From: Candidatus Rokuibacteriota bacterium
GTDB lineage: Bacteria > JAUVQV01 > DATDCY01
Reading direction: 5' to 3'
Assembly: GCA_031406795.1 (NCBI GenBank)
Contig: JANOHV010000007.1
Location: 48,574-112,573, forward strand
Length of the DNA stretch: 64,000 nt
In this document: one piece after another, positions 1 through 64,000 of the stretch
How the letters are laid out: each line of letters begins with the position of its first letter
Numbering within the stretch: the first letter of the stretch is position 1
The notes under the pieces: model-generated
Seen by the model: the letters and a program-made list of their open reading frames with translations, nothing else
Databases searched by the model: none
Told to the model about the DNA's origin: nothing
Made by a program: the position numbers and the translations under genes

Positions 1-27
1 CATAGGGGCTCCTAACAGTTGAAGTGT

Positions 28-119
28 GTTTCAGCAAATGCTGAAACCACTATAAATACTGAAATTCGCGGGGTCAATAGAGTTTCAGTGATTTGGCATG
101 TTTCAGCGTGTGCTGAAAC
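28..119. repeat. Two copies of the palindromic motif GTTTCAGCA-N2/4-TGCTGAAAC (28-47 and 100-119) plus a half-site GTTTCAGTG (83-91). The same palindrome recurs at 9098-9116.
   Basis: Direct reading: gtttcagcaaatgctgaaac (28-47); gtttcagcgtgtgctgaaac (100-119). Both have perfect 8-9 bp inverted arms. Confidence 0.6.
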
Positions 120-182
120 ACTCATGAAGTCTTTTCTGTCTGAATACTCATGGCAGCCCCACGATTGCGGACCCCTCGATTC

Positions 183-1064
183 TTACGGCAAGGGGAACGT
201 AAGCGGAGTGCAACCGATTCCTCGCCAGAATCCAGCAATGGCGATGATGGTCGCTTCCACTTCCTCAAAGGTGCAACCGTCCTTCGGGATAACGCGGCTC
301 GCCTCGAAAGTGGCTCTTGTGACCGCCCAGTCTTCCATGAAGCTGTCCAATCCGGAGCAATCGACATAACGGGATTCGCAAGCGAGCTGAAACTCTTGGC
401 CCGCGATGGTCCAGAACTCGGTCTTGGAAATCGGTTTGGCCCTGATGATTCTGGTGAGATCGTACAGGTCCTTCACGCGGACGGCTTCCCCCGGCTTCTT
501 CATCTTTGCCCGATAGGCCGGCAGGGTGCTGAGATAGGCGCGGGCCTTTTCGCCGGCGATGCGTTCCAGGGTGTAGGCCCTGATCGGGACACCATCTATG
601 TCCAGGTCAGCGATCGACCGTTCAGACAACTCCTCGGGGGCCGCCACATCGATTTTAACATTCGGCAATCCCCTGCCACCGGCATGTTTGTGGTCGATCA
701 GGGAGACCGCAATGGCAAAGGCGTTCCATTCTCGGGGATGCTGCTTCTCCGGGCTCGACGCGATGCTCAATCTCTTCAGCTCGTACCGCACGGGGTCTTG
801 CGATTCGAAGTGCCGTGAAATAGCTCTCCCTATATGCTCCTCGAGGAAGGCCTTCTGTCCCTCCCTGTCGGGGTGCAGCTTCGCAAAATCCACGTCGAGA
901 TTGGCGTCGATGTCGAGGGACATCCTCGGCGTCCCCAGTCGCCGATTGAGGACCAAGGCCCCCTTGAAGACGAGGCTGTCCCTCAGGTCTCGACTCTTCG
1001 CCAACGCCAGCAGGATGTGGTTGATCGCCTCGAATCGCCATTCTTCCTGCTGAGATGGATTCAT
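183..1064 (-). CDS. abiEii: AbiEii/AbiGii-family nucleotidyltransferase toxin (DUF1814), type IV TA / abortive infection
   Basis: ORF 183..1175, trimmed to the internal ATG at 1064 (MNPSQQ...). Contains the FKGALVL motif (KGGTAL-like), an SLDID acidic motif and ERIAGEKARA typical of AbiEii. Its ATG lies 1 nt after the upstream gene's stop (TGAgATG). Confidence 0.75.
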   Translation of the reverse strand: MNPSQQEEWRFEAINHILLALAKSRDLRDSLVFKGALVLNRRLGTPRMSLDIDANLDVDFAKLHPDREGQKAFLEEHIGRAISRHFESQDPVRYELKRLSIASSPEKQHPREWNAFAIAVSLIDHKHAGGRGLPNVKIDVAAPEELSERSIADLDIDGVPIRAYTLERIAGEKARAYLSTLPAYRAKMKKPGEAVRVKDLYDLTRIIRAKPISKTEFWTIAGQEFQLACESRYVDCSGLDSFMEDWAVTRATFEASRVIPKDGCTFEEVEATIIAIAGFWRGIGCTPLTFPLP

Positions 1065-1065
1065 C

Positions 1066-2043
1066 TCAAGGCACCAGGACTTTCCACTCGGCGATCTCTC
1101 TGGAGTATGGAACCCCGCGCAGAAGGGGAATCCAGGGAGTCTCGGGCTGCTCCAGAACGGTTTTTTTCGTCGCATCGAGATACGAGCCGAGTGCGCCCGT
1201 CGCCGGGATCCCGAGAAGCTCGAAGAGGGCGCCCACCCGCCGCGTCAAAGGCGGAATCTGGATTGCCTTCAGGTAAGCGAGGTAGAGTTCCTCGTCGGTT
1301 GTTCCCGTTTGCCGCTCCCAGGACTCCAGAACCACCTCCGGCCCTCCGCAATGAAAGGGGTATTGCAGCGTATCCAGGAGGGTTTGCTCTATCGTCGCAA
1401 TGTGGATGTTCGTTGCCGGCCCGAGAACCCTCGTCTTGACGCCGGGGATGGATTTCCGGGAACGCTTCGTCGAATAAAAAGGCACACCGCCATAGGAGAA
1501 CACACGCGTCCCAAGTTTCGACCTCGCGGTGCTTCTAGGGGATGTGCTCAACTTCTCCGCGGACTTGGCGACTGACGAAGTTTTGTGTGTGACGAGGGAA
1601 GCGATGTGATGCGACGCGGGGATTTGCGTGGTCAGGTTGTAGTAGGCGAGCGCGCTGAAGTAACAGATCACCCCTTGTGGATCGTATGCCTGAAGCAGCT
1701 CCAGGGGATCGACTTGCAACTCTCGTGACTCCTGGATCCCGAGCAGGATGAAATCCCGCGAGGGACCCGGTCTCGAAACCTCCTCTATCGGGACATGGGA
1801 GGCCAGCCCCATCGAGACCAGGTGCTCGATGATCTTCTTTCCGGTGGGGAAGGTGGAAGGCAGATGCAACTCGCTCGCCGCCTCGCCGATGAGCTGGACG
1901 AGATTCTGCCTGGTGACGCATCGGACTGATGGGAGATCGGGCGTTGGCTGTGCCAGCCTGCCGGTGAGGGCCTTGAGGAATGGCTCCCAATGGGAATCAG
2001 CGAGGATGTCTGGTGTAGCTCTTGGTAAGAGGATTGTGCTCAT
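1066..2043 (-). CDS. abiEi: AbiEi-family antitoxin / transcriptional regulator
   Basis: ORF 1066..2115, trimmed to the ATG at 2043 (MSTILLPR...). ~325 aa, lies immediately upstream of abiEii with the stop and ATG adjacent, the usual AbiE operon arrangement. Confidence 0.65.
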   Translation of the reverse strand: MSTILLPRATPDILADSHWEPFLKALTGRLAQPTPDLPSVRCVTRQNLVQLIGEAASELHLPSTFPTGKKIIEHLVSMGLASHVPIEEVSRPGPSRDFILLGIQESRELQVDPLELLQAYDPQGVICYFSALAYYNLTTQIPASHHIASLVTHKTSSVAKSAEKLSTSPRSTARSKLGTRVFSYGGVPFYSTKRSRKSIPGVKTRVLGPATNIHIATIEQTLLDTLQYPFHCGGPEVVLESWERQTGTTDEELYLAYLKAIQIPPLTRRVGALFELLGIPATGALGSYLDATKKTVLEQPETPWIPLLRGVPYSREIAEWKVLVP

Positions 2044-2059
2044 GGTGTGTCTTTTGATG

Positions 2060-2104
2060 CCCTCCACTTGATACGCTTGCGAAGCAAGCGTATCAAGTGG
2101 AGGG
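2060..2104. repeat. Perfect palindrome: 21-bp arms around a GAA loop (CCCTCCACTTGATACGCTTGC-GAA-GCAAGCGTATCAAGTGGAGGG); its centre is the GCGAAGC mini-hairpin motif
   Basis: Seen directly, 17 bp upstream of the abiEi start. Confidence 0.9.
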
Positions 2105-2189
2105 CATCGCGTCAAGCCAAAAACATTGATGCCATAATATAGACAAATGTCTCATGGAGAAAGATGACGGCAGCTGGATACTCTAGCTA

Positions 2190-2242
2190 GATGAGACCCC
2201 GTTGATAGGCTGGCGAAGCCAGCCTATCAACGGGGTCTCATC
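2190..2242. repeat. Second perfect palindrome: 25-bp arms around a GAA loop (GATGAGACCCCGTTGATAGGCTGGC-GAA-GCCAGCCTATCAACGGGGTCTCATC). Shares the TTGATAsGCTkGC-GAA core with the first.
   Basis: Seen directly. The arms are related to but distinct from those of the 2060-2104 palindrome. Confidence 0.9.
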
Positions 2243-2444
2243 ATGTCAAGCCTAACCCGGCGCGTCCTGCATTTTCAACGGCAGCCTGGTTGGCGTCAGC
2301 CGGCTATGCCGGTGGCGCAGCATCCCTTGGCTTTTTCCTGAGCGGCAGGAACGCGAGGATGATTTCTCTCCGCGCGCGGACCTTACGTCCAACCCTGTCA
2401 AGAAGCCCGAGGCTGACGAGAGCGTTCACATCCCGTCGGCAAGA

Positions 2445-2579
2445 TCACCCAAAGATTAGCGAGATGAGCTGATCCTTGGTGATTTTTCTCTGGTCGGCAA
2501 TGTCGCCGAGCATCGCCGAGAGTGTTCCCACGCGGATCGGGTCATGATTCGGCACCGTGACATGGTGTTCAGGCGCTGA
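2445..2579 (-). pseudogene. HicA-like toxin remnant (C-terminal half only, no start codon, catalytic N-terminal half absent)
   Basis: Minus-strand frame reads ...HHVTVPNHDPIRVGTLSAMLGDIADQRK..., matching the HicA C-terminal pattern TVP-H...GTL..IL. It overlaps the 3' end of the HicB-like gene; there is no upstream ORF for the His-containing N-terminal half. Confidence 0.35.
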
Positions 2580-2775
2580 TCACTTCCTCGCGTACGAAGT
2601 GCAGACGGATAATCCGCGGCTCCTGCCCGGGTTCGAAGTGGCAGTGCACGGCATCACGAACATGGGTATGGAGTTGCTCGACGGAGTCCGCCTCGGTGAA
2701 TATGGATACTCCGAGAGCTCGCGCCTCATAGCCGCCCTCGGAGGATTCCGACACCATGAAAATCAGTTCGTTCAT
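2569..2775 (-). CDS. HicB-like / UPF0150-family antitoxin-like small protein (68 aa)
   Basis: Sequence LIFMVSESSEGGYEARALGVSIFTEADSVEQLHTHVRDAVHCHF resembles the HicB N-terminal domain (..EDGGYVVSVPDLPGCHTQGDTLEEALENAKEAI..). Its start overlaps the hsdS stop. Confidence 0.45.
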   Translation of the reverse strand: MNELIFMVSESSEGGYEARALGVSIFTEADSVEQLHTHVRDAVHCHFEPGQEPRIIRLHFVREEVISA

Positions 2776-4379
2776 CGTCTCCTCCCAATCAATTCGTCAA
2801 TCTTTGCCACAATCCGGTGCTGTTCGGCGATGGGAGGAATTGGGATCCGTACCAACTTTAGATTGGAGGCGCTGATACCCCAATTCCCAACCGTCGTCGC
2901 ACAATAAGTTTCTATGTCTTCACGTACTACTGCTGATTTAGCAAACCATCGAACAAGTTCCGGAAGGACGATCCTTGTAGACAAACGGAGGCGGATAAGC
3001 TTATCCGGAAAGATCTGACGTAAACCCAGGTAGCCGGTGTACAGGGAAAGGCGACCTACAAAGTCTCGATTACCATTGAAACGGCATGCCAGGAGATCAC
3101 CGGGTTTTAGGCTGAATTGCTCCTGGAGTTTGCGAGTTATCCCGCCAATGAGTTTATATTCTTCTTCAGCAACAATTCCGTCTCTTCTGATTGTCCCAGC
3201 GCTAATACGAAGGATCGGAACTCCATTTGTTGCCTCGTCTGGCTTCTTGGAATATCCGTTTCGGGAGTCGTCAAGGAGTATGTCCTCAATCCTGACCCAT
3301 TCCCAACCAGACGGAAGCTGAAGAGGTTGAATCTTCCCACCTTCTTGGGTCACCGATTCCTGACGTATCGCTCGGTCTGCTGATTTTAGTTGATCGTTCG
3401 CTGAACGTGTCCGCCCCAAAAGGGTAGCGACAGGCTCGTTCCTTGAATCCTGGGGGACGAGTTTGCCGCGAACGGCTAGGTTTAGGATGGTTTTGCGGAG
3501 TTGGTGGATGTGTTCGGGACGGGTGGTGAGGCGCGGGAGGTAGTTGAAGTAGAAGCGGGCGCTCTCCTCGAAGGTGGTGGGGGCGCCGGGTGTCTGGGTG
3601 GCGTCGCCGTTGTTCAGGCCGTGGAGAGTTGCCGCCACCAGGCGGTCGCGGCGCTTCTCGCGTTTGGTTTGCGCCGCCTCCAGTTCGTCGCACAGCGCCA
3701 TCAGCTCGTCCACCTTCGCCACGATTCGGCGTTGCTCGGCGAGGGGCGGAAGTGGAATTGCCGCGGCTCTTAGAAGTTTGAAATGGCGACCATACCCACG
3801 GCTGTCCAGTGGCAACCATCTGAGCGCGAGATAGTAAAATTCTGTCAGCACGCCAAGGGGATGAAGGAGTTTCACGCCATCTGCCCCGACTACGAAGTCA
3901 AAGTCGATTAGTTTTGTTTCTCGTGTATGGTCACCAAACAGGATGATCGGCGCATCAACATGGATGACTTTATGCTGATCGTTGCAATAACCCCTGATGA
4001 AAACCTTGCCTTGGTCGACTACAGGGAAAGCACCCGATTCCAAAACATCCTTTGTCTGAACCTTTTTCCCCATGTCCGAGATCAGATATGCTGGAAAAGT
4101 GGCAGGAACCCATTCCCATGTCGGCGGAATCTCGAACGGCATCTCTGATCTTTCAATCGACTCGAACGGCTCTTGGCTTCTGATCTCCCCGGCCTTCACC
4201 AGCTTCGTTTTCTCAGCCTGAATTTGTTTCAGCAACTCCCCCGCCGGCTCATCCTTCGGATCCTGCTCCACGAGCTTTCCGCGCACGGCCAGATCCAGGA
4301 TGAATCTTCGGAGGCGCGGGACGGCCTCGGGGGTGTCGATGAGACGATCGAAATGTTCGAGGAGGCGGGCGGGACTCAT
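2772..4379 (-). CDS. hsdS: Type I restriction-modification specificity subunit HsdS (two target-recognition domains)
   Basis: Long ORF 2772..4793; the real start is ATG 4379 (MSPARLLEHFDRL...), which overlaps the hsdM stop as ATGA. Shows the conserved HsdS repeat LAEQRRIVAKVDELMALCDELE / IAEQHRIVAKIDELIGRRR after each TRD. Confidence 0.85.
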   Translation of the reverse strand: MSPARLLEHFDRLIDTPEAVPRLRRFILDLAVRGKLVEQDPKDEPAGELLKQIQAEKTKLVKAGEIRSQEPFESIERSEMPFEIPPTWEWVPATFPAYLISDMGKKVQTKDVLESGAFPVVDQGKVFIRGYCNDQHKVIHVDAPIILFGDHTRETKLIDFDFVVGADGVKLLHPLGVLTEFYYLALRWLPLDSRGYGRHFKLLRAAAIPLPPLAEQRRIVAKVDELMALCDELEAAQTKREKRRDRLVAATLHGLNNGDATQTPGAPTTFEESARFYFNYLPRLTTRPEHIHQLRKTILNLAVRGKLVPQDSRNEPVATLLGRTRSANDQLKSADRAIRQESVTQEGGKIQPLQLPSGWEWVRIEDILLDDSRNGYSKKPDEATNGVPILRISAGTIRRDGIVAEEEYKLIGGITRKLQEQFSLKPGDLLACRFNGNRDFVGRLSLYTGYLGLRQIFPDKLIRLRLSTRIVLPELVRWFAKSAVVREDIETYCATTVGNWGISASNLKLVRIPIPPIAEQHRIVAKIDELIGRRR

Positions 4380-5815
4380 CGCAGCAGCGCCTGCTCCAGA
4401 ATGGCCTTGAGTTTGTCGCGGAGCTTTGCCGTCGCGGCCTCGCTCTCGTTGAGTTTGGCGAGCAGCTCGGCGGGATCGCCGTGGTCTTCCTCGACGGTGT
4501 GGGGATTCTTGATGTCGAGGTTGTAGCCGCGGGCCTTGATGTCGTCGATCGTGACCTTCCAGGCGATCTCGTTCTTCTCGCGCTTGTCCCACCAGTCGAT
4601 GCAGGGCTTGAAGTGCTCGAAGCGGATCGGCCTGGTCATGGAGTAGGCCTTCTGGCCGTCGGGGACGCGGTGCTCGTAGAACCAGACGGTTTGGGTCGGC
4701 GTCCCCTTCTCGAAGAAGAGCAGGTTGGTGCCGATGGAGGCGTAGGGCTTGAAGACGCTGTTGGGCAGCCGGACGATGGTGTGGAGGTTGCACTCCTCCA
4801 GCAGGTGCTCCTTGAGGCGCGTCTTGACCCCCTCGCCGAAGAGCGTGCCGTCGGGCAAGACCACGGCGGCGCGGCCCTGGGACTTGAGCAGGCGCACGAT
4901 GAGGGCGAGGAAGAGGTCGGCGGTCTCGCGCGTCTGGAACTGCTACGGGAAGTTGCTCTCGATGCCGTCTTCCTCGCGGCCACCGAAGGGGGGATTGGTC
5001 AGGACGATGTCCACCCGGTCGGACTGGGTGTAGCTGGTGTAGGGGCGCGCCAGGGTGTTGTCGTGACGGACGAAGGAGGGGTCCTCGATGCCGTGGAGCA
5101 GCATGTTCGTCACGCAGAGCATGTGCGGGAGCTGTTTCTTCTCGGTGGCGCGCAGGGCTCCCTGCATCTTACGTTCGGCGGCCGGGGTCTTCACGTAGCG
5201 CTCGCGCATGTGGCGGATGGCGCAGGTGAGGAAGCCGCCGGTGCCGCATGCGGGATCGTAGAGGATCTCGCCGGGCTTCGGGTCGATGCGGTCGGCCATG
5301 AAGGCGGTGACGGCGCGCGGGGTGTAGTACTCGCCCGCGTTGCCGGCGCTCTGGAGGTCGGTGAGGACCTGTTCGTAGATGTCGCCGAAGTGCTGACGCT
5401 CGCTGAGGTTGTTGAAGTCGATGCCGTTGATCTTGTTGATCACCTGGCGCATCAGCTGACCGGACTTCATGCAGTTGTAGGCGTCCTCGAAGACGTCGCG
5501 CACGACGCGGCGCCGGCCGTCCCGGGCGACGCCGGAGAGTTCCTTAAGGGTCGGGAAGAGCTTGTCGTTGATGAAGGCGAGCAGCGCATCGCCGGTCAGC
5601 CCCTCGGGGTCGGCGGCCCAGGCGCGCCACTGGAGCTTGGCCGGGATCGGCGAGCGGTAGCCCTTCTGGAGCTGCTCCAGCTCCTGGTCCTGGTCGTCGA
5701 TGATCTTGAGGAAGAACATCCAGCAGAGCTGGGAGATGCGCTGGGCGTCGCCGTCGACGCCGACGTCCTGGCGAATGATGTCCTGGATGGATTTGACGGT
5801 GGTGCGGACGGACAA
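4376..5815 (-). pseudogene. hsdM: Type I R-M N6-adenine methyltransferase HsdM, interrupted by one in-frame amber codon (TAG at 4943-4945)
   Basis: ORFs 4943..5815 (HsdM N-terminal domain, ..TNPPFGGREEDGIESNFP*) and 4376..4897 (..GRAAVVLPDGTLFGEG..) are in the same frame. Reading through the TAG gives FP*QFQTRETADLFLALIVRLLKSQGRAAVVLPDG, a colinear HsdM. TTG start with AAGGAAGAG SD. Confidence 0.7.
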
Positions 5816-5871
5816 GCTGCTTCCCTCGCTCTTCCTTCTTCGGATATTGCCAGGAGTCGACTTTCCCAGGC

Positions 5872-6165
5872 TCAGGCGCGGTCGATCCAGTACGACGGTT
5901 TGCGATGCAAATGCGCTACGGCAACCACAATCAGCGTTTCGCCATCCAGGCCGTTGATCATTCCGTAAGGGAAACGATTTAGCAGACAGCGCCGCAGTCC
6001 AGGATCGATCTCCGGGCAGCCGAGAGGAAAGGTAACCGATCTGCGGATCGCGCGATCGAACTCGTCGAGGAAGTCGTACCCGAGGTTGACTGCCTGCGTA
6101 TTGTACCAGACGAAAGCGTCGTCAAGTTCATGCTGGGCGGCCGCGAGAAGCCGGACTTCATGGAT
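5872..6165 (-). CDS. RelE/ParE-family toxin; lacks a canonical start codon (frame opens with ATC ACC ATC CAT GAA...)
   Basis: Minus-strand frame not in the ORF track: IHEVRLLAAAQHELDDAFVWYNTQAVNLGYDFLDEFDRAIRRSVTFPLGCPEIDPGLRRCLLNRFPYGMINGLDGETLIVVAVAHLHRKPSYWIDRA, a typical ParE/RelE. No ATG/GTG/TTG between the upstream stop and the conserved N-terminus. The listed ORF 5979..6161 is the wrong, S/T-rich frame. Confidence 0.5.
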   Translation of the reverse strand: MHEVRLLAAAQHELDDAFVWYNTQAVNLGYDFLDEFDRAIRRSVTFPLGCPEIDPGLRRCLLNRFPYGMINGLDGETLIVVAVAHLHRKPSYWIDRA

Positions 6166-6379
6166 GGTGATACTTGCCCATCACGGTCTGATAGTCTTCA
6201 GAGGCCGTCCGGCCGCCCAAGTATACGGCCCAGCGCTTGCGGGCTTCATCCGCCCAGATCCGATCAATCTCTGGGTCTGGCTTGTCCAAGTCCGTGAGGA
6301 TCGATTCCACGAGGTGCAACTTCTCCATGTCGGACAACGCACGGATCTCCTCTGCCAATTTCTCAGTTGAAGTCGTCAT
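6158..6379 (-). CDS. Putative addiction-module antitoxin (TIGR02574-like small acidic protein), partner of the ParE/RelE toxin
   Basis: 73 aa, MTTSTEKLAEEIRALSDMEKLHLVESILTDLDKPDPEIDRIWADEARKRW..., overlapping the toxin frame by 8 nt. SD aaggagag upstream. Confidence 0.6.
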   Translation of the reverse strand: MTTSTEKLAEEIRALSDMEKLHLVESILTDLDKPDPEIDRIWADEARKRWAVYLGGRTASEDYQTVMGKYHHP

Positions 6380-6532
6380 TGCGTCTCTCCTTGTTCGCTG
6401 TGTACCTCAATATAATCGAGGCTCCTGCAAATGTCTTGCTTGTGGTTCGACAGGCCCACCACGAACGGGATTATCGCTGAAGAATCAATATTCCGCCGTT
6501 CGCCCTGAGCAAGCGAAGGGTAATAACTATAC

Positions 6533-8997
6533 CTATGCAACGGCGTAGAGGGCGGATTGGAGTTCGTGGACGGCCCGCTCGAAGCCCTCTCGGCCGCCGA
6601 AGCGCCGCAGGAGCTGGACCGGGGTGCCCATGGTATCGAAAGGGGCGATCTTGAGGATCTGCGGGTCGTCGAGATCGGCAATCCCCTGGTCCTGGTACTT
6701 CTGCAGCAGCGCTTCGAGCACGGCGCGGGCCTGTTCGCCGTAGCGGGTGAAAACGTCGCGCTTGCGGACGCTGTCGACGCGCTCGCGCCGGGTGAGCGGC
6801 GGCTGGTCGAAGGCGACGTGGCAGATCAGGTCGAAGGCATCGAGGTCTTTCCCCACCTCGTCCGCGAGCGGCTCCAGCAAGAGACCCTCGTTTTCCAACT
6901 CCTCGATGACCGCTTCCTTGCGCTCGGCGGTGTTCCAGCGCCCGAGGAAGTCATCGAGGCTGGCGAAGTGCTTGCGCAGCGTGCGCTTGGAGTAGTCGCG
7001 GAGGCTCTCGGTGACGAGCTTCCCGTTTTCGTCGAGGTATTCGATGCGCTCGGTAAGGATGCGGACCTCGTGGCCGCGGATGAAGTACTTGGACGGGTGC
7101 TCGTTGGCGTTGCCGGGAGGAAGGCTGATATCAGGAGGCCAGGGCTGGCCGTCGACGATTACTTCGTCGTTGCCCGGTTCGGGCGGAATAGGGTCTTCAT
7201 CATCGACAGGCGGCGGCACATCGTCCGGTGGACTGACCGGATCCCCATCCCCCGGCTCGTAGATCTGCACCGGCTCGCCGTCGAAGTCCGGATCGGCAAA
7301 GTGGTTCGTGGCCTTGCGGAAATCGATCAGCGTGAAATAGAACTTCTTCGTGTCCTCATGCACGCGGGTGCCGCGCCCGACGATCTGCTTGAACTCGGTC
7401 ATGGAGCCGACTTCACGATCGAGCACGATCAGCCGGCAGGTCTGGGCGTCGACGCCGGTGGAGAGCAGCCGCGAGGTGGTGACGATCACCGGAAATCTCG
7501 CTTCAGGGTCGATGAAATTGCCGAGCGCGCCTGGCCCTCGGGGTCGTCGCCCGTGATGCGCATGACGTAGCGCGGGTTCTGGAGCGTCAGGTCCTGGTTT
7601 TCGTTGATCAGCGCCTGACGCATCCGGGCGGCGTGTTCGGTGTCCACGCAGAAGATGATGGTCTTCTGATAGCGATCGCCGCTCTCCCTCAGGAACTCGG
7701 TCACCCGGCGGGCGACGCGCTTCGTGCGCTCGTCGATCACGAGATTGCGGTCGAAATCCTTCTGGTTATAAATCCGGTCTTCAATCTCGTAGCCGTACGT
7801 GTCGGTCTCGCCGCGGGTGGGGCGATAGCCCTCCACATCGACGTCGAAGTGGACCTTCACCGCCTTGTAGGGCGCGAGGAAGCCGTCGCGGATCCCTTCT
7901 CTGAGCGAGTAGGTGTATACCGGTTCGCCGAAGTAGTGGATGTTGGAGACGTATTCGGTCTCTTTCGGCGTGGCGGTGAGACCGATCTGCGTGGCGGAGG
8001 AGAAATGGTCGAGGATCTCGCGCCAAGCGGAATCCGCTGCCGCACTGCCGCGGTGGCATTCGTCGATGACAATGAGGTCGAAGAAATCGGGAGAAAGTTC
8101 GCGGAAGAGCTTCTGGCGCTCCTCCGGGCCGGTGATTGCCTGGTAGAGGGCGAGGTAGATCTCGTAGGAGGTGTCGATGCGCCGCTGCTTGCGATCAACG
8201 GCGGTGGGGAGCCGGACCTCGCTGCCGTCCTCGCGTTCGATGGTCTTCGAGGATGTGCTGAGCTTGGCCATCGCGGCGCCGAAGGGACGGAAGTCGTTGA
8301 CCATCGTCTGGTCGATCAGAACGTTGCGGTCGGCGAGGTAGAGAATGCGCTTTCTGCGGCCGGCCTTCCAGAGGCGCCAGATGATCTGAAAGGCCGTGTA
8401 CGTCTTTCCGGTTCCGGTGGCCATGACGAGGAGGAGGCGATTCTGTCCCGCTGCGATGGCCTCGATGGCCTTGTTGATCGCGATGCGCTGGTAGTATCGC
8501 GGCTCCGTGCCTCCCGGATCCTCGTAGTAATTCTGGAGGACGACCTCCTCCTGGGCTGGTGCGAGGCTCTTCCAAGTTCGATATCTGGACCAAAGCCTTT
8601 CGGGGGAGGGAAAGGCGTCGAGGGAAAGGTTCGTCTCGGTCTGCTCGCCGAGGCCGGTCCGGTCGTGGAAGACAAAGCCGCTGCCGTTGGATGTAAAGAC
8701 GAACGGGATATCGAGGGTAGTCGCGTATTCCAGAGCCTGCTGCATCCCGGCGCCGACGGCGTTGTTGCCGTCCTTGGCCTCGATCAGTGCGAGGGGGATG
8801 TTCGGCTTGTGGTAGAGGATGTAATCGGCCCGTTTGGCCTTGCCCCGGGTGACCAGCTTGCCGCGGACGATGATCCGCCCTTTGGTGAACCCGACCTCCT
8901 CGCGAATCTGGGAATGGACATCCCATCCCGCTTTGACAAGAGCGGGAGTGATGAACTTGGTGCAGATGTCCCGCTCGCTGAGGTCCTTTACGGCCAT
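6533..8997 (-). pseudogene. hsdR: Type I restriction endonuclease subunit HsdR, frameshifted near 7486-7490
   Basis: N-part ORF 7486..8997 has helicase motifs ([19 protein letters not shown]) and ends ..[10 protein letters not shown]-part ORF 6533..7489 (GTG start) continues IVTTSRLLSTGVDAQTC..QIVGRGTR in a different frame (8997-7489 is not a multiple of 3). No slippery site or homopolymer at the junction. Confidence 0.7.
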
Positions 8998-9097
8998 AGA
9001 GCCATATCCACCTCTGTTTTCAATGAGTTCGAGCGATTTTGCGGTCGGGATAACGGACTGTCAAGCAGGAACGCCAACAATTTCATTATTTCTGGCT

Positions 9098-9116
9098 GTT
9101 TCAGCATTTGCTGAAA
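9098..9116. promoter_or_regulatory. Palindrome GTTTCAGCA-TT-TGCTGAAA, ~90 bp upstream of the hsdR start; reverse complement of the 28-47 site
   Basis: Seen directly in the hsdR 5' intergenic region (8998-9163). Confidence 0.5.
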
Positions 9117-9163
9117 TGAAGGTGATGTCTTTTCGAGCCGGATAGCAATGAGGAGCAGGGGGC

Positions 9164-9811
9164 TTACTCGAGAAGCCCGCGCTCCCGGGCCTTGAGCACG
9201 GCCTCGGTTCTCGAGCGCGCCTGGAGCTTGCGGTAGATCTTCCCGACGTGGGTGTGGACCGTGTGGGGGCTCAGCGCGAGCTCAGCCGCCAGTTCCTTCT
9301 CGGGCAGGCCGGTGGCGAGCCGGCGCAGCACGTCGCGCTCGCGCGCGGTGAGTGTCGGGCCCGCGGCCGGTCCCTTCCCCTGGCGCAGCTCTTCGACGAC
9401 GCTGCGCGCCACCCGGGCGGAGAGGGGTGAGCCGCCTGCAGCGGCCGTGCGCACCGCGGCGAGAATATCGACCGCGGAGGAGCCCTTGAGCAGGTAGCCG
9501 CTCGCGCCAGCCCGCAGCGCCGCGAGGAGGTGCTCCCGGTCTTCATGCATCGTCAGCACGACGATCTCGACGAGCGGGAAGTACTCCTTGATGGACCTGA
9601 TGACCTCGAGTCCCGGGAGGTCCGGCAATCCGAGGTCGACAAGGGCAACATTCGGCAAGGTGCGCCGCAGCCCGTCGACGGCCTCGCGGCCGGTGGCGTA
9701 GGCCCCGACGACCTCGATCCCCTCCGTCCCGTGGAACAGCGCGGCCAGGTAGTTCAGGGTCGCGCGGTGGTCCTCGACGATCGCGAGCTTCAGGTTGGTC
9801 TGCACTTTCAT
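9164..9811 (-). CDS. NarL/LuxR-family two-component response regulator (REC + LuxR HTH)
   Basis: ORF 9164..9916, trimmed to MKVQTNLKLAIVEDH (ATG 9811). REC motifs (VDLGLPD, phospho-acceptor Asp) and a C-terminal LuxR HTH (LTARERDVLRRLATGLPEKELAAELALSPHTVHTHVGKIYRKL). Confidence 0.85.
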   Translation of the reverse strand: MKVQTNLKLAIVEDHRATLNYLAALFHGTEGIEVVGAYATGREAVDGLRRTLPNVALVDLGLPDLPGLEVIRSIKEYFPLVEIVVLTMHEDREHLLAALRAGASGYLLKGSSAVDILAAVRTAAAGGSPLSARVARSVVEELRQGKGPAAGPTLTARERDVLRRLATGLPEKELAAELALSPHTVHTHVGKIYRKLQARSRTEAVLKARERGLLE

Positions 9812-10146
9812 CGGGCCGCTTCCTCGGGCAAGGGGTGAACGGCTGTTGTCCCGGGGATTAGACGGCAGCGGGCCGCAGCTGTCAACGGCGCTTGATGGAC
9901 GGCCGACCGGGCTCACCCGCCATCGCCTGGTCAGGTGAGGGGCGCTTCACCTGCTGCGTCAGCATGAAAACGACCGTTGCGGCGCGGTCCCGCGGATGCA
10001 CTGCCGTATTTTCATGGGCCTGGCGGTACGCCGCCCGCGGAACGGGCTCGCGTTCTCCATTGCCGTGCTGCAACCGGAGCCGCCGCCCCGGCGTAACGGA
10101 TGCCGTCAGGGTGTCGTGGTCAACCACCAACGGAGGAGTGCCAGGT

Positions 10147-12906
10147 ATGAAGGCTCGTCGAGGTACGCTTCGCACACTCGTCGCTCTCGCGCTGTTCTGT
10201 TCGCTGCTCGTCGGCGGAGGCGGGCTCGCCCGCGCCGACCTGCAGAGTCCGTGGGTCACCGTGCTCTCCGGAAGGGTCCAGGCCGTGGTCACGACCGCGA
10301 GCGCCGCCCCGGGAGCCCCCCGGGTCGTGTTCGCCGGCACCCCCACTGCTACGCTCAGGAGCGAGGACGGCGGGCTGACCTGGACGCAGGTGCTCGCAAC
10401 GTACACGAGTGCCTTGGCCGCCGACCCGGTCAGCGGCGGCGTCGTCTATGCCGCGACGGCGTCGGGCCTGCAGAAAACCGCCGACTACGGCCTGACCTGG
10501 ACGAACCTCAACCCATCGATCAGGACCAGCATCGCCGTGAGCCCCTTCGACGGCCAGGTGCTCTTCGGCGGCAGCTATCGGAGCACCGACGGCGGCGCGA
10601 CGTGGACGGTGATGTCTGGATTGACGTCAGGGTCCTCGACCCCCCATCTCAGTGCATCGCGGGACCCGGCCAACCCCGGGGACCTGCTCTACTTCACCGG
10701 CAGCGTCCACCGCAGCCTGGACAACGGCCTGAGTTGGACGCCGGTGAACGTCGGGTTCAACGAGGACTCGGCCGCGCTGGACCCGACGGACCCCCGCTAC
10801 TATTACGTCGGCGCCTGCGGCGGCACCATCTTCCGCGCGTTCCCCGGCGGGAGTTCGAGCTCTTCGAATATCGGCGGGCACGTCCACGGGATCGTCGTCG
10901 ACCCGGGGTCCCACAACCGGGTGTACGCGGCGCGCGACTCCGGCGGCGTCATGGTCAGCCAGGACTTCGGCGCGACCTGGGCCTCGTCAGGAACCGGCGC
11001 ACCCTCCGGCGTTGTCGAGAACAGGATGTTCTTCGACGCCGACTCCGGGATCATCTACCTGCCGACCTACGGAGGCCTCTCCGTCAAGAACAGCCGCTGC
11101 TCCGACCTCGACCACGACGGCGCCTCCGCCGAGGGCGGGCTCTGCGGCGCGGTCGACTGCAACGATGCCGACGCGGCGCGCAGCCCGTTCAAGAAGGAGA
11201 ACTGTTTCGACGGGATCGACAACAACTGCACGGAGGCGATAGATTTCGCGGACACCTGGTGCGCCACGATGTGCGTGGACGGCGACGGCGACGGGCACTT
11301 CCCGCTGCTCTGCGGCGGCGACGACACCAAGGACGCCGACGCGACGATCTACCCCGGCGCCCCCGAGCTCTGCGACGACAAGGACAACGACGTCGACTTC
11401 GTGGTGGACGAGGGGTGCACGCGCTACACGTACTATCGCGACTCCGACCTCGACGGCTTCGGCAACCCCGATTACACGACCCTTTCCTCCTTCACCACGC
11501 CGCCTGTCGGCTTTCTCGCAGACAATCGGGACTGCAACGACTGGGATCTGAACACGCACCCGGGGGCCGTGGACTTCTGCGGCGATGCGGCCGACAACGA
11601 CTGCGACGGAACGCCGGACAACGGCTGTCCGACGTTCACGTACTTTGCCGACATGGACGGCGACAGTTTCGGCGATCAGAGTCGGGTGGTCGTGACGACC
11701 GTTACCGATCCCCTCGCCGTCGGGGCGAGCCTGAACAATCTCGACTGCAACGACGCGGCGTACTGGGTCAACCCCGACGCCCTCGAGGAGTGCGACTGGG
11801 TCGACAACAACTGCGACGGGGTCGTCGACGAAGTCTGCGGCCACGCGGCCATGCTCTGGGGCGACAACGCCAAGGGACAGGTCGGCGACGGCACCACGAC
11901 GGACCGCAAGTCCCCGGCGTCGCTGGCCGGGCTCTCCCCGCTCGCGGTTGCCGCCGGCAATCAGCACACGCTGGTCGTCAACAACGACGGCACGGTCTGG
12001 GCCTGGGGAGTCAACGGGAGCGGTCAGCTCGGCGACGGGACGACGACGACGAGGAAAAGCCCGATCAAGGTTTCAGGGATCTCCGGCGTCGCCGCGGTCT
12101 CGGCCGGGCTGAACCACAGCCTGGCGCTCAAGGCCGACGGCACGGTCTGGGCCTGGGGCGCCAACGGCAACGGTCAGCTCGGCGACGGCACGACGACCAC
12201 GAGAAAGACGCCCGTCCAGGTCTTCGGCCTCGCTGGCGTCATCGCCGTGTCGGCGGGCAACTACCACAACCTGGCGCTCAAGAGCGACCAGACGGTCTGG
12301 GCCTGGGGCAGCAACGGCGACGGCCGGCTTGGCGACGGCACGGCGACCACGCGGAAGACGCCGATCCAGGTAATCGACACTCTTGCGGGCTTCGAATACG
12401 CAATCGCGGTCGCTGCCGGCGGGGACTTCAGCCTGGCAATCGATCAGTACGGGTCCGTCTGGTCCTGGGGTAGCAACTGCGCCGGGCAGCTCGGTGACGG
12501 CTCCACGGTCACCAGGAAGAGTCCAGTCATGGTACCCGGCCTCTCCAACGTCGCATGGGGCATTGCCGCGGGCGCGAGCCACGGCCTGGCCATGACTGGC
12601 GAAGGCGTGATGGCGTGGGGGTCGAACGCGAAGGGGCAACTCGGCGACGGCACGACGACGACGCGCAAGACGCCCGTGTTGCTGCCGGAGAGCTACAACA
12701 TCTGGGCGATCGCCGCAGGCGGCAGCCACTCCCTGGCGCTGGGTTGGGTCGGCGATGTCATTGAACTGCAGGCCTGGGGGAGCAACGGTGACGGGCAACT
12801 CGGCGACGGCACCACGACGAACCGGAAGACGCCGGTCGTGGTGCCGGGTCAGAGCGACGCGCTCTTCTTCGCGGCCGGCGGGGCGCACAGCGTTACGTTG
12901 AGATAG
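10147..12906 (+). CDS. Large secreted multidomain protein: signal peptide, BNR/Asp-box (SxDxGxTW) beta-propeller, MopE-like Cys-rich putative metal-binding repeats (C.D.D....E.CDG.DNDCDG), then a 7x RCC1-repeat beta-propeller
   Basis: ORF 9892..12906, start set at ATG 10147 (MKARRGTLRTLVALALFCSLLVGGGGLARA signal peptide). BNR motifs SEDGGLTWTQ, TADYGLTWTN, STDGGATWTV, SLDNGLSWTP, SQDFGATWAS. Repeated CNDxDxxxxPxxxExCxDxxDNDCDG units. RCC1 repeats G(S/A)NxxGQLGDGTTTxRKxP x7. Confidence 0.8.
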   Translation: MKARRGTLRTLVALALFCSLLVGGGGLARADLQSPWVTVLSGRVQAVVTTASAAPGAPRVVFAGTPTATLRSEDGGLTWTQVLATYTSALAADPVSGGVVYAATASGLQKTADYGLTWTNLNPSIRTSIAVSPFDGQVLFGGSYRSTDGGATWTVMSGLTSGSSTPHLSASRDPANPGDLLYFTGSVHRSLDNGLSWTPVNVGFNEDSAALDPTDPRYYYVGACGGTIFRAFPGGSSSSSNIGGHVHGIVVDPGSHNRVYAARDSGGVMVSQDFGATWASSGTGAPSGVVENRMFFDADSGIIYLPTYGGLSVKNSRCSDLDHDGASAEGGLCGAVDCNDADAARSPFKKENCFDGIDNNCTEAIDFADTWCATMCVDGDGDGHFPLLCGGDDTKDADATIYPGAPELCDDKDNDVDFVVDEGCTRYTYYRDSDLDGFGNPDYTTLSSFTTPPVGFLADNRDCNDWDLNTHPGAVDFCGDAADNDCDGTPDNGCPTFTYFADMDGDSFGDQSRVVVTTVTDPLAVGASLNNLDCNDAAYWVNPDALEECDWVDNNCDGVVDEVCGHAAMLWGDNAKGQVGDGTTTDRKSPASLAGLSPLAVAAGNQHTLVVNNDGTVWAWGVNGSGQLGDGTTTTRKSPIKVSGISGVAAVSAGLNHSLALKADGTVWAWGANGNGQLGDGTTTTRKTPVQVFGLAGVIAVSAGNYHNLALKSDQTVWAWGSNGDGRLGDGTATTRKTPIQVIDTLAGFEYAIAVAAGGDFSLAIDQYGSVWSWGSNCAGQLGDGSTVTRKSPVMVPGLSNVAWGIAAGASHGLAMTGEGVMAWGSNAKGQLGDGTTTTRKTPVLLPESYNIWAIAAGGSHSLALGWVGDVIELQAWGSNGDGQLGDGTTTNRKTPVVVPGQSDALFFAAGGAHSVTLR

Positions 12907-13031
12907 CGCACCAGAGGATCGGGATTCCCGGCAGGGGCGCCGACCTTCAGTCGCGAGGTCGGCGCCCCTTTCCGGGGAATCCTGTGGGCAATTCTTGACA
13001 ATGACGGGCCGCGTCCGGAGAATCGCCCGGC

Positions 13032-14501
13032 ATGGCAGGCGGGGAGCTCTTTTCGCAGATCTTCTCCCTCTGTCCCGACGCCATCAACGTCAACCGGCTG
13101 CGGGACGGGGTGTTCCTGGCGGTCAACGAGGGCTTCACCCGGCTGACAGGGTACAGCGAGGAGGACGTCCGGGGGAGATCGGCCCTGGACCTGCAGCTCT
13201 GGGTCAATCCCGAAGACCGCAGCCTGCTGCTCGCCCGGCTGCGGTCGGGCGACGAGGTCGCGGATTTCACGACGGAATTCCGGCTCAAGAGCGGTCTGAC
13301 GAAACCCGGCTCCCTCTCCGCGCGGCTGATCGTCGTCGACGGCGAAGAGTGCCTGCTCAGCTACACCCGCGACATCTCCGAGCGGCAGATGGCCGAGGAT
13401 GCGCTGCGGCAGTACCACGAGGCCGCGTTCATGATCGAGAACGCGCCGATGGGGATCTACATCGCCCAGAACGGCCTGCTCGTCTACGGCAACCAGTGGC
13501 TGCGCGAGTTCTGCGGCATCGCAATGTCCGATCTGCCGCGCGACCCCTTGAGCGTGGTCGTCCCCGAAGACCGTGAGCTCGTCCGCGAGCAGATGGTCAA
13601 GAGGATGCGCGGCGAAGAGTCGCTGCCCCAGTACACCGTACGCCTCCCGAGGAAGGACGGCTCCATCGCGCACGTGGAGCTCATCGCCAAGGTGGTGACC
13701 TATCGTGGCCTGCCGGCGATACAGGGTTCCATCGTGGACATCTCGGCGAAGGTCGCCGCCGAGCAGCGGCTCCGCGAATATGCGGCCGAACTCGAAGAGT
13801 CCAACCAGCTCAAACTGCTCTTCAACGACATCCTGAGCCACGACCTTATGGACCCGCTCTGGGTGGCCACCGGCCAGACGGACCTGCTTGCCGATCGGGT
13901 CTCGCCGGAGCACCGGGATGTGCTGCGGTCGATCCAGGCGGCGCTCGCGGAGGCGAGGGAGATCCTCTCCGACGCCCACGCGTTCCTGCGGCTCAGGGAC
14001 GACGAGGGACTCTCCTTCGCGTCGCTGGACCTCTGCGCGCTGCTCCGCGAGGTCGCGGCGGCTTTCGCGCCGGAGATGGCGCAGCAACGGATCGGCGTCG
14101 ATATGCGCGTCCCGCGGGAACTGCAGGTGGAAGCCAGCCCCGTTTTGCGGCAGGCGTTCTCGAACCTGCTCTCCAACGCCCTCAAGTATGGGCCCGCGGG
14201 TTCGGCGGTGATCGTCGAGGCGCAGGAGGGGCCGCCCGTGCGGGTCGTCTTCCGGAACCGGGGCGAGCGCATTCCCCCGGAATTCCGCGAGCGGGTCTTT
14301 CAGCGCTTCGTCCAGGGGGGCAAGCAAGGCATCAAGGGGGTCGGCCTGGGCCTCGCCATCGTGAGGAGAATCGCGGACCTCCACGGGGGGAGAGCCTGGG
14401 TCGAGGACGACCCGGAGGGCGGGTGCGCCTTCTTCTTCGAGTTCCCGCGCCAGCAGCCGGAAACGGTCGGCGAAAAGGGTCAAGAGTCTCCAGCTGGTTG
14501 A
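13032..14501 (+). CDS. PAS-domain sensor histidine kinase (cytoplasmic; 2 PAS + HisKA + HATPase_c)
   Basis: 489 aa. PAS region at the N-terminus, H-box ILSHDLMDPL, and N/G boxes LSNALKYGP...GVGLGLAIVRRIADLHGG. Confidence 0.85.
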   Translation: MAGGELFSQIFSLCPDAINVNRLRDGVFLAVNEGFTRLTGYSEEDVRGRSALDLQLWVNPEDRSLLLARLRSGDEVADFTTEFRLKSGLTKPGSLSARLIVVDGEECLLSYTRDISERQMAEDALRQYHEAAFMIENAPMGIYIAQNGLLVYGNQWLREFCGIAMSDLPRDPLSVVVPEDRELVREQMVKRMRGEESLPQYTVRLPRKDGSIAHVELIAKVVTYRGLPAIQGSIVDISAKVAAEQRLREYAAELEESNQLKLLFNDILSHDLMDPLWVATGQTDLLADRVSPEHRDVLRSIQAALAEAREILSDAHAFLRLRDDEGLSFASLDLCALLREVAAAFAPEMAQQRIGVDMRVPRELQVEASPVLRQAFSNLLSNALKYGPAGSAVIVEAQEGPPVRVVFRNRGERIPPEFRERVFQRFVQGGKQGIKGVGLGLAIVRRIADLHGGRAWVEDDPEGGCAFFFEFPRQQPETVGEKGQESPAG

Positions 14502-14545
14502 ACACGCCCGCCGACTCGGGGATAAGCCGGCGGCGGCCTGCAGAC

Positions 14546-14914
14546 TTACGGGGGAAGTTCCGATTCGTCCAGTCCGAAGTAGTGGCCGAGTTCGTGGATC
14601 ACGGTCGTGCGCACCTCCGCGACCGCCTCCGCGCGCGTCTCGCAGGCCCAGAGGATCGGCAAGCGGTAGATCGCGATGCGGTCGGGGAGCACGGGGGCGT
14701 CGGGGCCGCGCTCGGGCAGCGGCACCCCCTGGTAGAGGCCGAAGAGGTCGTCCTGTTCCGGGTCGAGCCCGAGCGACTCGAGTTCCTCCGCGGTCGGCTC
14801 CTCCTCGACGACGACGGCGACGTTTTCCATCGCGCGTGCGAATTCCTCGGGCAGTTCGGTGAGCGCCTCCTGCACGAGCTCCCGGAATGCGCGGCGGTTG
14901 ATGCGAATCGGCAT
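14546..14914 (-). CDS. Zincin-like metallopeptidase family protein (DUF1025/PF06262)
   Basis: 122 aa, MPIRINRRAFRELVQEALTELPEEF... with a C-terminal HELGHYFG motif. Convergent with the histidine kinase, divergent from ptsP. Confidence 0.7.
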   Translation of the reverse strand: MPIRINRRAFRELVQEALTELPEEFARAMENVAVVVEEEPTAEELESLGLDPEQDDLFGLYQGVPLPERGPDAPVLPDRIAIYRLPILWACETRAEAVAEVRTTVIHELGHYFGLDESELPP

Positions 14915-14934
14915 GATGTCGGTATAATGCCCGC

Positions 14935-17289
14935 ATGCCGCCCAGGAAGAAAGAGCCGCTCGGTGTCGCGACCCTCGAGGACATCGGCCGGCTGATCCTG
15001 CACTCGCACGACCTCGACGAGACGCTGCGCAACGTCGCGGACCTGGTCGCCCGGCGCGCCGGCACCGATGTCTGTTCGATCTACCTGATCGGCGAAGACG
15101 GCGAGACGCTCGTGCTGCGCGCCAGCCACGGGCTGGCGAAGAAGGCGATCGGGAAGGTCAGCATGAAGTCCACCGAGGGGCTGACCGGCCTGGTCGTGCG
15201 CGAGCGGCGCATCGTCGCGGTGCGCGAGCCGCAGCGGCACCCACTCTACCGCTACTTCAAGGAGACGGGCGAGGAGCGCTTTCACAGTTTTTTCGGCGTC
15301 CCGCTGCTCGACCGCGGCGTCCCGGTTGGCGTGCTTGTGCTGCAGACGCGCGAGCCGCGGGATTTCACCGCCGTCGAGACGAGCGCGCTCTCCTCAATCG
15401 CGTACCAGGTGGCCGCGATCGTCGTGAACGCCCGCCTGCTGGACACCGTGCGGCGCACCGAGGACGCCGCGCGCCACTACGCGGGGGAGCTCGAGCGGCT
15501 GCGCCGCGGCGGCGGGGTGGCGCCGGATGCGGGCCGTGGCCCGGGGCGCGAGTTGCTGCTGCGCGGCACCGGGACGAGCCCCGGCTTCGTCATCGGGACG
15601 GCGAACCTGATGGACGAGCAGCTCTCCTCGTCCGAGGCGGCCGTCGTCACGCCGGCCGACCCCACGGGCGAATCGGCCCGTCTGGACAAGGCGCTTGAGG
15701 AGACGCGCATCCAGACAATCCTGCTCGAGCAGCAGGTCGCCGGCCGTCTCGCCGAATCCGACGCCGGTATTTTCCACACGCACCTGATGGTGCTCGAGGA
15801 CCGCGGTTTCCTCGAAAAACTGCAGCGTGAAGTCGCCCGCGGCCACGGCGCGGCGACCGCGGTCAAGGTCGCGGTCGCCGAGTATCTCGAAGCCTTCAGC
15901 CGGATGGAGGACCCCTATCTGCGCGAGCGGGCGGCCGACATCCGCGACATCGGCCGGCGCGTCATCGCGCACCTGGCCGGGCGCGGCACCCCCGACCCGG
16001 CGCTCGCGGCCGAGGGCATTCTCGTCGCCGCCGAGATGCTGCCCTCGGACATGGCGGCCCTCGACCCCGCGCGCGTCCGCGGCATCATCACCGAGCGCGG
16101 CGAGCCGACCTCCCACGCCGCGATCATGGCGCGCTCGCTGGGCATCCCCGCGCTGATGGGGGTCAAGGGCGCGCTGCGTGCCATCAACCAGGGGGACCGG
16201 CTGATTCTCGACGCCAACTCGGGGTGCGTCTACATCAACCCCGGCGAGGTTGTCGCCGCCGAATACCGGCGCCTCGGGGAGGAGCACCGCCGCGAGAGCG
16301 ACCGCCTCGACGGGATGCGCGACCTGCCGGCGGTCAGCCGGGACGGCGTTCGTGTGACGCTTCGTGCGAACATCGGTCTGGTCAGCGACCTGGAAGTCGC
16401 CCTGCGCAACGGCGCCGACGGCGTCGGTCTCTACCGGACGGAATTCCCCTACATGGTGCGCGAGGGCTTTCCCAGCCGCACCGACCAGTATCAGCTCTAC
16501 CGGCGCGTCGTCGAGGGCTTCCGCGGTGCGCCGGTCACGATCCGCACGCTGGATGTCGGGGGCGACAAGCACCTGCCCTACGCGATGGCGGCGCACGAGG
16601 AGAACCCCTTCATGGGGCTGCGCTCGGTGCGGTTCACGCTCGAGAACCCCGAGATCTTCCGCACGCAGATCGAGGCGATCCTGATGGCCGGCGCGCACGG
16701 GCCGGTGCGGATCCTTTTTCCGCTGATCACCAGCCTCGACGAGGTGCGCCGCTGCAAGGCGGTCGTGGCGACCGCGCGCGAGAGTCTGACGCGCGAGGGG
16801 GTGACGTTCGGGCACGAGGTTCCGCTCGGCATCATGATCGAGGTGCCCGCGGCGGTCTGGCAGGCGCCGGCGCTCGCCCTCGAAGTGGACTTTTTTTCGG
16901 TGGGGACGAACGACCTCGTCCAGTACCTGCTGGCAGCCGACCGGACGAACCCTCTGGTCAGCCGCTACTACGACCACCTGCATCCGGCCGTGCTCGCGGC
17001 GCTGCGCCACGTGGCCGAGGCGGCGCAACGCGAAAACTGCGGTCTTTCGATCTGCGGCGAAATGGCCACCGACCCGCGGGCGTTCCTGCTGCTCTTCGGG
17101 CTCGGCTACCGCGAATTCTCGCTGCCGGCGCCCTTCATTCCCCGGATGAAACAGCTGCTCGCGGGGATTTCTTCAGCCGCGGCCGCCGAGACCGCCGCCG
17201 AGTGCCTGCGCCAGGGCGACGCGTCGCGTATCAAGGCGCTGCTCGACGAGGCGCTGCTGAAGGTCCGGCCGGACCAACGAGGATCGTGA
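14935..17289 (+). CDS. ptsP: Phosphoenolpyruvate-protein phosphotransferase PtsP (EI-Ntr: N-terminal GAF domain + PEP-utilizing enzyme I)
   Basis: 784 aa. GAF region (LGVATLEDIGRLILHSHDLDETL...). EI motifs GGRTSHAAIMARSLGIPALMG (active His), ENPFMGLRSVRF and IMIEVPAA. Confidence 0.9.
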   Translation: MPPRKKEPLGVATLEDIGRLILHSHDLDETLRNVADLVARRAGTDVCSIYLIGEDGETLVLRASHGLAKKAIGKVSMKSTEGLTGLVVRERRIVAVREPQRHPLYRYFKETGEERFHSFFGVPLLDRGVPVGVLVLQTREPRDFTAVETSALSSIAYQVAAIVVNARLLDTVRRTEDAARHYAGELERLRRGGGVAPDAGRGPGRELLLRGTGTSPGFVIGTANLMDEQLSSSEAAVVTPADPTGESARLDKALEETRIQTILLEQQVAGRLAESDAGIFHTHLMVLEDRGFLEKLQREVARGHGAATAVKVAVAEYLEAFSRMEDPYLRERAADIRDIGRRVIAHLAGRGTPDPALAAEGILVAAEMLPSDMAALDPARVRGIITERGEPTSHAAIMARSLGIPALMGVKGALRAINQGDRLILDANSGCVYINPGEVVAAEYRRLGEEHRRESDRLDGMRDLPAVSRDGVRVTLRANIGLVSDLEVALRNGADGVGLYRTEFPYMVREGFPSRTDQYQLYRRVVEGFRGAPVTIRTLDVGGDKHLPYAMAAHEENPFMGLRSVRFTLENPEIFRTQIEAILMAGAHGPVRILFPLITSLDEVRRCKAVVATARESLTREGVTFGHEVPLGIMIEVPAAVWQAPALALEVDFFSVGTNDLVQYLLAADRTNPLVSRYYDHLHPAVLAALRHVAEAAQRENCGLSICGEMATDPRAFLLLFGLGYREFSLPAPFIPRMKQLLAGISSAAAAETAAECLRQGDASRIKALLDEALLKVRPDQRGS

Positions 17290-17410
17290 TCCGACTCGCG
17301 CGGGCCGGCGCACCTCTGACACGCACGGGAGGGGGTGAACCCCTCCCCTACACACGGGATGCTTCTTCCATTGCGGGGCGGAATATCACCCCCCACGGAA
17401 TTCGATCTCT

Positions 17411-17488
17411 GTCGTAGGGGCGGGATTCATTCCCGCCTGAGTAAGGAAATGACCGTCTGTGGTAGTGGCGGGATTCATTCCCGCCTGA
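17411..17488. repeat. Two tandem copies of a REP-like hairpin element, GTCGTAGGGGCGGGATTCATTCCCGCCTGA (17411-17440) and GTGGCGGGATTCATTCCCGCCTGA (17465-17488)
   Basis: Seen directly in the convergent ptsP / cytochrome intergenic region. Related copies occur at 39815-39844 and 41224-41253. Confidence 0.7.
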
Positions 17489-17499
17489 ATCAGATGAAA

Positions 17500-17531
17500 G
17501 CCGGCGGGGAAGGACATCCTCCCCCGCCGGC
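17500..17531. terminator. GC-rich hairpin GCCGGCGGGGA-N10-TCCCCCGCCGGC between convergent ptsP and the cytochrome gene; probable terminator
   Basis: Perfect 11-bp stem seen directly. A U-rich tract follows on the minus strand (CUUUCAUCU). Confidence 0.5.
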
Positions 17532-17539
17532 GATTCCCT

Positions 17540-19225
17540 CTACTTCGCCGGAGCCGCCGCCGGTGCGGCCGCGGGCGTGGCGGCCGGCGCCGTTGCCGCG
17601 GGCGGGTTCAGGGCGTCGTTGATGATCTTGATGCCCTTCTGCGACTCATCGATCGACTTCGCGATCGACTCGCGCGCCAGCTCCGGGTTGTGGTAGCCGT
17701 CCGAGTTCTCGGCGGTCCAGTACTCCCAGAGGATGTGCGCCCGCAGGTGCTGGTCCTGCGCCTGCTTGATCACGTCGGCGGCAAGGCCGGCCTTCTTGCC
17801 CTCGACGATCTTGTCGATCAGGGCCGAAAGCCAGAACTCTGCCTTGCGCAGCTTGCCGCGGGTGTAGGCCTTCACCGAGTCGATCGCGTACTTTGCGGTC
17901 TCCTCGGTGTATTCCTTGTGGCATTTCAGGCAGGTCTCCTTGAGCTGGTAGCGCGGCGAGACGGCGAAGTGCGAGGTGTACTCCTTGCCGCTCTTCGGGT
18001 CCTTGCGCTTCGGCGTGTGGCAGTCGTCGCAGGAGACGCCGCCTTTGGCGTGCTTGGAGTTGTAGAAGCTCTCGGCCTCCGGGTGCTGGGCCTTCCAGAG
18101 CAGGCCGCCCGTGAGCGTGTGCTTGAAGTCGCCGAACGCGATCTGGTTCACGTAGTGGTCGTAGAGTCCGAGAACGTCCTTGTAGGGGAAGTGGTTGGTG
18201 CGCGCGTCGTCGAACTTCACCGGCTGCCCGGTCTTCAGGTCGGTGCCGGGGTTGCAGTTGTACTCGACGTGGCACTGCCCGCACAGCAGCCGCGAGTCGT
18301 ACTTCTCGAGCAGGGCGATCTTGCGCGTGAACCCGCGCACCCCCATGTCGATCACCTCGATCTTCGTGCGCTTCTCGTCCTTGTGCCAGAGCGTGTCGGC
18401 CTCCGGGCGGGTCAGCGCCTGGATCAGCCCGTCGCGCACGATCCGGGGCTTCGCGGCGTGGGGGTCGTGGCACATGAAGCAGTTCAGGGCGTGCTCGATC
18501 GTGCGGGCCACGTCGACCACGTTCGAGGCGCGCGAGAACTTGGCGCCCTTGGCGGCCGGGTCGCCGAGGTAGGCCCAGTCGAGGATCTGGTCCTGGGACT
18601 TGCACTGCATGCAGGTCGCGTTCGCGGCGGCGGCGGTCTGGGGCATCCAGGCCTTCTGCTCGTTGGTCTCCGGGTGCGTGTCGACCAGGTACTCCCAGGT
18701 CGTCTTGCCGGTCTTCTCGGTGACGTAGTGCCAGCCGTTCTTCGGCTGGAAGCGTCCGCCGAAGGCGCGGTCGACGGCGAACTGGTCGACGACCATCCAG
18801 GCGTGGCTGCGCGTCAGGTTGTGCTCTTTTGTGAAGCCGTGCCCCATCATCAACTTGTCCCAGAAGGGGTTCGGCGAGCGACCCGTCAGCTGGCTCTTCT
18901 CGTCGCGCGCGGGGCGGTGGTAGGACATCTCGAGGAAGCTCTCGTACTGCGCCTTGTGGCAGGAGCCGCAGACTTCCGGGCCCATCCTGGTGACCGGGCG
19001 GGTCTTCTCGTCGGCGAGGTGCTTGTCGATCCCGTCGTGGCACTTCTCGCAGCCGACCTTGGTGTGCTTGCCGCCGGCGTGGAGTTTTTCGATGGTGTCG
19101 TGACAACCGTAGCAGTCCGCGATCTTGAAGCCCGGGCCGGCCTTGGCCGCCCCGGCGTCGGTGGCGCTGAGCGCAATCAGCGCCGCGGCAGCGACGAACC
19201 AGGCAACAGCAGGTTTCCGCGTCAT
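17540..19225 (-). CDS. Secreted octaheme c-type cytochrome of the ONR/NrfA-like nitrite-reductase family (3 CXXCH + CXXCK + 4 CXXCH) with a Pro/Ala-rich C-terminal tail
   Basis: ORF 17540..19252, trimmed to MTRKPAVAWFVAAAALIALSA (ATG 19225, GGGGGGAG SD). Haem motifs CYGCH, CEKCH, CGSCH, CMQCK, CFMCH, CGQCH, CDDCH, CLKCH in the same order as octaheme nitrite reductase (TvNiR-type: three extra N-terminal haems, then the Lys-ligated catalytic haem, then four). Tail NPPAATAPAATPAAAPAAAPAK. Confidence 0.85.
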   Translation of the reverse strand: MTRKPAVAWFVAAAALIALSATDAGAAKAGPGFKIADCYGCHDTIEKLHAGGKHTKVGCEKCHDGIDKHLADEKTRPVTRMGPEVCGSCHKAQYESFLEMSYHRPARDEKSQLTGRSPNPFWDKLMMGHGFTKEHNLTRSHAWMVVDQFAVDRAFGGRFQPKNGWHYVTEKTGKTTWEYLVDTHPETNEQKAWMPQTAAAANATCMQCKSQDQILDWAYLGDPAAKGAKFSRASNVVDVARTIEHALNCFMCHDPHAAKPRIVRDGLIQALTRPEADTLWHKDEKRTKIEVIDMGVRGFTRKIALLEKYDSRLLCGQCHVEYNCNPGTDLKTGQPVKFDDARTNHFPYKDVLGLYDHYVNQIAFGDFKHTLTGGLLWKAQHPEAESFYNSKHAKGGVSCDDCHTPKRKDPKSGKEYTSHFAVSPRYQLKETCLKCHKEYTEETAKYAIDSVKAYTRGKLRKAEFWLSALIDKIVEGKKAGLAADVIKQAQDQHLRAHILWEYWTAENSDGYHNPELARESIAKSIDESQKGIKIINDALNPPAATAPAATPAAAPAAAPAK

Positions 19226-19473
19226 GGTAGCTCCCCCCCGTTGGATGTCCAACCGCCCGACGGACGGTTGCCCGACCAGCGAAACCTCACGAAACCCAGA
19301 GTGGCGGATCCCTCATCAGGCACCTCACGCGAGCAGTGGTGCAATGAGCCGGTGTTCACAAGCAATGTATTCCCGAACGGGGGCAGCGGTCAAGCAACGC
19401 TTGCAGCGAGCAGCACGGTCCGGTATGAGCCACGAGACCCGAAAGACAAGACCTGGGAACAAACCTGCCTCAA

Positions 19474-19500
19474 CTGATCCGCGCGTTACGCGCGGATCAG
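19474..19500. promoter_or_regulatory. Perfect palindrome CTGATCCGCGCG-TTA-CGCGCGGATCAG in the divergent promoter region between the octaheme cytochrome and the FKBP gene
   Basis: Seen directly. A TACTATAAT -10-like box follows at 19511-19519, upstream of the FKBP gene (SD GAGGAGGAG). Confidence 0.5.
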
Positions 19501-19553
19501 GGTCATTTGTACTATAATCGGCGCGGCACGATCAACTTCGAGGAGGAGTACCG

Positions 19554-19982
19554 ATGGCACAGGTGAAGAAGGGGGACCGGGTGAAATTCAATTACTCGCT
19601 CACCCTCAAGGACGGGAAGGTTTTCGAATCGAACATGGGGCAGGCGCCGCTGGAGATCGCCGTCGGCAAGGGCAAGGCGATCAAGGGGCTGGAGAACGGA
19701 CTCATCGGCATGAGCCCCGGCCAGACCAAGACCGTGGTCGTCAAACCGGCGGACGGCTACGGAGCCAAGGACCCGGCGTTCGTGTGGACCGTGCCGCTCG
19801 GCGAACTGCCGGCCGGGACGGCGGTCGCCCTCGAGAGCGAAGTCGGCTTCGCTCGCGCGGACGGGTCGCGCGTCGAGGGCCGGATCGCGAAGATCGACGG
19901 CGACCAGGTGACGGTCGACGGCAATCACCCGCTGGCGGGGCGCAATCTCACCTTCGAAATCAAGCTGGCCTCCATCGGCTGA
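19554..19982 (+). CDS. FKBP-type peptidyl-prolyl cis-trans isomerase (SlyD/FkpB-like)
   Basis: 142 aa, MAQVKKGDRVKFNYSLTLKDGKVFESN...LEIAVGKGKAIKGLENGLIGMSPGQTKTVVVKPADGYG; classic FKBP fold with an IF-domain insert. Confidence 0.85.
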   Translation: MAQVKKGDRVKFNYSLTLKDGKVFESNMGQAPLEIAVGKGKAIKGLENGLIGMSPGQTKTVVVKPADGYGAKDPAFVWTVPLGELPAGTAVALESEVGFARADGSRVEGRIAKIDGDQVTVDGNHPLAGRNLTFEIKLASIG

Positions 19983-19985
19983 CCC

Positions 19986-20465
19986 GTGAAGATCGGGATA
20001 CTGTCGGATTCGCACGACGACATGGCCGCCATCGCGAAGGCGGTCGCGCTCTTCAACGCCGAGGGGGTGGTGCAGGTGCTGCACGCGGGGGACATCGTCT
20101 CACCCTTCACCTTCGAGATCTTCCGCGATCTGCAGGCGCCGCTCGGGGGTGTCTTCGGCAACAACGACGGCGATCGGCTGCTCCTGCGCGAGCGTTCGGC
20201 CGGAGCCCTGCATGTGCAGCCGCATTTCGTGAGCCTCGACGGCATGCGGGGGGTGATCGTGCACGAACCGCCCCTGGTGAAGTCGCTGGCGCGAAGCGGC
20301 GACTTCGACCTGGTGGTCTACGGGCATACGCACGTGCCAGACGTGCACCGGGAGGGGTCGTCGCTCGTGCTCAATCCCGGCAAGGCGGCGTGCCTGAACA
20401 AGGGGCGCGCGACCGTGGCGGTGCTGGAAACCGAGACCCGCGAGGCCCGGATCATCGAGTTATAG
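19986..20465 (+). CDS. YfcE/MJ0936-family metallophosphoesterase
   Basis: 159 aa (GTG start). MKIGILSDSHDDMAAI...VLHAGDIVSP...GNNDGD...VYGHTHVP. Confidence 0.8.
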   Translation: MKIGILSDSHDDMAAIAKAVALFNAEGVVQVLHAGDIVSPFTFEIFRDLQAPLGGVFGNNDGDRLLLRERSAGALHVQPHFVSLDGMRGVIVHEPPLVKSLARSGDFDLVVYGHTHVPDVHREGSSLVLNPGKAACLNKGRATVAVLETETREARIIEL

Positions 20466-20849
20466 CAGGTGCTTGCGGACGATCTCCACGAGCGAGCGCG
20501 GTTGAAAGGGCTTGTCGAGGTAAGCGATGCACCCGGCTTCCAGCGCCTTCTCTTCATAGATCTGGCGCGGAAAGGCCGAGAAGGCGATGACAGGCAGCGT
20601 CCGGTAGCGCTCCTGGGTCTTGATGCGCCGGCAAAAGGTCAGACCATCTTCGCCCGGAAGCGCGAGGTCGAGCAGGATCAGGTCCACTTGCTCGCTGGCG
20701 AGGATTTTATCAGCCTCCGCGGTGGTGCCCGCGCCGAAGAACGCCAGGCCCGGCTCACCGCGAAAGAGCATTTCGACCGCCATCAGGTGGTCGGGCTCGT
20801 CCTCGACGGCGAGGATGCCCCTGACCCGGGTGGGTTCTGAGGTAGTCAT
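20460..20849 (-). CDS. Single-domain response regulator (CheY-like REC)
   Basis: ORF 20460..21050, trimmed to MTTSEPTRVRGILAVEDEPDH (ATG 20849). Motifs DLILLDLALPGEDG and IAFSAF...K. The long N-terminal extension of the ORF is unsupported. Confidence 0.75.
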   Translation of the reverse strand: MTTSEPTRVRGILAVEDEPDHLMAVEMLFRGEPGLAFFGAGTTAEADKILASEQVDLILLDLALPGEDGLTFCRRIKTQERYRTLPVIAFSAFPRQIYEEKALEAGCIAYLDKPFQPRSLVEIVRKHLL

Positions 20850-21016
20850 TGGCGGATTGTCGCCCTGACCCTCGCTTCTGTCAACAGCCTCCGCGAGCAG
20901 CGCTACCGGGAGGCCCCCGCAATCCGCGCTCCCGCCGCGGCAACCGTCCGGGAATCGGGTAGAATGCGCGGCAACTGTCCACGGGGCCACTGCGATCAAC
21001 CACCGAGGGGTAGGCC

Positions 21017-22168
21017 ATGAAGAAGACCGCCGCGTTACTCGCCGCAGCAATCCTGTACGGAGCCGCCGGCGCCCGCGCCGAGAGCGTGCGCATCGGCGTC
21101 ATCGCCGAGATCACCGGCGACATGCCCGCCGTCGGCGCCTCCTGCCGCAACGCCGCCGAGATGGCGGTGAAGGAGGTCAACGCCGCGGGCGGGATCAATG
21201 TCGGCGGGAAGAAGCTCAAGGTCGAGCTGTTCGTCGAGGACAACGGCGGCAAGGCCGACCAGTCGGCCGCGGCGGCGCAGAAGCTGATCACCCAGGAGGA
21301 GGTCGTCGCGATCATCGGCCCGAACGCCAGCCGCTACGCGATCCCGGCCTCCGAGATCGCCGAGGGCAACCAGACGATCTTCATCACCCCGTGGTCGACG
21401 AACCCCAAGACTACGCTCGACGCCGTGACCGGCAAACCGAAACGCTATGCCTTCCGCTCCTGCTTCATCGACCCCTTCCAGGGCAAGGTCCTGGCGCGCT
21501 TCGCGGCCGAGACGATGAAGGCGAAGAAGGCCGCGGTGCTCTACGATGTCGCTTCGGACTACAACAAGGGGATCGCCGAGGTCTTCAAGGCGGATTACGA
21601 GAAACTCGGCGGCAAGGTCGTGGCCTTCGAGACCTACACGACCAACGACCGGGATTTCTCGGCGCAGCTCACGAAGATCAAGGCCGCCGCGCCGGACGTC
21701 GTCTTCCTGCCGAACTACTACAGCGAGGTGCCGCTGCAGGTGCAGCAGGCCCACCGGCTCGGCATCACGGCGCCTTTTCTCGGCAGCGACTCCTGGGGCA
21801 GCGCGGAACTGCTGAAGCTCGGCGGCGCGGATCTCGAGGGCTATTACTTCTCGACGCACTACTCCGCCGAAAACGCCGCGCCCGCCGCGGTGAAATTCAT
21901 CGCCGGCTATACGAAAGCGTACGGCGCCACCCCGGACGACGTAGCGGCGCTCACCTGGGACGCGTTCGGCCTGCTGTTTACGGCGATCGGCAACGCCGGC
22001 AAGACCGACCGCGAAGCGGTGCGCAACGCCCTGGCGAAGCTGCCGGGCTACGCGGGGGTCACCGGGGACATGAAGTTCCAGGACGGCTCCGGCGACCCGA
22101 TCAAGAGCGCCGTGATCCTGCAGATCAAGGGCGGCAAGTTCGTCTACGTGACGAACGCCCAGCCGTAG
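21017..22168 (+). CDS. livK: Branched-chain amino acid ABC transporter substrate-binding protein (LivK/LivJ family), signal peptide
   Basis: 383 aa, MKKTAALLAAAILYGAAGARA signal peptide, periplasmic-binding-protein type I fold motifs. First gene of a livKHMGF-like operon. Confidence 0.9.
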   Translation: MKKTAALLAAAILYGAAGARAESVRIGVIAEITGDMPAVGASCRNAAEMAVKEVNAAGGINVGGKKLKVELFVEDNGGKADQSAAAAQKLITQEEVVAIIGPNASRYAIPASEIAEGNQTIFITPWSTNPKTTLDAVTGKPKRYAFRSCFIDPFQGKVLARFAAETMKAKKAAVLYDVASDYNKGIAEVFKADYEKLGGKVVAFETYTTNDRDFSAQLTKIKAAAPDVVFLPNYYSEVPLQVQQAHRLGITAPFLGSDSWGSAELLKLGGADLEGYYFSTHYSAENAAPAAVKFIAGYTKAYGATPDDVAALTWDAFGLLFTAIGNAGKTDREAVRNALAKLPGYAGVTGDMKFQDGSGDPIKSAVILQIKGGKFVYVTNAQP

Positions 22169-22231
22169 GTTGGCAGTTCTTCGAGCGCCTCCTGAGCTGA
22201 GCGGGCGCGTTCAGGAAACCGGGGACCGGTG

Positions 22232-23119
22232 ATGGAATCCCGCCTCGTCTACGCGCTGCAGCAGAGCCTCAACGCCCTGCAGCTCGGGAGCATTTACGCG
22301 CTGATTGCGCTGGGCTACACCATGGTCTACGGCGTGCTGACCATGATCAACTTCGCCCATGGCGACGTCTTCATGGTCGGGGCGTTCCTCTGCTTCGCGG
22401 CCGCGTCGCTTGCCGGCCTGCCGTTCGTGCCGACGCTGCTGGCCGCCATGCTCGGCGCCGCGGTGCTCGGCGTCGCGATCGAGCGGCTCGCCTACCGCCC
22501 GCTGCGCAACGCGCCGCGCGTCTCGGCGATCATCACCGCGCTCGGCGTCGGCATCTTCCTCGAAAACTTCCTGCTGGCCCTCAACCCCTATCCGCGCAGC
22601 ATCCCGAAGCTCTTCGGCGAAGGGGCCTGGAGCGCCGGCGGGCTCTCGTTCTCCTCGCTGCAGATCCTGATCGTGGTCGTCTCGCTCGCGCTGATGCTGC
22701 TGCTCGACCGGCTCGTGCACCACACGATGCTCGGCACGGCGATGCGGGCCGTCTCCTTCGACCGCGCCTTCGTGCCGCTGATGGGGGTACCGGTGGACCT
22801 GGTGATCTCGGCGACCTTTGCGATCGGCGCCGGTCTCGCCGGCGCGGCCGGCACTCTCTACGCCATGGCCTACCCGGTGATCGACCCGTACATGGGGATC
22901 ATGGTCGGCTGGAAGGCCTTCATCGCGGCGGTCATCGGCGGGATCGGCAACATCCGCGGCGCGATGATCGGGGCGTTCATCCTCGGCACCACCGAGATCA
23001 TGGTCGCGGCGTTCCTCCCCTCGACCTATCGCGACTTTGTGGCCTTCACCTTCCTGCTCGTGCTGCTGGTCGCGCGGCCCTACGGCATCCTCGGCCAGCC
23101 CCGCATCCAAAAGGTATGA
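22232..23119 (+). CDS. livH: Branched-chain amino acid ABC transporter permease LivH
   Basis: MESRLVYALQQSLNALQLGSIYALIALGYTMVYGVLTMINFAHGD...; canonical LivH N-terminus. Stop overlaps the livM ATG. Confidence 0.9.
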   Translation: MESRLVYALQQSLNALQLGSIYALIALGYTMVYGVLTMINFAHGDVFMVGAFLCFAAASLAGLPFVPTLLAAMLGAAVLGVAIERLAYRPLRNAPRVSAIITALGVGIFLENFLLALNPYPRSIPKLFGEGAWSAGGLSFSSLQILIVVVSLALMLLLDRLVHHTMLGTAMRAVSFDRAFVPLMGVPVDLVISATFAIGAGLAGAAGTLYAMAYPVIDPYMGIMVGWKAFIAAVIGGIGNIRGAMIGAFILGTTEIMVAAFLPSTYRDFVAFTFLLVLLVARPYGILGQPRIQKV

Positions 23120-24234
23120 TGAGAGAGAGAATAGCGCTTCCCGTGATCGTGGTTGCCGGGCTCGCGCTCTCGTTCGCGATCCCCGCCTATGGCCTTGTCA
23201 ACAAGTACCAGCAGATGATCCTGATGTACGTGGGCATCAACATCATCCTCGCGGTCAGTCTGAACCTGGTGAACGGCTACATGGGGGAGTTTTCGCTCGG
23301 CAGCGCGGGTTTCATGGCGGTCGGGGCCTACACCGCATCCGTTGCCACGGTGCGGCTGCTGCCGGCGGCGTGCGTCCACCTGGGGCTGGACCCGGCCGCC
23401 GCGCTCTTCTGGGGGTTCCCCCTTGCCGTGCTCGCCGGCGGGATGATGGCGGCGCTCTTCGGCCTGCTGGTGGCGTTCCCCTCATTCAAGACCCGCGGCG
23501 ACTACCTGGCCCTGGTGACACTCGCCTTCCTGATGATCGTGAAGTCGGCAATCGAAAACCTCGACGTGATCGGCGGCCCCCGGGGATTTCTCGGCATGAA
23601 GCGCCTGACGACGCTCCCCTGGGTCTACGCCTGGACGGTGCTCACGCTGCTGGTGATCCGCAACTTCGTCTACTCGCGCTTCGGCCGCGGCGTGCTCGCC
23701 GTGCGCGAGGACGAAATCGCCGCGGAGCTCACCGGCGTCGACACGCGCCGGGCGAAGTTCCTGGCCTTCACGCTCTCGGCGTTCTTCTCCGGCGTGGCGG
23801 GGGGGCTCTTCGCGCACCTGCTGCAGTTCATCTCGCCGCGGGTCTTCGACATCATCAAGTCCACCGACGTGCTGATCATGGTTTATCTCGGCGGGATCGC
23901 CTCGATCGGCGGCTCGGTGCTCGGCGCGACGCTCTACACGGTGCTGCTCGAGGCGCTGCGACCCTCGGCGGTGGCCTGGGCGTTCGGCTGGCTGCCGGCG
24001 GCGCTGTTCGAGCCGCTGAACACCCACGTCATTTCGCACCTCAATGTCTGGCGGATGGTGATCATGCCGCTGCTGCTCGTGCTGGTCATGCTCTACCGGC
24101 CGCGGGGGATCATGGGGCTGCGGGAGCTGCGCTGGCTCGTGCCGCGGCGGGATCGCGACGCTCTGGGAAAAGGGCTCCACCCGCCGTGCGCCTCCCCGCG
24201 GCTGCCGGGCGAGCCGGGAGGCGGCGTGAGATGA
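23116..24234 (+). CDS. livM: Branched-chain amino acid ABC transporter permease LivM
   Basis: 372 aa, ...MYVGINIILAVSLNLVNGYMGEFSLGSAGFMAVGAYTAS...; stop overlaps the livG ATG. Confidence 0.9.
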   Translation: MMRERIALPVIVVAGLALSFAIPAYGLVNKYQQMILMYVGINIILAVSLNLVNGYMGEFSLGSAGFMAVGAYTASVATVRLLPAACVHLGLDPAAALFWGFPLAVLAGGMMAALFGLLVAFPSFKTRGDYLALVTLAFLMIVKSAIENLDVIGGPRGFLGMKRLTTLPWVYAWTVLTLLVIRNFVYSRFGRGVLAVREDEIAAELTGVDTRRAKFLAFTLSAFFSGVAGGLFAHLLQFISPRVFDIIKSTDVLIMVYLGGIASIGGSVLGATLYTVLLEALRPSAVAWAFGWLPAALFEPLNTHVISHLNVWRMVIMPLLLVLVMLYRPRGIMGLRELRWLVPRRDRDALGKGLHPPCASPRLPGEPGGGVR

Positions 24235-25031
24235 CGGCACCGCTGCTCGAGATCGGCGGCCTCTCGCACTATTTCGGTGGTCTCTGCGCCGTGCAGGAGT
24301 TCTCGCTGGACATCGCGCCGGGGGAACTCGTGGGGCTGATCGGACCGAATGGCGCCGGCAAGACGACGGTCTTCAACTTGATCACCGGCGTCTACCGGGC
24401 TTCCGCCGGCAGTATCCGCCTCGGCGGCCAGGAGCTGGTCGGCCGCGCCCCGCACGCCATCGCGCGGCTCGGCGTGGCGCGGACCTTCCAGAACATCCGG
24501 CTCTTTCGGGATCTGCCGGTGCTCGACAACGTGCGCACGGCGCTCGACGGCCACGCGCGCTACGGCGCCTTCGAGGCGCTCGCCAGAATCGGGCGGTTCG
24601 GTGCCGAGGAGCGGCGGACCATCAACGAGGCGCGCGAGCTGCTCGCGCTGCTCAAACTCGAACACCTCGCCGGCGAAGCGGCGTGCAACCTCCCTTACGG
24701 CCTGCAGCGGCGCCTCGAAATCGCCCGCGCGCTCGCGCTGCGCCCCCGGCTGCTGCTGCTCGACGAGCCTGCTGCTGGGATGAATCCCAACGAGATCGGG
24801 CAGCTGATGGAGTTCATCGCCTGGGTGCGCGACCACTTCAGGCTGACGATCCTGCTGATCGAGCACCAGATGCGCCTGGTCATGGGGATTTGCGAGCGCC
24901 TGGCGGTGCTGGACTTCGGCGCGACCATCGCGGCTGGCTCCCCCGCCGAAGTGCGCGCCCATCCGAAAGTGCTCGAGGCGTACCTCGGCGTCGAGGAGCC
25001 GGCGTTCGGGCAGGGGGAGACACGGTCGTGA
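24231..25031 (+). CDS. livG: Branched-chain amino acid ABC transporter ATP-binding protein LivG
   Basis: Internal start of ORF 23037..25031 at ATG 24231 ([21 protein letters not shown]...GPNGAGKTT...[12 protein letters not shown]). Confidence 0.9.
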
Positions 25032-25774
25032 GCCTCGGCGAATCACTGCTTGAAGTGCGCGACCTCGGCGTCGCCTACGGCGGGATCAGCGCCGTGCGCG
25101 GGGTCTCGTTCGATGTCCGCCGCGGCGAGATTATGACGCTCATCGGCGGCAACGGCGCCGGCAAGAGTTCGATCCTGCGCGCGATCTCGGGGCTGGTGCC
25201 GCGCGCGGGCAGGGTACTCTACGAGGGGCGGGACCTGGCCCGGGTCCCGGCGCACGCCATCGTCGGGCTCGGCATCGCCCACGTTCCGGAGGGGCGGGGG
25301 ATCTTCGGCAATCTCACCGTGGCGGAGAACCTGCGCCTCGCCACCTGGCAGCGCCGCTTCGGGCCGGGCCGGAAGCGGGGGAGGGTGGGCGCTGAAATCG
25401 CGGCGGACCTCGAACGGGTCTTCGCGATCTTCCCGCGCCTCAAGGAGCGGCTGCGTCAGCCGGGCGGCACCCTCTCGGGCGGCGAGCAGCAGATGCTGGC
25501 GGTCGGCCGTGCGCTGATGTGCCGCCCAAGCCTGCTGCTGCTCGACGAGCCCTCGATGGGCCTCGCGCCGCTGCTGGTGCGGGAGATCTTCCGGGTCCTC
25601 GCTGAGATCAACGCGGCGGGGACCACGATCCTGCTGGTGGAACAGAATGCCAACATGGCCCTGCGCACCGCGCACCGCGCGCACGTACTGGAGATCGGCG
25701 CGATCGTCAGAAGCGGGAGCGGCGCGGAGCTGCTCGGGGACCCGGCGGTTCGAGCCGCCTATCTGGGAGGGTGA
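25028..25774 (+). CDS. livF: Branched-chain amino acid ABC transporter ATP-binding protein LivF
   Basis: GTG 25028 overlaps the livG stop. (V)[47 protein letters not shown]...LSGGEQQMLAVGRAL...LLLDEPSMGLAP. Confidence 0.85.
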   Translation: MSLGESLLEVRDLGVAYGGISAVRGVSFDVRRGEIMTLIGGNGAGKSSILRAISGLVPRAGRVLYEGRDLARVPAHAIVGLGIAHVPEGRGIFGNLTVAENLRLATWQRRFGPGRKRGRVGAEIAADLERVFAIFPRLKERLRQPGGTLSGGEQQMLAVGRALMCRPSLLLLDEPSMGLAPLLVREIFRVLAEINAAGTTILLVEQNANMALRTAHRAHVLEIGAIVRSGSGAELLGDPAVRAAYLGG

Positions 25775-26541
25775 CGACGATGGCACGGAAGAACGACCGC
25801 GAGTCCCCGTCGCTGACGGCGCGGATCAAACGACGGGCTGCCGGCTGGGGAGCGGACCTCTGCGGCGTGGCCGACCTCGCGCCCTTCCGGGAGTACGAGA
25901 CGATTCCCGCGGGCCTGCTCGAGCCGTACACGCGCGCTGTCTCTTTCGCGCTGCGGGTTCCGGCCGGAGTCTTCGAGACGGTCACCGACCGACCGACGCC
26001 TCTTTACGCAGCCGTCTACCTGACGGCGAACCGCCTCCTCGACGACATCGCGTTCCGGACGGCGGCCTTCCTCCAGGACGAAGGTTTCAGGAGCCTCCCG
26101 ATCCCCGCGTCGCAGGTGCTGGACCGCGAAGACTGGCGGGGCGCGATCTCGCACAAGGCGGTCGCCCGCATGGCCGGGATCGGCTGGCAGGGGAAGAACC
26201 TGCTGCTGGTCACGCAGAAGCACGGCTCGCGGGTGCGCCTCGTCACGGTGCTCACGAACGCGCCGCTCGCCGTCGACGGCCCGCTGAAGAACCGCTGTGG
26301 AAGCTGCACGGCCTGCCGCGACGCCTGCCCCTCCGGCGCGATCCGCGGGGTCGGCACGAAGGACCGCTATGCGCGCCGGGGGGATGCGCTGGTTTTCGAG
26401 CGCTGCCGCGACCGGCTGACGCAGGAGAACGCGAAGCTCGTGGACGTCGGCGTGCCGATCTGCGGCGTCTGCATCAGGGTCTGCCCGTTCGGGAAGCCAA
26501 AACCCGTGGCCGGCGGACGGAAACTTGAACTTCCCGGGTGA
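25771..26541 (+). CDS. QueG-like (epoxyqueuosine reductase family) 4Fe-4S protein, short form lacking the C-terminal HEAT-like region
   Basis: 256 aa. ..GIGWQGKNLLLVTQKHGSRVRLVTVLTNAPL...CGSCTACRDACPSGAI...CGVCIRVCPFG resembles the QueG cobalamin/Fe-S core. Only 256 aa versus ~380 for canonical QueG. Confidence 0.5.
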   Translation: MTTMARKNDRESPSLTARIKRRAAGWGADLCGVADLAPFREYETIPAGLLEPYTRAVSFALRVPAGVFETVTDRPTPLYAAVYLTANRLLDDIAFRTAAFLQDEGFRSLPIPASQVLDREDWRGAISHKAVARMAGIGWQGKNLLLVTQKHGSRVRLVTVLTNAPLAVDGPLKNRCGSCTACRDACPSGAIRGVGTKDRYARRGDALVFERCRDRLTQENAKLVDVGVPICGVCIRVCPFGKPKPVAGGRKLELPG

Positions 26542-26599
26542 TCCGGGCAGAATCAAACCCCTTGAAAACGAGCACTGAACCCGCACCGAAGGTGGAGAC

Positions 26600-28282
<1,683 letters not shown>

Positions 28283-28293
28283 GAGCCGGCCGG

Positions 28294-28686
28294 CTAGGCC
28301 GGGATGACGGTAATTTCGATGCGGCGGGTGCGGGGGCCGTCGAATTCGCAGAACCAGATCGCCTGCCAGGTGCCGAGGCGCAGGTCGCCGCCGCGAACCG
28401 CGATCGTCTTCTCGCAGCCGACGAGCGTCGACTTGAGGTGCGCGTCGCTGTTGCCTTCGCCGTGGCGGAAGGGCCAGCGGGCGTCGACGATGCGCCCGAG
28501 TCCCATCAGCAGATCGGCGGGGACGTCCGGGTCGGAGTTTTCGTTCACGGTGATCCCGGCGGTGGTGTGCGGGCACCAGACGTGGCACAACCCGTCCACC
28601 ACGCCGGAGGCCCGGACGGCGCGCCGCACCCCGGCGGTGATGTCCACAAACTGACAGCGCTCCGCTGTCCTGACGGCAATGTCCAC
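28294..28686 (-). CDS. yjbQ: YjbQ/UPF0047-family protein (secondary thiamine-phosphate synthase fold)
   Basis: ORF 28294..28959, trimmed to GTG 28686 (VDIAVRTAERCQFVDIT...CHVWCPHTTAGITVNENSDPDV...NSDAHLKSTLVGCEKTI). The upstream ~90 aa of the ORF is low-complexity. Confidence 0.7.
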   Translation of the reverse strand: MDIAVRTAERCQFVDITAGVRRAVRASGVVDGLCHVWCPHTTAGITVNENSDPDVPADLLMGLGRIVDARWPFRHGEGNSDAHLKSTLVGCEKTIAVRGGDLRLGTWQAIWFCEFDGPRTRRIEITVIPA

Positions 28687-28894
28687 GACGCTCCCTCCCC
28701 CGGCGCCCCAGTGAAGGCGGGCTTCCCGGGTCCCGCCGCGCGGGGATCCGCTGTTGCCGCACCACTGGGTTGATTTGGGGTATGATACCCGAAGACAGCT
28801 TCCTGAGGGTTGAGACCGATGAAACGCAGCCGTGCCCCTGGTTCCGCGGCCGTGGTGTCGGCCGCCCCGCGCGGTCCGGTGGGGGAATGGGACG

Positions 28895-30622
28895 ATGATC
28901 GACGCGCGCCGCGCTGATGCCCCGGACAAGGCGGAGGTCGCATCCGCCGGTCTGTTCATGCAGGCACTCGCAAAGGCGGACCGCGGCTTCTCGATCTACC
29001 TGCCGAACAACCCGCTGCACGACAAGTTCTTCGCGGAATTCTGCCGGCGCGCCGGGGAGCATCTCGAGGAATTCGGCACCCTGCGCCTCGAGATCACGCA
29101 CGAGAGCGTGCTGTTCGACGGGGAGACAGTCTACACCAGCCCCGACCTGCGCGAGAATTTCGCCTTCCGCATGTACGCCGACGGCATCCGCAGCCTGATC
29201 GTCGAGCGGGGCGTCGAGCCGCCCGAACTGCGCACCCTGGTCGAGATCCTCGGGCGTCCCGCGAGAGAGGATGACGAGGACGACATCGTGACCCGCCTCT
29301 GGTCCTCCGACCTGCCGCATCTGAGATACGTTCTCGCCGAAGTCCCCTTGGAGAGCAGCGCGGCCGCCCTCGACGCGGGGGTGAGCGGTTCGCGCGCCAC
29401 CCAGGCGGGAGCGCTGCGCCGCTACGCCGCCGAGCTTGCCGCCGCGCCGCCGGCGTCGCTGCTCCCGCCGCCCTCGCAGCAGATCTTCAGCCTGTCCGAG
29501 GCGGAGATTGCGACCCTCCAGGGGCTGCTCACCCAGGATGAGCAGCGCACGCCCCTAGAGGACATGGTCAGCATACTCGAGGCGGTCATCGCCGCCGAGC
29601 GGGAGGACGCGGTCCTCCAGGAATTCCTCGAGATCGTCGCGCGCCTCTGCGGCGACTTCCTGATTGCCGGCCGCGTCGACCAGGCGGTCGAACTGCTGTC
29701 ACTGCTCTCGCGCACCGCGGCCCACCCCGGATTGCCGGCGGGTAACGCGGCGAAGATCGCGGGGGTCCGCGGGCGGGTGATTACGCCCGAGGTGCTCGCG
29801 GGACTCTCCCGGCTGCTGGCGACGGGCGATGGCATCGACCGCGAGGCGCTGCGGGGCCTCGTCACCGGGCTGGGGCGTTCGGCCATCGAGCCGTTCTGCC
29901 ACATTCTCGGCGATGCCCCCGGGAAGGAAACCCGCAAGGTGCTCATCGAGGCGCTGGTTGCGGCGGGGCGGGGCTCCCCCGAACTGTTCCTGCCCTTCCT
30001 CCTCGATCCCCGCTGGTATCTCGTCCGCAACGCCATCTACATCCTGCGCCGGATCGCCGGTCCCGAGTCCGCGCGCGCGGCGCTGCGCTGCGCGGGACAC
30101 AGCGACCAGCGCGTCAGAAAAGAGGTCATGCTTTTCTTCGACGAAACCGGCGACCCCGCGGGCGAGTCGGTGATGCTCGGGTTCCTCGGCGACGACGTGC
30201 AGTCGCTGCGCGTGGCGGCGACCCGCAGCCTGGCGCGGCGCGGTTCAAGCGCCGCAGCCGAGCGCCTGCTGGCCCTCACGGCTTCACCGGGGTTCGCCGA
30301 GCGCGAACTGCTCGAGCGCGAGTCGGTCTGGGAGGCCCTCGGGGCGCTCGCTCCCGACCGCGTGCTGCCGACGTTTGCGGACATGCTGCTGAAGCGCCGC
30401 TGGTTCGCGCGTGCACAGGATCTCGATGAGACCGCCTGCGCCTGCGCTGGTCTGAAACGCATCGGCACTCCCGCGGCGGTCGATCTACTCAAGAAGGCCG
30501 CGGCCGGCAAGCGGGGCGAGCAGCGGGAGCTCGTCGAGAAGGCGCTGCGCGCCATCGCCCAGACCCGCAGGCCCGGCGTCCGGGCCGGGAACGATGCCCC
30601 CGGGGGGCCGGACCGTGGCTGA
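28895..30622 (+). CDS. HEAT/PBS-lyase-repeat protein of unknown function, translationally coupled to the downstream HD-GYP gene
   Basis: ORF 28832..30622; start preferred at ATG 28895 (GGGGGAATGGGACG SD). C-terminal HEAT-like repeats (..DPRWYLVRNAIYILRRIAG..HSDQRVRKEVMLFF..LGDDVQSLRVAATRSLARRG..). Confidence 0.55.
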   Translation: MIDARRADAPDKAEVASAGLFMQALAKADRGFSIYLPNNPLHDKFFAEFCRRAGEHLEEFGTLRLEITHESVLFDGETVYTSPDLRENFAFRMYADGIRSLIVERGVEPPELRTLVEILGRPAREDDEDDIVTRLWSSDLPHLRYVLAEVPLESSAAALDAGVSGSRATQAGALRRYAAELAAAPPASLLPPPSQQIFSLSEAEIATLQGLLTQDEQRTPLEDMVSILEAVIAAEREDAVLQEFLEIVARLCGDFLIAGRVDQAVELLSLLSRTAAHPGLPAGNAAKIAGVRGRVITPEVLAGLSRLLATGDGIDREALRGLVTGLGRSAIEPFCHILGDAPGKETRKVLIEALVAAGRGSPELFLPFLLDPRWYLVRNAIYILRRIAGPESARAALRCAGHSDQRVRKEVMLFFDETGDPAGESVMLGFLGDDVQSLRVAATRSLARRGSSAAAERLLALTASPGFAERELLERESVWEALGALAPDRVLPTFADMLLKRRWFARAQDLDETACACAGLKRIGTPAAVDLLKKAAAGKRGEQRELVEKALRAIAQTRRPGVRAGNDAPGGPDRG

Positions 30623-32033
30623 CCGCATCGATGAGCGGCTGATCCTCCTCGGCAAGCGTTTTCTGCGCTCCTTCTTCGTGCTCTACAAGACCTCGAGCAA
30701 TTACGTCGTCGGGCATCCCGCGCTCGCGCAGCCGCTGGCGGAATTCGCCGAGATCATCCGGGAGTTCGAGCACAGGCGCGAAGAGGCGCTTCTGGCCTTT
30801 CATGACGACAATCTGTACGTCGGCGAGCTGCGGCTCAAGCCGGACGCGGCCGGTTTCGACGCCTTCCTGACGACGCTGCGGGCGTTCAAGCTCGGCCGGA
30901 TCGGCAGCGTGAGCTTCACCGGCCAGGCGGGTCCCCGGGAGATCGGGGCCTGGTTCGTGCTGCTGCACGAGGTCGAGGCCTCGGTGCAGGAGGACCCCTG
31001 CGGGGCGCTGCTCGCCCGGATGGCTGCGGCGGGTCTCGGCGGCATCGCGGTCGAACGCCCCGGGGAGCAGCTCCCGGAGCGGGCCGGGATGAGCGAGGAT
31101 GCGAAGGAGCGCGCCAAGGGGATCTACGCGCAGACGCTGGAGGTCATCTCCGATGTCATGGATCACGTGAAGCTGGGCAAGGCGCTCAAGCTCAAGCGCG
31201 CCAAGCGGGTCGTGCAGTCGATGATCGACCAGCTTCTCGAGGCCGAGACCAACCTGCTCGGGCTCACCAACCTGCGCTGCTACGATGAGTACACGTACAA
31301 CCACTCGGTCAACGTCGGCATTCTTTCGATCGCCATCGGCCAGCGCGTCGGCATCGGCAAGAACCGTCTGGTCGATCTGGGCATGGCGGCGGTCTTCCAC
31401 GACATCGGCAAATCCTGCATTCCGCTCGCCGTGCTCAACAAGCCCGCGCCGTTCGACGAGCGGGAGTGGGCCGTGATACGGCGCCACCCGGTCCTCGGCG
31501 TCAAGGAACTGCTCAAGCTCAAGGGGGCGGATGCGCTGACGGCGCGTATCATGCAGGGGGCGTTCGAGCATCATTTGCATTTGGACGGTTCCGGATATCC
31601 CCAGGTGGCATATCCCCGCGGCGTCAGCCTCAGCGGGCGGATCGTCGCGATCGCCGACTGCTACGACGCGCTGACTTCCTCAAGGGTCTACCGCCGCACC
31701 GCCGACACGCCGGACGCCACGCTGCGCTACATCCTGCAGAAGAGCGGGACGCTCTACGACCCGATTCTCGCCAAGCTCTTCGTGAACGTCCTCGGGGTCT
31801 ACCCGGTGGGGACGCTCTGCCAGCTCTCGAGCGGGGAACTCGGGGTGGTCATGGAGTGCAACCCGGATCCGGAGCAATGGGAAAGCCCCCGCGTGAAGGT
31901 CATCGCCAGCGCCGATGGCACCGCGGTGGACGGGACCATGGTCGACCTGGCGGACCCCGCTTCGGGCCGGCGGATCGCCCAAACGCTCGACGCCCGCCGC
32001 CACGACATCGACGTCGCCCGCTACTTTCTATAA
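30594..32033 (+). CDS. HD-GYP domain c-di-GMP phosphodiesterase-like protein
   Basis: 479 aa. HD motif NHSVNVGILSIAIG...AAVFHDIGK and HHLHLDGSGYP (HD-GYP signature). Overlaps the HEAT-repeat gene by 29 nt; the start could alternatively be GTG 30615. Confidence 0.8.
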   Translation: MPPGGRTVADRIDERLILLGKRFLRSFFVLYKTSSNYVVGHPALAQPLAEFAEIIREFEHRREEALLAFHDDNLYVGELRLKPDAAGFDAFLTTLRAFKLGRIGSVSFTGQAGPREIGAWFVLLHEVEASVQEDPCGALLARMAAAGLGGIAVERPGEQLPERAGMSEDAKERAKGIYAQTLEVISDVMDHVKLGKALKLKRAKRVVQSMIDQLLEAETNLLGLTNLRCYDEYTYNHSVNVGILSIAIGQRVGIGKNRLVDLGMAAVFHDIGKSCIPLAVLNKPAPFDEREWAVIRRHPVLGVKELLKLKGADALTARIMQGAFEHHLHLDGSGYPQVAYPRGVSLSGRIVAIADCYDALTSSRVYRRTADTPDATLRYILQKSGTLYDPILAKLFVNVLGVYPVGTLCQLSSGELGVVMECNPDPEQWESPRVKVIASADGTAVDGTMVDLADPASGRRIAQTLDARRHDIDVARYFL

Positions 32034-32081
32034 AGCCGGAGGGAGGCGGTTCAAGAGGGTCTGGATGCAAGCAGGCCCTTT

Positions 32082-32450
32082 TCAACCGCCGAGTAAACGG
32101 TTCAGGCGTTCGCGGATGGCGGCGAGGCGGTAGGGCTTCGTGATGAAGTCGTCGCAGCCGGCCTGCCGGGCCATCTCTTCCGAGTATTGCACGGTGCGCG
32201 CCGTGACCGCGGCGATCTTCGTGAACCGCAACCCCGGCGTCGCCTTGATGACGCGTGCCGCCTCGTAGCCGTTCATCTTGGGCAGATCGATGTCCATGAC
32301 GATCAGGTCGGGTTGCTCGCGAACGGCGACCTCAACGGCTTCCTGGCCGTCTTTGGCGTACAACAGTTGATGTCCCCGGCCCTCGAGGGCGATCGCGAGA
32401 ATTCGCCGGCTGGTTTCCTCGTCGTCGACGATCAGGATTTTCTTGGCCAT
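32082..32450 (-). CDS. Single-domain response regulator (CheY-like)
   Basis: ORF 32082..32954, trimmed to MAKKILIVDDEETSRRILAIALEGRGHQLLYAKDGQEAVE...LIVMDIDLPKMNGYEAARVIK (ATG 32450, AGGAGG SD). The upstream extension is low-complexity. Confidence 0.85.
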   Translation of the reverse strand: MAKKILIVDDEETSRRILAIALEGRGHQLLYAKDGQEAVEVAVREQPDLIVMDIDLPKMNGYEAARVIKATPGLRFTKIAAVTARTVQYSEEMARQAGCDDFITKPYRLAAIRERLNRLLGG

Positions 32451-32511
32451 GGTCCCTCCTTGCACGGACATGGTAGCACGACGCTGAAAATTCGTTGAAC
32501 GGGACGGCTGT

Positions 32512-35397
32512 TCAACAGGGTTCCGGCTGCTGTCGGCCGCCTGCCGGCACGGTGCCGTCGAGCACGTGTCGCAGAGACCGGGCGATTTCCTCCGGACCGA
32601 GGTTCTTGGACAGGAGCGTGTCCCCCGTCTCGAGCAGGCCGCGCTGAGCGAGTTGAGAATCCGGGTGTCCGGACAAGAAGACGATCCGCACGCCGGCAAC
32701 CCGCGCGCGCGCCACCCCGGCGACGTGGCGTGCGCTGATGTCGGGGAGCGTGACATCGCAGAGGAGCAGGTCGGGCTGGACGCGATCCCTCTCGAGCAGG
32801 CGCAGGGTCTCCTCCCCGCCGCGGGCTTCGAGGACCCGGTACCCGAGGTCGGCGAGCTTGCGTCCCAGGGCATGGAGTGCCAGCGGGTCGTCCTCGACGA
32901 GAAGGATCGTTTCCGTCCCGCGCGGCGCGGGAGAGGTCGCGAACGCATCCCCACCGGGGATCGCGGGCAGATAGACGAAAAACGTCGCTCCCGCCCCCTG
33001 CTCGCTCTGCACCCGCATGGCGCCCCCGTGCTGCGAGACGATCCCGTAGGCCGTGGCCAGCCCGAGTCCGGTGCCCTGTCCCGGTTCCTTCGTCGTGAAG
33101 AAGGGGTCGAAGATCCGCGCGCACACCTTCGGGCTCATCCCGGTGCCGCTGTCGCTGACCTTGAGCAGGGCGTACTTTCCCGGTGCGATCCCCGGATGCG
33201 CCGGGTCGCTGTCGACCAGGTCGACCAACCCGGTCTCGATCGAGAGATTGCCGCCGTCGGGCATGGCGTCGCGGGCGTTGACGGCAAGGTTCATCAGCAC
33301 CTGGCCGATCTGTACGGGGTCGGCGATCACCGGGCACGGGTTGTCGGCACCGCGGATTTCAATGGCGATCTTCTTCGGAAAAACGTGGACGAGCATCACC
33401 CGCGTCTCTTCGACGAGAAGGCGCAGGTCGACGGGGTGCATCCGCAGTTCCTGTTTGCGGCCGAACGCCAGGAGCTGCTGGACCAGGCCGGATCCGCGCT
33501 CGGCCGCGCCGATGACCGCTTCGAGTTCGGGGCGCGCCATGTGGTCCGCGGGGAGCTGCTCGGCGGCCGCGTCGGTGAGGCCGATCACCGCGAGCAGGAT
33601 GTTGTTGAAGTCGTGGGCGATCCCGGAGGCCAGCGTGCCGATGGACTGCATCTTCTGGGCCTGCAGCAGCAGCGAATTGAGCCGGAGACGCTCCTCCTCG
33701 GCGCTCGCCAGGGAGGTCACGTCCTCGACGAAGACCACAACCTTGCGCTGCCCGCTCTCTTCGATGGGGATGCCGGTGAACTGCCCGATCACGAGCTGGC
33801 CGGAGGGACAATGGAATTCGGCCGGGCCGAACCGGAAGGGCACGCCTTGGATCGCCCCCTGGACGTGGCGGGCCATGCCGATCTCGGTCCACCCCGGGAA
33901 GCCGCCGACCAGGGCGCCCACGAACTGCTCGAGCGGGTAGCCCGAGATGGCGATCATCGACGGGTTGGCGAACTCGACGCGGAGCTGTTCGTTCACGATG
34001 AAGACGCCGAACGGGGCGCGGCCGAGGATCCCCTGGAGACGCTCGGCGGCCAGGGTGAGTTCGACCATCGCCTGCTTGCGCTCGGAGATGTCGTGCACGA
34101 CGTGGATGATGCCGCCGCCGGCGCGCGGCAGGGCCGTAATCTCCAGGTGCCGACCGAGGAACGGCTCGTCGAGGTTGATGGTTGTCGGCACCCCGGTGGC
34201 GAGGGTCTCGCAGCCGGGGCAGCCGACTATCGCGGTTCCCCGTCCGTGGAACAGCTCGAAGCACCGGGTCCCCGCGAGAGAGGCAGCCGGGGAGCCGAGA
34301 AGCCCGGCGGCCGCGGCGTTTGCGCGCAGCACGACGAAGTTCGCATCGTGGATGGTGATGCCCTCGCGGATGCTGTTGAAGGTCTCCTCCCAGTCGTCGC
34401 GCGCGTCCAGGATAGCCTGCTCCATGGACTTGATGGCGGAAATGTCGCGGAGCGTGAGGACGGCGCCCCCCGCCCGCGCGCGACCCTGCGGGATGGGTTC
34501 GGCGGTTGCGAGAAACCAGCGATCGGCGGCGGCGTGCCGGGTCTCGGCCGCAGAGCGCGCCCCCGTGCGCTGCACGGCAACCAGCGGCGGCAGCGCCCCG
34601 GCGAGCCCGGCATCTTTCAGCAGGTCGCCGGCCGGCAGACCCACGAGGTCCCGGGGGTTCGTGCGCGAAAAGAGCGCGGTTGCGAGGTTGGCCTTCACGA
34701 CGCGCCCCTCGCTGTCGATCATCAGCATCAGGTCGTCCGTCGAGTCGAACGCCGCCCGCCACTCGTTCGAGGCGTTGATCAGCGCCGCGGTGCGCTCCTC
34801 GACTTGATCTTCGAGCTGACGGTCTTTGGCGATCAGGTCATAGGCCAGGCCGATCCCGCGTATCAACGCGGTACGGTGCATCTTGCGCATGAAGATCGTC
34901 ACCGCGAGGATGGCGAGGAAAAGGTAGTTCTGGGTGAAGAAGATCCGGGGCGCGATGGACGTCCCCCACAGCAGCAGCGGCACGAGGAAGATGCCGTAGA
35001 TGGTTCCGGCCATCAGCAGGTGGAAGCCGGCGCTGGCCGGGATGAAGCCGAGTGCGGTCACCGCCAGCAGGATCATGCCGTCGCCGTAGGCCGAGTCGTA
35101 GCTGCCGGAATCGAGGATGATGATTTCGATGGTGGCCGCGGCGCAGACGACGCCCGTCAGGATCCAGGCACGCAGGGCACGCGGGGATCGAACGGTGGCC
35201 ACCTGGCGCCAGACGAGAAGCAGGACGGCGGCGACCGCAATGCGATAGGCGAGAAAACGCAGCGCGAAAGTCGGGACGCTGACGAAATCCAGGGGGGAGA
35301 TCAGCAGGAAAATGATCGCGCCGATCGGCGCCGTGCGGACGGACCACTCGCGAAGGGTTCTTTCCAGTTCGCAGCTGACGTGTTCGTCGCGTGTCAT
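32512..35397 (-). CDS. Membrane-bound hybrid sensor histidine kinase (N-terminal multi-TM sensor, PAS/PAC domains, HisKA, HATPase_c, C-terminal receiver domains)
   Basis: 961 aa. N-terminal hydrophobic segments, several PAS regions, H-box IAHDFNNIL, the ATPase G-box DSGTGM...GTGLGLATAYGIV, and two REC-like regions at the C-terminus. Confidence 0.85.
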   Translation of the reverse strand: MTRDEHVSCELERTLREWSVRTAPIGAIIFLLISPLDFVSVPTFALRFLAYRIAVAAVLLLVWRQVATVRSPRALRAWILTGVVCAAATIEIIILDSGSYDSAYGDGMILLAVTALGFIPASAGFHLLMAGTIYGIFLVPLLLWGTSIAPRIFFTQNYLFLAILAVTIFMRKMHRTALIRGIGLAYDLIAKDRQLEDQVEERTAALINASNEWRAAFDSTDDLMLMIDSEGRVVKANLATALFSRTNPRDLVGLPAGDLLKDAGLAGALPPLVAVQRTGARSAAETRHAAADRWFLATAEPIPQGRARAGGAVLTLRDISAIKSMEQAILDARDDWEETFNSIREGITIHDANFVVLRANAAAAGLLGSPAASLAGTRCFELFHGRGTAIVGCPGCETLATGVPTTINLDEPFLGRHLEITALPRAGGGIIHVVHDISERKQAMVELTLAAERLQGILGRAPFGVFIVNEQLRVEFANPSMIAISGYPLEQFVGALVGGFPGWTEIGMARHVQGAIQGVPFRFGPAEFHCPSGQLVIGQFTGIPIEESGQRKVVVFVEDVTSLASAEEERLRLNSLLLQAQKMQSIGTLASGIAHDFNNILLAVIGLTDAAAEQLPADHMARPELEAVIGAAERGSGLVQQLLAFGRKQELRMHPVDLRLLVEETRVMLVHVFPKKIAIEIRGADNPCPVIADPVQIGQVLMNLAVNARDAMPDGGNLSIETGLVDLVDSDPAHPGIAPGKYALLKVSDSGTGMSPKVCARIFDPFFTTKEPGQGTGLGLATAYGIVSQHGGAMRVQSEQGAGATFFVYLPAIPGGDAFATSPAPRGTETILLVEDDPLALHALGRKLADLGYRVLEARGGEETLRLLERDRVQPDLLLCDVTLPDISARHVAGVARARVAGVRIVFLSGHPDSQLAQRGLLETGDTLLSKNLGPEEIARSLRHVLDGTVPAGGRQQPEPC

Positions 35398-35452
35398 GGC
35401 GCTCCCCCCCTGCGGAACCCCGGGTTTTCAGGATTCTGCTGTTGGGTTCTGA

Positions 35453-36631
35453 CTACTTGTACAACAGGGAATTCGCGGTTCGCTGCTCAAAGGCGGCCAA
35501 CTCGCGCGACCACGCCCGTTCGAGCGCGGCGACCGGCTGCCCCGCATCCAGCCCTTCGCGGATGCGGGCGTCTCCCGTCAACAGGTCGATCGGCAGGCGA
35601 ACCGTCTCGTATTCGTAGGGGGGCGGTCGCCAGAGTTCGGCGTCGGGCCAGAGCCGGCGAATCTCCGTCAGCAGCGCGAGCGTCGTGCGATAGGGACGGT
35701 AGGCGCGCGGGTCGACGACGTGGATCTGCAGGCCGCCGCAGACCTGCCCCGCCCACTTCTGGAATGTCGGCTGGAACCAGGCTTCCCGGAAGACCGCCCC
35801 AGGGAGGCGGCGGCGGCGCAGCGCGGCGCACAGCGGCGCGGGATCGATCCAGGGCGCGCCGCAGCTCTCGAAGGGCCGCGTAGTGCCCCGTCCCTCCGAG
35901 AGCAGTGTCCCTTCGAGGAGCACCTGGCCGGGGTAGACCAGCGCCGTGTCGGGCGTCGGCATGTTCGGGCTCGGCGGCACCCAGGGCAGCCCGGTGTCGG
36001 TGAAGAGCAGCCGCCGGCGCCAGCCGCGCAGCCGGATGACGTGCAGGTCGACGTCGATGCCCCCTTCGGCGGTGAAGAGCCGCGCCAGCTCGCCCATCGT
36101 GAGGCCATGGCGCATCGGGAGCGGGTGGGCGCCGACGAAGGAGAGCTGCGCGGGGACGAGGAGGTTGCCTTCGGTCGTGCCGCCGACCGGGTTTGGCCGG
36201 TCGAGAACCACGATCTTCTTCCCGAGGCGGGCCGCCTCCTCGAGGCAGTAGCGCAGCGTCGTGATGAAGGTGTAGACGCGGCAGCCGACATCCTGCAGGT
36301 CGACCAGCAGCATGTCGATCCCCGCGAACATCTCCGCGGTCGGTCGGCGAACGTCGGCGTAGAGCGAGTACACCGGGATGCCGAGCGCGGGGTCGCGCCC
36401 GTGCCGGGATTCGACCATGTTGTCCTGCTGCTCGCCGAAGATGCCGTGCTGCGGTGAAAAAAGCGCCGTGAGGCGCCGGCCGAATTTTTTCGCGACGAGG
36501 TCGCGGGCGTGCCGCAGGTTCGCGTCGACGGAGGCCTGATTGCAGAGCAGACCGAGCCGGGCTTGCGCGAGGAATCCCGGCGGCTTGGCGAGCAGGGCCT
36601 CGAGTCCGGTGGTGACGCGTCGATTGGCCAT
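35453..36631 (-). CDS. DUF1343-family protein (NamZ-like exo-beta-N-acetylmuramidase family)
   Basis: 392 aa with family-typical blocks (..LFSPQHG..VYSLY..LLVDLQDVGCRVYTFITTL..VVLDRPNP..GLPWVPPSPNMPT..). Confidence 0.7.
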   Translation of the reverse strand: MANRRVTTGLEALLAKPPGFLAQARLGLLCNQASVDANLRHARDLVAKKFGRRLTALFSPQHGIFGEQQDNMVESRHGRDPALGIPVYSLYADVRRPTAEMFAGIDMLLVDLQDVGCRVYTFITTLRYCLEEAARLGKKIVVLDRPNPVGGTTEGNLLVPAQLSFVGAHPLPMRHGLTMGELARLFTAEGGIDVDLHVIRLRGWRRRLLFTDTGLPWVPPSPNMPTPDTALVYPGQVLLEGTLLSEGRGTTRPFESCGAPWIDPAPLCAALRRRRLPGAVFREAWFQPTFQKWAGQVCGGLQIHVVDPRAYRPYRTTLALLTEIRRLWPDAELWRPPPYEYETVRLPIDLLTGDARIREGLDAGQPVAALERAWSRELAAFEQRTANSLLYK

Positions 36632-36865
36632 GGCCGGCGTCCCTTCCCCCCCCGATCCGATGTTTGCAGCTGTCCCCGACCCTGGATGGCGACTATAGCA
36701 TGCCGGCAGGCGCTTGATTTTCTTGACACAAGTTCAAGGAACTGGTAGGTAATTCAGTCGCCGTGACGGGGACGGGCGCTTGCCGGAACAAAGGTGGACG
36801 CAATTGCCGTGTTTGTCCGTCGCGCTCGAACAGTGGTGGGTGAGAACCCGGGCAAAGGAGCGCAC

Positions 36866-37330
36866 ATGCAAGAGTTGAGTTTCGCGGAGATTATCAGCTA
36901 CGCCACGATCGCCGAGGACAACGCCATCGCCTTCTACAAGAGCGCGGCGGCGATGGCTTCGCAGCCGAGCGTGAAGAAGTTCCTCGAGGAGCTGGCGGCG
37001 ATGGAAGCCGGCCACAAGCGGCACCTCGAGAAGCTGATCCAGAAGTTCGAGAAGAGCAAGTGCATCCCGAGGCTCCAGAAGGAAATCCACACCCTCGGGT
37101 ACGCCGAGTTCATCAAGCCGATCACGCTCGACGCCGACTCCTCCTACAAGGACGCGATCGAGGCCGCGATGGTCAAGGAGCGCGAAGCGGTCGCCACCTA
37201 CGAGAAACTGTCGATCTACGTCGACGACCCGGACGCCAAGCAGGTCTTCAAGCTGCTGCTCGAGGAGGAGAAGAAACACCTCAAGCGCTTCGAGACCGAG
37301 TACGACGATTTGACGAATCAGAACTGGTAG
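36866..37330 (+). CDS. Rubrerythrin/erythrin-like ferritin-fold diiron protein (no rubredoxin domain)
   Basis: ORF 36794..37330, trimmed to MQELSFAEIISYA (ATG 36866, AAAGGAG SD). Two E...EXXH pairs (EDNAIAFY...ELAAMEAGH; EREAVATY...EEEKKH). Confidence 0.7.
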   Translation: MQELSFAEIISYATIAEDNAIAFYKSAAAMASQPSVKKFLEELAAMEAGHKRHLEKLIQKFEKSKCIPRLQKEIHTLGYAEFIKPITLDADSSYKDAIEAAMVKEREAVATYEKLSIYVDDPDAKQVFKLLLEEEKKHLKRFETEYDDLTNQNW

Positions 37331-37345
37331 GGGGACGAGAGAGCC

Positions 37346-38203
37346 ATGTTTGAGATTCTGGAGAAGAAAGTCTGGCTGGCCGAGGAGCCGCGGATCGTCG
37401 AGTTCCTCGTGAAGGCCCCCGAGATCGCCCGCGCGCATCACGCCGGGCAGTTCGTGATCGTCATCCCGGTCGAGGGCGGCGAGCGCATCCCGCTGACGAT
37501 CGCCGACAGCGACGCCAAGGCCGGCACGATCAGCCTGGTCTTCCAGGAGGTCGGCGCCTCGACGATCCTGCTCGGCCGCCTCGAGAAGGGGCAGCCGATC
37601 CCGCACGTCGCCGGCCCGCTCGGCAAGCCGACGCACATCGAGAGGTTCGACGGCGCGGTGGTCTGCGTCGGCGGCGGCATCGGCGTCGCGCCGATCCACC
37701 CGATCGCCAAGGCCATGAAGGCCGCCGGCAACCACGTGATCTCGATCCTGGGAGCGCGCTCGAAGAACCTGATGATCTACGAGGACCGGATGTGGGCCGC
37801 GAGCAACGACGTGCGGATCACCACCGACGACGGTTCCTACGGCCGCAAGGGTTTCGTCACCGACGAGCTCAAGGGGATCATCGAGGGCGGCACGAAGGTC
37901 GGCTGCGCAGTCGTGATCGGGCCGCCGATCATGATGAAGTTCACCTGCAAGGTCACCGAGCCGCACAAGATCCCGACGTTCGCCAGCCTGAACACGATCA
38001 TGGTCGACGGCACCGGGATGTGCGGCGCCTGCCGCGTGACCGTGGGCGGCAAGACCAGGTTCGTCTGCGTGGACGGCCCGGAGTTCGACGGGCACCAGGT
38101 GGACTTCGACGAGATGATGGCGCGCCAGCGGCAGTACCTCCCCGAGGAGAAGCAGGCGAAGGACCGCTGCCAGAGCGGCCACGGCACCTGCCACACGGTC
38201 TAG
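37346..38203 (+). CDS. nfnA: NfnA/SudB-type FAD and [2Fe-2S] ferredoxin-NADP+ reductase-like subunit (PyrK/GltD-small-partner family)
   Basis: 285 aa. MFEILEKKVWLAEEPRIVEFLVKAPEIARAHHAGQFVIV...GGGIGVAPIHPIAKA...CGACRV (Cys cluster at the C-terminus). Confidence 0.8.
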   Translation: MFEILEKKVWLAEEPRIVEFLVKAPEIARAHHAGQFVIVIPVEGGERIPLTIADSDAKAGTISLVFQEVGASTILLGRLEKGQPIPHVAGPLGKPTHIERFDGAVVCVGGGIGVAPIHPIAKAMKAAGNHVISILGARSKNLMIYEDRMWAASNDVRITTDDGSYGRKGFVTDELKGIIEGGTKVGCAVVIGPPIMMKFTCKVTEPHKIPTFASLNTIMVDGTGMCGACRVTVGGKTRFVCVDGPEFDGHQVDFDEMMARQRQYLPEEKQAKDRCQSGHGTCHTV

Positions 38204-38255
38204 CCCGGGCGACCGGCGAGCGTGCAACCCAAGAGCGATCGAGGACGACGAGACG

Positions 38256-39752
38256 ATGACTGAAGAGCAGAAGGACCAGCCGAAGCCCGCCCCCGCCGCG
38301 AAGCCCAAGGTGCCGCGGCAGGCGATGCCCGAGCAGAACGCCAAGAAGCGCGCCAAGAACTTCGAGCAGGTGACCACCGGCTACACCGAGGAGCAGGCGC
38401 AGCTCGAGGCCTCGCGCTGCCTCTCGTGCAAGAAACCCAGCTGCGTCGCCGGTTGCCCGGTGAGCGTGCCGATCAACGTCTTCATCACCGCGATCAAGGA
38501 GAAGGACTACGCCAAGGCGGTCGCGGCGATCAAGTCGACGAACCTGCTCCCCGCGGTCTGCGGCCGCGTCTGCCCGCAGGAGATTCAGTGCGAGAGCAAG
38601 TGCGTGATCGCCAAGAAGCAGGAGTCGGTCGCGATCGGGCGCCTCGAGCGTTTCGTCGCCGACTGGGAGGCGAGCCAGGGCGATTCCCCGGTGCCCCCCA
38701 AGCCGAAGCAGACCGGCAAGAAGATCGCCGTCTGCGGCTCCGGCCCCGGCGGTCTGATCTGCGCCGGGTACCTGATCCAGGCCGGCCACGACGTGACGAT
38801 CTTCGAGGCGCTGCACAAGGCCGGCGGTGTGCTGGTCTACGGCATCCCGGAGTTCCGGCTGCCCAAGGCGATCGTGCAGCGCGAGGTGGACTACCTCGTC
38901 AAGCTCGGCTGCGAGCTCAAGACCGACTTCATCGTCGGCAAGACGCGTACGATCGGCCAGCTGATGCAGGAAGACGGCTATGACGCGGTCTACATCGGCG
39001 TCGGCGCGGGGCTGCCGTGGTTCATGGACATCCCGGGCGAGAACCTCAACGGCGTCTACAGCGCGAACGAGTACCTGACGCGCAACAACCTGATGAAGGC
39101 CTTCGAGTTCCCGAATTCGGACACGCCGATCAAGCGGCACAAGAATGTCGCGGTGGTCGGCGGCGGCAACGTGGCGATGGACTCGGTGCGCACGGCGCTG
39201 CGTCTCGGCGCGGACAACGCGTACATCGTCTACCGCCGCGGCATGGAAGAGCTGCCCGCGCGCAAGGAAGAGGTCGAGCACGCCGGGCACGAGGGCGTGC
39301 AGTTCAAGATCCTCACGGCGCCGGTCAAGGTGATCGGCAACAAGGAAGGTTGGGTCTGCGGGCTCGAGTGCCTGGAGATGGAGCTGGGCGAGCCGGACGC
39401 CTCGGGCCGCCGCCGCCCGATCCCGAAGGAGGGCTCGAACTTCGTGCTCGAGGTCGACGCGGTGATCCCCTCGATCGGCACGGGCGCGAACCCCTTGCTG
39501 GCGCAGACGACCCCGGACATGCAGTTCACCAAGCGCGGCTACATCGCCGTCGAGTCCGAGGCCACCGGCCGCACGACCAAGAAGGGCGTCTTTGCGGGGG
39601 GCGACATCGTCACCGGCGCGGCGACCGTCATCCTCGCGGCCGGCGCGGGCCGCGCCGCGGGCATGGCGATCGACAAGTTCCTCAAGGACGGCGAGTGGTG
39701 GGATCCGAACGCGCCGAAGCCCGAGGCGGTGCCGGCGCCGGCGGCGAAATAA
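38256..39752 (+). CDS. nfnB: NfnB/SudA/GltD-type NAD(P)H-dependent oxidoreductase subunit (glutamate synthase small-subunit family, 2x[4Fe-4S] + FAD + NAD(P))
   Basis: 498 aa. CLSCKKPSCVAGCPV..CGRVCPQEIQCESKC..IAVCGSGPGGL..VVGGGNVAMD. Confidence 0.85.
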   Translation: MTEEQKDQPKPAPAAKPKVPRQAMPEQNAKKRAKNFEQVTTGYTEEQAQLEASRCLSCKKPSCVAGCPVSVPINVFITAIKEKDYAKAVAAIKSTNLLPAVCGRVCPQEIQCESKCVIAKKQESVAIGRLERFVADWEASQGDSPVPPKPKQTGKKIAVCGSGPGGLICAGYLIQAGHDVTIFEALHKAGGVLVYGIPEFRLPKAIVQREVDYLVKLGCELKTDFIVGKTRTIGQLMQEDGYDAVYIGVGAGLPWFMDIPGENLNGVYSANEYLTRNNLMKAFEFPNSDTPIKRHKNVAVVGGGNVAMDSVRTALRLGADNAYIVYRRGMEELPARKEEVEHAGHEGVQFKILTAPVKVIGNKEGWVCGLECLEMELGEPDASGRRRPIPKEGSNFVLEVDAVIPSIGTGANPLLAQTTPDMQFTKRGYIAVESEATGRTTKKGVFAGGDIVTGAATVILAAGAGRAAGMAIDKFLKDGEWWDPNAPKPEAVPAPAAK

Positions 39753-39814
39753 CGACGGGACCCGCCGGGCACATTCCGGCTGGTCGCGACGATCGGCGAC
39801 GGGATTCATTCACC

Positions 39815-39844
39815 GTCGTAGGGGCGGGGTTGATCCCCGCCCGC
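39815..39844. repeat. REP-like hairpin element GTCGTAGGGGCGGGGTTGATCCCCGCCCGC (same family as 17411-17488 and 41224-41253)
   Basis: Seen directly, downstream of the nfnB stop. Confidence 0.7.
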
Positions 39845-39861
39845 TCCTGAACGATCACGAA

Positions 39862-39896
39862 GCCCTCCCCCGGCGAACCTGGGGGAGGGCTTTTCT
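39862..39896 (+). terminator. Rho-independent terminator of nfnB (GCCCTCCCCC-ggcgaacct-GGGGGAGGGC-TTTTCT)
   Basis: Perfect 10-bp GC stem followed by a T-tract. Confidence 0.8.
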
Positions 39897-39992
39897 GTCC
39901 CCGACACCGGAATCCCGTGCCGGAGGTTGATCCCCGGTGGAACAGTGGGGCGGGAAAACCTCATGCGCTACCTGATCCGTGCACCGTTCTCG

Positions 39993-40222
39993 ATGAACAA
40001 GATCTGCTACGACCCAAAAACCCAATCCGTGATCCGGTGGCGCGATGCGGATCGTCGCGTTCATCGAAGAGCCTCGGGTCGTGAGCGCCATCCTCGAGCA
40101 TCTGTCGCTCTGGGACGAGCCGCGGGGTGGATTGATCTTCACCGGGAGGCGACGCGGCGGTGGTCTGCGTCGCGATGCGCAGTGGTACATACAACGGCAT
40201 GGCGGCGCGTGAGTGCTGGAAC
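39993..40222 (+). pseudogene. Degraded transposase C-terminal fragment, possibly IS91-like (two frames: ..CYDPKTQ.. then MRIVAFIEEPRVVSAILEHLSLWDEP..)
   Basis: Frame-shifted short reading frames. The tail motif IAFIE-P-V(V/I)..IL.HLGLWD recalls the C-terminus of some transposases; the family assignment is from memory and uncertain. ORF 39927..40376 mixes these frames. Confidence 0.3.
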
Positions 40223-40278
40223 TTCATCGCCAGCTTTGTCCAGCCGCCTCCCTGGGAGAAGTCGTGAACAGCCCAGGA

Positions 40279-40653
40279 TCACTTCTTTCGGTAGTACCTC
40301 ACGTCCGTCAGCCCATCGAAGTGCGCGTCGGTCGTCCAGAGCGTGGCCCGGTATCGGTGCGCGGTGGCGAGGATGACGCTATCGGCGAGCGGAAGCGCGT
40401 GCTGCAGGCCCAGGTCAGCAGCAAAGATCGCCAGCGATTCGTCGAGGGGTGCGAGCCGTCCCTTGCTCATCTGGGCGGCAACTTCAGCCGCCAACTCCTG
40501 ACCGCGCCGACGCTTGATGATCTTGTAGACTTCGAGAAGACAGACGGTCGGCACAAGCAGGGCGCTTGTGTCACAGATCGGTTTGGCGAAAGCTGCCCCG
40601 TGTTGCCCGTCCATCAGGAACTCGATCCAGCCGGAGGAGTCGACGAGGTTCAC
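40279..40653 (-). CDS. vapC: PIN-domain VapC toxin (type II TA)
   Basis: 124 aa. MNLVDSSGWIEFLMDG...LLVPTVCLLEVYKII...DSVILATAHRYRATLWTTDAHF (PIN acidic residues). Stop overlaps the vapB start. Confidence 0.8.
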   Translation of the reverse strand: MNLVDSSGWIEFLMDGQHGAAFAKPICDTSALLVPTVCLLEVYKIIKRRRGQELAAEVAAQMSKGRLAPLDESLAIFAADLGLQHALPLADSVILATAHRYRATLWTTDAHFDGLTDVRYYRKK

Positions 40654-40865
40654 CCGCGATCCTCTTCGTCGGCGTCGCGGTCGAAGTCGAGCGGCACGCC
40701 TTTGAGAATTCCGCGCATCTCCCGGATCGGCCGGTTCGGGACCAGCCGCACCTGGTCGCCGATCGTGACGAGCTGCAGCTTCTGCCCGGGTTTTATCCTG
40801 AGCTGTTCACGGACTTCCCGCGGAATGACGATCTGGTACTTGGACGAGACGGTCACGGCTGCCAT
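40650..40865 (-). CDS. vapB: AbrB/MazE/SpoVT-family antitoxin VapB
   Basis: ORF 40650..41102, trimmed to MAAVTVSSKYQIVIPREVREQLRIKPGQKLQLVTIGDQVRLVP... (ATG 40865; alternative ATG 40877). Swapped-hairpin AbrB fold signature. Confidence 0.7.
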   Translation of the reverse strand: MAAVTVSSKYQIVIPREVREQLRIKPGQKLQLVTIGDQVRLVPNRPIREMRGILKGVPLDFDRDADEEDRG

Positions 40866-40980
40866 AGGCACCTCCATCGATCGATGATTTGTAAGACGAT
40901 GGTACCGGTGCCGGCGGCGAAAGGCAAGGATGCCAGTGCTATCTGGTTTTGCGACTGGGCCGGGCGCGACTGGCTCGGCA

Positions 40981-41310
40981 TCGAAGCGATCAAATCGGCG
41001 CCGACAACGCGAACATCGTCTACCGCCGCGGCGTGGAAGAGCTGCCCACGCGCAAGGAACAAGAAGGGCGTCTTCGCGGGCGGCGATCGACAAGTACCTC
41101 AAGGACGGCGAGTGGTGGGATCCAAACGCGCCGAAGCCCGCCGAGGCGGCCCCGGCGGCGAAGTAACAACGAAACCCGTCGGCCAGATTCCGACGGACCG
41201 TGCAGCGACGGAATCCAATCGCCGTCGTAGGGGCGGGGTTGATCCCCGCCCGCAGGTAACGGACACCAGAGCCCTCCTCCGGCGACGAGCCGGGGGAAGG
41301 TTTTTTTGCC
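40981..41310. repeat. Decayed, internally deleted second copy of the nfnB 3' end plus REP element and terminator (~85-90% identical to 39209-39270, 39578-39605 and 39668-39900)
   Basis: Direct comparison: gcgccgacaacgcgaacatcgtctaccgccgcggcgtggaagagctgccc... / ...tcgacaagtacctcaaggacggcgagtggtgggatccaaacgcgccgaagccc...gcggcgaagtaa...gtcgtaggggcggggttgatccccgcccgc...gccgggggaaggttttttt. Confidence 0.8.
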
Positions 41311-41365
41311 CGTCGGGGAGGCGCCGCTCAGCGGCGTTTGACATGCGTCACGTTACGCATTACAT

Positions 41366-41483
41366 TTGCGTCGTGATCAAGACCTTCGCGGACCGCCACA
41401 CCCTCAATGGCGCATTTGCTTTCGCTTTGCCGCCGGCGATGCGTTCGACGTCGAGATTGCGGATTACCACGAGGAGGGTGTGA
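41366..41483 (+). pseudogene. higB: HigB (RelE-like) toxin remnant: N-terminal ~10 residues joined out of frame to the C-terminal ~25 residues, middle deleted
   Basis: Frame 1 reads VIKTFADRHTLNG (HigB N-terminus, compare MIKSFKHKGLE). An overlapping second frame reads PHPQWRICFRFAAGDAFDVEIADYH (the conserved HigB C-terminus ..W.RICFR...GDAYDVEIVDYH). The whole locus is only ~115 nt; a full HigB is ~92 aa. Confidence 0.5.
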
Positions 41484-41484
41484 C

Positions 41485-41808
41485 ATGGCGATCGGGTTCA
41501 ACGGCAAGCGGGACATCGCGCCGACCCATCCGGGGGAGATGCTCCGGGAGGACTTCATTCCGGACTACGGGCTCACCGTCGCCGGCTTGGCGAGCGCCCT
41601 CGGGGTTTCGCGCCAGAGCGTGAACGAGGTGCTTCGCGAGCGGCGCGCGGTGTCCCCGGAGATGGCACTTCGTCTCTCGCGGCTCTTCCACAACTCCCCG
41701 GAGTTCTGGCTGAACGCGCAGCGCGCGGTGGATCTCTGGAATGCCGCGCGTCACATCGAGAAGGAGATCCAGCGCATCAAGCCGCTGAATGCGATCGTCG
41801 AGGGGTGA
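41485..41808 (+). CDS. higA: HigA-family antitoxin (XRE-type HTH)
   Basis: ORF 41407..41808, trimmed to MAIGFNGKRDIAPTHPGEMLREDFIPDYGLTVAGLASALGVSRQSVNEVLRERRAVSPEMALRLSRLF (ATG 41485, GAGGAGGG SD); a classic HigA. Confidence 0.75.
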   Translation: MAIGFNGKRDIAPTHPGEMLREDFIPDYGLTVAGLASALGVSRQSVNEVLRERRAVSPEMALRLSRLFHNSPEFWLNAQRAVDLWNAARHIEKEIQRIKPLNAIVEG

Positions 41809-41812
41809 CGAT

Positions 41813-42664
41813 ATGGAGCGCGTGCAGATCCAGTCGATTCTGGCCCGACTCGAGGAGCAGGAAGATGTCCGGATCGTTTACGCCTGCGAGTCCGGCAGCC
41901 GGGCTTGGGGATTTCCGTCGGCGGACAGCGACTACGACATCCGGTTCATCTACGTCCGGCCGCGGGACTGGTATCTTTCCGTCGATCTCGAGCACCGGCG
42001 CGATGTCATCGAGCGCCCCGTGCAGGGTGTGGTCGACCTCAGCGGCTGGGACTTCCGGAAAGCCCTTGGGCTCTTCAGGAAGTCCAACCCCCCGCTGCTG
42101 GAATGGTTGAACTCGCCGATCGTCTATCTCGAAGCGACAGGCGCGGCCGCCAGGCTGCGCGCGCTGCTCGGGGAATTCTACTCCCCGGCGGCTTGCGCCC
42201 ACCACTACCTGCACATGGCGCGGGGGAACTTCCGCGAGTACCTCAGCGGGTCGGAGGTCTGGGTCAAGAAATACTTCTATGTCCTGCGCCCGCTGCTGGC
42301 GGTGAAGTGGATCGAAGCCGGGCACGGCGTGGCGCCGATGGCGTTCTCGGTTCTCGTCGACCGTATCATCACGGATCCCGATCTCAAAAATGCGATCGCG
42401 CGTCTTGTCGAAGCCAAACGCCGCGGTGACGAGCTGGACCGGGGGCCGATGATCCCCGCGATCACCGCCTTCATCGAACAGGAGATGTCGCGGCTCGAGA
42501 CCTCGCCGCTGAGTCTTCCCGGCGCAGCCCCGCCGATCGATCCGCTGAACGAACTGTTCCGATCAGTGCTGGAGGAGGCCTGGGCCGACTCGCGTCATGG
42601 GCGGAGGGTGGCACCCGCTCCCGCGGTCGCCCTCGTCGCGGAACTTGGCATCGAGCCCGATTAA
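41813..42664 (+). CDS. Predicted nucleotidyltransferase-domain protein (Pol-beta superfamily NTase with a C-terminal helical domain; PF10127-like)
   Basis: ORF 41789..42664, start at ATG 41813 (MERVQIQSILARLEEQEDVRIVYACESGSRAWGFPSADSDYDIRFIYV; GS...D.D NTase motif). A decayed duplicate of parts of this gene lies at 46430-46620. Confidence 0.6.
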   Translation: MERVQIQSILARLEEQEDVRIVYACESGSRAWGFPSADSDYDIRFIYVRPRDWYLSVDLEHRRDVIERPVQGVVDLSGWDFRKALGLFRKSNPPLLEWLNSPIVYLEATGAAARLRALLGEFYSPAACAHHYLHMARGNFREYLSGSEVWVKKYFYVLRPLLAVKWIEAGHGVAPMAFSVLVDRIITDPDLKNAIARLVEAKRRGDELDRGPMIPAITAFIEQEMSRLETSPLSLPGAAPPIDPLNELFRSVLEEAWADSRHGRRVAPAPAVALVAELGIEPD

Positions 42665-43013
42665 CCGAGAGATTTCTTCGTGCTCGGCGTCAAGAAGAAC
42701 GCTGGGCGGTGCCGATCGTCGCGCGCGGGCCGCGTCCATCCTTCGAAATGGGACAGGTCCTCCCCGGTATGAAGCTGGAAGATCTCGGTGTCACCGAGAT
42801 GGCGCGCCGTATCGCCGCCTTGGTGCTCCTGGAGCCGGAATTGGACGCGAACTGCCAGCGCGTAACCGCCGCGACCTATCCCTGGCCGCGGGAAGCTTCT
42901 GACCTACTACTTTGAAAAATCATCGCGTGGGGCGACGATATAGACAAAACACAAGCCTCTAGAGTCTTGCGGGCGAGACGCCCGCGCTAGGGAATTGTGA
43001 TAGCATTCACGTC

Positions 43014-43304
43014 ATGAGCAGGGAAGAGATCATCGGCGCCCTGCACGCGGCGCTGCCAACGATTCAGCGGAAATATCATGTCCAGAGGCTTGCGCTGTTC
43101 GGCTCAGCCGCGCGCGGCGAGCAGATTCCGACGAGCGACGTCGACCTTCTTGTTGAATTCGACGAGCCGATCGGCTTGTTCGATTTCGTCCGTCTCGAGC
43201 GTTCTCTCGGAGAAATCCTGCATGCCAACGTCGACCTGGTCTCGGCGAAGGCGCTGAAACCGGCCATTCGCGAGGAAGTATTGAGTCAGGCGGTGTACGT
43301 CTAG
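43014..43304 (+). CDS. mntA: MntA-type minimal nucleotidyltransferase antitoxin (HepT/MntA type VII TA)
   Basis: 96 aa. ..LALFGSAARGEQIPTSDVDLLVEF... (GS...D.D motif). Confidence 0.75.
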   Translation: MSREEIIGALHAALPTIQRKYHVQRLALFGSAARGEQIPTSDVDLLVEFDEPIGLFDFVRLERSLGEILHANVDLVSAKALKPAIREEVLSQAVYV

Positions 43305-43311
43305 CCGGGGT

Positions 43312-43389
43312 GTGAAGCTCTATCTCGCGGATATCCTGGAAGCCATCGAGAAGATCGGGCGGTACGGGTCGAATCGGACCTCCGGTTGA
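43312..43389 (+). pseudogene. hepT: HepT (HEPN/DUF86) toxin remnant: only the first ~26 codons remain, then a stop
   Basis: (V)KLYLADILEAIEKIGRYGSNRTSG* matches the DUF86 N-terminus (..RLYLEHILEAIEKIERY..); the rest of the ~115-aa protein including the Rx4-6H motif is absent. Confidence 0.4.
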
Positions 43390-43479
43390 AAAGTGGTGGC
43401 ACGATGCTATATTTGCGTTGACGTATAGCGTTCGCTAACAGGGGCTTCGGGCAGTTCTCATCGCTGGAGGAAGCGCATT

Positions 43480-43842
43480 ATGGCAAACCCGTTCGTCCAC
43501 GTGGAATTGAACACGCGCGATCTCGCCACGTCCAAGGAATTCTACGCCGGCCTTTTCGACTGGAAGCTCGAGGAAATGACGGGCGGCGGGGACTATTCGA
43601 TCATCAATGTCGGGGAAGGAACGGGGGGAGGCATGATGAAGAACCCCGTCCCCGGAATGCCCGACTTCTGGCTTCCTTATATCCTCGTGGACGACGTGAA
43701 AACCTCGACGAAGAAGGCGCAATCCCTCGGGGCCACCGTCCACAAGGACGTCACCGAGGTGCCGGGCATGGGGTGGTTCAGTGTGCTCGCGGATCCCACC
43801 GGTGCGGCTTTCGGGCTCTGGCAGGCCACTATGGGGAAATGA
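43480..43842 (+). CDS. VOC (glyoxalase/bleomycin-resistance fold) family protein
   Basis: 120 aa. MANPFVHVELNTRDLATSKEFYAGLFDWKLEEM...GMMKNPVPGMPDFWLPYILVDDV. Confidence 0.7.
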   Translation: MANPFVHVELNTRDLATSKEFYAGLFDWKLEEMTGGGDYSIINVGEGTGGGMMKNPVPGMPDFWLPYILVDDVKTSTKKAQSLGATVHKDVTEVPGMGWFSVLADPTGAAFGLWQATMGK

Positions 43843-43909
43843 ACCTCGGAGGCAGGGACAGCCGATTTGCTTCCTGATCCTATAACCACGGCTGAGAAGG
43901 AGGATTCCC

Positions 43910-44263
43910 ATGAGCTACGTTGACGGCTTTCTTATCCCCGTTCCGAAGAAGAACCTGAAAATCTACGCCCGGATGGCGAAGCAGGGTGCGAAAGCGTGGA
44001 TGAAGCACGGCGCCCTCGACTACAAGGAGTGCGTCGGGGATGACCTGCAGCCGAAATTTGGGATGCCCTTCCCGAAGCTGTTGAAGCTCAAGCCCGGCGA
44101 GACCGCGGTCTTCGCGTACATCGTCTTCAAGTCGCGGGCGCACCGCGATCGCGTCAATGCGAAGGTGATAAAGGAGATGGAGCAGGCGGCCCCGCCGACG
44201 GAGATGCCTTTCGACATGAAGCGGATGGTCTACGGAGGCTTCAAGACCCTGGTCGAGAGCTAG
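43910..44263 (+). CDS. DUF1428-family protein
   Basis: 117 aa. MSYVDGFLIPVPKKNLKIYARMAKQGAKAWMKHGALDYKECVGDDL... characteristic of DUF1428. Confidence 0.6.
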   Translation: MSYVDGFLIPVPKKNLKIYARMAKQGAKAWMKHGALDYKECVGDDLQPKFGMPFPKLLKLKPGETAVFAYIVFKSRAHRDRVNAKVIKEMEQAAPPTEMPFDMKRMVYGGFKTLVES

Positions 44264-44303
44264 CGTAGCAAGCGGCACAAGAACGTCGGGTGCGGCGAAA
44301 CCC

Positions 44304-45503
44304 CTACATCAGGGTCAGGACGGCGTCGCTGGTTCGGCCCTCGGGGTCGCAGCTTTTGAAGAGGATTTGGATTTCTCCGTCCGCGCTGATCTTGATGGGG
44401 ATTCCGCCATAGCGGTAGGCGGATTGCGCCGCGCTGCTGCGCGCGCCGAGGTGACTCCCCAGATTCGGATGTGGCTTGATCATCGCACCGACCGTGAGAA
44501 GTTCCTGGTCGTCGAAAATAACGGCGCCGTCCAGCCCGGCGAGTTCCAGGAAAAGATTCTTCTTTTCTACCAGGCGGTCCGTGCGGCCGAGGTGAATATC
44601 GCGAATGACCGGAGCGAGCATCGCGCGGGCCGCGTCGGGCGAAGGCGACTCGCCGCCGACAATGGATTGCGGATTCAGCACCTGCTCGATCACCTTGTGT
44701 CGCGGGTCGTAGACCAGCAGGGCGCCGTGCCGCCTATAGCTCAGGTCGAACATCAGTTCGAACAGGTTACTCCCGAGCGTGACGTTGCCCAGGATGGTGC
44801 AGACGCTGTTCTCGAGAGCCGGCGCGTCGTAAATATGCCAGCGTCCCTTCCGGTTCGCGGCCAGGAGGCCGCGCGAGTCCATGATGAAGAAGTCGCCTCT
44901 CTTCGTCAGGTGCAGGGAGAATTCTCCGTCCTGCAAAATCGACGCGAACGGCTCGAGAAACTCCGGGACGAACCGATACCCGGAAGACTCGGACACGTCT
45001 TTCAACAAAATTTCCCGATAGTCCAAATATTGCAAGTCGCGGTCCACGCGGAAATACACCTGCATGCTCGAAGACAGCGGGTCGATAATCTTCTGAATAC
45101 CCGGGTCCGCCAGCGAAAGCGCGCCCTGCCCGCTGCCGATGACGAGATTCATCGTGACGCGGTTATTTTCGTAGGTCCTGAACCGGATGTGCTCGATATA
45201 GGCGATGAACCGATTCCATTTGATGGCGGGATTGGCTATCTCCAGCCAGCGGACGGCGATGTCTTCCTCGACCTGCTGGAGCGATCTTGGCGTCGGGCTG
45301 GCAGGCATCTTCGCGATCCAGTCCTTGAGATGGTTCTGGATATATTCGTGGAGCAGGACCAGCTTCGGCGTCAGCGAGCTGTGGCTTTGGAACCTGAAGA
45401 CGTCTTTATCCACGGTGAGGGTGTAAACGTTTTTGGCGAACTCGCTGGCATACCAGTGCGGAACCGTCGATACCGCGGTCTCCATCACGATGTTTTCGTG
45501 CAT
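44304..45503 (-). CDS. Protein of unknown function, 399 aa: unknown ~250-aa N-terminal domain plus a divergent DAC (DisA_N, diadenylate cyclase)-like C-terminal domain. Low-GC gene with an AT-rich promoter region, likely horizontally acquired.
   Basis: C-terminal blocks align to DAC motifs: LSYRRHGALLVYD (~LS..R.GALIVIE), LDGAVIFDDQELLTVGAMIKP (~HDGAVII.GNRIAAAGCILPL), LGARSSAAQSAYRYGGIPIKISADGEIQI (~[31 protein letters not shown]), but RHR is replaced by RSS. The translation is K/N/I/F/Y-rich and the 5' flank 45504-45729 is AT-rich, unlike the ~68% GC surroundings. Confidence 0.45.
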   Translation of the reverse strand: MHENIVMETAVSTVPHWYASEFAKNVYTLTVDKDVFRFQSHSSLTPKLVLLHEYIQNHLKDWIAKMPASPTPRSLQQVEEDIAVRWLEIANPAIKWNRFIAYIEHIRFRTYENNRVTMNLVIGSGQGALSLADPGIQKIIDPLSSSMQVYFRVDRDLQYLDYREILLKDVSESSGYRFVPEFLEPFASILQDGEFSLHLTKRGDFFIMDSRGLLAANRKGRWHIYDAPALENSVCTILGNVTLGSNLFELMFDLSYRRHGALLVYDPRHKVIEQVLNPQSIVGGESPSPDAARAMLAPVIRDIHLGRTDRLVEKKNLFLELAGLDGAVIFDDQELLTVGAMIKPHPNLGSHLGARSSAAQSAYRYGGIPIKISADGEIQILFKSCDPEGRTSDAVLTLM

Positions 45504-45729
45504 GCGTCACTCCGGTTTGAAATTAGTTCCATTATACCTGAACGATCCCCTGGACGTGAGAATACTCGGGAACCTCAAAAAGAAAATAGTTGGCCTGCGC
45601 TTCGAAAAGCCGGCCGTCGCGCCGAGGTGGGCCATTTCTTTGCGCTGAACTTCGTTTTCAGCGAAACTGGCTCTATCTCCTTCAGGATCGACTTGACATC
45701 AAGGCATCATCATATTTATGCTTTGATGC

Positions 45730-45975
45730 ATGAGAACCACGCTGACTTTAGACGACGATGTCGCCGCAATCCTGAAACGGCTTGCGCGCACCCGCAACGC
45801 TCGCTTCAAGGAAGTGGTGAATGAGGCTCTCCGCCGCGGACTGACGAGCACGACCGCCGTGCCGGTTCGGGAGCCATTCCGGACGACCTCGGTCGCCCTT
45901 GGCCGGTGCCGGACGGGAACCGTCGATAATGTCGCCGACGCTCTCGCTGCGGCAGAGGGCGAGTCTTTTCGGTGA
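45730..45975 (+). CDS. vapB: Ribbon-helix-helix (CopG/VapB-like) antitoxin
   Basis: 81 aa. MRTTLTLDDDVAAILKRLARTRNARFKEVVNEALRRGL (RHH). Stop overlaps the GTG of the downstream PIN gene (GTGA). Confidence 0.7.
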   Translation: MRTTLTLDDDVAAILKRLARTRNARFKEVVNEALRRGLTSTTAVPVREPFRTTSVALGRCRTGTVDNVADALAAAEGESFR

Positions 45976-46400
45976 TCCTCGTCGATGCAAATCTGCTCGT
46001 CTATGCCCACGTAACGAGCTTCCCGCAACACAAGACCGCCAGGGAATGGCTTGACGGCAAGTTAAACGGAGCCGCCCCGGTCGGTTTGCCCTGGGAGAGC
46101 CTCCTCGCCTTTCTGCGGCTGGTCACCAACCCGCGGGTTTTCGAACAGCCGGAGCCGGCAGCAGCCGCTTGGGCGCAGGTGCAAGGCTGGCTCGGTAACC
46201 CGAACGTCTGGATTCCTCTGCCGACCGAAAACCACCGGGCGGTGCTCGGGAACTTGCTTTCGGCATCCAGCGTCCATGCGAACCTCGTCCCTGACGCGCA
46301 TCTCGCCGCGCTTGCCATCGAGCATGGGCTGGTCCTGTACTCGACTGACGGCGACTTCGCGCGGTTTCCCGGACTGCGCTGGAAAAACCCGCTGGCCTAA
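45972..46400 (+). CDS. vapC: PIN-domain VapC toxin
   Basis: 142 aa. MILVDANLLVYAH...LLAFLRLVTNPRVF...PDAHLAALAIEHGLVLYSTDGDFARF (PIN acidic residues D5, E-like, D at the C-terminus). Confidence 0.8.
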   Translation: MILVDANLLVYAHVTSFPQHKTAREWLDGKLNGAAPVGLPWESLLAFLRLVTNPRVFEQPEPAAAAWAQVQGWLGNPNVWIPLPTENHRAVLGNLLSASSVHANLVPDAHLAALAIEHGLVLYSTDGDFARFPGLRWKNPLA

Positions 46401-46429
46401 AGGCGAAGTTCGGCGAGCCGGCCGCGGGA

Positions 46430-46620
46430 TTGGTAGCTCTCCGTTGATCTTGAGCACCGGCGCGGTGTCACCGAACGCCCCGTGCAGGAAGAGATCGATC
46501 TCAGCGGCTGGGATTTCAGGAAAGCGCTCGGGCTCTTCAGGAAGTCTAATCCGCCGCTGCTGGCGGTGAAGTGGATCGAGGCCGGGCACGGCGTGGCGCC
46601 GAACGAGAAAGCAGCTGGGC
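46430..46620. repeat. Decayed, internally deleted duplicate of the NTase gene 41813-42664 (matches ~41985-42115 and ~42298-42350)
   Basis: Direct comparison: ...gatctcagcggctgggatttcaggaaagcgctcgggctcttcaggaagtctaatccgccgctgctggcggtgaagtggatcgaggccgggcacggcgtggcgccg... versus the NTase gene. ORF 46482..46673 translates to DLSGWDFRKALGLFRKSNPPLL / AVKWIEAGHGVAP. Confidence 0.8.
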
Positions 46621-46718
46621 AAGATCGATCAGCTGTTCTTCTGAGGGACGCGGAGGCCCCGGGACGCGCGTGAAAACTGTTACAATCCGGGCGGACTGAC
46701 ATAAACCAGGGAGGGGAT

Positions 46719-47324
46719 GTGGCCATGGACACGTTTGCCGCCATCGAGCAGCGCCGCTCAGTCAAGCACTACGACCCGAACCACCGGATGACCGACGAGG
46801 AGGTCCGCAAGCTCATCGGGCTGGCGATCCTCTCGCCCACCTCGATCAACATGCAGAACTGGCGCTTCGTCGTCGCGCGCGACCCCGAGCTGCGCCGGCA
46901 GTTGCGCGCCGTCTCGTGGAACCAGGCCCAGGTGACGGACGCCTCGATCTGGGTGATCATCTGCGCCGACCTGCAGGCCTTCAAGAAGAAGCCGGAGCGC
47001 TACTGGCGCACGGCGCCGGCGGAGATCGCGAAGATGATGGTGCAGATGCTCGGGATGTACGAGGGGAAGGAGCAGCTGCAGCGCGACGAGGCGCTGCGCT
47101 CCTGCGGCATTGCGGCCCAGACGATCATGCTCGCCGCCAAGGCGATGGGGTACGACAGCTGCCCGATGGCCGGGTTCGACCCCGCGGCGGTCGGCACGCT
47201 GATCAACCTGCCGGTCGACCACGTGATCGGCATGGCGGTCGCGGTGGGCAAGCCGCTGCAGCCGGCGCGGCCGCGCGGCGGCCAGCTGCCGCTCGAGGAA
47301 GTGATGGTCTTCGACCGTTTCTAG
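46719..47324 (+). CDS. Nitroreductase-family protein (FMN-dependent NAD(P)H oxidoreductase)
   Basis: 201 aa. ..AIEQRRSVKHYDPNHRMTDEEVRKLIGLAILSPTSINMQNWRFVV...; classic nitroreductase N-terminus. Confidence 0.8.
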   Translation: MAMDTFAAIEQRRSVKHYDPNHRMTDEEVRKLIGLAILSPTSINMQNWRFVVARDPELRRQLRAVSWNQAQVTDASIWVIICADLQAFKKKPERYWRTAPAEIAKMMVQMLGMYEGKEQLQRDEALRSCGIAAQTIMLAAKAMGYDSCPMAGFDPAAVGTLINLPVDHVIGMAVAVGKPLQPARPRGGQLPLEEVMVFDRF

Positions 47325-47436
47325 CGCCGTGGCGATCGGCGAGGTGGGCCGGCTGGTCGGGGGGCGTCAAGCCCGCCGAGGCCGCTCCCGTCGCCAAGTG
47401 CCATTGCGCCGACCCATCCGGGGGAGGGTAGCGTCT

Positions 47437-49773
47437 TTACGCGTCCGCGGGCCCGGCGGGGGGCGCCTTCCTCGCGGCCGTCTTCTTGACGGCGGCCTTC
47501 TTCGGTGCGGCCTTTGCCGGCTTCTCCTTCGGCGCCGCAGCCTTTTTTGGTGCGGTCTTCCGCGGTGCCTTCTTCACGGCCGGCTCCTCCCGGGGAGCGG
47601 GGGCTTCCCGGGAGGCTTCCCCTGACGCCTGAGGGACGGGGGCTGCCGCGGGTGCCGGTGCCGCCGCCTCAGCGGCGCGCTCCACCGCCGGCGGGGGGAC
47701 GGCAGGCACTGCGAATGCCTCCCAGGCCTCGTCGTGGCGGACATTCGGAGCCCCGGCGCCGGACTCCGTCAGGACCGGCGGCGCTGTCTTCAGCTCGACG
47801 GCGGCCTGGTCTGACGGCCTCTCGCCCTTCGATCGTCTTCGCCGCCGCCTTTTTCGCCGGGATGACGCGGCGGCGTCAGCGTCTTCCTGCGCGGGCCCCG
47901 CGTCGGTTTGAGCGACCAGCGCTTCGCGGGACATCACCCGGGCTGCGGGCGGGAAATCATTCTCGGGAGCGACGTTCCCGCGGAACTCATTTTCGATCTT
48001 TTCGACCACCGATCCGATCGACGCTGCAGGGGGTGCTCCCCACTCCCGGGGGGACGGCTCCTGAGCGCTGCCGTCGTGCTTGCGGCCCCGCCGCCGGCGC
48101 TTGCGGCGGGAACGCTTCTCGCCGCCGGCCCCATTCCCGTGTTCCTGTGCCGGTCTGGGCGGTGCCGTTTCCCTGGGCGGCGCCGCATCCCTTCGTGGCG
48201 TCTCGGCCCGCTCCTCGTCCGCGGGAGCGATCGGCACGGCTGGGGAACGGTCGTCGTCTTCGTCGCCCGTGCGGCGCTCCGGCGCTCCGGGGACTTCCCA
48301 GGCGGGCACGTCGAACCACTCGTAGCGCTCCGTCGAGAGCTCCACGCCCGGGTCGCCGACGATCTCCACCACGATGCGGTAGGTCCTCTCGAGGTCGGCA
48401 AGCTCGCGGCGCCGGTTGTTCTGGACGAAATCAGCGACCTTCGAGTGCAGCACCACCTTCGCCCTGGCCAGTCGCCCGGTGGCTGCCCGGCCCTCGATGC
48501 GGCGCACCAGATTCAGGCTGAGCAGCTCGGGGCTGATGATCCGGCCGACACCCTCGCAGGTCGGGCAGATCCGGCGAGTCCGAAGCTGGAGGGCGCTCCT
48601 GATGCGCTGGCGGTTGATCTCGACCAGGCCGTTTTCGCCGATGCGCCCGATCTCGTGGCGGGCGTGGTCCGGCTTCATCGCCTCCCGCAAGGCCTTCTCC
48701 ACGTCGTGCCGGTGTGCGCGCGAGCGCATGTCGATGAAGTCCACGACCACCAGCCCGCCGATGTCGCGCAGCCGCAGCTGCCTCCCGACCTCGGCCGCGG
48801 CCTCGAGATTGGTATGGCTGGCCGTGTCGCCCTGATTCTTCCCGGCTTTCGACTTTCCGGAGTTGACATCGATCGCGGTCAGCGCCTCGGCGTGGTCGAT
48901 GACGATGGCGCCGCCGCTCGGCAGGCCGACGGTGCGGCTGTAGATCGAGGCGATCTGGGGTTCGACGTTGAATCGCGAGAAGAGGGGCATGGATTCGGCG
49001 TAGAGCTTGAGCGCGACCTTCGCGCGCGGCATCACCGCCTGGACGTACTTCTCCGCCTTGGCGAGGAGCTGTTCGTCGTCGATCAGGACCTCGGCGATCT
49101 GCGTGTCGAGGTTGTCGCGCAGCGAGTGGATCAGCAGGTCCTGGTCGTCGTACAGCAACTTCGCGCCCCGTCCCTGCGCCGTGTCGTCGACCACGGCCTT
49201 CCAGAGGCGCTTGAGCACCTGCAGGTCGGCCTTGAGGTCGGCCTTGGTCTGCTCGGCGGCGTTGGTGCGGACGATGACGCCCTCGCCCTCGTCCAGGTCG
49301 AGGTCCTTGGCCTTTTCGCGCAGCTTGCGGCGCAGCGCCTCGTCCTCGACCTTGCGGGAGACGCCGCGCTGCGCGTCGTACGGGAAGTAGACGAGAAAGC
49401 GGCCGGCGAGGCTGATGTTGGTCGTCAGCGTCGCGCCCTTGCCGCCCTCGGCGTCCCGCGTGACCTGCACGACCAGGGGCTGCCCCTTCTGGAGGATCTG
49501 GTCGATCGGTGCCGAGTCGCCCGCGTCGCGGTGAAACGCCTGGGGAATCACGTCGTGGCGGGTCAGAAAGCCGTGCTTCGCGTCGCCGTACTCGATGAAG
49601 CCGGCATTGAGGCTCCGCTCGATGTTGGCGACGACGCCGCGGTAGATGTTGCCGCGCTTGAGTGTGGCCTCGGTTCCCTCGACGTCGTAGAGCTGGAGGA
49701 CTCCCCCCTCCACGACGGCCACGCGAAGCTGCTCGGCGTGGCGTCCGTTGATCAGCATGATGCGGTTGCTCAT
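47437..49773 (-). CDS. rne: Ribonuclease E/G-family endoribonuclease with a long Arg/Ala/Pro/Lys-rich disordered C-terminal region (RNase E-like degradosome scaffold)
   Basis: 778 aa. S1 domain at the N-terminus (MLINGRHAEQLRVAVVEGGVLQLYDVE..GNIYRGVVANIERSLNAGFIEYG), catalytic core (..GGAIVIDHAEALTAIDVNSGKS..GGLVVVDFIDMRSRAHRHDVEKAL..), Zn-link CPTCEGVGRI, then a ~300-aa low-complexity tail. Confidence 0.85.
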   Translation of the reverse strand: MSNRIMLINGRHAEQLRVAVVEGGVLQLYDVEGTEATLKRGNIYRGVVANIERSLNAGFIEYGDAKHGFLTRHDVIPQAFHRDAGDSAPIDQILQKGQPLVVQVTRDAEGGKGATLTTNISLAGRFLVYFPYDAQRGVSRKVEDEALRRKLREKAKDLDLDEGEGVIVRTNAAEQTKADLKADLQVLKRLWKAVVDDTAQGRGAKLLYDDQDLLIHSLRDNLDTQIAEVLIDDEQLLAKAEKYVQAVMPRAKVALKLYAESMPLFSRFNVEPQIASIYSRTVGLPSGGAIVIDHAEALTAIDVNSGKSKAGKNQGDTASHTNLEAAAEVGRQLRLRDIGGLVVVDFIDMRSRAHRHDVEKALREAMKPDHARHEIGRIGENGLVEINRQRIRSALQLRTRRICPTCEGVGRIISPELLSLNLVRRIEGRAATGRLARAKVVLHSKVADFVQNNRRRELADLERTYRIVVEIVGDPGVELSTERYEWFDVPAWEVPGAPERRTGDEDDDRSPAVPIAPADEERAETPRRDAAPPRETAPPRPAQEHGNGAGGEKRSRRKRRRRGRKHDGSAQEPSPREWGAPPAASIGSVVEKIENEFRGNVAPENDFPPAARVMSREALVAQTDAGPAQEDADAAASSRRKRRRRRRSKGERPSDQAAVELKTAPPVLTESGAGAPNVRHDEAWEAFAVPAVPPPAVERAAEAAAPAPAAAPVPQASGEASREAPAPREEPAVKKAPRKTAPKKAAAPKEKPAKAAPKKAAVKKTAARKAPPAGPADA

Positions 49774-50146
49774 AGGTGCTCCCTTGTCCTGTGGGTGGGT
49801 GGCCGGGTTACGGGAGAGGCGCGGGACTTCCAGGGCCGGTTCCGGAACCGCCTGCCGGCCGACGATCGAAGAAAGCCGCCCGGCGACGCAATGGCGGGCG
49901 GCTATGCCGGGGTGGCAATGGCCACGAGCAACGGTCCTCTCACCAGACGCATGGAGCGTATTGTGACGATCCTGTCTCAGGTGTCAACCTCGATCGCGCC
50001 AGATCCCTCTGGAGACGACCTTTCTCGGTGTCGGAGAGATCGCCGATCTCCGGGTGAGCGCGACCGGACCGGTTCCCCAGCGGGCGGCTGTGCCTGTACC
50101 ATCGGCACAGCCGCCCCCATTCTCTGGAGGGAGTGAAAGCGCTCCT

Positions 50147-53100
50147 TTAGTTCAGCGTGAAGGTCGTCGTCCTGATGATGCCGTCCCAGGCAACGCCGTT
50201 CGTCACGTTGGTGACTCTTACCGTGTAGGTCCCCTTGACCGCGCCGCGCGACCGCCACTTGGCGATCGCGTACCCGCTCGTGGCGGTTGTCGAGGTCAAG
50301 GCCGTCACCAGCGCCCCGCTCGGCGCGAAGATCTGCTGCGTCACCGTCGCTCCGCTGACGCTGGCCGGCGGCGGCGGAACCGCGGTCACGTGCGCCCGGA
50401 CGTTGACGTCGGCCCCGGCGGCGAACGTGGTCTGCGGGGTGAAAGTGCCGCTTTTCGACACTGTTCCCGTCTGGAGCTGATCGACGCTCACCTGCTGGCC
50501 GATCTGAATCGTCGTCGTCACGGACGCCGAGCCGGGCAGATGGCCCGGTGCAGAGGCGGCGACGGTCGTGACATTGACCCCGCCGCCCTGGTTTCGGAGC
50601 GCCGTCACGGTAAGCGTGGCGGTGCCAGTCTCTCCCGCCGCTAGCGTGAGGGCAGTCGGCGCGATCGCCGACGGCGCGAAGTTCGTGGTATTGCTGTCAG
50701 CCGATGTCAGCGCGTAGGTCGCGGGCTGACAGCCGGAGCCGCTGTCGTTGTTCAGCACGCTGGCCGCGTACGTGACGCTGCCGCCATCCGTCGTGATCAG
50801 CCGCGAAGCGGGCGTGAGCGTCACGGTCGGGGCGGTGAAGTTGCAGTTGGCGCAGTCGGCGGCACAGTAGGTTGGGCCGCTCACCTGCTCCTGCCCTTCG
50901 CAGAGCCAGTCCCCGCAGCAGGCCGCCAGCCGCATCATGTCCCGGCAGAAGAAACCGGGTACCTCGCAGATCGGATCGAGGTTGGCGTCGAGTGTCTTGC
51001 AGCCGGCGGCCACGGTGCCGCAGCCGGGAGCGCAGTCGCCCGAACAATTCGTCGCGTTCTCGCCATCGCCGAGCTCGCAGAGCCGGTTGCCACAGAACGA
51101 GCCGAGGACGGCGGGGCAATCTCCCGGACAACTCACGCAGTCCTCGCCCCGTTCACAGATCCCGTTGCCGTTGCAGGCCAAGTTGACCACCTGGAACTGG
51201 CGCATCATCTCGTGGTCTTCATGCTCGATGATGTGGCAGTGGAAGGGATATCTGCCGTAGAAGTCCGGCGTCCCGGCGTGATCCGTGAAGCGGAGAACGA
51301 CTCTCGTGACCTGCCCGGGCATCGCCTTGACCGTGTCCTTCCAGGCGGCGGCCTCCAGCGGATCGGGGGGGATGATCGGCCCGGTCGGACTGCCATTGAC
51401 ATCGACCGCCTGGCGATTGACCACCTGGAACTCCACCAGGTGGATATGCATTGGGTGCATCACGGTGCTGGTGTTCCTGAACTCCCAGACCTCGGTGGAG
51501 CCGATGGGCGGGAATTCGGTGAGGTCGTCCCAGTGCTGGCCGAGGACGGCGCCGTTCCAGCCGCCGTTCAAGGTCTGGATCAGCCACTCTCCGCCGACGC
51601 ACGGCTCAGGAACGCGCTTGAGGTCGAAGTAGCGGTGAGAAGCGCCGGTCTGATTGAGCGGCTCGAAGTAGGGGAGCGTCGGCCGCAGCTGCGTGGCGAT
51701 CGCGCCGGTGAACCCGCTCCTCCTCCCGACGATGAACTTCAGTACGTTCTGGGTGCCGAAGGAGGGCGCCATGCCGGTCGGGAAGTCGGTGACGGCGCTG
51801 TTCTTCATAATGACTTCGGTGTTTCGTGCCAGACCTCCGAAATTCACGACGATGTCGAATCGCTCCGCCGGACCGAGCGTCAACTGCGTGATGGGCTGGC
51901 CGTTGGCCAGGGTCCGCGGCGTGTCGTAGAATCCGCCCTCGGTGGCGAGCACGGTGATCGGGAGCTGGGGCCGCGCGGCATTGGTGACGTTTACAAAGGA
52001 GATGGTGTAGGTGCGCGTGCTCGACCCGTTGAGAATCCTCAGGCGATACTTGCCCTGGTCGACGTTCAGATAGGGCCAGACCTTGCCATTCACGAGGATG
52101 TTGCTGCCGTGGAACATCTGGTTGCTGATGTCGAGCGCCGGCTCGTAGCGCAACGAGCCGTCGGGATAGAAGTCCCGGTCCTGGATCGCCAAGCCAAGCT
52201 CGTAGGGGCCGCTCGGCAGCTGGTTGGCGGCGATCAGACCGTTCTCGTACGCATCGCGCAGCAGGTAGAAGGCGGCCATGCCCATCGTCACGTTGAGCCG
52301 GGTGATGCCGAGGGCGTGATCGTGGAACCAGAGGGTCGTGGGTTCCTGGTTGTTCGGGTACTCATACGTGTCGGATGCGCCGGGGAAGAAGTCGTACTCC
52401 GGGTTTCCGTCGAATCTCGGGGGGACGTGTCCGCCGTGCAGATGCACGACGGTCCGCGGCGAGTCGCGCCACTCCATCGGCCCGTGCGGGCACGGGTCGA
52501 CCGGCATGTAATGGCTCGTCCGCAGCTGGCCGGTGTTCAAGTCGCGCAGGTCGTTGCTGTAATTCACGATGATCGGCTGATTCTGCTGCGCCACGATGGT
52601 CGGCCCGGGGTAGCTGCCGTTGTACCCCCAGACGGTCGTGTCCGGCAGGTCGCGGTGGAGGTTCTGGGTGAACTCGGTCATCGTGACGTTGTAGATCGGC
52701 TTGCCTTGGGGATCGGTCCCCACGGGCTGCAGGACCGGCGGAATCGGCAGAGGATCCCGCCACGGGACGAGCCCACAGCTGCTGCAGGCCTCGTTCGGTC
52801 CCTGGAACGTCCCGCCCAGCGCGGAACACTCCGTCACCGTCACGTTCTGGCACGTGAAGTTGATGTCCTCGGCCGGGATGCAGCAGGCCCCGGGCACGTC
52901 TGAAGCGCAGGTGGACGGTGCGCAGACATCCACGCCAGTCTGGAACGTGCCGCCGCGGGCCGTGCAGCCGGCGTCAGTGTCGAATGCGCACGAGTTGTCG
53001 GCCAGGCAACAGGCGTCGTAGGCCGGCGAAGGCGTCTGACCGTCGGGCGCCGTGAAGCTCACATCCAGGAGTGGAGGATCGGCCCCCTCCCGGGAGCTGA

Positions 53101-53743
53101 AGCGATAAGCCGTCTGGTTGGCGGCTTCATTGCCCAGCAGCAGCCAGCCGAAATTCGACGAGGGCGACCCGATCCAGCCCTGGACATCCGCAGTCAACCG
53201 CGTTCCGGTGAAGGTGTACGGCCCATTGGCGGTCCCGACGAGCGCCGAAGCGCTCGGGAGGGCCGCCGCATCCGTGGCGGCCCCGGGGACCGTCCAGGGC
53301 ACATGAGGGGCCCCGGTGATCCGATTGATCCACGTCGCGTCAGGAGGTACGGCTAGAGCGCCCTGTCCGGCGTTCGCGTCGCAATTGGAGGCCCCTTCTC
53401 CCCAATCCGCAAGCAGGTAATAGAGGTTAAACGTCTCGGCGTTCGCGGCCCGGGACCTGTCGGTGGTCAGGATCACGCTCGCCTGGGTCACCGTGGAGCC
53501 CGCCGGAATCGCCGCCGGGACGCCGAAGGAGATCAGGGCGCGGCGCACGGCATTTGAGGCATCCGTCCTGCCGGCGATGATCCCCGACCCGGCGCCGCAG
53601 CTGTTGTTTTCGAACTGTGCTCCCTGATAGATCGTATTGTCCTTGTTCGGGATGCCCACCCACTGTTCGGCAGATACGGTGCCGATGCCCACCGCGAGCA
53701 GCGCGGTCGTGGCTATCGCGCCCAGAAAGGCTATCTTCTTCAC
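50147..53743 (-). CDS. Large secreted multicopper oxidase (CotA/bilirubin-oxidase-like core with four Cu-binding His motifs) carrying an extra ~270-aa N-terminal beta-rich domain and C-terminal Cys-rich / Ig-like regions
   Basis: 1198 aa, signal peptide MKKIAFLGAIATTALLAVGIGTVSA. MCO motifs HLHGGH, WFHDH, HPMHIHL, HCHIIEHEDHEMM. N-terminal domain blocks (VRRALISF, ADWGEGAS, DATW, NFGWLLLGNEA, RFSSREGADPPLLDVSF) are paralogous to the adjacent gene 53833-54543. Confidence 0.8.
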   Translation of the reverse strand: MKKIAFLGAIATTALLAVGIGTVSAEQWVGIPNKDNTIYQGAQFENNSCGAGSGIIAGRTDASNAVRRALISFGVPAAIPAGSTVTQASVILTTDRSRAANAETFNLYYLLADWGEGASNCDANAGQGALAVPPDATWINRITGAPHVPWTVPGAATDAAALPSASALVGTANGPYTFTGTRLTADVQGWIGSPSSNFGWLLLGNEAANQTAYRFSSREGADPPLLDVSFTAPDGQTPSPAYDACCLADNSCAFDTDAGCTARGGTFQTGVDVCAPSTCASDVPGACCIPAEDINFTCQNVTVTECSALGGTFQGPNEACSSCGLVPWRDPLPIPPVLQPVGTDPQGKPIYNVTMTEFTQNLHRDLPDTTVWGYNGSYPGPTIVAQQNQPIIVNYSNDLRDLNTGQLRTSHYMPVDPCPHGPMEWRDSPRTVVHLHGGHVPPRFDGNPEYDFFPGASDTYEYPNNQEPTTLWFHDHALGITRLNVTMGMAAFYLLRDAYENGLIAANQLPSGPYELGLAIQDRDFYPDGSLRYEPALDISNQMFHGSNILVNGKVWPYLNVDQGKYRLRILNGSSTRTYTISFVNVTNAARPQLPITVLATEGGFYDTPRTLANGQPITQLTLGPAERFDIVVNFGGLARNTEVIMKNSAVTDFPTGMAPSFGTQNVLKFIVGRRSGFTGAIATQLRPTLPYFEPLNQTGASHRYFDLKRVPEPCVGGEWLIQTLNGGWNGAVLGQHWDDLTEFPPIGSTEVWEFRNTSTVMHPMHIHLVEFQVVNRQAVDVNGSPTGPIIPPDPLEAAAWKDTVKAMPGQVTRVVLRFTDHAGTPDFYGRYPFHCHIIEHEDHEMMRQFQVVNLACNGNGICERGEDCVSCPGDCPAVLGSFCGNRLCELGDGENATNCSGDCAPGCGTVAAGCKTLDANLDPICEVPGFFCRDMMRLAACCGDWLCEGQEQVSGPTYCAADCANCNFTAPTVTLTPASRLITTDGGSVTYAASVLNNDSGSGCQPATYALTSADSNTTNFAPSAIAPTALTLAAGETGTATLTVTALRNQGGGVNVTTVAASAPGHLPGSASVTTTIQIGQQVSVDQLQTGTVSKSGTFTPQTTFAAGADVNVRAHVTAVPPPPASVSGATVTQQIFAPSGALVTALTSTTATSGYAIAKWRSRGAVKGTYTVRVTNVTNGVAWDGIIRTTTFTLN

Positions 53744-53832
53744 GGACTCCCCCCTTGCCTCAATCCGCCTCGTGAAAGAACGCCCGTCCTTTGCCCTTGC
53801 CCCTCCTTTCTTGGTCCCTCCGCAGGATTCAC

Positions 53833-54543
53833 CTACTGTGGTCCGAATGCCTCCTCGGCCGTCTGCTCGCCGGGCAACCGGTAGGTCACCTCGAGGAGCG
53901 GCCGCAGCCTGGAGTTGGCATTCTCGCGGCTTGCGAAACGCTTGGCGTTCTGAAGCGTCGCTTCATCGCCGACAAGAATCCACCCGAAGTTGTGCTCCGG
54001 GTTGTTCAGCCACAGGCGAACATCCTGGACCAGATGGTTTGTGCTCGACCACTCGTAATAGCCGTTGCCCTCCACCTCCAGGCGGGCTGATTCCCGGCCG
54101 ATGAAATGCCCCCCGTCCTGCACCCAGAACGCGGAGTCGAAGAATGTGTGAATCCAGGTGGCATCCCCCGGCTCAGCGGGAGCTCCGCCGCCCCCGGAAG
54201 CGGCCGACGCTCCCTCGCCCCAGTCGTCCTGCACCCTGAACAGGGCGACCTCGCACTTGGCGGGATTGCCCTGCGACTGGTAGAGCGCCAACGACACGCT
54301 CTCGATGACGGCATCAAAGGGAAGGAGGGAAGCGACATCGAAGCGGATCAATCCACGCCGGATCGCTCTTCCTTCCTGATTGGTCCTCCCGACGAAAAAA
54401 TAGGGTCCCGCGCCGTTCGCCAGCACGCCGCCGGGATCCTCGATCAGTGTCGTGTCCCTGACCGCCTCAAAGTACTCGGTCGCGGCTGGGACGGACGATG
54501 GCAGGAGCAAGAGGAGCAACAGCACGGATCCCTTCTTGAACAT
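53833..54543 (-). CDS. Secreted ~236-aa protein paralogous to the N-terminal extra domain of the adjacent multicopper oxidase (possibly a DNRLRE-type jelly-roll domain)
   Basis: ORF 53833..54648, trimmed to MFKKGSVLLLLLLLPSSVPA (ATG 54543, AGGAGG SD). Shared blocks: IRRGLIRFDV, QDDWGEGAS, GDATWIH, HNFGWILVGDEATLQNAKRFASRENANSRLRPLLEVTY. Confidence 0.6.
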   Translation of the reverse strand: MFKKGSVLLLLLLLPSSVPAATEYFEAVRDTTLIEDPGGVLANGAGPYFFVGRTNQEGRAIRRGLIRFDVASLLPFDAVIESVSLALYQSQGNPAKCEVALFRVQDDWGEGASAASGGGGAPAEPGDATWIHTFFDSAFWVQDGGHFIGRESARLEVEGNGYYEWSSTNHLVQDVRLWLNNPEHNFGWILVGDEATLQNAKRFASRENANSRLRPLLEVTYRLPGEQTAEEAFGPQ

Positions 54544-54841
54544 GTGAACCTCCTGAGTTGTGGGGCTTCGGCAGCCTGTCAACGGGAAGCGACACGAAAT
54601 CGGTTCGTGGGCGGCTGCATCCGGTCGGTCCGAGAATAAACAATACATTCAATGCCTTGAGGCGTTGCGCTGGAGCTGCACCCCTGACTCATTCGTCAGC
54701 TTTCCTCAAGAAACCCGAGGCCAGAACAACGCGAACTCCCCAACCTTGGTCAGAGTTTGAATGTTTAAAGCTATTTACTGCATAATGCCCAGTCAATACC
54801 TGGAAGTAAGTAGTTCCTGCTTGATAAGTTGGCGGTGCGCC

Positions 54842-55207
54842 GTGAGCGCCGGCCTGACGCGGCTCGAGTTTCTCAAGTGCTCCGGCGCCGGTCTCACGCC
54901 GGCGGTCGTCTTCTCGCCCTTCAGCCTTCGCTCCGCCGGAGCCGAGGCCGTGTCTGAAACCAGCTTCCGGCCCAACGCCTGGCTGACCGTGCACCCCGGC
55001 GGGAGCGTGACCGTCGTCGTCGCCAAGTCCGAGATGGAACCGGGGGTCGCCACTTCGCTGCCGATGATCGTGGCCGACGAGCTCGAGGCGGATTGGCAGC
55101 GGTATGCTCCCCTGTCCTCTGGATCGGTGAGGGCTCTTGTTTTCGCGGCGATCGCCGCGTGTGCGGCCGGGCAGCCCGGCTCGGGTGCATCCGGAACGGC
55201 AGTATGA
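54842..55207 (+). pseudogene. N-terminal fragment (~90 aa incl. Tat-like signal) of a molybdopterin-dependent oxidoreductase beta subunit (IorB / xanthine-dehydrogenase family); the rest of the ~700-aa protein is absent
   Basis: (V)SAGLTRLEFLKCSGAGLTPAV...FRPNAWLTVHPGGSVTVVVAKSEMEPGVATSLPMIVADELEADW matches the IorB N-terminus (twin-Arg-like RxEFLK, then FxPNAWIRIxPDGTVTI..KSEMGQGV..LAMLVAEELDVDW); the frame then degenerates. Confidence 0.4.
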
Positions 55208-55219
55208 TAAACATGGTCT

Positions 55220-56005
55220 ATGACCGCGCCTGTGTTCCTCGTCCGCGAGGTACCCCGCTTCGGGCGCCCGCTCTTTCGTCTCGGGCTCTCGGGGTCCTTT
55301 GGGCTCGACGAGACGGCGTGCCGCGAGGCGCTCGAGCGGATGCAATACGTCTTCTGGACGCCTCGCATGAAGGGACTGACCCCCGCGCTTCGCGACGCGC
55401 TCGCGCGGGACCGGGACCGCTACGTGGTCGCCAGCGGGCCGCTGCTCGGGTTCTTTCCCGGCGCGCTGCGCAAGGCCGTGGAGAACGCGCGGCGGACCCT
55501 TCGCACCGATGTGATCGATGTCTTCCAGCTCTTCTGGCTCGGGAAGATGTCCGCATTCACGCGGGGCGTGCAGGCCGAGATGACCGCGCTGCGGGAGGAG
55601 GGGAAGGTGCGCTGGCTTTGCGTCTCGATCCACGATCGCCCGCGCGCGGGGCGGCTCGCCGCCGACTCGATCCTCGACGCGCTGATGATCCGCTACAACG
55701 CCGCGCATCCCGGCGCGGAGCAGGAAATCTTCCCGCACCTCGATGCGCGGCGTCCGGCGCTCGTCTGCTACACGGCCACCGCGTGGCGCAAGCTGCTGAA
55801 GGCGCCGAAAGGCTGGGACGGCCGGGTCCCGACCGCCGGCGACTGCTACCGTTTCGTGCTCTCCTCGCCGCACGTCGATGTTGCGCTCACGGGTCCGCGC
55901 ACGGTCGGACAGCTGCGGGAGAACCTCGACGCGGTGGAACGCGGCCCGCTTTCGGCCGAAGAGGATGGTTGGATTCGCGCGATCGGTCGAGCGGTGCATG
56001 GCTGA
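55220..56005 (+). CDS. Aldo/keto-reductase-like oxidoreductase (divergent, short)
   Basis: 261 aa. N-terminus ..VPRFGRPLFRLGLSGSFGLDETACREALERMQ resembles the AKR start (..LG.TGL.VS.LGLG..). Weak overall. Confidence 0.45.
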   Translation: MTAPVFLVREVPRFGRPLFRLGLSGSFGLDETACREALERMQYVFWTPRMKGLTPALRDALARDRDRYVVASGPLLGFFPGALRKAVENARRTLRTDVIDVFQLFWLGKMSAFTRGVQAEMTALREEGKVRWLCVSIHDRPRAGRLAADSILDALMIRYNAAHPGAEQEIFPHLDARRPALVCYTATAWRKLLKAPKGWDGRVPTAGDCYRFVLSSPHVDVALTGPRTVGQLRENLDAVERGPLSAEEDGWIRAIGRAVHG

Positions 56006-56370
56006 TCCCGCGCAGGGCACCGCCACAAAATACCGGTTTGTTGTATCAGATGCTTCGTAATTGAATAACGAGACAACCGTTTCCGGCCGGAGCTTCTCTT
56101 CACGGCAGGAAAATGGTGAATTTATTCAATTCCAGCCGCGGCGCCGGTGATCAGCAGAGTGGCAAGACCGCCCGATCGTCTCGAAATTGAACTGGCCCGG
56201 CCGCGGAATCATCAGGGAACTCCCCACCGGTCGCGTTGGCTATTCTCTATTATTTCAGATAGTTGCGGGTTACGCTCCGCTCCAAATCAGTCAATGGCAC
56301 GTCTGATGCAGAGGATCTTACAAAGATGGGCAAACCGGGCGATGGAATGCAAACCGAAAGGAGAACGAAC

Positions 56371-56550
56371 ATGAACAGCGGCGCGAAGGACAAAGTGGAA
56401 GGCACGTTTCACCAGGCGAAAGGCAAAGTCAAGGAAATGGCCGGGAGCATCACCGATAACCCGAAACTGAAGGCCGAGGGCACCGCCGAAAGAGTGGCCG
56501 GAAAAGTGCAGGAAAAGGTCGGCGAGGTCAAGAAGGTTCTGGGGAAGTAG
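56371..56550 (+). CDS. CsbD-family general stress protein (59 aa)
   Basis: Internal ATG of ORF 56263..56550 (AAAGGAGAACGAAC SD): MNSGAKDKVEGTFHQAKGKVKEMAGSITDNPKLKAEGTAERVAGKVQEKVGEVKKVLGK; canonical CsbD repeats. Confidence 0.75.
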   Translation: MNSGAKDKVEGTFHQAKGKVKEMAGSITDNPKLKAEGTAERVAGKVQEKVGEVKKVLGK

Positions 56551-56584
56551 CGGGAGCTGCGCCCTGGCAGCCGACGAAGATGAG

Positions 56585-56622
56585 CCCTCCCCCCGCGTCC
56601 AACGGGGGGAGGGCTTTTCGTG
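56585..56622. terminator. Rho-independent terminator (GCCCTCCCCCCG-cgtccaa-CGGGGGGAGGGC-TTTTCGTG) after csbD; probably bidirectional with the convergent lipoprotein gene
   Basis: Perfect 12-bp GC stem followed by a T-tract. Confidence 0.8.
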
Positions 56623-56645
56623 TCGCCGGCGCGTTCCAAATCCGA

Positions 56646-56936
56646 CTACTTGAACTTCTGGCCCTTTGCAACCACCTTGCCGTCGTGGAACTGGATAAGG
56701 CCCCTCTTGTAGAACCAGGTTTCGCTCGACCCAGCCGGCGTTGGCAACACCGTACCGACCCCGCTCGACTCCATGCGGAACTTCTGATGCGGCTTGCCGG
56801 CAACCGTCAAGACCTGGTCCACCGTCATGCCGAGCGAAACCTTCTCGTAGTTTTGCAGCACCGCTGCGCAGCCGAACCCGAGCGCCCCGACGACGACCGC
56901 CGTGGCGAACATCCCCGCCTTCTGCCTGCACGACAT
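56646..56936 (-). CDS. Small lipoprotein, BamE/SmpA-OmlA-like
   Basis: 96 aa. Lipobox ..VVVGALGFGC, then ..KVSLGMTVDQVLTVAGKPHQ..WFYKRGLIQFHDGKVV typical of the SmpA/OmlA fold. Confidence 0.5.
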   Translation of the reverse strand: MSCRQKAGMFATAVVVGALGFGCAAVLQNYEKVSLGMTVDQVLTVAGKPHQKFRMESSGVGTVLPTPAGSSETWFYKRGLIQFHDGKVVAKGQKFK

Positions 56937-57094
56937 GTTCCACCTCCGAACCCGATTGCGGGATGCGCCGCCGCCACCCCTGTGACGGACTCCGTCCCTT
57001 GTTCGTTTCGACGCGCAAGGCCCGGAAAGGTTTCCGCCACGGAACTCCGCGATCCGCTTGACGTTGCGCGACCGTCCCTGCTATGCTCGATTTC

Positions 57095-57230
57095 GTCAAG
57101 GGGGAGTAGCTGAACCGGCCACCATCGTCAGCACGGCCCGTAGGGGCCCGGTGGCGCCGGATTCGGGGAACTGAACAGGCGAGACCTTTGTCGCGGCGCA
57201 CGAGTGCTGCGGCAAAGGTCTTTTTTTTGG
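57095..57230 (+). promoter_or_regulatory. Probable yybP-ykoY (Mn2+) riboswitch with an intrinsic terminator as expression platform, 5' of the UPF0016 exporter gene
   Basis: Conserved elements read directly: AAGGGGGAGUAGC (57097-57110), CGUCAGCA, GGCGAGACC, then GACCUUUGUCGCGG...CCGCAAAGGUC + U8 (57183-57228). UPF0016/MneA-type genes are a known target class of this riboswitch. Confidence 0.5.
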
Positions 57231-57290
57231 CTCGGGAGGGGCGATGCAGCGCAAGAAGGACGCCGGCGCCGGCTGGGCGGGCGGGCGCGG

Positions 57291-57965
57291 ATGACCGCGT
57301 TTCTCGCCTCCCTGGCATTCGTCGTCCTCGCGGAGATGGGCGACAAGACCCAACTGCTCGCGATGGCCTTCGCCACCAAGTTCCGCTGGCAAACGGTCAT
57401 GTGGGGCGTCCTCGTCGCGACGATGGCCAACCACCTGATGGCGGCTGCCGCCGGCAGTTGGCTGGCCACGGTTGTGCCGCTGGCGACCATCAAGATCGTC
57501 GCGGCCGCGTCCTTCATCCTCTTCGGACTGTGGACGATCCGCGGCGACCAGCTCGAGGGCGAAGACGAGCGTTACCACTTCAGCCCGTTCTGGACCGTCG
57601 CGGTGGCCTTCTTCATCGCCGAGATGGGGGACAAGACGCAGCTGGCGACGATCTCGCTCGCGGTCAAGTATAATGCGATCTGGTCGGTCTGGCTGGGTAC
57701 CACGGCGGGGATGATGGTCGCCGACGCCATCGGCATCGGCGTCGGGATCGTGATGGGCAAGCGCATCCCCGAGCGGGCGGTCAAGTGGGGGGCGGCGCTG
57801 ATCTTCATCGCCTTCGGCGTCTACGGCCTCTGGGAAAACCTGCCGCGCGAACTCTGGCGGGCGCCGGTGGTTTTCGCCGGCGCGGCGGCGCTCGCGGCCG
57901 CGATCTGGGGCATGGCGCGCTGGGGTTCGGGTCGCGCGGTCGTCGCGGGAACCGGCGGCGGATGA
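57291..57965 (+). CDS. UPF0016 (GDT1/TMEM165/MneA-family) putative Mn2+/Ca2+ exporter, two E-x-G-D-K-T repeats
   Basis: ORF 57204..57965, trimmed to ATG 57291 (MTAFLASLAFVVLAEMGDKTQLLAMAF...FFIAEMGDKTQLATISLA). Confidence 0.8.
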   Translation: MTAFLASLAFVVLAEMGDKTQLLAMAFATKFRWQTVMWGVLVATMANHLMAAAAGSWLATVVPLATIKIVAAASFILFGLWTIRGDQLEGEDERYHFSPFWTVAVAFFIAEMGDKTQLATISLAVKYNAIWSVWLGTTAGMMVADAIGIGVGIVMGKRIPERAVKWGAALIFIAFGVYGLWENLPRELWRAPVVFAGAAALAAAIWGMARWGSGRAVVAGTGGG

Positions 57966-58047
57966 CGGGGTCAAAGGCACGGGACGCGTGCGGTGGAGCC
58001 CCGCCGCCCGTTGAGGAAAACAGGCACAACCTGAGAGGGAGACCGGC

Positions 58048-58338
58048 ATGAAGTGTCCGACCTGCAGCATCGACCTGGTGATGTCCGAGCGACAGGGCAT
58101 CGAAATCGACTACTGCCCGACCTGCCGGGGCGTCTGGCTGGATCGGGGCGAACTCGACAAGATCATCGAGCGATCGCAGCAGGACCGCACGGAGGCGCCG
58201 CAGGTTCCGATCCCGCAACAGCCGGTGCGGCGTGAGGAGTATCGCGGGAGCGATCACCACCATGGCAGCCACCATGACGATCACGGCTACTCCGGGAAGC
58301 ACAAGCGCAAATCATTCCTTGCGGAGTTATTCGACTGA
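58048..58338 (+). CDS. Zinc-ribbon protein (TFIIB-type zf) with a His-rich C-terminal tail
   Basis: 96 aa. MKCPTCSIDLVMSERQGIEIDYCPTCRGVWLDRGELDKII...GSDHHHGSHHDDHGYSGKH. Confidence 0.55.
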   Translation: MKCPTCSIDLVMSERQGIEIDYCPTCRGVWLDRGELDKIIERSQQDRTEAPQVPIPQQPVRREEYRGSDHHHGSHHDDHGYSGKHKRKSFLAELFD

Positions 58339-58364
58339 CGCTCTCTCGAAACGAGGTACATCGC

Positions 58365-61067
58365 ATGGCTGATCCTGGAACCGTGGCGGACAAGGCGGCG
58401 GGTGCGCAGCCCGCAGCGGCCTGGCACACACTGGGCGTCGACGCGGCGCTCGCGGCGCTCGAAACCCGCCCCGGCGGCCTGAGCGCCGCCGAGGCCGAAG
58501 CGCGCCTCGTGGCCCACGGTCCGAACGAGCTGGTCGCAAAGCGCAAGCGCACGCCATTCGCGATGTTCCTCGACCAGTTCAAGGATTTCATGATCGTCGT
58601 GCTGATCGCCGCCGCCGTGCTCGCCGGCGTGCTCGGCGAGGTGGCCGACACGATCGCCATTGTCGTGATCGTGGTGCTCAATGCCGCGCTGGGATTCACG
58701 CAGGAGTTTCGGGCCGAAAAGGCGATGGAGGCCCTCAAGAAGATGGCCGCAACGCTGGCGACGGTCGTCCGGGACGGCGCCCCCGCCTCAGTTCCCGCGG
58801 CGCACCTCGTTCCCGGCGACGTCGTGCACCTCGAGGCGGGAAACGTCGTGCCGGCCGACCTGCGGCTGACCGAGGCCGCGCGGCTCAAAGTCGAGGAGGC
58901 CGCGCTGACGGGCGAGTCGGTCCCGTCGGAAAAACAGACGGACGCTCTGCCCGACCCGGGCCTGCCGATCGGCGATCGCAAGAACCTGGCTTACAAGGGG
59001 ACGGTCGTCACCTACGGTCGCGCGACGGGCCTCGTGGTCGCCACGGGGATGCGGACCGAACTGGGCCGGATCGCCTCGATGCTCCAGGACGAGGAGGAGG
59101 GGAAGACCCCGCTGCAGAAGCGCCTCGTCGCCTTCGGCAAGAAGCTCGCGTTCGCGATCCTGGCCATCTGCGCGGTCGTGTTTCTGATTGGTATCCTGCG
59201 CGGCGAACCGCCGCTGCTGATGCTGCTCACGGCTGTGTCTCTGGCCGTCGCCGCGATCCCGGAAGCGCTGCCGGCGGTGATCACCATCTCGCTCGCCTTC
59301 GGTGCGAAGAAGATGGTCCGACAGAACGCACTCGTGCGCAAGCTGCCCGCCGTCGAGACGCTTGGTTCCGTGACCTACATCTGCTCCGACAAGACCGGCA
59401 CGCTGACGTTGAACCGGATGACGGCGGAGGAAGTCTACGTCGACGGCCGGCTCTTCGCCAAAGCGGAGATGCGCGGCGAACCAGCGCCGAAGGATGCCGG
59501 CACGCCAGTCGTCCTGCCGCTGCCGAAGCTGCTCCTCGCGGTGGCCCTCTCCAATGACGCGAAGCAGGACGCCGCCGGCGCGATCATCGGCGACCCGACC
59601 GAGGCTGCCCTCTTCACGCTGGCTGCCGAGGGCGGTTTCGCGAAGGCGGCGCTGGAAGGGAGCTACCCGCGGCTGGCGGAGCTGCCCTTCGATTCGGAAC
59701 GCAAGCTGATGACGACGTTTCACGCCTGGGAGGGGGGGAAGGTCGTCTCCTTTACGAAGGGGGCCGTCGAGGTGGTGCTCGAGCGCGCCTCCCGCGTGCT
59801 CACGGCGCAGGGGGAGGTCGATCTGGCGCCCGCGGAGATCCTCGGCGTGGCCGACCGGATCGCCGCCGACGGCCTGCGCGCCCTCGGTTTCGGCATGCGG
59901 GTCTGGGACCGGCTCCCTGAAAACCCGGAGGCCGCGGAGGTCGAGTCGGGCCTGACGCTCCTCGGGCTCGTGGGCCTGATGGACCCGCCGCGGCCGGAGG
60001 CGAAGGACGCGGTCGCGCTGTGCCGCAAAGCCGGGATCGTGCCCGTGATGATCACCGGCGACCACCCGCTGACGGCGCGGGCGATCGCCCGGCGCATCGG
60101 GATTCTGGACGACGGCCACGCGGACAACCAGATCATCACCGGGCGCGAGCTCGACCAGCTCTCGCTCGAGGAATTCGAGGAGCGGGTCGAGCGGATCCGG
60201 GTCTACGCGCGGGTCGCCCCGGAGCAGAAGCTCAAGATCGTCAAGGCGCTGCAGGACCGCGGTCAGTTCGTCGCGATGACCGGCGACGGCGTCAACGACG
60301 CGCCGGCGCTCAAGCGCGCGGACATCGGCGTCGCGATGGGGATCACCGGCACGGACGTCTCGAAAGAGGCGTCGCACATGATCCTGCTCGACGACAACTT
60401 CGCGACCATCGTCAAGGCGGTCAAGGAGGGGCGGCGGATCTTCGACAACATCCGCAAGTTCATCAAGTACGCGATGACCGGCAACTCCGCGGAGATCTGG
60501 ACCATCTTCCTCGCGCCGTTCTTCGGGATGCCGATCCCGCTGCTGCCGATCCACATCCTCTGGATCAACCTCGTGACCGACGGGCTCCCCGGACTGGCCC
60601 TGGCCGCGGAGCCCGGCGAGAAGGGGATCATGGAGCGGCCGCCGCGCCACCCGAAGGAGAGCATCTTCGCCGACGGCATGGGCACGCACATCGTCTGGGT
60701 CGGCCTGCTGATGGGAGCCGCGTCCCTCGGCACCCAGGCCTGGTCCATGCGAACCGGCTTCGCGCACTGGCAGACGATGGTCTTTACCGTGCTCTGCCTC
60801 AACCAGATGGGGCACGTGCTCGCGATCCGCTCCGAGCGCGAGTCGCTCTTCAGCCAGGGGCTGTTCTCGAACAAGCCGCTGGTGGGCGCGTTCGCGCTGA
60901 CCTTCGCGCTGCAGATGGCCACGATCTATGTGCCGCTTCTCAACCCGATCTTCAAGACCGAGCCGCTGACGGCCGCGGAGCTCGGTTTCACGCTCGTCAT
61001 GTCGACGGTGGTCTTCATCGCCGTCGAGATCGAGAAGTTCTTCAAGCGCCGGAAAAGAACCTCCTGA
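58365..61067 (+). CDS. Cation-transporting P-type ATPase, P2-type (Ca2+/Mn2+-ATPase-like)
   Basis: 900 aa. ICSDKTGTLTLN (phosphorylation site), TGDHPLTA, MTGDGVNDAPALKRADIGVAMGITGTDVSKEAS, 10 TM helices, N-terminal cation-ATPase_N domain. Confidence 0.9.
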   Translation: MADPGTVADKAAGAQPAAAWHTLGVDAALAALETRPGGLSAAEAEARLVAHGPNELVAKRKRTPFAMFLDQFKDFMIVVLIAAAVLAGVLGEVADTIAIVVIVVLNAALGFTQEFRAEKAMEALKKMAATLATVVRDGAPASVPAAHLVPGDVVHLEAGNVVPADLRLTEAARLKVEEAALTGESVPSEKQTDALPDPGLPIGDRKNLAYKGTVVTYGRATGLVVATGMRTELGRIASMLQDEEEGKTPLQKRLVAFGKKLAFAILAICAVVFLIGILRGEPPLLMLLTAVSLAVAAIPEALPAVITISLAFGAKKMVRQNALVRKLPAVETLGSVTYICSDKTGTLTLNRMTAEEVYVDGRLFAKAEMRGEPAPKDAGTPVVLPLPKLLLAVALSNDAKQDAAGAIIGDPTEAALFTLAAEGGFAKAALEGSYPRLAELPFDSERKLMTTFHAWEGGKVVSFTKGAVEVVLERASRVLTAQGEVDLAPAEILGVADRIAADGLRALGFGMRVWDRLPENPEAAEVESGLTLLGLVGLMDPPRPEAKDAVALCRKAGIVPVMITGDHPLTARAIARRIGILDDGHADNQIITGRELDQLSLEEFEERVERIRVYARVAPEQKLKIVKALQDRGQFVAMTGDGVNDAPALKRADIGVAMGITGTDVSKEASHMILLDDNFATIVKAVKEGRRIFDNIRKFIKYAMTGNSAEIWTIFLAPFFGMPIPLLPIHILWINLVTDGLPGLALAAEPGEKGIMERPPRHPKESIFADGMGTHIVWVGLLMGAASLGTQAWSMRTGFAHWQTMVFTVLCLNQMGHVLAIRSERESLFSQGLFSNKPLVGAFALTFALQMATIYVPLLNPIFKTEPLTAAELGFTLVMSTVVFIAVEIEKFFKRRKRTS

Positions 61068-61105
61068 TACGCACGAAGAGCTCGAAGCACGGGAGAGGCA
61101 TTACG

Positions 61106-61543
61106 ATGACCCAGTCCGGTCGCACATCCAATACGAACTGGGCCATACTTTTTCTCTGCTGGCTTTTGGCCAGCGGATCAACCCTGGGAAGTGTGTTTTT
61201 CAGTAATGTAATGGAGTTTGCTCCCTGTGTTCTGTGTTGGTATCAGAGAATATGCCTGTTTCCTCTGGTAGTTATCTTAGCCGCCGGGCTGTTCCCTTTT
61301 GACAAGAGCGTTGTGAAGTACGCCCTGCCTTTGGCGACAGCCGGCTGGCTGACGGCCCTTTATCACACCTTGCTCTATTCCGGAATCATCCCGGAGCGTA
61401 TGCGACCTTGCACACAAGGGGTTTCTTGTACGGAAGAATACATCAATCTGTTCGGATTTCTGACGATACCAATGCTTTCCCTCCTTTCATTTTCAATACT
61501 CGTCGCTCTGTTGACGACCTTAAAAATGAGGGTAACCAAGTGA
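61106..61543 (+). CDS. dsbB: DsbB/BdbC-family disulfide bond formation protein B (low-GC segment)
   Basis: 145 aa, four TM helices, Cys pairs C..C (CVLCWYQRI) and C....C (CTQGVSC). GC ~50% versus ~68% around it. Not in the ORF track because it is hidden under the artefact ORF 60020..61543. Confidence 0.7.
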   Translation: MTQSGRTSNTNWAILFLCWLLASGSTLGSVFFSNVMEFAPCVLCWYQRICLFPLVVILAAGLFPFDKSVVKYALPLATAGWLTALYHTLLYSGIIPERMRPCTQGVSCTEEYINLFGFLTIPMLSLLSFSILVALLTTLKMRVTK

Positions 61544-62193
61544 AATATGTCCTGTTTGGAGTTTCAGGTTTAGTGTTGATCGTCGTATTTGTCTTCGCCG
61601 CGTCCTCCTACAAGGGACGACAGGCTGAAAAGTACGGCTTTATGGCCCAGCAGAGCGCTGCAACTTTTGTCAGAGACCACTCGCAGACGCTCGGCAGCGA
61701 TAGTGCCAAAGTCTATCTTGTCGAGTTTATGGACCCCGCCTGTGAAACCTGTGCAGCCTTTTCTCCTTTCGTTAAGCAATTGCTGGGCGCCTATCCCGGC
61801 AAAATAAAACTTGTTCTTCGCTATGCCCCGTTTCACCAAGGTGCCGACTATTTTGTCAAGATTCTCGAGGCAGCCAGAAGACAGGGTAGATATTGGGAGA
61901 CGTTGGATGTCATGTACAAGTCGCAGCCATACTGGGCCAGCCACCACAATCCACAACCTGAAAAGATCTGGCAATTCCTTCCAGCGGCTGGACTCGATGT
62001 GGAGCGAATCAAGAAGGATATGAGCGACCCTGCAATCGTCAAACTCATTGAACAGGATCTTGCCGATGCCAAGACGCTCGCTGTTCGAAAGACGCCAGGA
62101 TTCTTTGTTAATGGGAAGCCGCTCCAAGTCTTTGGATCCGAGCAATTACTGCAATTGGTTCGGACTGAAATCAGCGCCAGCTACCCGGAATAA
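61540..62193 (+). CDS. DsbA/BdbD-family thiol:disulfide oxidoreductase (thioredoxin fold, CETC active site), membrane-anchored
   Basis: GTG 61540 overlaps the dsbB stop. (V)KYVLFGVSGLVLIVVFVFAASS...LVEFMDPACETCAAFSP. Confidence 0.7.
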   Translation: MKYVLFGVSGLVLIVVFVFAASSYKGRQAEKYGFMAQQSAATFVRDHSQTLGSDSAKVYLVEFMDPACETCAAFSPFVKQLLGAYPGKIKLVLRYAPFHQGADYFVKILEAARRQGRYWETLDVMYKSQPYWASHHNPQPEKIWQFLPAAGLDVERIKKDMSDPAIVKLIEQDLADAKTLAVRKTPGFFVNGKPLQVFGSEQLLQLVRTEISASYPE

Positions 62194-62238
62194 CCAACCA
62201 TGCCCTCAAGACCCGGATTGTGGAGGTTACAGGCGATT

Positions 62239-62748
62239 ATGAACAGATTGACGCTCATGGTTCTGGCGTGTTGTGCGCCCCTGTTCGCTGCTTCCTGCGA
62301 ACAAGCTCCAAAGGTGGCGGAAGTGGGGAAGTTGGCCCCGGACTTTACCCTCGTCGACACAAAAGGCACTACCTGGACTCTCTCCCAACTCAGAGGTCAG
62401 GTGGTATTCGTCAATTTTTGGGCAACCTGGTGTCCTCCCTGCCGCGAGGAGATGCCTGCGATGCAACGGCTGTACGCGATGATGCCGAACGATACCTTTA
62501 AAATGCTGGCGGTGCTTGAAAATGACGACCCGGCACGGGCGGATTCTTTTGCCGCAAAAGCCGGCATCACGCTGCCAATTCTCGTTGATCGAGACAAGAA
62601 GGTCTGGCCGAAATATGGACTTACCGGAGTGCCTGAGACGTTCATCGTCGACAAGCAGGGTGTGATCCGGGAAAAATTCATTGGCCCTGCTCAGTGGGAC
62701 TCGCCCAGATATCTGCAGATATTGGAGAAATACCTGAATCAGAAATGA
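62239..62748 (+). CDS. TlpA/ResA-family thiol-disulfide oxidoreductase lipoprotein (WCPPC active site)
   Basis: ORF 62200..62748, trimmed to MNRLTLMVLACCAPLFAASC (lipobox; ATG 62239, GGAGG SD) ...FVNFWATWCPPCREEMP. Confidence 0.8.
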   Translation: MNRLTLMVLACCAPLFAASCEQAPKVAEVGKLAPDFTLVDTKGTTWTLSQLRGQVVFVNFWATWCPPCREEMPAMQRLYAMMPNDTFKMLAVLENDDPARADSFAAKAGITLPILVDRDKKVWPKYGLTGVPETFIVDKQGVIREKFIGPAQWDSPRYLQILEKYLNQK

Positions 62749-62790
62749 TGAGCATCGGGTGATTTCAATAACAAACGGGAGGGCAAGACT

Positions 62791-63255
62791 GTGCGGACAA
62801 GAATTCTTGTGATTTCAGCCGTTGCTGTTGTTTGCGGGTTCACGCGGTTTGCCGGCGCCGAGGAGACGACGTGGCGCTCCGGCATCGCGCAGATTATCCA
62901 GGCGCGGTGTGCGGGCTGTCACGGCGCCGCCGCCAAGGAGTACAACGACTGGAATCTGGGGGACAAGAAGGATGCCCCGCGCATGGACACCTACCCGGCG
63001 TTCATGACGTACGTCGTCTGGCCGGCGACCGGGGCGATCATGCGCCGGCTCGATGACGGCAAGAGCGCGGCGGACGGCAAAGCCGGCAACATGTACGCCC
63101 ACCTCGGCGAGGGCGCCGAAGAGCGCGCCGCGAACCTCGCGAAAATCAAGAGCTGGCTCGGCGACGGCGCGTGGAACCTGAATCGCTGGGGCGCCCGCGG
63201 GGATGTCCCGGGCGTCACCAAGGAGCAACTCGACAAGATCAAGGCGAAATACTGA
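62791..63255 (+). CDS. Secreted monohaem c-type cytochrome (CAGCH)
   Basis: 154 aa, GTG start, signal peptide MRTRILVISAVAVVCGFTRFAGA, single CAGCH haem motif. Confidence 0.6.
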   Translation: MRTRILVISAVAVVCGFTRFAGAEETTWRSGIAQIIQARCAGCHGAAAKEYNDWNLGDKKDAPRMDTYPAFMTYVVWPATGAIMRRLDDGKSAADGKAGNMYAHLGEGAEERAANLAKIKSWLGDGAWNLNRWGARGDVPGVTKEQLDKIKAKY

Positions 63256-63321
63256 CGGAGCAGCGGCGGCGGCCCCGGGCAGTGCGCGCGCGGATCGCGA
63301 CAGCGCGCAGCCGATTCCGGC

Positions 63322-64000
63322 TCAGGGCGGCAATTCGGTCGCCGGCGTCTGCCGGTCGAGCAGACGGAGAAAGACATCGACCACAGCAGGGTCGTACTGT
63401 TTGCCGGCCTGTGCGGTCAGATACTCGCGGATGCGGACCGCCGGCCAGGCCGCGCGATAGGGACGGTTGCTCGCGAGCGCGTCCCACGCGTCCACGACGC
63501 TGAAGATGCGCGCTGAAAGGGGGATCTGCGCACCCGCCAGGCCGCGCGGATAACCGGAGCCATCCCACTTCTCGTGGTGGCAGTAAGGGATGTCGATCGC
63601 GCGCCCCAGGTAGCTGATGTTCTGGAGCACATGCCGGGCGAATTCGGGATGCCGGCGCATGATCTCCGTTTCCTCGCCGGTGAGCGGGCCGGGCTTGAGC
63701 AGAATTGCGTCCGGGACCCCCATCTTGCCGATGTCGTGCAGGAGCGCGCCACGCCGCGCGTCGTCGAGTTCCGTGCCGGAGAGGCCAAGTTCCTTCGCCA
63801 CGAGCAGCGTCATCCCCGTCGTGCGGCGGCAATGCCCCTCGGTTTCCGCGTCGCGGAGTTCGAGCGCCCTCGCCCAGCCCTCGAGCGTTTCGTCCCAGGC
63901 ATCGGTGACCTGCCGCGCGAGGCGCTCGTTCTCGATGGCCTGGCCCACGAGGCGGCGCGACGCCTGGGCAACGACGCCGAACAGGGCAAGGTAGAGGAGA
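63322..64000 (-). CDS. HD-GYP domain protein, 5'-truncated by the window edge (reading frame stays open to position 64000)
   Basis: ..GALLHDIGKMGVPDAIL...HHEKWDGSGYPRGL (HD-GYP). No stop upstream of the annotated GTG before the window end (..LLYLALFGVVAQASRRLVGQAIENE..). Confidence 0.75.
   Translation of the reverse strand, partial: LLYLALFGVVAQASRRLVGQAIENERLARQVTDAWDETLEGWARALELRDAETEGHCRRTTGMTLLVAKELGLSGTELDDARRGALLHDIGKMGVPDAILLKPGPLTGEETEIMRRHPEFARHVLQNISYLGRAIDIPYCHHEKWDGSGYPRGLAGAQIPLSARIFSVVDAWDALASNRPYRAAWPAVRIREYLTAQAGKQYDPAVVDVFLRLLDRQTPATELPP

Follow-up and report, generated by a model that had tools for sequence, protein, structure and literature searches.

Why should four toxin genes be broken, each beside an intact antitoxin gene, in one stretch of a bacterial chromosome? 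The window, the 64-kb stretch of DNA analysed here, carries seven toxin-antitoxin (TA) gene pairs, and in four of the seven the toxin is broken and the antitoxin intact.

Two islands and seven modules

The modules lie in two islands, at about 0.2-9 kb and 39.8-47.4 kb, both low in GC and accessory in content, with ~30 kb of core genes between them. An initial annotation had placed the four toxin losses in one 45-kb stretch; the losses are present, but they are divided between these two small regions. In island 1, AbiE and HicAB lie with a type I restriction-modification (R-M) locus whose hsdR and hsdM genes flank a ParE module. Island 2, 3' of a gltD-like gene, has a patchwork structure.

Three modules (AbiE, VapBC1 and VapBC2) are intact, as first described, with Pfam, TIGR or PADLOC matches. 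The AbiEii nucleotidyltransferase toxin (183..1175, minus strand; PF08843, 73.3 bits; PADLOC AbiEii, E = 4e-15) and the antitoxin/regulator AbiEi (1066..2115, minus strand; PADLOC AbiEi, E = 3e-17; no match in Pfam and NCBIfam searches) are both apparently intact. The real start of AbiEii is likely near 1067, overlapping the abiEi stop. VapC1, a PIN-domain toxin (40279..40653, minus strand; PF01850, 49.6 bits, positions 2-115 of 120), is paired with VapB1, an AbrB/MazE-type antitoxin (40650..40877, minus strand; PF04014, 45.7 bits; TIGR01439, 49 bits). VapB2 is an RHH-type antitoxin with weak PF09957 and PF01402 matches (45730..45975, plus strand), and it overlaps the gene for VapC2, also a PIN-domain toxin (45972..46400, plus strand; TIGR00028, 136.6 bits, positions 2-141 of 143).

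Four broken toxin genes

How were the four toxins broken? Alignment with close relatives in which the toxin is intact, the comparison first proposed for the remnants, mapped all four lesions to the base. The relatives' toxins exceed the Pfam gathering thresholds for HicA_toxin, ParE_toxin, HigB-like_toxin and HepT-like. The lesions are a 115-nt repeat-mediated deletion, a 1-nt frameshift, a 181-nt deletion with stop loss, and a start-codon loss with 3'-end replacement; each inactivation is of another mutational type, and the view that the losses were independent holds. The cognate antitoxins are likewise full length, equal to those of relatives: HicB-like 68 aa, Unstab_antitox 73 aa, HigA 107 aa and MntA 96 aa.

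Only the C-terminal half of HicA was said to remain, with no start, and the alignment bears this out. The remnant (2445..2579, minus strand) consists of the last ~43 codons and the stop. Its frame encodes SAPEHHVTVPNHDPIRVGTLSAMLGDIADQRKITKDQLISLIFG, residues about 37-80 of the 80-aa HicA of relatives L171 and L176, and matches PF07927 at positions 32-54 of 58 only (E = 0.011). Intact HicA in these relatives scores 47.7 bits against PF07927 and starts at an ATGA overlapping the hicB stop. The 115-nt deletion ran between short imperfect repeats and took away 38 codons from the 5' end, among them the start and the TGSH (GSH) motif; an internal in-frame GTG could yield 36 aa. The deletion regenerates the HicB stop codon. 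Substitutions in the remnant are 4 synonymous to 3 non-synonymous (dN/dS 0.22), and the lesion looks young. The HicB-like gene (2569..2775, minus strand) has relatives in 80 genomes that match residues 1-67 of 68, and its start shares an ATGA with the stop of hsdS. It gives only weak family matches of its own and matches no curated HicB model; the putative assignment rests mainly on conserved pairing with HicA, which is intact beside it in 53 of 78 assessable loci.

The ParE/RelE-family gene (5872..6161, minus strand) is full length, as previously stated, with 85-91% identity to intact relatives of 96 aa, which open with MKVRLL and reach 23.9 bits with PF05016. That it has no ATG, GTG or TTG start proved incorrect: the native ATG is present at 6161-6159, overlapping the antitoxin stop, and the lesion is a frameshift at codon 3, where one G was lost between 6155 and 6156 (ATGAAGGTCCGG to ATGAA-GTCCGG). 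This ATG, translationally coupled to the antitoxin stop, now heads a 60-codon out-of-frame ORF. Window-specific changes in the ParE frame are 10.5 synonymous versus 3.5 non-synonymous (P = 0.0003 against neutrality), a pattern shared by lineages whose ParE is intact. This synonymous excess suggests that the frame was under selection for most of the lineage's history and that the frameshift is recent. The antitoxin (6158..6379, minus strand; PF09720, 37.8 bits) is 73 aa in relatives L085-L087 also.

The HigB remnant (41373..41470, plus strand) has its GTG start at 41373. Its first 10.7 codons (41373-41404) are joined, in another reading frame, to the final 22 (41405-41470), which agrees with the internal deletion originally proposed; 181 nt, not a multiple of 3, are deleted at the junction of 41404 and 41405, and the stop is destroyed as well (CAT TGA to CAC-GA). 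In L088 HigB is intact, with 93 aa and a PF05015 score of 55.9 bits. HigA follows at 41485..41808 (plus strand; TIGR02607, 104.8 bits, cut-off 47.7), and a promoter-like site for higBA, TTGACA-17-TACATT, is retained at 41338..41366 (plus strand) and conserved in L088.

The HepT remnant (43297..43389, plus strand) is truncated, but after codon 23 rather than ~26 codons, and its start has also mutated from ATG to ACG at 43297-43299. Homology ends at 43365; the remainder of the gene was replaced at a rearrangement breakpoint between 43365 and 43366, leaving 7 unrelated codons and a stop (43387-43389). The start-codon mutation is synonymous in the overlapping MntA gene. Intact HepT relatives, 118-125 aa long, score 108 bits with PF01934; the remnant has 2 differences in 69 nt from one of them, and this lesion too looks young. 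MntA, a minimal nucleotidyltransferase (43014..43304, plus strand; PF01909, 53 bits), has the GS...DxD motif and scores 52 bits against NF047752, under the cut-off of 60.

Are the lesions real? Logan contigs L001, L002 and L084 (run SRR20217198) were built independently and span all four lesions. The lesions are reproduced exactly; mismatches with the window are found only at 46238, 48690 and 6752, none within lesions. They are thus not assembly errors, and the presence of four broken toxin genes beside intact antitoxins is confirmed.

Decay beyond the toxins

Are toxins alone affected? In the R-M locus, hsdS has an open 535-aa frame (2772..4379, minus strand; PF01420; tblastn with L087 HsdS), and its last codons fall within the leader of the HicB module. 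hsdM is a pseudogene (4376..5815, minus strand) with an in-frame TAG at 4943-4945, where the relative has Ala (NFP*QFQT versus NFPAHFRT in the intact 484-aa L087 HsdM). A frameshift near 7525-7552, seen as a frame change in tblastn, divides hsdR (6533..8997, minus strand) into the ORFs 7486-8997 and 6533-7489; positions 6-469 and 483-803 of the 807 in the PADLOC REase_I profile map to the two ORFs.

Island 2 shows remnants of other kinds. An intact RlaP-family nucleotidyltransferase gene (41789..42664, plus strand; PF10127, 305 bits) is a neighbour and not a TA component. A second RlaP copy is a remnant (46418..46602, plus strand; repeat families D1 and D5; PF10127 match on a 63-aa ORF) that, from these repeats and the gene order in L175, marks the far end of the replacement truncating HepT. 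The true 3' end of the gltD-like gene, with its terminator hairpin, forms the first repeat copy (39665..39876, plus strand; families D2 and D3). This 3'-end repeat bounds island segments. A second, degenerate copy consists of 3' fragments and terminator region (40995..41285, plus strand; D4 94%, D7 90%, D2 85%, D3 80%). A third copy, of 31 nt, runs directly into 25 nt from the 5' region of higA (47369..47426, plus strand; D8 81%, D9 96%), the trace of a wholly erased module. The island regions erode in general. The earlier notion of toxin purging is right in that toxins were lost first, but the decay is not toxin purging alone.

Probable toxin-first erosion

Why are the antitoxins spared? The modules were probably caught at different stages of an ordinary neutral-to-beneficial erosion, in which the toxin is lost first under a lethal-order constraint. 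A mutation that kills the antitoxin would be lethal while the toxin is active, so that toxin inactivation would be the only viable first step of module decay, and decaying modules would be enriched in snapshots with toxin broken and antitoxin intact. Intact modules, toxin-broken modules and traces of completely erased copies coexist in the window. The antitoxins would be intact mainly through recent toxin losses and the order constraint; given too little time for decay, they would need no new function. They are probably still expressed, as HigA appears to keep the operon promoter, HicB its ribosome-binding site and coupling to hsdS, and the ParE antitoxin its place within the hsd operon.

Is the pattern unusual? 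Toxins are broken in 4/7 modules and antitoxins in 0/7 (Fisher one-sided P = 0.035, two-sided 0.07, from a small sample of seven). Among about 150 related loci, a degraded toxin lies beside a full-length antitoxin in 22/78 HicB loci and 17/76 HigA loci (22-28%); these loci were chosen for an intact antitoxin and cannot display the reverse state, and assembly errors in MAG-derived relatives could inflate the rate. With this rate, or the published one (about 37% non-functional), the probability of at least 4 of 7 is 0.05-0.24. The excess is weakly above chance. The pattern is not unusual; it is an ordinary, well-documented erosion route in bacterial chromosomes. The description of the locus as an example of TA decay matches the published bias, with 185 copies pseudogenised in the toxin alone and 8 in the antitoxin alone (Belot et al., Mol Biol Evol 2026, PMC13617665).

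Alternative explanations

Might selection keep the antitoxins after toxin loss? They might give anti-addiction against incoming plasmid- or phage-borne toxins, neutralise paralogous toxins or, with HigA, act as a transcription factor. The explanation is rather unlikely. Anti-addiction has experimental precedent, in which a chromosomal antitoxin could neutralise the homologous toxin of a mobile element (Saavedra De Bast et al. 2008, as cited in PMC2654758). None of the four antitoxin ORFs is disrupted, their pairwise dN/dS is low (0.07-0.16), the higBA promoter is still present, and window-specific changes in MntA are 5 synonymous to 0 non-synonymous. The toxin remnants, however, show equally low dN/dS (ParE 10.5:3.5, HicA 4:3); divergence is mostly older than the lesions, and low values are therefore uninformative on selection after toxin loss. 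HicB differs from that of L003, also deletion-bearing, by 5 synonymous and 0 non-synonymous changes (P = 0.0007 if one ancestral deletion is shared), but the test is not decisive because the HicA deletion, whose alleles are not monophyletic, seems to recur independently. The ParE antitoxin is somewhat relaxed in the window lineage (6:4 synonymous to non-synonymous, versus 7:0 and 3:2 in lineages that keep ParE intact). Nor is a toxin-free role obvious: the 68-aa HicB-like protein is not known to carry a DNA-binding domain, and MntA has no known substrate other than HepT. Of the genes inspected in the 64-kb window, none was recognised as a paralogue of a cognate toxin. Against the main reading, low antitoxin dN/dS and the HicB 5:0 count are also expected under continuing selection on orphan antitoxins.

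Could there be no toxin bias, the islands simply decaying and the lesions falling on four toxins and no antitoxin by chance? The degraded hsdM, hsdR, second RlaP copy, gltD 3' copies and higA fragment fit such decay, as does the two-sided Fisher value. The idea is nevertheless very improbable: toxins and antitoxins are similar in size and so offer mutation much the same target, but the lesions divide 4:0; the HicA deletion and the HepT start mutation precisely spare the antitoxin; and the published toxin-first bias is strong.

Least credible of all is that the lesions are sequencing or assembly artefacts, or are bypassed, with ParE made from an in-frame near-cognate ATC or by ribosomal frameshifting and a 36-aa HicA fragment from its GTG: the ParE lesion is one base in an otherwise perfect gene with in-frame ATC codons 2 and 4 codons before the homology begins, and the HicA remnant has its GTG and low dN/dS, but the independent contigs agree, three of four lesions are large deletions or replacements beyond any recoding, the HicA remnant is without the conserved GSH region and the HepT remnant without its whole catalytic part, the coupled ParE ATG now serves another frame, and ATC initiation in E. 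coli has ~1% or less of the efficiency of ATG.

Comparison with known systems

Toxin-first erosion has close parallels. In the two-step erosion of chromosomal type II modules, as outlined in PMC13617665 and for ccdO157 (Mine et al. 2009, as cited in PMC2654758), the toxin is hit first, by a truncation, a small deletion or a point mutation, and the antitoxin ORF persists; modules lie in small high-turnover islets where intact, toxin-only and erased states coexist. Those cases come from Photorhabdus and E. coli, whereas the host here is an uncultured high-GC bacterium, and the window also has a module of type VII (MntA/HepT) and another that lies inside a type I R-M operon.

Orphan antitoxins are abundant in Klebsiella pneumoniae populations, where degrading pairs and anti-addiction factors have both been suggested as explanations (Horesh et al., NAR 2020, PMC7192599). 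There too a full-length antitoxin is uncoupled from a functional toxin, often in its original context. Unlike the Klebsiella orphans, each window antitoxin has a recognisable toxin remnant beside it, and origin by in-situ decay is therefore demonstrated rather than inferred. The experimental anti-addiction case, ccdEch, is described in PMC2654758 as a complete TA pair, whereas the window's putative anti-addiction antitoxins are orphans. In gene order, overlaps, sizes and signatures, the antitoxins and the relatives' toxins resemble the HicAB, ParDE-like (Unstab_antitox-ParE), HigBA and MntA-HepT families; the window toxins differ in being without start codons and/or catalytic parts.

The HicA deletion, in identical form, appears to have originated at least two times, the sole point that is mildly new. 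HigB has also decayed elsewhere: in L175 it is degraded differently, beside a 107-aa HigA of the window's 90%-identity cluster.

Toxin loss beside intact antitoxins

Four of the seven TA modules in the window have a broken toxin gene next to a retained antitoxin gene, as the initial annotation had proposed; the others, VapBC1, VapBC2 and AbiE, are intact. The lesions are defined by alignment with full-length relatives, for which loci encoding a close relative of the antitoxin or toxin in question were fetched and aligned to the window (the L numbers below denote these loci). An intact toxin is found at the same position in L171 and L176 (HicA), L085-L087 (ParE), L088 (HigB), and L168-L170 and L175 (HepT), and the lesions are therefore derived. 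They are real and not an artefact of assembly: independent Logan contigs of run SRR20217198 span all four, with three mismatches to the window, none inside a lesion. The antitoxins are full length, their 68, 73, 107 and 96 aa being the lengths found in relatives, and HigA, MntA and Unstab_antitox carry family signatures. Within the window the toxin is broken in 4/7 modules vs 0/7 for the antitoxin (one-sided Fisher P = 0.035). The four toxin-killing mutations are independent and each is different, with the overlapping antitoxin precisely spared in two cases.

The GC content of the window is ~65%, with two lower-GC stretches at roughly 1-9 kb and 39.8-47.4 kb. All TA genes are confined to these two islands, and between them lie ~30 kb of core genes that are long and GC3-rich. 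On the minus strand, island 1 has the order abiEii, abiEi, HicA remnant, hicB-like, hsdS, hsdM, ParE frame, Unstab_antitox gene and hsdR. Island 2 is bounded by a gltD-like gene on one side and an RNase E/G gene on the other, and carries vapBC1, the HigB remnant with higA, an RlaP nucleotidyltransferase gene, mntA with the HepT remnant, a glyoxalase-family gene, DUF1428, a 399-aa ORF, vapBC2, a second, degraded RlaP copy and a nitroreductase gene. Intact, half-dead and erased modules are thus found together in one short stretch. The TA modules are uncharacterised members of the HicAB, ParE with Unstab_antitox partner, HigBA, MntA-HepT, VapBC and AbiE families.

The 399-aa ORF (44304-45503, minus strand) has a weak DisA_N/diadenylate-cyclase-like match only (PF02457, E = 0.004, residues 256-363) and no PADLOC or NCBIfam match, and exact look-up of the gltD-like protein gave no match. 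An IS91-type transposase remnant suspected at 39927-40212, beside VapBC1, found no support from Pfam or from tblastn against plasmids.

The individual lesions

Relatives of the 68-aa HicB-like protein (2569-2775, minus strand) are present in 80 genomes. Beside most of them, a gene of ~80 aa begins at an ATGA overlap with the hicB stop, and its product, HicA, reads MKLPRDLSG..TRQTGSHLRLTT..GEHHVTIPNHDPLRVGTL..LF. In the window, the EHHVTVPNH... portion starts 9 nt past the HicB stop, so that only the last ~43 HicA codons are left (2445-2579, minus strand). The N-terminal half with its Gly-Ser-His motif, which holds the catalytic His of characterised HicA, is absent together with the start codon; the 115-nt deletion spans MRLPRSLGGADLVKALARIAYAPTRQTGSHIRLSYPGP. 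Against PF07927, the remnant covers profile positions 32-54 of 58 alone (16.2 bits, cut-off 27) and is not a complete domain, vs 47.7 bits over positions 2-55 for the intact HicA of L171. The earlier description of HicA as a C-terminal half with no start is borne out, as regards the native start, by comparison with intact 80-aa relatives. A search with the 44-aa remnant against a 5.8-billion-protein set gave one 28-aa match and no full-length relatives; these were reached instead via the loci around HicB relatives. The window HicB-like protein itself has no Pfam or NCBIfam match; among 28 family members, four match DUF1902 weakly (best E = 0.023) and one matches HicB_lk_antitox (E = 0.19). Its single-sequence AF2 model (pLDDT 78, beta-beta-alpha-beta) had no significant PDB fold match, and a PDB sequence search was also without a match.

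The HicB-HicA module (2438-2796, minus strand, in the window; also L003, L171-L174 and L176) is sharply delimited, at about 360-475 nt, and occurs in at least three unrelated contexts: beside hsdS, a Fic-like gene and an HTH/peptidase M78 gene. The leader of the window module supplies the final hsdS codons (LIGRRR-stop), and hsdS here is ~110 aa longer than that of a relative.

The ParE frame (5872-6161, minus strand) shares 85-91% identity with intact 96-aa proteins starting MKVRLL and is full length with respect to PF05016 (positions 1-85 of 89, 14.9 bits; a relative scores 23.9, cut-off 23). It had been described as full length without a start. The length stands, and the native ATG is in fact there, overlapping the antitoxin stop; what disables the frame is the loss of one G just behind it, ATGAAGGTCCGG becoming ATGAA-GTCCGG. 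This 1-nt deletion after ATGAAG sets the ATG in the +1 frame, so that it yields a 60-codon out-of-frame product and leaves no translatable in-frame ORF. Programmed frameshifting, for ParE as for HicB-HicA, was considered and rejected, as the arrangement in intact relatives is simple and ancestral and both lesions are plain deletions. The ParE antitoxin (6158-6379, minus strand) is an Unstab_antitox protein (PF09720, 37.8 bits, cut-off 23.3). Its likeness to TIGR02574, also pointed out initially, is upheld, but at 16.8 bits against a cut-off of 31.9 it is not an equivalog member. Gene order in L087 is that of the window (hsdR, antitoxin, ParE, hsdM, hsdS), with ParE and hsdM intact. The antitoxin-ParE pair (5872-6379, minus strand) sits between hsdR and hsdM not only in the window but also in L085, L086 and L087 (84-93% nt identity); its position within a type I R-M operon is therefore a conserved feature.

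In relatives, HigB is a protein of 93 aa (PF05015, 55.9 bits in L088) encoded just upstream of higA. By comparison with L088, the window keeps a promoter-like site (TTGACA-17-TACATT) and, from the GTG start at 41373, the first ten and two-thirds codons of HigB, and then skips 181 nt to QWRICFRF...DYH; the HigB stop is also lost, through a 1-nt loss. Of the contiguous ~91-aa domain, residues 1-11 and 72-93 are left, in different frames (41373-41470, plus strand), and the internal deletion with out-of-frame fusion read initially from the sequence is confirmed. The C-terminal piece has no Pfam match, and the N-terminal piece is too short for a scan. HigA (41485-41808, plus strand) is a full-length equivalog of TIGR02607 (104.8 bits, cut-off 47.7, positions 3-80 of 81) and retains a GGAGG ribosome-binding site. 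Within 41338-41373, the -10 box of the promoter-like site ends 7 nt ahead of the HigB GTG, and the higBA transcript may therefore be leaderless or nearly so. In L175 (about 530-760; JGI 3300086401), HigB keeps SRRLPTDLLRRAVR and has lost its C-terminus beside a 107-aa HigA of the same 90% cluster; by this different mode of degradation, a sister lineage has lost the toxin independently.

HepT of relatives (94-84% nt identity) has 118-125 aa (PF01934, 108 bits), with its ATG inside the last mntA codons and MRNKVVHEY at residues ~75-83. In the window (43297-43389, plus strand), homology ends after codon 23, at 43365, and with codons 1-23 alone kept, the HEPN domain (PF01934/NF047751), including the C-terminal Rx4HxY region, is missing. 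The truncation previously placed after ~26 codons is therefore real but falls after 23 homologous ones, and the start is also mutated: ATG to ACG, a change that is synonymous (TAT to TAC) in the overlapping mntA (codon 95, 43304 region). MntA (43014-43304, plus strand) has the GS...DxD motif (FGSAARGEQIPTSDVDL) and the PF01909 domain (53 bits, cut-off 21), and scores 52 bits against NF047752, below its cut-off of 60.

How did the HepT truncation originate? L175 has the order mntA, intact hepT, the differently degraded higB, higA and rlaP, and in the window a second, internally deleted RlaP gene copy (46418-46602; cf. 41956-42338) lies directly behind vapC2. Given this remnant and the L175 gene order, the truncation resembles the edge of a replacement, of which the RlaP remnant at 46418 may be the other edge, with the glyoxalase-to-vapBC2 block in between. 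This arrangement points to a single event in which the glyoxalase-DUF1428-399aa-vapBC2 block took the place of the hepT 3' end, of higBA and of the rlaP 5' end.

Why do the antitoxins persist?

In TA addiction, loss of the antitoxin first is lethal, and decaying modules would therefore pass through a toxin-minus, antitoxin-plus stage. The antitoxins would at this stage still be expressed from retained signals. The initial annotation went further, in viewing the antitoxins as kept for anti-addiction or cross-regulation. Its interpretation is supported in part: the four lesions and the intact relatives establish toxin losses beside intact antitoxins. Pairwise dN/dS is low in the antitoxins (0.07-0.16), and it is low in the toxin remnants too. 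Among those genes of the 64-kb window that were examined, no intact homologous toxin was seen. HicB of the window and of L003, both deletion-bearing, differ by 5 synonymous and 0 non-synonymous changes, which would mean selection after toxin loss only given one shared ancestral deletion. Window-specific changes in ParE are 10.5 synonymous and 3.5 non-synonymous, like those of intact-ParE lineages and far from neutral (P = 0.0003); ParE was therefore functional through most of the separate history of the lineage, and its frameshift would be recent. The other remnants, too short for this test, are consistent with recent loss. Together, the data fit an order constraint and recent loss, and are compatible with a retained antitoxin function without requiring one.

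The toxin-degraded, antitoxin-intact state is common among relatives. With a heuristic degraded-toxin classifier, loci chosen for an intact antitoxin and some MAG frameshifts that may be errors, an intact ~80-aa HicA is paired with the HicB-like gene at the ATGA overlap in 53 of 78 assessable loci, a degraded HicA is found in 22 of the 78 and none at all in 3 more, and a degraded HigB accompanies full-length HigA in 17 of 76, with none at all in 4 more. Given the rates in relatives, or the roughly 37% of modules that are non-functional in Photorhabdus (PMC13617665), P for four of seven is 0.05-0.24. The Photorhabdus study counted 185 toxin-only, 186 double and 8 antitoxin-only pseudogenisations (PMC13617665), Horesh et al. 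put the median number of orphan antitoxins per Klebsiella genome at nine (PMC7192599), and a review by Van Melderen and Saavedra De Bast covers both the decay of ccdO157 and the anti-addiction idea (PMC2654758). What the window shows is the known pathway of TA erosion, and as such an ordinary finding; large surveys have already quantified the phenomenon, and no new question is raised. It does offer a clean, base-resolved picture of TA death, in which the toxin goes first, by any mutation that arises, and the antitoxin outlives it. For annotation, the four toxin frames are pseudogenes, and their antitoxins are not to be included in counts of functional TA systems. One lead, the repeat-mediated HicA deletion that preserves HicB, deserves a small follow-up.

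A possibly recurrent 115-nt deletion in HicA

Within the window's own 90% HicB cluster, L171, L173 and L176 have an intact 80-aa HicA (PF07927, 47.7 bits), and the same 115 nt are missing from L172, L174, L003 and the window. The endpoints form an imperfect repeat, with CGCATGAG at the hicB stop and hicA start joined to CGCCTGAG at hicA codons 38-40. The deletion takes out the HicA start and catalytic half and restores exactly the HicB ending Val-Ile-Ser-Ala-stop. It is found at four loci from four different samples (the window and three others), in three genomic contexts.

Did all copies descend from a single deletion? The deleted alleles form no group of their own: intact L171 is 2 nt away from both L172 and L174, and L003 is nearest to intact L176, which argues against a single origin of all deleted copies. 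The window allele is 12-16 nt distant from all other hicBA alleles compared. These relationships suggest that the deletion arose independently at least twice, with moderate support from six alleles and 22 variable sites where recombination is possible. Tentatively, then, the HicA truncation might have happened repeatedly rather than once by accident. A hairpin that would join the two repeats is without support, since the intact hicB-hicA junction folds no more stably than shuffled sequences (z = -0.10). A weaker additional point is that the surviving C-terminal fragment (in-frame GTG, dN/dS 0.22) could still be made as a small protein.

If recurrence is true, this HicAB subfamily would have a built-in, precise and high-frequency route to toxin disarming, and sequence features of an antitoxin-toxin junction would be able to bias the manner and speed of toxin loss. 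A recurrent, repeat-mediated HicA deletion that spares HicB exactly is apparently the sole point here without a known prior description.

General decay of the islands

Decay in the islands extends to the type I R-M genes. The methylase gene hsdM (4376-5815, minus strand) is a pseudogene, with an in-frame TAG at 4943-4945 (NFP-stop-QFQT vs NFPAHFRT, with Ala, in the 84%-identical L087). Stop-codon reassignment was considered and rejected, as only hsdM is affected and long core ORFs looked uninterrupted in a stop-to-stop survey. hsdR (6533-8997, minus strand) is frameshifted at about 7486-7552 into ORFs of 503 and 318 aa, and one REase_I profile covers both consecutive ORFs. In L087, hsdR is also split, at a point some 400-650 nt nearer the 5' end of the gene; the restriction subunit was therefore inactivated independently in two lineages.

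The 3' end of the gltD-like gene is present in three copies in island 2 (39665-39876, 40995-41285 and 47369-47399), two of them with a terminator hairpin, and looks like a site of repeated insertion or duplication. The vapBC1 segment lies between copies 1 and 2, and copy 3, at the island's far end, is fused to a 25-nt higA 5' fragment (47402-47426, 24/25 identical to 41514-41538).

Follow-up and report, generated by a model that had tools for sequence, protein, structure and literature searches.

The gene at 10147-12906 of the window (the whole stretch of DNA that was analysed, 64,000 nucleotides) encodes a protein of four parts: a signal peptide, a BNR/Asp-box propeller, a PF11617 linker and an RCC1-like propeller. 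We propose, with roughly even confidence, that it is a Sec-exported, soluble, non-enzymatic, calcium-stabilised two-headed binding protein under the control of the adjacent regulator and kinase. Two rigid seven-bladed propellers would constitute two separate ligand-binding heads, joined by four PF11617 units, a spacer of 250 residues that may be stapled by nine disulfides and Ca2+ ions. So built, the protein could bind or cross-link two extracytoplasmic macromolecules, glycan or protein; it might be an adhesin, belong to a matrix, or inhibit a partner by tight binding, as the secreted propellers BLIP-II and DAIP do. Expression would probably be governed by the adjacent NarL/LuxR-type regulator together with a soluble PAS kinase. 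An adhesion or binding role is plausible. The gene and its parts are as follows.

10132..10138, + strand: ribosome-binding site GGAGGAG, 8 nt 5' of the ATG at 10147, read from the sequence
10147..10236, + strand: predicted signal peptide (aa 1-30) with a basic n-region, a hydrophobic core and an A-x-A site, ARA↓DL
10237..11094, + strand: seven-bladed BNR/Asp-box beta-propeller (aa 31-316), from Pfam, Asp-boxes and the AlphaFold2 model
11095..11844, + strand: acidic Cys-rich linker (aa 317-566) with four PF11617 units and 18 invariant Cys
11845..12903, + strand: seven-bladed RCC1-like propeller (aa 567-919)

The open reading frame on the + strand is free of stops and encodes 919 amino acids plus a stop codon; the initial annotation had recognised the gene correctly and had arrived at 920 residues by counting the stop. 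The start at 10147 is supported by the ribosome-binding site 8 nt upstream, by the N-termini of five orthologues, which align with it, and by the typical signal peptide. The window and the close orthologous loci L078, L080 and L081, four in all, keep a GGAGGAG or GGGGGAG in their alignment. A longer reading frame from a TTG at 9892 was rejected, as it lacks a ribosome-binding site, adds an unconserved stretch at the N-terminus and enters the promoter region of the regulator. The gene is real and under purifying selection, as demonstrated by a dN/dS of 0.28-0.37 against four orthologues and by the invariance of the Cys residues, 20 out of 20 in the mature protein across five orthologues. The product has a mass of ~92 kDa and a pI of 4.3.

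The signal peptide (MKARRGTLR, followed by the hydrophobic core and ARA↓DL) is the sole hydrophobic segment of the protein, with the Kyte-Doolittle maximum at aa 8-30. We infer Sec-type export and cleavage at ARA↓DL; the A-R/L-A↓D motif is kept in the orthologues. No transmembrane segment, canonical lipobox or C-terminal sorting signal occurs in the protein sequence. Lipoprotein anchoring was discarded, since there is no lipobox and the Cys of the signal peptide (position 18) varies among orthologues. For a diderm bacterium, such a Sec signal guarantees no more than a periplasmic location.

The three domain assignments proposed in the initial annotation (BNR, PF11617 and RCC1) are all above the Pfam cut-offs, the accession PF11617, which had been given there as uncertain, is the correct one, and two seven-bladed propellers are present in the AlphaFold2 model, which was built on a sequence alignment. 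The N-terminal domain matches BNR (PF02012) at 31.9 bits against a cut-off of 27, while Sortilin-Vps10, at 32.8 bits against 33, falls marginally below. Asp-box propellers are recognised by S-x-D-x-G-x-T-W repeats spaced ~40 residues apart. The domain carries five Asp-boxes by direct motif count (aa 72, 111, 146, 190 and 271) and is modelled with 28 strands (7 x 4), mostly at pLDDT >90; on these three grounds it is classed as a BNR/Asp-box beta-propeller. Profile comparison relates it to the propeller halves of GH74 (7e-48), DAIP (1.7e-23), Ycf48 (6e-17) and sortilin (1e-13), and to sialidases at 1e-10 only, via the Asp-boxes. Its closest relatives outside the family are propellers annotated as non-enzymatic "photosystem II stability/assembly factor-like" proteins. 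PF14870 (PSII_BNR), the domain of Ycf48/HCF136, is absent from the Pfam matches of the protein at E<=1, and the ORFs scanned include no photosystem genes. No other part of the protein evolves as fast or is as little constrained as this propeller (60% identity, dN/dS 0.37-0.46).

The C-terminal propeller matches RCC1 (PF00415) in seven stretches (E=1.9e-72, 240 bits against a cut-off of 21.7) and the RCC1-like domain PF25390 over aa 569-916 (E=9.6e-80, 269 bits against 150). Direct motif count gives seven "WG.N..GQLGDG" repeats between aa 571 and 877. The AlphaFold2 model shows 7 x 4 strands at pLDDT >90 and superposes on RCC1, UVR8 and the HERC2 RLD, in agreement with an RCC1-like fold. We know of no Ran partner for an exported bacterial protein, and a role as a Ran exchange factor, a nuclear or cytosolic protein marked by a Ran-binding face and a beta-wedge, is not claimed. 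The protein could reveal ligands of bacterial extracellular RCC1-like propellers.

Between the two propellers, PF11617 ("Cu-binding_MopE" in Pfam) is matched in four stretches (E=5.4e-27, 94.2 bits against a cut-off of 27), which places the linker in this family. The unit is ~30 residues long, with the pattern DC[ND]D...P.A.E.C[DN]G.D[ND][ND]C[DN]G..DE. The linker holds 18 Cys in aa 318-564, all of them invariant in five orthologues. Of its 250 residues, 57 are Asp or Glu (23%), 4 are His and 2 are Met, and its fold is predicted with low confidence (AlphaFold2, pLDDT 40-75).

11098..11262, + strand: unit 1 (aa 318-372), a DxDxDG loop between C318 and C333, then a core of C338, C353, C361 and C372
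11272..11418, + strand: unit 2 (aa 376-424), a DGDGDG loop between C376 and C389, then a degenerate core with only Cys2 and Cys4 (C409, C424)
11425..11628, + strand: unit 3 (aa 427-494), a YYRDSDLDGFG hairpin, then a complete core of C463, C478, C486 and C494
11635..11838, + strand: unit 4 (aa 497-564), a YFADMDGDSFG hairpin, then a complete core of C534, C549, C556 and C564

The top PF11617 match lies within unit 4 (aa 533-562), and unit 1 bears a teneurin/gametolysin-like extension, CFDGIDNNCTEAIDFADTWC, by motif comparison with Table 1 of PMC3278476. Alignment of the units shows that the acidic/Asn positions D2, D20, D23, N24 and D31, P12, and Cys2 and Cys4 are invariant across all of them. 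Losses of Cys occur in pairs: Cys1 and Cys3 are jointly lost from unit 2 in all orthologues, and the pair around the DxDxDG loop is present as a whole in units 1-2 and absent as a whole from units 3-4. In the motif segments of MopE and AOAH, and likewise in the final unit of P0067, P0103 and similar short forms, Cys1 and Cys3 are kept and Cys2 is missing; the motif match at the AOAH large-subunit N-terminus is non-significant (E about 1-4 in a profile search). Such pairwise loss across units and relatives is what disulfide partners would show, and nine disulfides are predicted: 318-333, 338-361, 353-372, 376-389, 409-424, 463-486, 478-494, 534-556 and 549-564.

The abundance of Asp in the linker and its scarcity of His and Met point to Ca2+, and not Cu, as the bound metal. 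The predicted Ca2+ sites are the DxDxDG loops and the C-x-D-x-x-D-N-D-C-D-G-x-x-D cores. The C-rich domain of teneurin-4 binds three Ca2+ and contains three disulfides (PMC9058538), and the teneurin motif was aligned to PF11617 in PMC3278476. C-x-D-x-x-D-N-D-x-D-x-x-x-D, found in units 1, 3 and 4, aligns, at the motif level only, with the Ca2+-ligand positions of the teneurin-4 C-rich domain (PMC9058538); in the profile search, teneurin C-rich (7plp) gives a statistically non-significant E=7.3. The PF11617 motif looks like a Ca2+/disulfide stalk element.

The gene is flanked on both sides by regulatory genes.

9164..9811, - strand: NarL/LuxR-type response regulator, 215 aa, divergent, with Response_reg and GerE domains
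9932..9953, no strand assigned: inverted repeat CAGGTGA-N8-TCACCTG, a candidate operator in the divergent promoter region, occurring once in the window
13032..14501, + strand: soluble PAS-PAS histidine kinase, 489 aa, with PAS_9, PAS and HATPase_c domains, 125 bp downstream on the same strand

The adjoining divergent LuxR-type regulator had been noted in the initial annotation and is present as described; a GTG at 9916 was rejected as its start, the true start being 9811. A 215-aa orthologue of the regulator adjoins the secreted gene in L078 and L082, and a shorter call of 205 aa does so in L081. Kinase orthologues adjoin it in L078, on the P0004 contig and in L081, and a metagenome scan with the kinase returned two relevant loci. 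The linkage extends to the short forms: the locus L083 has the 215-aa regulator orthologue at 75% identity and the kinase at 71%, the values given by the pair next to the short form P0103, and with the two genes at these values the secreted protein is only 38% identical. Altogether, of the 8 loci that hold the gene or a short-form relative, 6 have the regulator and/or the kinase beside it. The inverted repeat, a candidate operator, is exact in L080, L081, L082 and L087 and has one mismatch in L078. In the L080/L087 lineage, the regulator and the kinase have suffered internal deletions and the secreted gene is intact, and in L079 and L085 the secreted gene occurs without either of them; thus the regulatory link is not obligatory. 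The secreted gene also outpaces its neighbours, both dN and dS being ~2x those of the flanking genes.

Two further accounts of this locus were considered. According to one, the protein would capture an external cue outside the cytoplasm and pass it to the kinase of the adjacent two-component system, the three genes forming one sensory module. Regulator, secreted gene and kinase are adjacent in most loci, and they remain so where the secreted protein has diverged to 38% identity and the regulator and kinase retain 75% and 71%; however, no hydrophobic or transmembrane segment is found in the kinase sequence, and, as it has neither a transmembrane nor a periplasmic part, it could make no direct contact with an exported protein. 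The secreted gene has moreover stayed intact despite the deletions in L080/L087 and stands alone in L079 and L085, and the simpler account of the linkage is that the gene is a regulated target. We therefore judge a shared sensory module extremely unlikely. According to the other, which we regard as improbable, the regulator, the PAS kinase and the secreted protein form a three-gene module in which an intracellular signal sensed by PAS would deploy a rapidly diversifying two-headed binder with an exchangeable distal head in an arms race with other organisms or phages. The protein could then, for instance, serve as a decoy, block foreign enzymes or act as an adhesin for prey or partner, with an RCC1 propeller, a small beta domain or Big_1 as the exchangeable head. 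The gap between 38% identity in the secreted protein and 71-75% in the regulator and kinase, the ~2x dN and dS, and the low constraint on the N-terminal propeller are observations compatible with such a module.

The two remaining alternatives concern the biochemistry of the protein. It might be a secreted glycoside hydrolase or glycan-processing enzyme, with a catalytic, GH74- or sialidase-like BNR propeller and with the RCC1 domain and the linker binding carbohydrate or anchoring the protein; the nearest sequences to the N-terminal propeller family are indeed GH74 hydrolase halves. Catalysis by GH74, however, requires two tandem propellers that form a cleft, and there is one BNR propeller here (286 aa), the GH74 matches spanning single halves of enzymes of 700-790 aa, so that the two-propeller organisation of a GH74 xyloglucanase is lacking. 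The score against the F510_1955 family glycosylhydrolase model (NF045728, NCBIfam) is 61.2 bits, below the cut-off of 175, and no sialidase FRIP motif ([FY]R[IV]P) occurs in the protein, which excludes it from GH33. The nearest relatives outside the family are annotated as non-enzymatic, and it would be unusual for a catalytic core to be the fastest-evolving domain. We consider an enzymatic function unlikely. A role in copper chemistry, in which the PF11617 units bind Cu as in MopE-like proteins and serve in surface metal scavenging or buffering, perhaps together with a multicopper oxidase, appears very unlikely to us. Pfam names the family "Cu-binding_MopE / putative metal-binding motif" and matches it four times, the multicopper oxidase lies in the same window (50147-53743, as described in the initial annotation), and IMAC on MopE* points to a contribution of its first 24 residues to the weak binding of Cu(II) (PMC3423442). 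The same study found the first 46 residues of MopE* missing in the crystal structure, located the high-affinity Cu(I) site at His132, His203 and kynurenine130, and obtained EPR spectra of MopE that do not support Cys coordination (PMC3423442), which argues against a copper-binding linker. The PF11617 segment corresponds to MopE* residues 15-47, outside this site, and the rest of MopE has no similarity to the present protein, which falls outside MopE/CorA since it has no homologous C-terminal His-His-kynurenine domain (His132, His203 and Trp130 in MopE*). The linker has only 4 His and 2 Met, and its Cys are lost pairwise, as would be expected of disulfide partners. No cop/cus-type or chaperone genes are found among the neighbours scanned, and the oxidase is 37 kb off, beyond the comparable part of the neighbourhood; a functional link to it was rejected, as that neighbourhood offers no support for one. 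The surface metal-handling role suggested in the initial annotation was drawn from the Pfam name alone and is not upheld, the Cu site of MopE lying elsewhere and the linker being Asp-rich and poor in His and Met.

The calcium-stabilised, two-headed binding protein that we favour is chiefly of corrective value. The name "Cu-binding_MopE" invites copper labels on thousands of exported PF11617 proteins (of Myxococcota, Bacteroidota, Planctomycetota and others), while the sole structural study of MopE locates the copper site outside PF11617. As a small, soluble two-propeller protein it would be a handy model for a first structure of PF11617 units and for their metal specificity; otherwise, it belongs to the ordinary run of exported proteins, lineage-specific and domain-shuffled.

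The complete architecture is represented by six 90%-identity clusters among 5.8 billion proteins, and these form one 50%-identity cluster among 1.84 billion representatives. It occurs in one small clade, probably Methylomirabilota, as judged from the cluster mates at >=90% identity, which are named "Candidatus Methylomirabilia bacterium". The parts are common and the combination is rare: PF11617 co-occurs with many other extracellular domains, and PF11617 is followed by RCC1 in P0027 and P0037. The architecture had been called unusual; its rarity holds, yet it is less odd than it had seemed, since propeller-PF11617 combinations exist elsewhere.

Comparison with known proteins separates the parts. 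Ycf48/HCF136, DAIP and 3b7f are seven-bladed Asp-box propellers similar to the N-terminal domain, but they share just 25-33% identity with it and are without PF11617 and RCC1 modules. DAIP (dispase autolysis-inducing protein), a secreted protein of Streptomyces, works through binding a protease. BLIP-II from Streptomyces exfoliatus (1jtd, 3qhy), unlike the present protein, is a single domain of ~270 aa with shortened blades, and nothing in our analysis is evidence for beta-lactamase binding by the present protein. MopE/MopE* of Methylococcus capsulatus (2vov) has one PF11617-type segment, MopE* residues 17-43, in common with the linker (profile E=4.8e-6), a segment unseen in the MopE crystal, whereas its copper site and folded domain have no counterpart here. 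The calcium modules of teneurin C-rich (7plp), thrombospondin type-3 and LDLR-A have a like Cys/acidic spacing, C-x-D-x-x-D-N-D-x-D-x-x-x-D(-x-x-D-x-x-C), but differ from the linker in the number and spacing of Cys, a motif-level likeness with homology unproven.

Among the relatives are the short forms P0021, P0067, P0071, P0103, P0345 and P0371 (450-575 aa), which share the homologous signal peptide and BNR propeller (38-48% identity) and have 1-3 PF11617 units but no RCC1 propeller. P0021, P0067, P0071 and P0103 end in a ~95-aa beta-rich domain, and P0396 ends in Big_1; from their sequences, the family is modular, the BNR propeller and putative PF11617 stalk carrying differing C-terminal domains in relatives. 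RCC1-PF11617-RCC1 reading frames are found among the matches listed in Myxococcus llanfair... AM401 (L001), Corallococcus terminator (L002) and a Planctomycetales MAG (L055), the match spanning residues 290-919 or 308-919 of the query. These uncharacterised proteins of 1240-1678 aa similarly combine propellers with 5-7 PF11617 units and have the same RCC1 blade signature, but they carry RCC1 on both sides of the linker, where the present protein has a BNR/Asp-box propeller at its N-terminus.

Read directly from the sequence, the secreted gene runs through 919 codons to its stop without interruption, and its locus is composed of the following features:

9164-9811, divergent to the secreted gene, NarL/LuxR-type response regulator of 215 aa
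9932-9953, divergent promoter region, perfect inverted repeat CAGGTGA-N8-TCACCTG
10132-10138, + strand, GGAGGAG preceding the ATG at 10147
10147-12906, + strand, the secreted two-propeller protein
13032-14501, 125 bp downstream of the secreted gene, soluble PAS-PAS histidine kinase

The longest ORF of this frame begins with a TTG at 9892, which was passed over for the ATG at 10147. The latter is supported as the start by the upstream ribosome-binding site, by the N-termini of five orthologues, which align from its Met, and by a classical signal peptide (MKARRGTLR, a hydrophobic core, then ARA/DLQSPW, the slash marking the putative cleavage site). The signal peptide, which would direct export and then be cleaved, is the sole hydrophobic segment of the protein. 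The dN/dS values of 0.28-0.37 against four orthologues show that the gene is under purifying selection; together with the absence of internal stops, these features establish the frame proposed in the initial annotation as real. All 20 cysteines of the mature protein are invariant in the orthologue alignment.

The BNR, MopE-like and RCC1 modules that had been proposed were all recovered by Pfam above the cut-offs, and the accession PF11617, suggested for the second, proved right. The protein has seven RCC1 repeats (E=1.9e-72) within an RCC1-like domain (PF25390, aa 569-916, 269 bits vs a cut-off of 150), four repeats of PF11617 "Cu-binding_MopE" (94 bits vs 27) and a BNR match (31.9 bits vs 27); direct counting found 5 Asp-boxes, 7 "WG.N..GQLGDG" blades and 18 cysteines at residues 318-564. 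In the AlphaFold2 model, built on a 54-sequence alignment (A1), the mean pLDDT is 82, with both propellers above 90 and the linker at 40-75, and the 28 strands of the N-terminal domain (aa 31-316) form seven four-stranded blades. The profile of this domain finds GH74 xyloglucanases, one half at a time (7e-48), and also 3b7f (a BNR protein), DAIP, which Streptomyces secretes (1.7e-23), Ycf48 (6e-17) and sortilin, with sialidases as more distant matches. It is a very common propeller type (34,524 proteins at E<=1e-3 among 1.84 billion representatives), and its relatives are usually annotated at JGI as "photosystem II stability/assembly factor-like". The protein qualifies for the RCC1-like, the PF11617-repeat and the BNR/Asp-box family, but not as a MopE copper protein, a GH74 enzyme, a sialidase, or a member of Ycf48 or F510_1955.

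The architecture had been called unusual, which holds for the three-part combination, rare and restricted to one clade, but not for its parts, which recombine freely in other proteins. Among 5.8 billion proteins, the full combination occurs in an identical NCBI protein (P0001) and in five other 90%-identity clusters (P0002-P0006, 66-83% identity), all of which make up one 50%-identity cluster among the 1.84 billion representatives. Short forms of 450-575 aa (P0021, P0067, P0071, P0103, P0345, P0371) carry the homologous propeller, 1-3 PF11617 units and then a small beta domain, and in a 682-aa relative (P0396), where PF11617 finds no match, Big_1 comes after the propeller. PF11617 is followed by RCC1 in P0027 and P0037, RCC1-PF11617-RCC1 proteins are found in Myxococcus, Corallococcus and a Planctomycetales MAG, and elsewhere PF11617 is combined with lectin, FG-GAP, Calx-beta, sulfatase and T9SS sorting domains. 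PF11617 thus acts as an extracellular spacer that combines promiscuously, and propellers joined with PF11617 runs are a recurring, uncharacterised design of exported multi-domain proteins, to which the protein belongs.

The divergent LuxR-type regulator noted earlier is indeed present, in a region of 66-68% GC. In the syntenic locus L078 the regulator, secreted gene and kinase are kept together with genes for a zincin-like protein, PtsP, the NrfA-like cytochrome and FKBP; regulator and/or kinase also adjoin the secreted gene in L081, L082, the P0004 contig and L080/L087, while the pair is absent from L079 and L085. The short form P0103 adjoins an orthologous regulator (75%) and kinase (71%), the secreted proteins being only 38% identical. 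In L080/L087, residues ~106-174 are missing from the regulator and ~205-358 from the kinase, hence both genes have suffered internal deletions or frameshifts; the secreted gene that they flank has stayed intact, with purifying selection still acting on it. The inverted repeat, unique in the window and kept in orthologous loci, is a candidate operator. In the short-form locus L083 a GGTGA-N6-TCACC (5749-5764) lies ~250 bp upstream of the secreted gene, which could equally be the terminator of the preceding gene. The kinase start codon at 13032 is preceded, at 9 nt, by the end of a sigma-70-like promoter match (TTGACA-17-GAGAAT, 10/12, window 12995-13023), from which the kinase transcript would be leaderless or nearly so; the stretch that separates the kinase from the secreted gene showed no terminator-like hairpin.

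Divergence is faster in the secreted gene than in the genes around it. Compared with L078, identity is 86-93% for the neighbours (dN 0.04-0.09, dS 0.30-0.40) and 72-73% for the target (dN 0.19, dS 0.62, about twice the dS of the neighbours). The N-terminal propeller is the target's least conserved part (60% identity, dN/dS 0.41, the highest dS, 0.77) and the RCC1 propeller the most conserved (82%, dN/dS 0.21). Recombination with more distant alleles, and not relaxed constraint alone, may lie behind the raised dS.

Elsewhere in the window the following genes were recorded:

183-1175, AbiEii-type toxin gene
4376-4897 and 4943-5815, hsdM in two ORFs
6533-7489 and 7486-8997, hsdR in two ORFs overlapping by 4 nt
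17540-19252, - strand, multihaem cytochrome of c552/NrfA type, 570 aa, with extra CXXCH motifs, synteny kept in L078
50147-53743, - strand, multicopper oxidase of 1198 aa with Cu-oxidase_2 and Cu-oxidase_3 domains
57204-61067, + strand, GDT1-family divalent cation/proton antiporter and 900-aa P-type cation ATPase (Cation_ATPase_N, _C)

The hsdM and hsdR ORFs appear to be remnants of a type I restriction-modification system. The GC content of 183-8997 is lower (54-64% vs 64-70% at 8 to 40 kb), and different genes stand at this position in L078, so the segment looks like an inserted defence island. The GDT1-family gene lies ~400 bp upstream of the ATPase gene, and the pair possibly has a role in Ca2+/Mn2+ homeostasis. 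The multicopper oxidase, already seen in the initial annotation, is unusually large within its family; nothing linking it to the secreted gene was found in the present analysis.

The linker (aa 317-566) consists of four units, each opening with a DxDxDG-type loop (DLDHDG, DGDGDG, DSDLDG, DMDGDS) and closing with the PF11617 core D-C-N-D-x7-P-x-A-x-E-x-C-x-D-x-x-D-N-[ND]-C-[DN]-G-x-x-D-x-x-C. It is 23% Asp+Glu, with 4 His and 2 Met. Its cysteines come and go two at a time: in every orthologue, unit 2 has Cys2 and Cys4 but neither Cys1 nor Cys3; Cys1 and Cys3 without Cys2 are retained by the segments of MopE and AOAH and by the final unit of short forms such as P0067 and P0103; and the pair bracketing the DxDxDG loop is present in units 1-2 and wholly absent from units 3-4. 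We therefore infer a 1-3/2-4 disulfide topology with nine disulfides in total. Each propeller also has one lone Cys, at aa 224 (window 10816-10818) and aa 778 (12478-12480), invariant in 5/5 orthologues. The Cys224 equivalent is kept in short forms that have no RCC1 domain, so a disulfide between the propellers is possible but not required.

We propose, as an evenly balanced judgement on the whole, that the product is a Sec-exported, soluble, non-enzymatic protein whose two rigid propellers would serve as binding heads, kept apart by an acidic, disulfide-stapled and probably Ca2+-loaded stalk, that it may bind or cross-link extracytoplasmic macromolecules, and that the adjacent regulator and PAS kinase may control its expression. 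A glycoside hydrolase is improbable: there is a single BNR propeller and no FRIP motif, the NCBIfam score is sub-threshold, and this propeller is the fastest-evolving domain. Copper handling, still less probable, comes from the family name, which lacks support from the structural work on MopE. MopE*, the form of MopE with a crystal structure, is the sole solved protein with the shared motif (residues 15-47; E=0.05 with the linker sequence, 4.8e-6 with the unit profile), and its first 46 residues are invisible in the crystal (PMC3423442). His132, His203 and kynurenine130 make up its high-affinity Cu(I) site, Cys coordination was not supported by EPR, and only weak Cu(II) binding was ascribed to the first 24 residues (PMC3423442). 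The rest of MopE shows no resemblance to the target and its copper site has no counterpart there, therefore the Pfam name is no evidence for copper binding, which is unlikely for the linker; of the earlier interpretation, the domains and context stand and the metal-handling reading is not supported. There is a very slim chance that the protein is the sensory partner of the adjacent two-component system, as the kinase is cytoplasmic. Something else takes up the remaining probability.

Caution over the "Cu-binding" label is the most useful outcome, and the two-headed protein proposed here is a manageable target on which the PF11617 fold could be solved. The unit profile also finds RDCNDSDKTVYPGRRPDNWDAHRDSNCNG in the large subunit of mammalian AOAH (PDB 5w78/5w7a, residues ~50-80), a match that is not significant (E about 1-4); if it is real, crystallography has already resolved a PF11617-like unit. 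The PF11617 core was aligned by Tucker et al. with the cysteine-rich region of teneurin (PMC3278476), in which, at 1.5 Å, acidic residues of just this kind hold three Ca2+ and three disulfides staple the chain, and which resembles thrombospondin T3 and LDLR-A modules (PMC9058538). The likeness is at the motif level only (unit profile to teneurin 7plp, E=7.3). In units 3 and 4, the teneurin Ca2+ ligand positions D3, D6, N7, D8, D10 and D14 after Cys are all present, unit 1 additionally has the D17/C20 extension, and the linker, judged by its residues, is likely to bind Ca2+.

What the first reader, a model, noticed from the sequence alone, without database searches (positions are those of the whole stretch)
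17540..19225. Octaheme CXXCK cytochrome c (ONR/TvNiR-type nitrite-reductase family) with an unusual Pro/Ala-rich C-terminal tail
The haem-motif order (3 CXXCH, CXXCK, 4 CXXCH) matches octaheme nitrite reductases rather than pentaheme NrfA or all-CXXCH HAO/Otr. No nrfH/cymA-like partner gene is adjacent: the neighbours are ptsP, convergent, and an FKBP gene, divergent. The ~22-aa P/A/T tail is atypical for soluble periplasmic ONRs and could be a linker or anchoring extension. The substrate (nitrite, hydroxylamine or sulfite) is open.
Basis: partly seen in the sequence, partly recalled or inferred. Interest (0 to 1): 0.5.

Follow-up and report, generated by a model that had tools for sequence, protein, structure and literature searches.

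The report
Ordinary octaheme nitrite reductase gene
This gene encodes a standard eight-haem periplasmic enzyme that reduces nitrite to ammonium; it belongs to a large, structurally solved family, and its Pro/Ala-rich tail is a longer version of a short tail that most family members carry.

Summary
Window 17540-19225 (minus strand) is a 561-aa ORF with a Shine-Dalgarno site, a signal peptide and eight haem motifs in the order 3x CXXCH, CXXCK, 4x CXXCH. It is a clear member of the octaheme nitrite reductase (ONR) family. It matches the Trichlorobacter ammonificans ONR structure (8rv0, E=6e-162, 53% identity) and TvNiR (E=5e-158, 49.5%). Every residue I recall as catalytic or Ca2+-binding in TvNiR is conserved: Arg131, Lys188, Glu302, Tyr303, Cys305, Lys358, Gln360 and His361.

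The family is large: more than 1600 homologues and 591 loci in species-representative genomes. No NrfH/CymA-type partner lies anywhere in the 64 kb, but most family loci (about 65 of 80) also lack an adjacent multihaem gene.

The tail is not atypical. Among 79 ONR ORFs the C-terminal tail is Ala/Pro/Thr/Lys-rich and 3-30 aa long, and 73 end in Lys. The seven sampled members of this gene's sub-clade all carry "NPP...PAK"-type tails of 14-23 aa. The tail has no hydrophobic or sorting motif and is predicted disordered.

Nitrite to ammonium is the strongly predicted chemistry. The physiological role and the electron donor remain open. This is a new member of a known kind, of low interest.

The parts
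17540..19225 (-). ONR coding sequence: 561 codons plus the TAG stop at 17540-17542
   Evidence: ORF list and translation. GC3 is 0.95. PDB phmmer gives 8rv0 at E=6e-162 and 2zo5 at E=5e-158.
19231..19237 (-). Shine-Dalgarno-like GGGGGAG, 5 nt upstream of the ATG
   Evidence: Read directly from the sequence. GGAGG-like motifs occupy the same position in relatives.
19148..19225 (-). Sec-type signal peptide, about aa 1-26 (MTRKPAVAWFVAAAALIALSATDAGA | AKAG)
   Evidence: Read by eye: a basic n-region, a 16-residue hydrophobic core and an A-x-A site, with no lipobox Cys and no twin-Arg. Residue 1 of the mature TvNiR chain maps to about query residue 25. No signal-peptide predictor was available.
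18767..18769 (-). Arg153, equivalent to the catalytic Arg131 of TvNiR
   Evidence: Residue mapping. Invariant in the 33-sequence alignment.
18599..18613 (-). CMQCK (aa 205-209), the binding motif of the catalytic haem 4. Lys209 equals TvNiR Lys188, the proximal ligand.
18254..18265 (-). Glu321-Tyr322-Asn323-Cys324, equal to TvNiR Glu302 (Ca2+ ligand), Tyr303 (catalytic) and Cys305 (Tyr-Cys thioether partner)
18083..18094 (-). Lys378-Ala-Gln380-His381, equal to TvNiR Lys358 and Gln360 (Ca2+ site) and His361 (catalytic)
   Evidence: This is the His between haem motifs 6 and 7 that PMC10716430 uses as an ONR criterion.
17543..17608 (-). C-terminal Pro/Ala/Thr tail, aa 540-561 (NPPAATAPAATPAAAPAAAPAK), ending in Lys
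   Evidence: A 12-bp tandem repeat of 3.8 copies lies at 17546-17590. The AF2 model shows coil, with block-mean pLDDT of 45 and 30 from residue 551. Compared with homologues.
17500..17531 (-). Terminator-like GC-rich hairpin (14 pairs), 9 nt after the stop codon, followed by TTTCATCTGA
   Evidence: The 5' arm is conserved in relative L002.
19364..19393 (-). Sigma-70-like promoter TTGACC-N18-TACATT, about 140 nt upstream of the ATG
   Evidence: The TTGAC and TA[CG]ATT elements are conserved upstream of ONR in L002, L085 and L086.
14935..17289 (+). GAF-domain PtsP (enzyme I of the PTS) gene, convergent. A syntenic neighbour, not a demonstrated partner.
   Evidence: Pfam. The same adjacency occurs in L001, L002, L085 and L086.
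19554..19982 (+). FKBP-type peptidyl-prolyl isomerase gene, divergent. A syntenic neighbour.
   Evidence: Pfam. Conserved upstream of ONR in all seven clade loci examined, L001, L002, L083-L086 and the locus of P0002.

Best explanation
The gene encodes a Sec-exported, soluble periplasmic octaheme cytochrome c nitrite reductase of the ONR/TvNiR/TaNiR type.

Proposed mechanism. Seven bis-His haems relay electrons to haem 4, whose proximal ligand is the CXXCK lysine (Lys209). Nitrite binds on the distal side and is reduced by six electrons to ammonium. Arg153, Tyr322 (probably thioether-linked to Cys324) and His381 serve as the proton-delivery triad, and a Ca2+ ion is held by Glu321, Tyr322, Lys378 and Gln380.

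Gene organisation. The gene is a monocistronic unit with its own promoter and terminator. It sits at a fixed chromosomal position (FKBP <-> ONR, with ptsP usually downstream) in an uncultured high-GC lineage. It has no dedicated quinol-dehydrogenase gene nearby, so electrons must come from a donor encoded elsewhere.

The tail. The 22-aa Pro/Ala tail is a disordered, lineage-specific lengthening of the short Ala/Lys-rich, Lys-terminated tail common to the family. The lengthening probably arose by slippage of a 12-bp repeat. It is not an anchor.

Shown versus inferred. Shown: the motif order, residue conservation, family membership, gene context and the distribution of tails. Inferred: the catalytic activity, the Tyr-Cys bond, oligomeric assembly, the electron donor and the physiological role (respiratory DNRA versus assimilation or detoxification).
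For: Family membership.
- The haem motif order is HHHKHHHH.
- phmmer against the PDB gives T. ammonificans ONR 8rv0 at E=6e-162 (53.3% identity over 484 aa) and TvNiR at E=5e-158 (49.5% over 503 aa). Pentaheme NrfA matches only at 1e-28 or weaker, and only over the C-terminal half.
- All eight functional TvNiR residues map to identical residues. All are invariant in a 33-sequence alignment.
- 23 TvNiR histidines are conserved, which include all seven CXXCH histidines and leave enough others to supply the distal haem ligands.
- The AF2 model matches ONR structures at TM 0.74-0.84, against 0.44-0.66 for NrfA and 0.17-0.20 for MccA.
- An NJ tree places the protein inside the ONR clade, far from NrfA.
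- It meets the ONR criteria of PMC10716430: 3x CXXCH, 1x CXXCK, 4x CXXCH, a His between sites 6 and 7, and Ca-dependent type.

In vivo function of relatives.
- TaNiR is a proven ammonifying nitrite reductase in vivo (PMC12142623; PMC11972089).

Gene organisation.
- Promoter, terminator and synteny are documented.

The tail.
- Tail statistics are, the repeat, and the disorder prediction.
Against: No biochemical data exist for this protein or for any member of its sub-clade. The AF2 model is only of moderate quality (mean pLDDT 66.5), as expected without haems. The electron donor is unknown. Nothing in the window points to a nitrate or nitrite pathway: there is no nap, nar, nrfH or Rieske/cytochrome b gene. 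TvNiR-type enzymes also turn over hydroxylamine and sulfite (recalled; sulfite-bound structures are listed), so the in vivo substrate cannot be proven from sequence.
Confidence: 0.88

Rival explanations
1. The enzyme has the same chemistry, but its physiological role is assimilatory nitrite reduction or detoxification of nitrite, NO or hydroxylamine, rather than energy-conserving DNRA.
For: In Nitrospira moscoviensis the ONR is highly expressed when nitrite is the only nitrogen source and is assigned to assimilation (PMC6606698). In the window the gene is monocistronic. It has no nap or nar cluster, unlike T. lovleyi, where the ONR gene directly follows nap, and no quinol dehydrogenase. The conserved neighbour is a GAF-domain PtsP, a type I recall as linked to nitrogen regulation.
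Against: The PtsP gene is convergent, so it is not co-transcribed. Adjacency alone does not show a functional link. Only 64 kb of the genome is visible, so nap, nar and donor genes may lie elsewhere. TaNiR shows that an ONR can be the sole respiratory nitrite reductase.
Confidence: 0.4
2. The Pro/Ala tail with its terminal Lys is a functional tether or anchor. It might attach the enzyme to the cell envelope or serve as a docking arm for a redox partner.
For: The terminal Lys is retained in 73 of 79 family members across several phyla. Within the sub-clade the tail ends are conserved ([NSA]PP...PAK) while the length varies. This is the pattern of a spacer with a functional tip.
Against: The tail has no hydrophobic segment, lipobox or known sorting motif. 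TvNiR and TaNiR were crystallised, so I take them to be soluble enzymes. Tail length ranges from 3 to 30 aa without any obvious link to gene context. The tail DNA is a 12-bp tandem repeat, typical of slippage-driven low-complexity sequence.
Confidence: 0.07
3. The protein is a non-catalytic electron-transfer multihaem cytochrome, or an enzyme for a different substrate such as an MccA-like sulfite reductase, an HAO-like hydroxylamine oxidase or an Otr-like tetrathionate reductase.
For: ONR, HAO, Otr and MccA are all octaheme proteins with related haem packing (recalled). Sulfite-bound ONR structures exist (3f29 and 3ttb, listed).
Against: The complete ONR active site and Ca2+ site are conserved. 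The CXXCK motif is present, unlike in HAO and Otr. The fold match to MccA is TM 0.17-0.20. Sequence identity to two structurally characterised ONRs is 50-53% over the full length.
Confidence: 0.03

Closest known systems
Octaheme nitrite reductase TaNiR of Trichlorobacter ammonificans (PDB 8rv0, 8rvm, 8rxu)
   Same: It has the same eight-haem motif order and is 53.3% identical over 484 aligned residues (E=6e-162). It is the best structural match (TM 0.75/0.84). The HVEYNC and QHPEAE active-site segments are identical.
   Different: TaNiR has only 5 residues after the last helix (...NDAI + 5), against 22 here. In T. ammonificans the ONR works with a Nap nitrate reductase, and in the related T. 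lovleyi the ONR gene directly follows nap. Here the gene is isolated between FKBP and ptsP. In the NJ tree the window protein falls in a different sub-clade.
TvNiR of Thioalkalivibrio nitratireducens and TvPaR of Tv. paradoxus, the hexameric eight-haem nitrite reductases (PDB 2ot4, 2zo5, 3sxq and others)
   Same: It is 49.5% identical over 503 residues. Arg131, Lys188, Glu302, Tyr303, Cys305, Lys358, Gln360 and His361 are all conserved. The fold match is TM 0.74-0.82.
   Different: TvNiR has a short C-terminus (...NDAIDAQVAS + 1). It comes from a haloalkaliphilic gammaproteobacterium. The window protein carries several small insertions and deletions relative to it. Whether the window protein also forms a hexamer is unknown.
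[quoted passage not shown]
   Same: The C-terminal five-haem catalytic module is homologous (Pfam Cytochrom_C552, E=1e-53). NrfA shares the CXXCK catalytic haem and the Ca2+ site and catalyses the same reaction.
   Different: The window protein has three extra N-terminal haems. It scores 100.6 bits against the NrfA equivalog cut-off of 595. It has the Cys that forms the Tyr-Cys link in ONRs, a feature PMC12285233 lists as distinguishing ONR from NrfA. It has no nrfH or nrfBCD partner genes.
ONR of Nitrospira moscoviensis and N. japonica
   Same: It belongs to the same ONR family. Nitrospirota ONRs are 64-71% identical to the window protein and carry the same kind of Ala/Pro/Lys tail; for example, the ONR of a MAG labelled N. 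japonica ends MAPKPAAAAPAAPAK.
   Different: In N. moscoviensis the ONR is co-expressed with two upstream Rieske/cytochrome b genes. No such genes are found in the window.

Membership tests
Octaheme nitrite reductase (ONR / TvNiR family) | Eight haem c motifs in the order 3x CXXCH, 1x CXXCK, 4x CXXCH | tested here: met
   Motifs start at aa 38, 59, 86, 205 (CMQCK), 249, 315, 399 and 432. The criterion is stated in PMC10716430.
Octaheme nitrite reductase (ONR / TvNiR family) | The CXXCK lysine aligns with the proximal ligand of the catalytic haem 4 (TvNiR Lys188) | tested here: met
   Lys209 aligns with Lys188 in the phmmer alignment. The column is invariant in 33 homologues. Actual ligation cannot be shown from sequence.
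Octaheme nitrite reductase (ONR / TvNiR family) | Catalytic Arg/Tyr/His triad (TvNiR Arg131, Tyr303, His361), including a His between haem sites 6 and 7 | tested here: met
   Arg153, Tyr322 and His381 are identical and invariant. His381 lies between motif 6 (aa 315) and motif 7 (aa 399).
Octaheme nitrite reductase (ONR / TvNiR family) | A Cys two residues after the catalytic Tyr, able to form the Tyr-Cys thioether (TvNiR Cys305) | tested here: met
   The segment HVEYNC is identical, with Cys324 invariant. Formation of the bond itself is not testable with these tools.
Octaheme nitrite reductase (ONR / TvNiR family) | Ca2+ site near the active site (TvNiR Glu302, Tyr303, Lys358, Gln360) | tested here: met
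   Glu321, Tyr322, Lys378 and Gln380 are identical and invariant. The assignment of these residues as ligands is from my own knowledge of TvNiR and NrfA.
Octaheme nitrite reductase (ONR / TvNiR family) | Full-length sequence and fold similarity to solved ONRs, and placement in the ONR clade apart from NrfA | tested here: met
   E=6e-162 and 5e-158 over about 500 residues. TM is 0.74-0.84 to ONRs against 0.44-0.66 to NrfA. The NJ tree was rooted on two NrfA sequences; it is a simple distance tree without bootstrap support.
Octaheme nitrite reductase (ONR / TvNiR family) | Periplasmic location through an N-terminal Sec signal peptide | tested here: met
   Read by eye: MTRKP, then a 16-residue hydrophobic core, then AGA|A. 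The mature TvNiR N-terminus maps to about residue 25. No predictor was run.
Octaheme nitrite reductase (ONR / TvNiR family) | Homohexameric assembly | not testable with these tools
   Only a monomer model was made. Hexamer formation is described for TvNiR.
Octaheme nitrite reductase (ONR / TvNiR family) | Nitrite to ammonium activity | not testable with these tools
   This needs purified protein. It is inferred here from the identical active site.
Pentaheme NrfA (ammonia-forming cytochrome c552) | Five haem motifs and a score above the NCBIfam NrfA equivalog cut-off | tested here: not met
   The protein has eight motifs. NF008339 scores 100.6 bits against a cut-off of 595, and TIGR03152 scores 86.2 against 692.5.
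Pentaheme NrfA (ammonia-forming cytochrome c552) | An operon partner gene, nrfH or nrfBCD | tested here: not met
   No other ORF with two or more CXXCH motifs occurs in the 64 kb window. Pfam annotation of 40 window ORFs found none.
HAO / Otr / MccA octaheme enzymes | All-CXXCH motif set (HAO, Otr) or an MccA-type fold | tested here: not met
   A CXXCK motif is present. The MccA fold match is TM 0.17-0.20 with E above 0.05, and no HAO or Otr chain appears among the 50 matches listed.

The most novel reading that the evidence does not exclude
The near-universal C-terminal Lys of ONRs sits at the tip of a variable-length Ala/Pro spacer, which is 22 aa long in this lineage. It might be a functional tether. 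One possibility is covalent linkage to peptidoglycan by an L,D-transpeptidase, as I recall for the C-terminal Lys of Braun's lipoprotein. Another is a docking arm for the unknown electron donor. If so, many 'soluble' ONRs would in fact be positioned within the periplasm. A second, weaker lead concerns the donor: in one relative (L001) a cupredoxin gene lies directly downstream of ONR, so a blue-copper protein rather than a cytochrome might be the donor in this clade.
Probability: 0.05. Interest if true: 0.55.

Novelty: new member of a known kind. Interest (0 to 1): 0.15.

Why it matters
The finding adds one more ONR gene to a family that already has crystal structures, in vivo evidence and hundreds of genomic members, so its importance is modest. 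It places an apparently complete ammonia-forming nitrite reductase in an uncultured high-GC lineage. The nearest labelled relative of that lineage is a 'Candidatus Methylomirabilia' MAG, and a search of the text and held supplements of the 2023 nrfA/onr survey (PMC10716430) found no mention of Methylomirabilota. This is relevant to predicting nitrogen retention against nitrogen loss in environments where the lineage occurs. The only point of wider curiosity is the family-wide Lys-terminated Ala/Pro tail, which I found described nowhere in the papers I could read.

Tried and rejected
- Exact-sequence look-up of the window ONR and of the 100%-identical EttA found no contig on record, so the source genome could not be retrieved.
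- The T. ammonificans paper (ISME J 2023) is not held, so its statements on the TaNiR donor and oligomer could not be read. A search for the PDB codes 8RV0, 8RVM and 8RXU found nothing relevant.
- The PLoS One 2017 ONR paper does not contain the residue names I searched for. The TvNiR residue roles therefore rest on my own knowledge plus the residue positions reconstructed from the alignment.
- Rfam on 17200-19600 gave only a sub-threshold FinP hit on the terminator hairpin, which I take as chance.
- I tested whether the tail is a by-product of high GC content. Tail length against locus GC gives Spearman rho 0.20, p=0.08, and long Pro/Ala tails also occur at 43-45% GC, so GC alone does not explain them.
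- I considered a cupredoxin remnant in the 250-bp ONR-ptsP spacer. Alignment to L001 shows no homology there. The spacer holds the terminator and two REP-like hairpins.
- I considered an FNR or CRP box upstream. The conserved TGTGAAG...CTCATTGC element does not fit either consensus, so I made no claim.
- Taxonomy from PtsP is ambiguous beyond the close clade. The next relatives are Desulfuromonadales at about 60% identity, while the closest labelled MAG is 'Candidatus Methylomirabilia'.
Full report
**1. The observation**

The minus strand of window 17540-19225 carries a 561-codon ORF. The ATG at 19225 is preceded by GGGGGAG at 19237-19231. An in-frame TTG nine codons upstream (19252) has no such site. 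Third-position GC is 0.95 in a region that is 65-68% GC, so this is the coding frame and the long antisense ORFs are shadow ORFs.

The product has eight haem c motifs: CYGCH (aa 38), CEKCH (59), CGSCH (86), CMQCK (205), CFMCH (249), CGQCH (315), CDDCH (399) and CLKCH (432). It ends in NPPAATAPAATPAAAPAAAPAK. The N-terminus (MTRKP, then a 16-residue hydrophobic stretch, then AGA|AK) reads as a Sec signal peptide with no lipobox. Residue 1 of the mature TvNiR chain maps to about residue 25.

The neighbours are as described. A GAF-domain PtsP gene (14935-17289, +) is convergent and an FKBP gene (19554-19982, +) is divergent.

**2. What it is**

Sequence comparison with solved structures is unambiguous.
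- The octaheme nitrite reductase of Trichlorobacter ammonificans (8rv0) matches at E=6e-162, with 53.3% identity over 484 residues.
- The eight-haem nitrite reductase TvNiR of Thioalkalivibrio nitratireducens matches at E=5e-158, with 49.5% identity over 503 residues.
- Pentaheme NrfA proteins match only at 1e-28 or weaker, and only over the C-terminal half.
- Pfam sees the Cytochrom_C552 module. The NCBIfam NrfA equivalogs score far below their cut-offs, 100.6 against 595.

I reconstructed TvNiR numbering from the alignment. The residues I know as functional in TvNiR map to identical residues here:

| TvNiR residue | Role (from my own knowledge) | Window residue |
|---|---|---|
| Arg131 | catalytic | Arg153 |
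| Lys188 | proximal ligand of catalytic haem 4 | Lys209 |
| Glu302 | Ca2+ ligand | Glu321 |
| Tyr303 | catalytic | Tyr322 |
| Cys305 | Tyr-Cys thioether partner | Cys324 |
| Lys358 | Ca2+ site | Lys378 |
| Gln360 | Ca2+ site | Gln380 |
| His361 | catalytic | His381 |

All of these residues, and all haem-binding Cys, His and Lys, are invariant in an alignment with 32 homologues of 66-94% identity.

The protein meets the ONR criteria used in the 2023 genome survey: 3x CXXCH, 1x CXXCK, 4x CXXCH, a His between sites 6 and 7, and Ca-dependent type (PMC10716430).

Structure and tree agree.
- An AlphaFold model is of moderate confidence (mean pLDDT 66.5), as expected without haems. It matches ONR structures at TM 0.74-0.84, NrfA at 0.44-0.66 and MccA at 0.17-0.20.
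- A neighbour-joining tree rooted on two NrfA sequences places the protein inside the ONR clade. It falls in a sub-clade with its 76-94% identical metagenomic relatives, separate from the two crystallised enzymes.

**3. How common it is**

The family is large. The 5.8-billion-protein database holds more than 1600 homologues at E<=1e-20, and nearly all of the best 120 have the HHHKHHHH pattern. The species-representative genome set holds 591 confirmed loci, mostly in Nitrospirota, Thermodesulfovibrionales, Desulfobacterota and Deferribacterales MAGs. The best match in that genome set is 71-74% identical, so the source species is not represented in it.

**4. The tail**

That is true only in comparison with the crystallised enzymes. 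TvNiR has 8 residues after ...NDAI and TaNiR has 5.

Among 79 complete ONR ORFs the segment after the last helix is Ala/Pro/Thr/Lys-rich. A typical form is MAAKTAAK or MAPKTAAAK. It is 3-30 aa long with a median of 9, and it ends in Lys in 73 cases.

Tails of 12-30 aa recur in several lineages, including genomes of 43-45% GC. Tail length correlates only weakly with GC (rho 0.20, p=0.08).

The seven sampled members of the window's sub-clade (the window plus six relatives) carry [NSA]PP...PAK-type tails of 14-23 aa, one with an extra terminal Pro, and other close relatives outside the tree have similar tails of 12-20 aa. An NCBI MAG relative that is 77.7% identical has a 10-aa version.

The tail DNA is a degenerate 12-bp tandem repeat of 3.8 copies at 17546-17590. 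This fits length change by slippage. The model shows the tail as coil after the last helix, which ends at residue 539; block-mean pLDDT is 59 for residues 541-550, then 45 and 30. The tail has no hydrophobic segment and no known sorting motif.

I read it as a disordered, lineage-specific lengthening of a family-wide short tail, not as an anchor. The conserved terminal Lys is unexplained.

**5. Context and partner**

No other ORF in the 64 kb window has two or more CXXCH motifs. Pfam annotation of 40 window ORFs found no nap, nar, nrf or Rieske/cytochrome b gene.

The gene looks monocistronic.
- A sigma-70-like promoter (TTGACC-N18-TACATT, 19393-19364) has both hexamers conserved in relatives.
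- A 14-bp GC-rich hairpin terminator starts 9 nt after the stop codon.

Seven related loci share the upstream block of response regulator, Metallophos_2 phosphoesterase and FKBP, divergent from ONR. The downstream side varies.
- ptsP follows directly in four loci (the window, L002, L085 and L086).
- A cupredoxin gene lies between ONR and ptsP in L001.
- Other genes follow in L083, L084 and the locus of P0002.
The pattern indicates vertical inheritance at a fixed chromosomal position without a dedicated operon partner.

Across the wider family, being an orphan is the norm. Of 80 loci, 14-15 have a small tetrahaem c3/c7-type cytochrome gene directly downstream. Two of these also have nrfHA directly upstream. 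About 65 have no multihaem gene next to ONR.

The literature shows that different organisms wire ONR differently. T. ammonificans pairs it with Nap, and in T. lovleyi the ONR gene directly follows nap. Nitrospira moscoviensis co-expresses it with a Rieske/cytochrome b complex.

**6. Mechanism and role**

By homology the enzyme accepts electrons through seven bis-His haems and reduces nitrite bound on the distal side of the Lys-ligated haem 4 to ammonium. It is the proximal ligand. The chemistry is strongly predicted; my confidence in the overall explanation is 0.88.

The physiological role cannot be decided from this window. The candidates are:
- respiratory DNRA, as in T. ammonificans and as proposed from proteomics for the homologue in Desulfurivibrio dismutans;
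- assimilation, as proposed for Nitrospira;
- detoxification.

The lack of nap or nar and of a donor gene nearby, and the monocistronic organisation, lean slightly away from a dedicated respiratory module. Only 64 kb of the genome is visible, however.

**7. Source organism**

The window's EttA and PtsP are 100% identical to proteins on an NCBI contig of 122,841 bp. They are 95% and 87% identical to those of MAG GCA_054640855.1, labelled 'Candidatus Methylomirabilia bacterium'. That MAG has the same gene order, including an ONR. Beyond the close clade, PtsP is nearest to Desulfuromonadales at about 60% identity. The window also has a PccH-type cytochrome and a 1198-aa multicopper oxidase, which I recall as reminiscent of Geobacter. 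The phylum label should therefore be treated with care.

**8. Verdict**

This is a well-conserved new member of a known, structurally and physiologically characterised enzyme family. The 'unusual tail' and 'open substrate' points are not supported. Interest is low (0.15). The one loose end of possible wider interest is the Lys-terminated Ala/Pro tail shared by almost the whole family.

Noticed in passing
ONR family loci L003-L082, L001, L002 and window 17543-17608: Almost all ONRs (73 of 79) end in Lys after a short Ala/Pro/Thr/Lys-rich tail, typically MAAKTAAK or MAPKTAAAK. This holds across Nitrospirota, Desulfobacterota, Deferribacterales and other groups. I found no description of it in the papers I could read, and its function is unknown.
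   Followed up: partly
window 17419-17437 and 17467-17485; weaker copies at 39823-39841 and 41232-41250: Two identical REP-like hairpins (GGCGGGAATGAATCCCGCC) lie 48 bp apart in the ONR-ptsP spacer. They are absent from relatives L001 and L002. Two copies with 3 mismatches lie elsewhere in the window. There are 6 matches in all, counting both strands of these palindromic sites, against 0.07 expected by chance.
   Followed up: partly
window 19474-19500: A perfect 12-3-12 palindrome (CTGATCCGCGCG TTA CGCGCGGATCAG) lies in the FKBP/ONR divergent intergenic region. It sits within a stretch that is missing from L001 and L002. It could be an operator, a terminator or a small inserted element.
   Followed up: partly
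window 19330-19393, and upstream of ONR in L002, L085 and L086: Conserved promoter-like TTGAC-N18-TA[CG]ATT is followed by a conserved TGTGAAG-N7-CTCATTGC box. The box fits neither the FNR nor the CRP consensus and may be a regulator site for this clade's ONR.
   Followed up: partly
L001:11715-12140: In an 86%-identical relative, a 141-aa cupredoxin (PF13473) gene lies directly downstream of ONR on the same strand. It is a candidate blue-copper electron donor and is absent from the window. The locus of P0002 has an unannotated 143-aa gene in the same position.
   Followed up: partly
L003, L007, L012, L014, L015, L019, L026, L029, L032, L043, L057, L061, L075, L080, directly downstream of ONR: A small tetrahaem c3/c7-like cytochrome gene (about 120-190 aa stop-to-stop) follows ONR in 14-15 of 80 loci. 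Of the seven whose C-termini were read, four end in ...PYHAKGGK and the other three in similar sequences. It is a likely dedicated redox partner in those lineages. L029 and L032 also have nrfH-nrfA directly upstream of ONR.
   Followed up: partly
window 62791-63255 (+), 50147-53743 (-): A PccH-family monohaem cytochrome c (E=6e-50) and a 1198-aa multicopper oxidase are present. I recall both as reminiscent of Geobacter extracellular electron-transfer components, which is odd for a genome whose nearest labelled relative is 'Candidatus Methylomirabilia'.
   Followed up: no
window 4376-4897 and 4943-5815 (-); 6533-7489 and 7486-8997 (-): A type I restriction-modification locus appears to be split. 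hsdM is divided into two ORFs (N6_Mtase profile positions 3-147 and 172-307). hsdR is divided into a ResIII/helicase ORF and an EcoEI_R_C ORF that overlap by 4 bp. These may be frameshifted or decaying genes. The region at 1-4000 has lower GC (0.54-0.58).
   Followed up: no
window 9892-12906 (+): A 1004-aa protein combines BNR/sortilin-like repeats, four MopE-type putative metal-binding motifs and a seven-repeat RCC1 propeller. This is an unusual architecture next to a LuxR-type response regulator.
   Followed up: no
window 40279-46400: A lower-GC stretch (0.59-0.64) carries a PIN toxin gene, an HTH gene, an RlaP nucleotidyltransferase gene and several short ORFs. It is probably a mobile or defence islet.
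   Followed up: no
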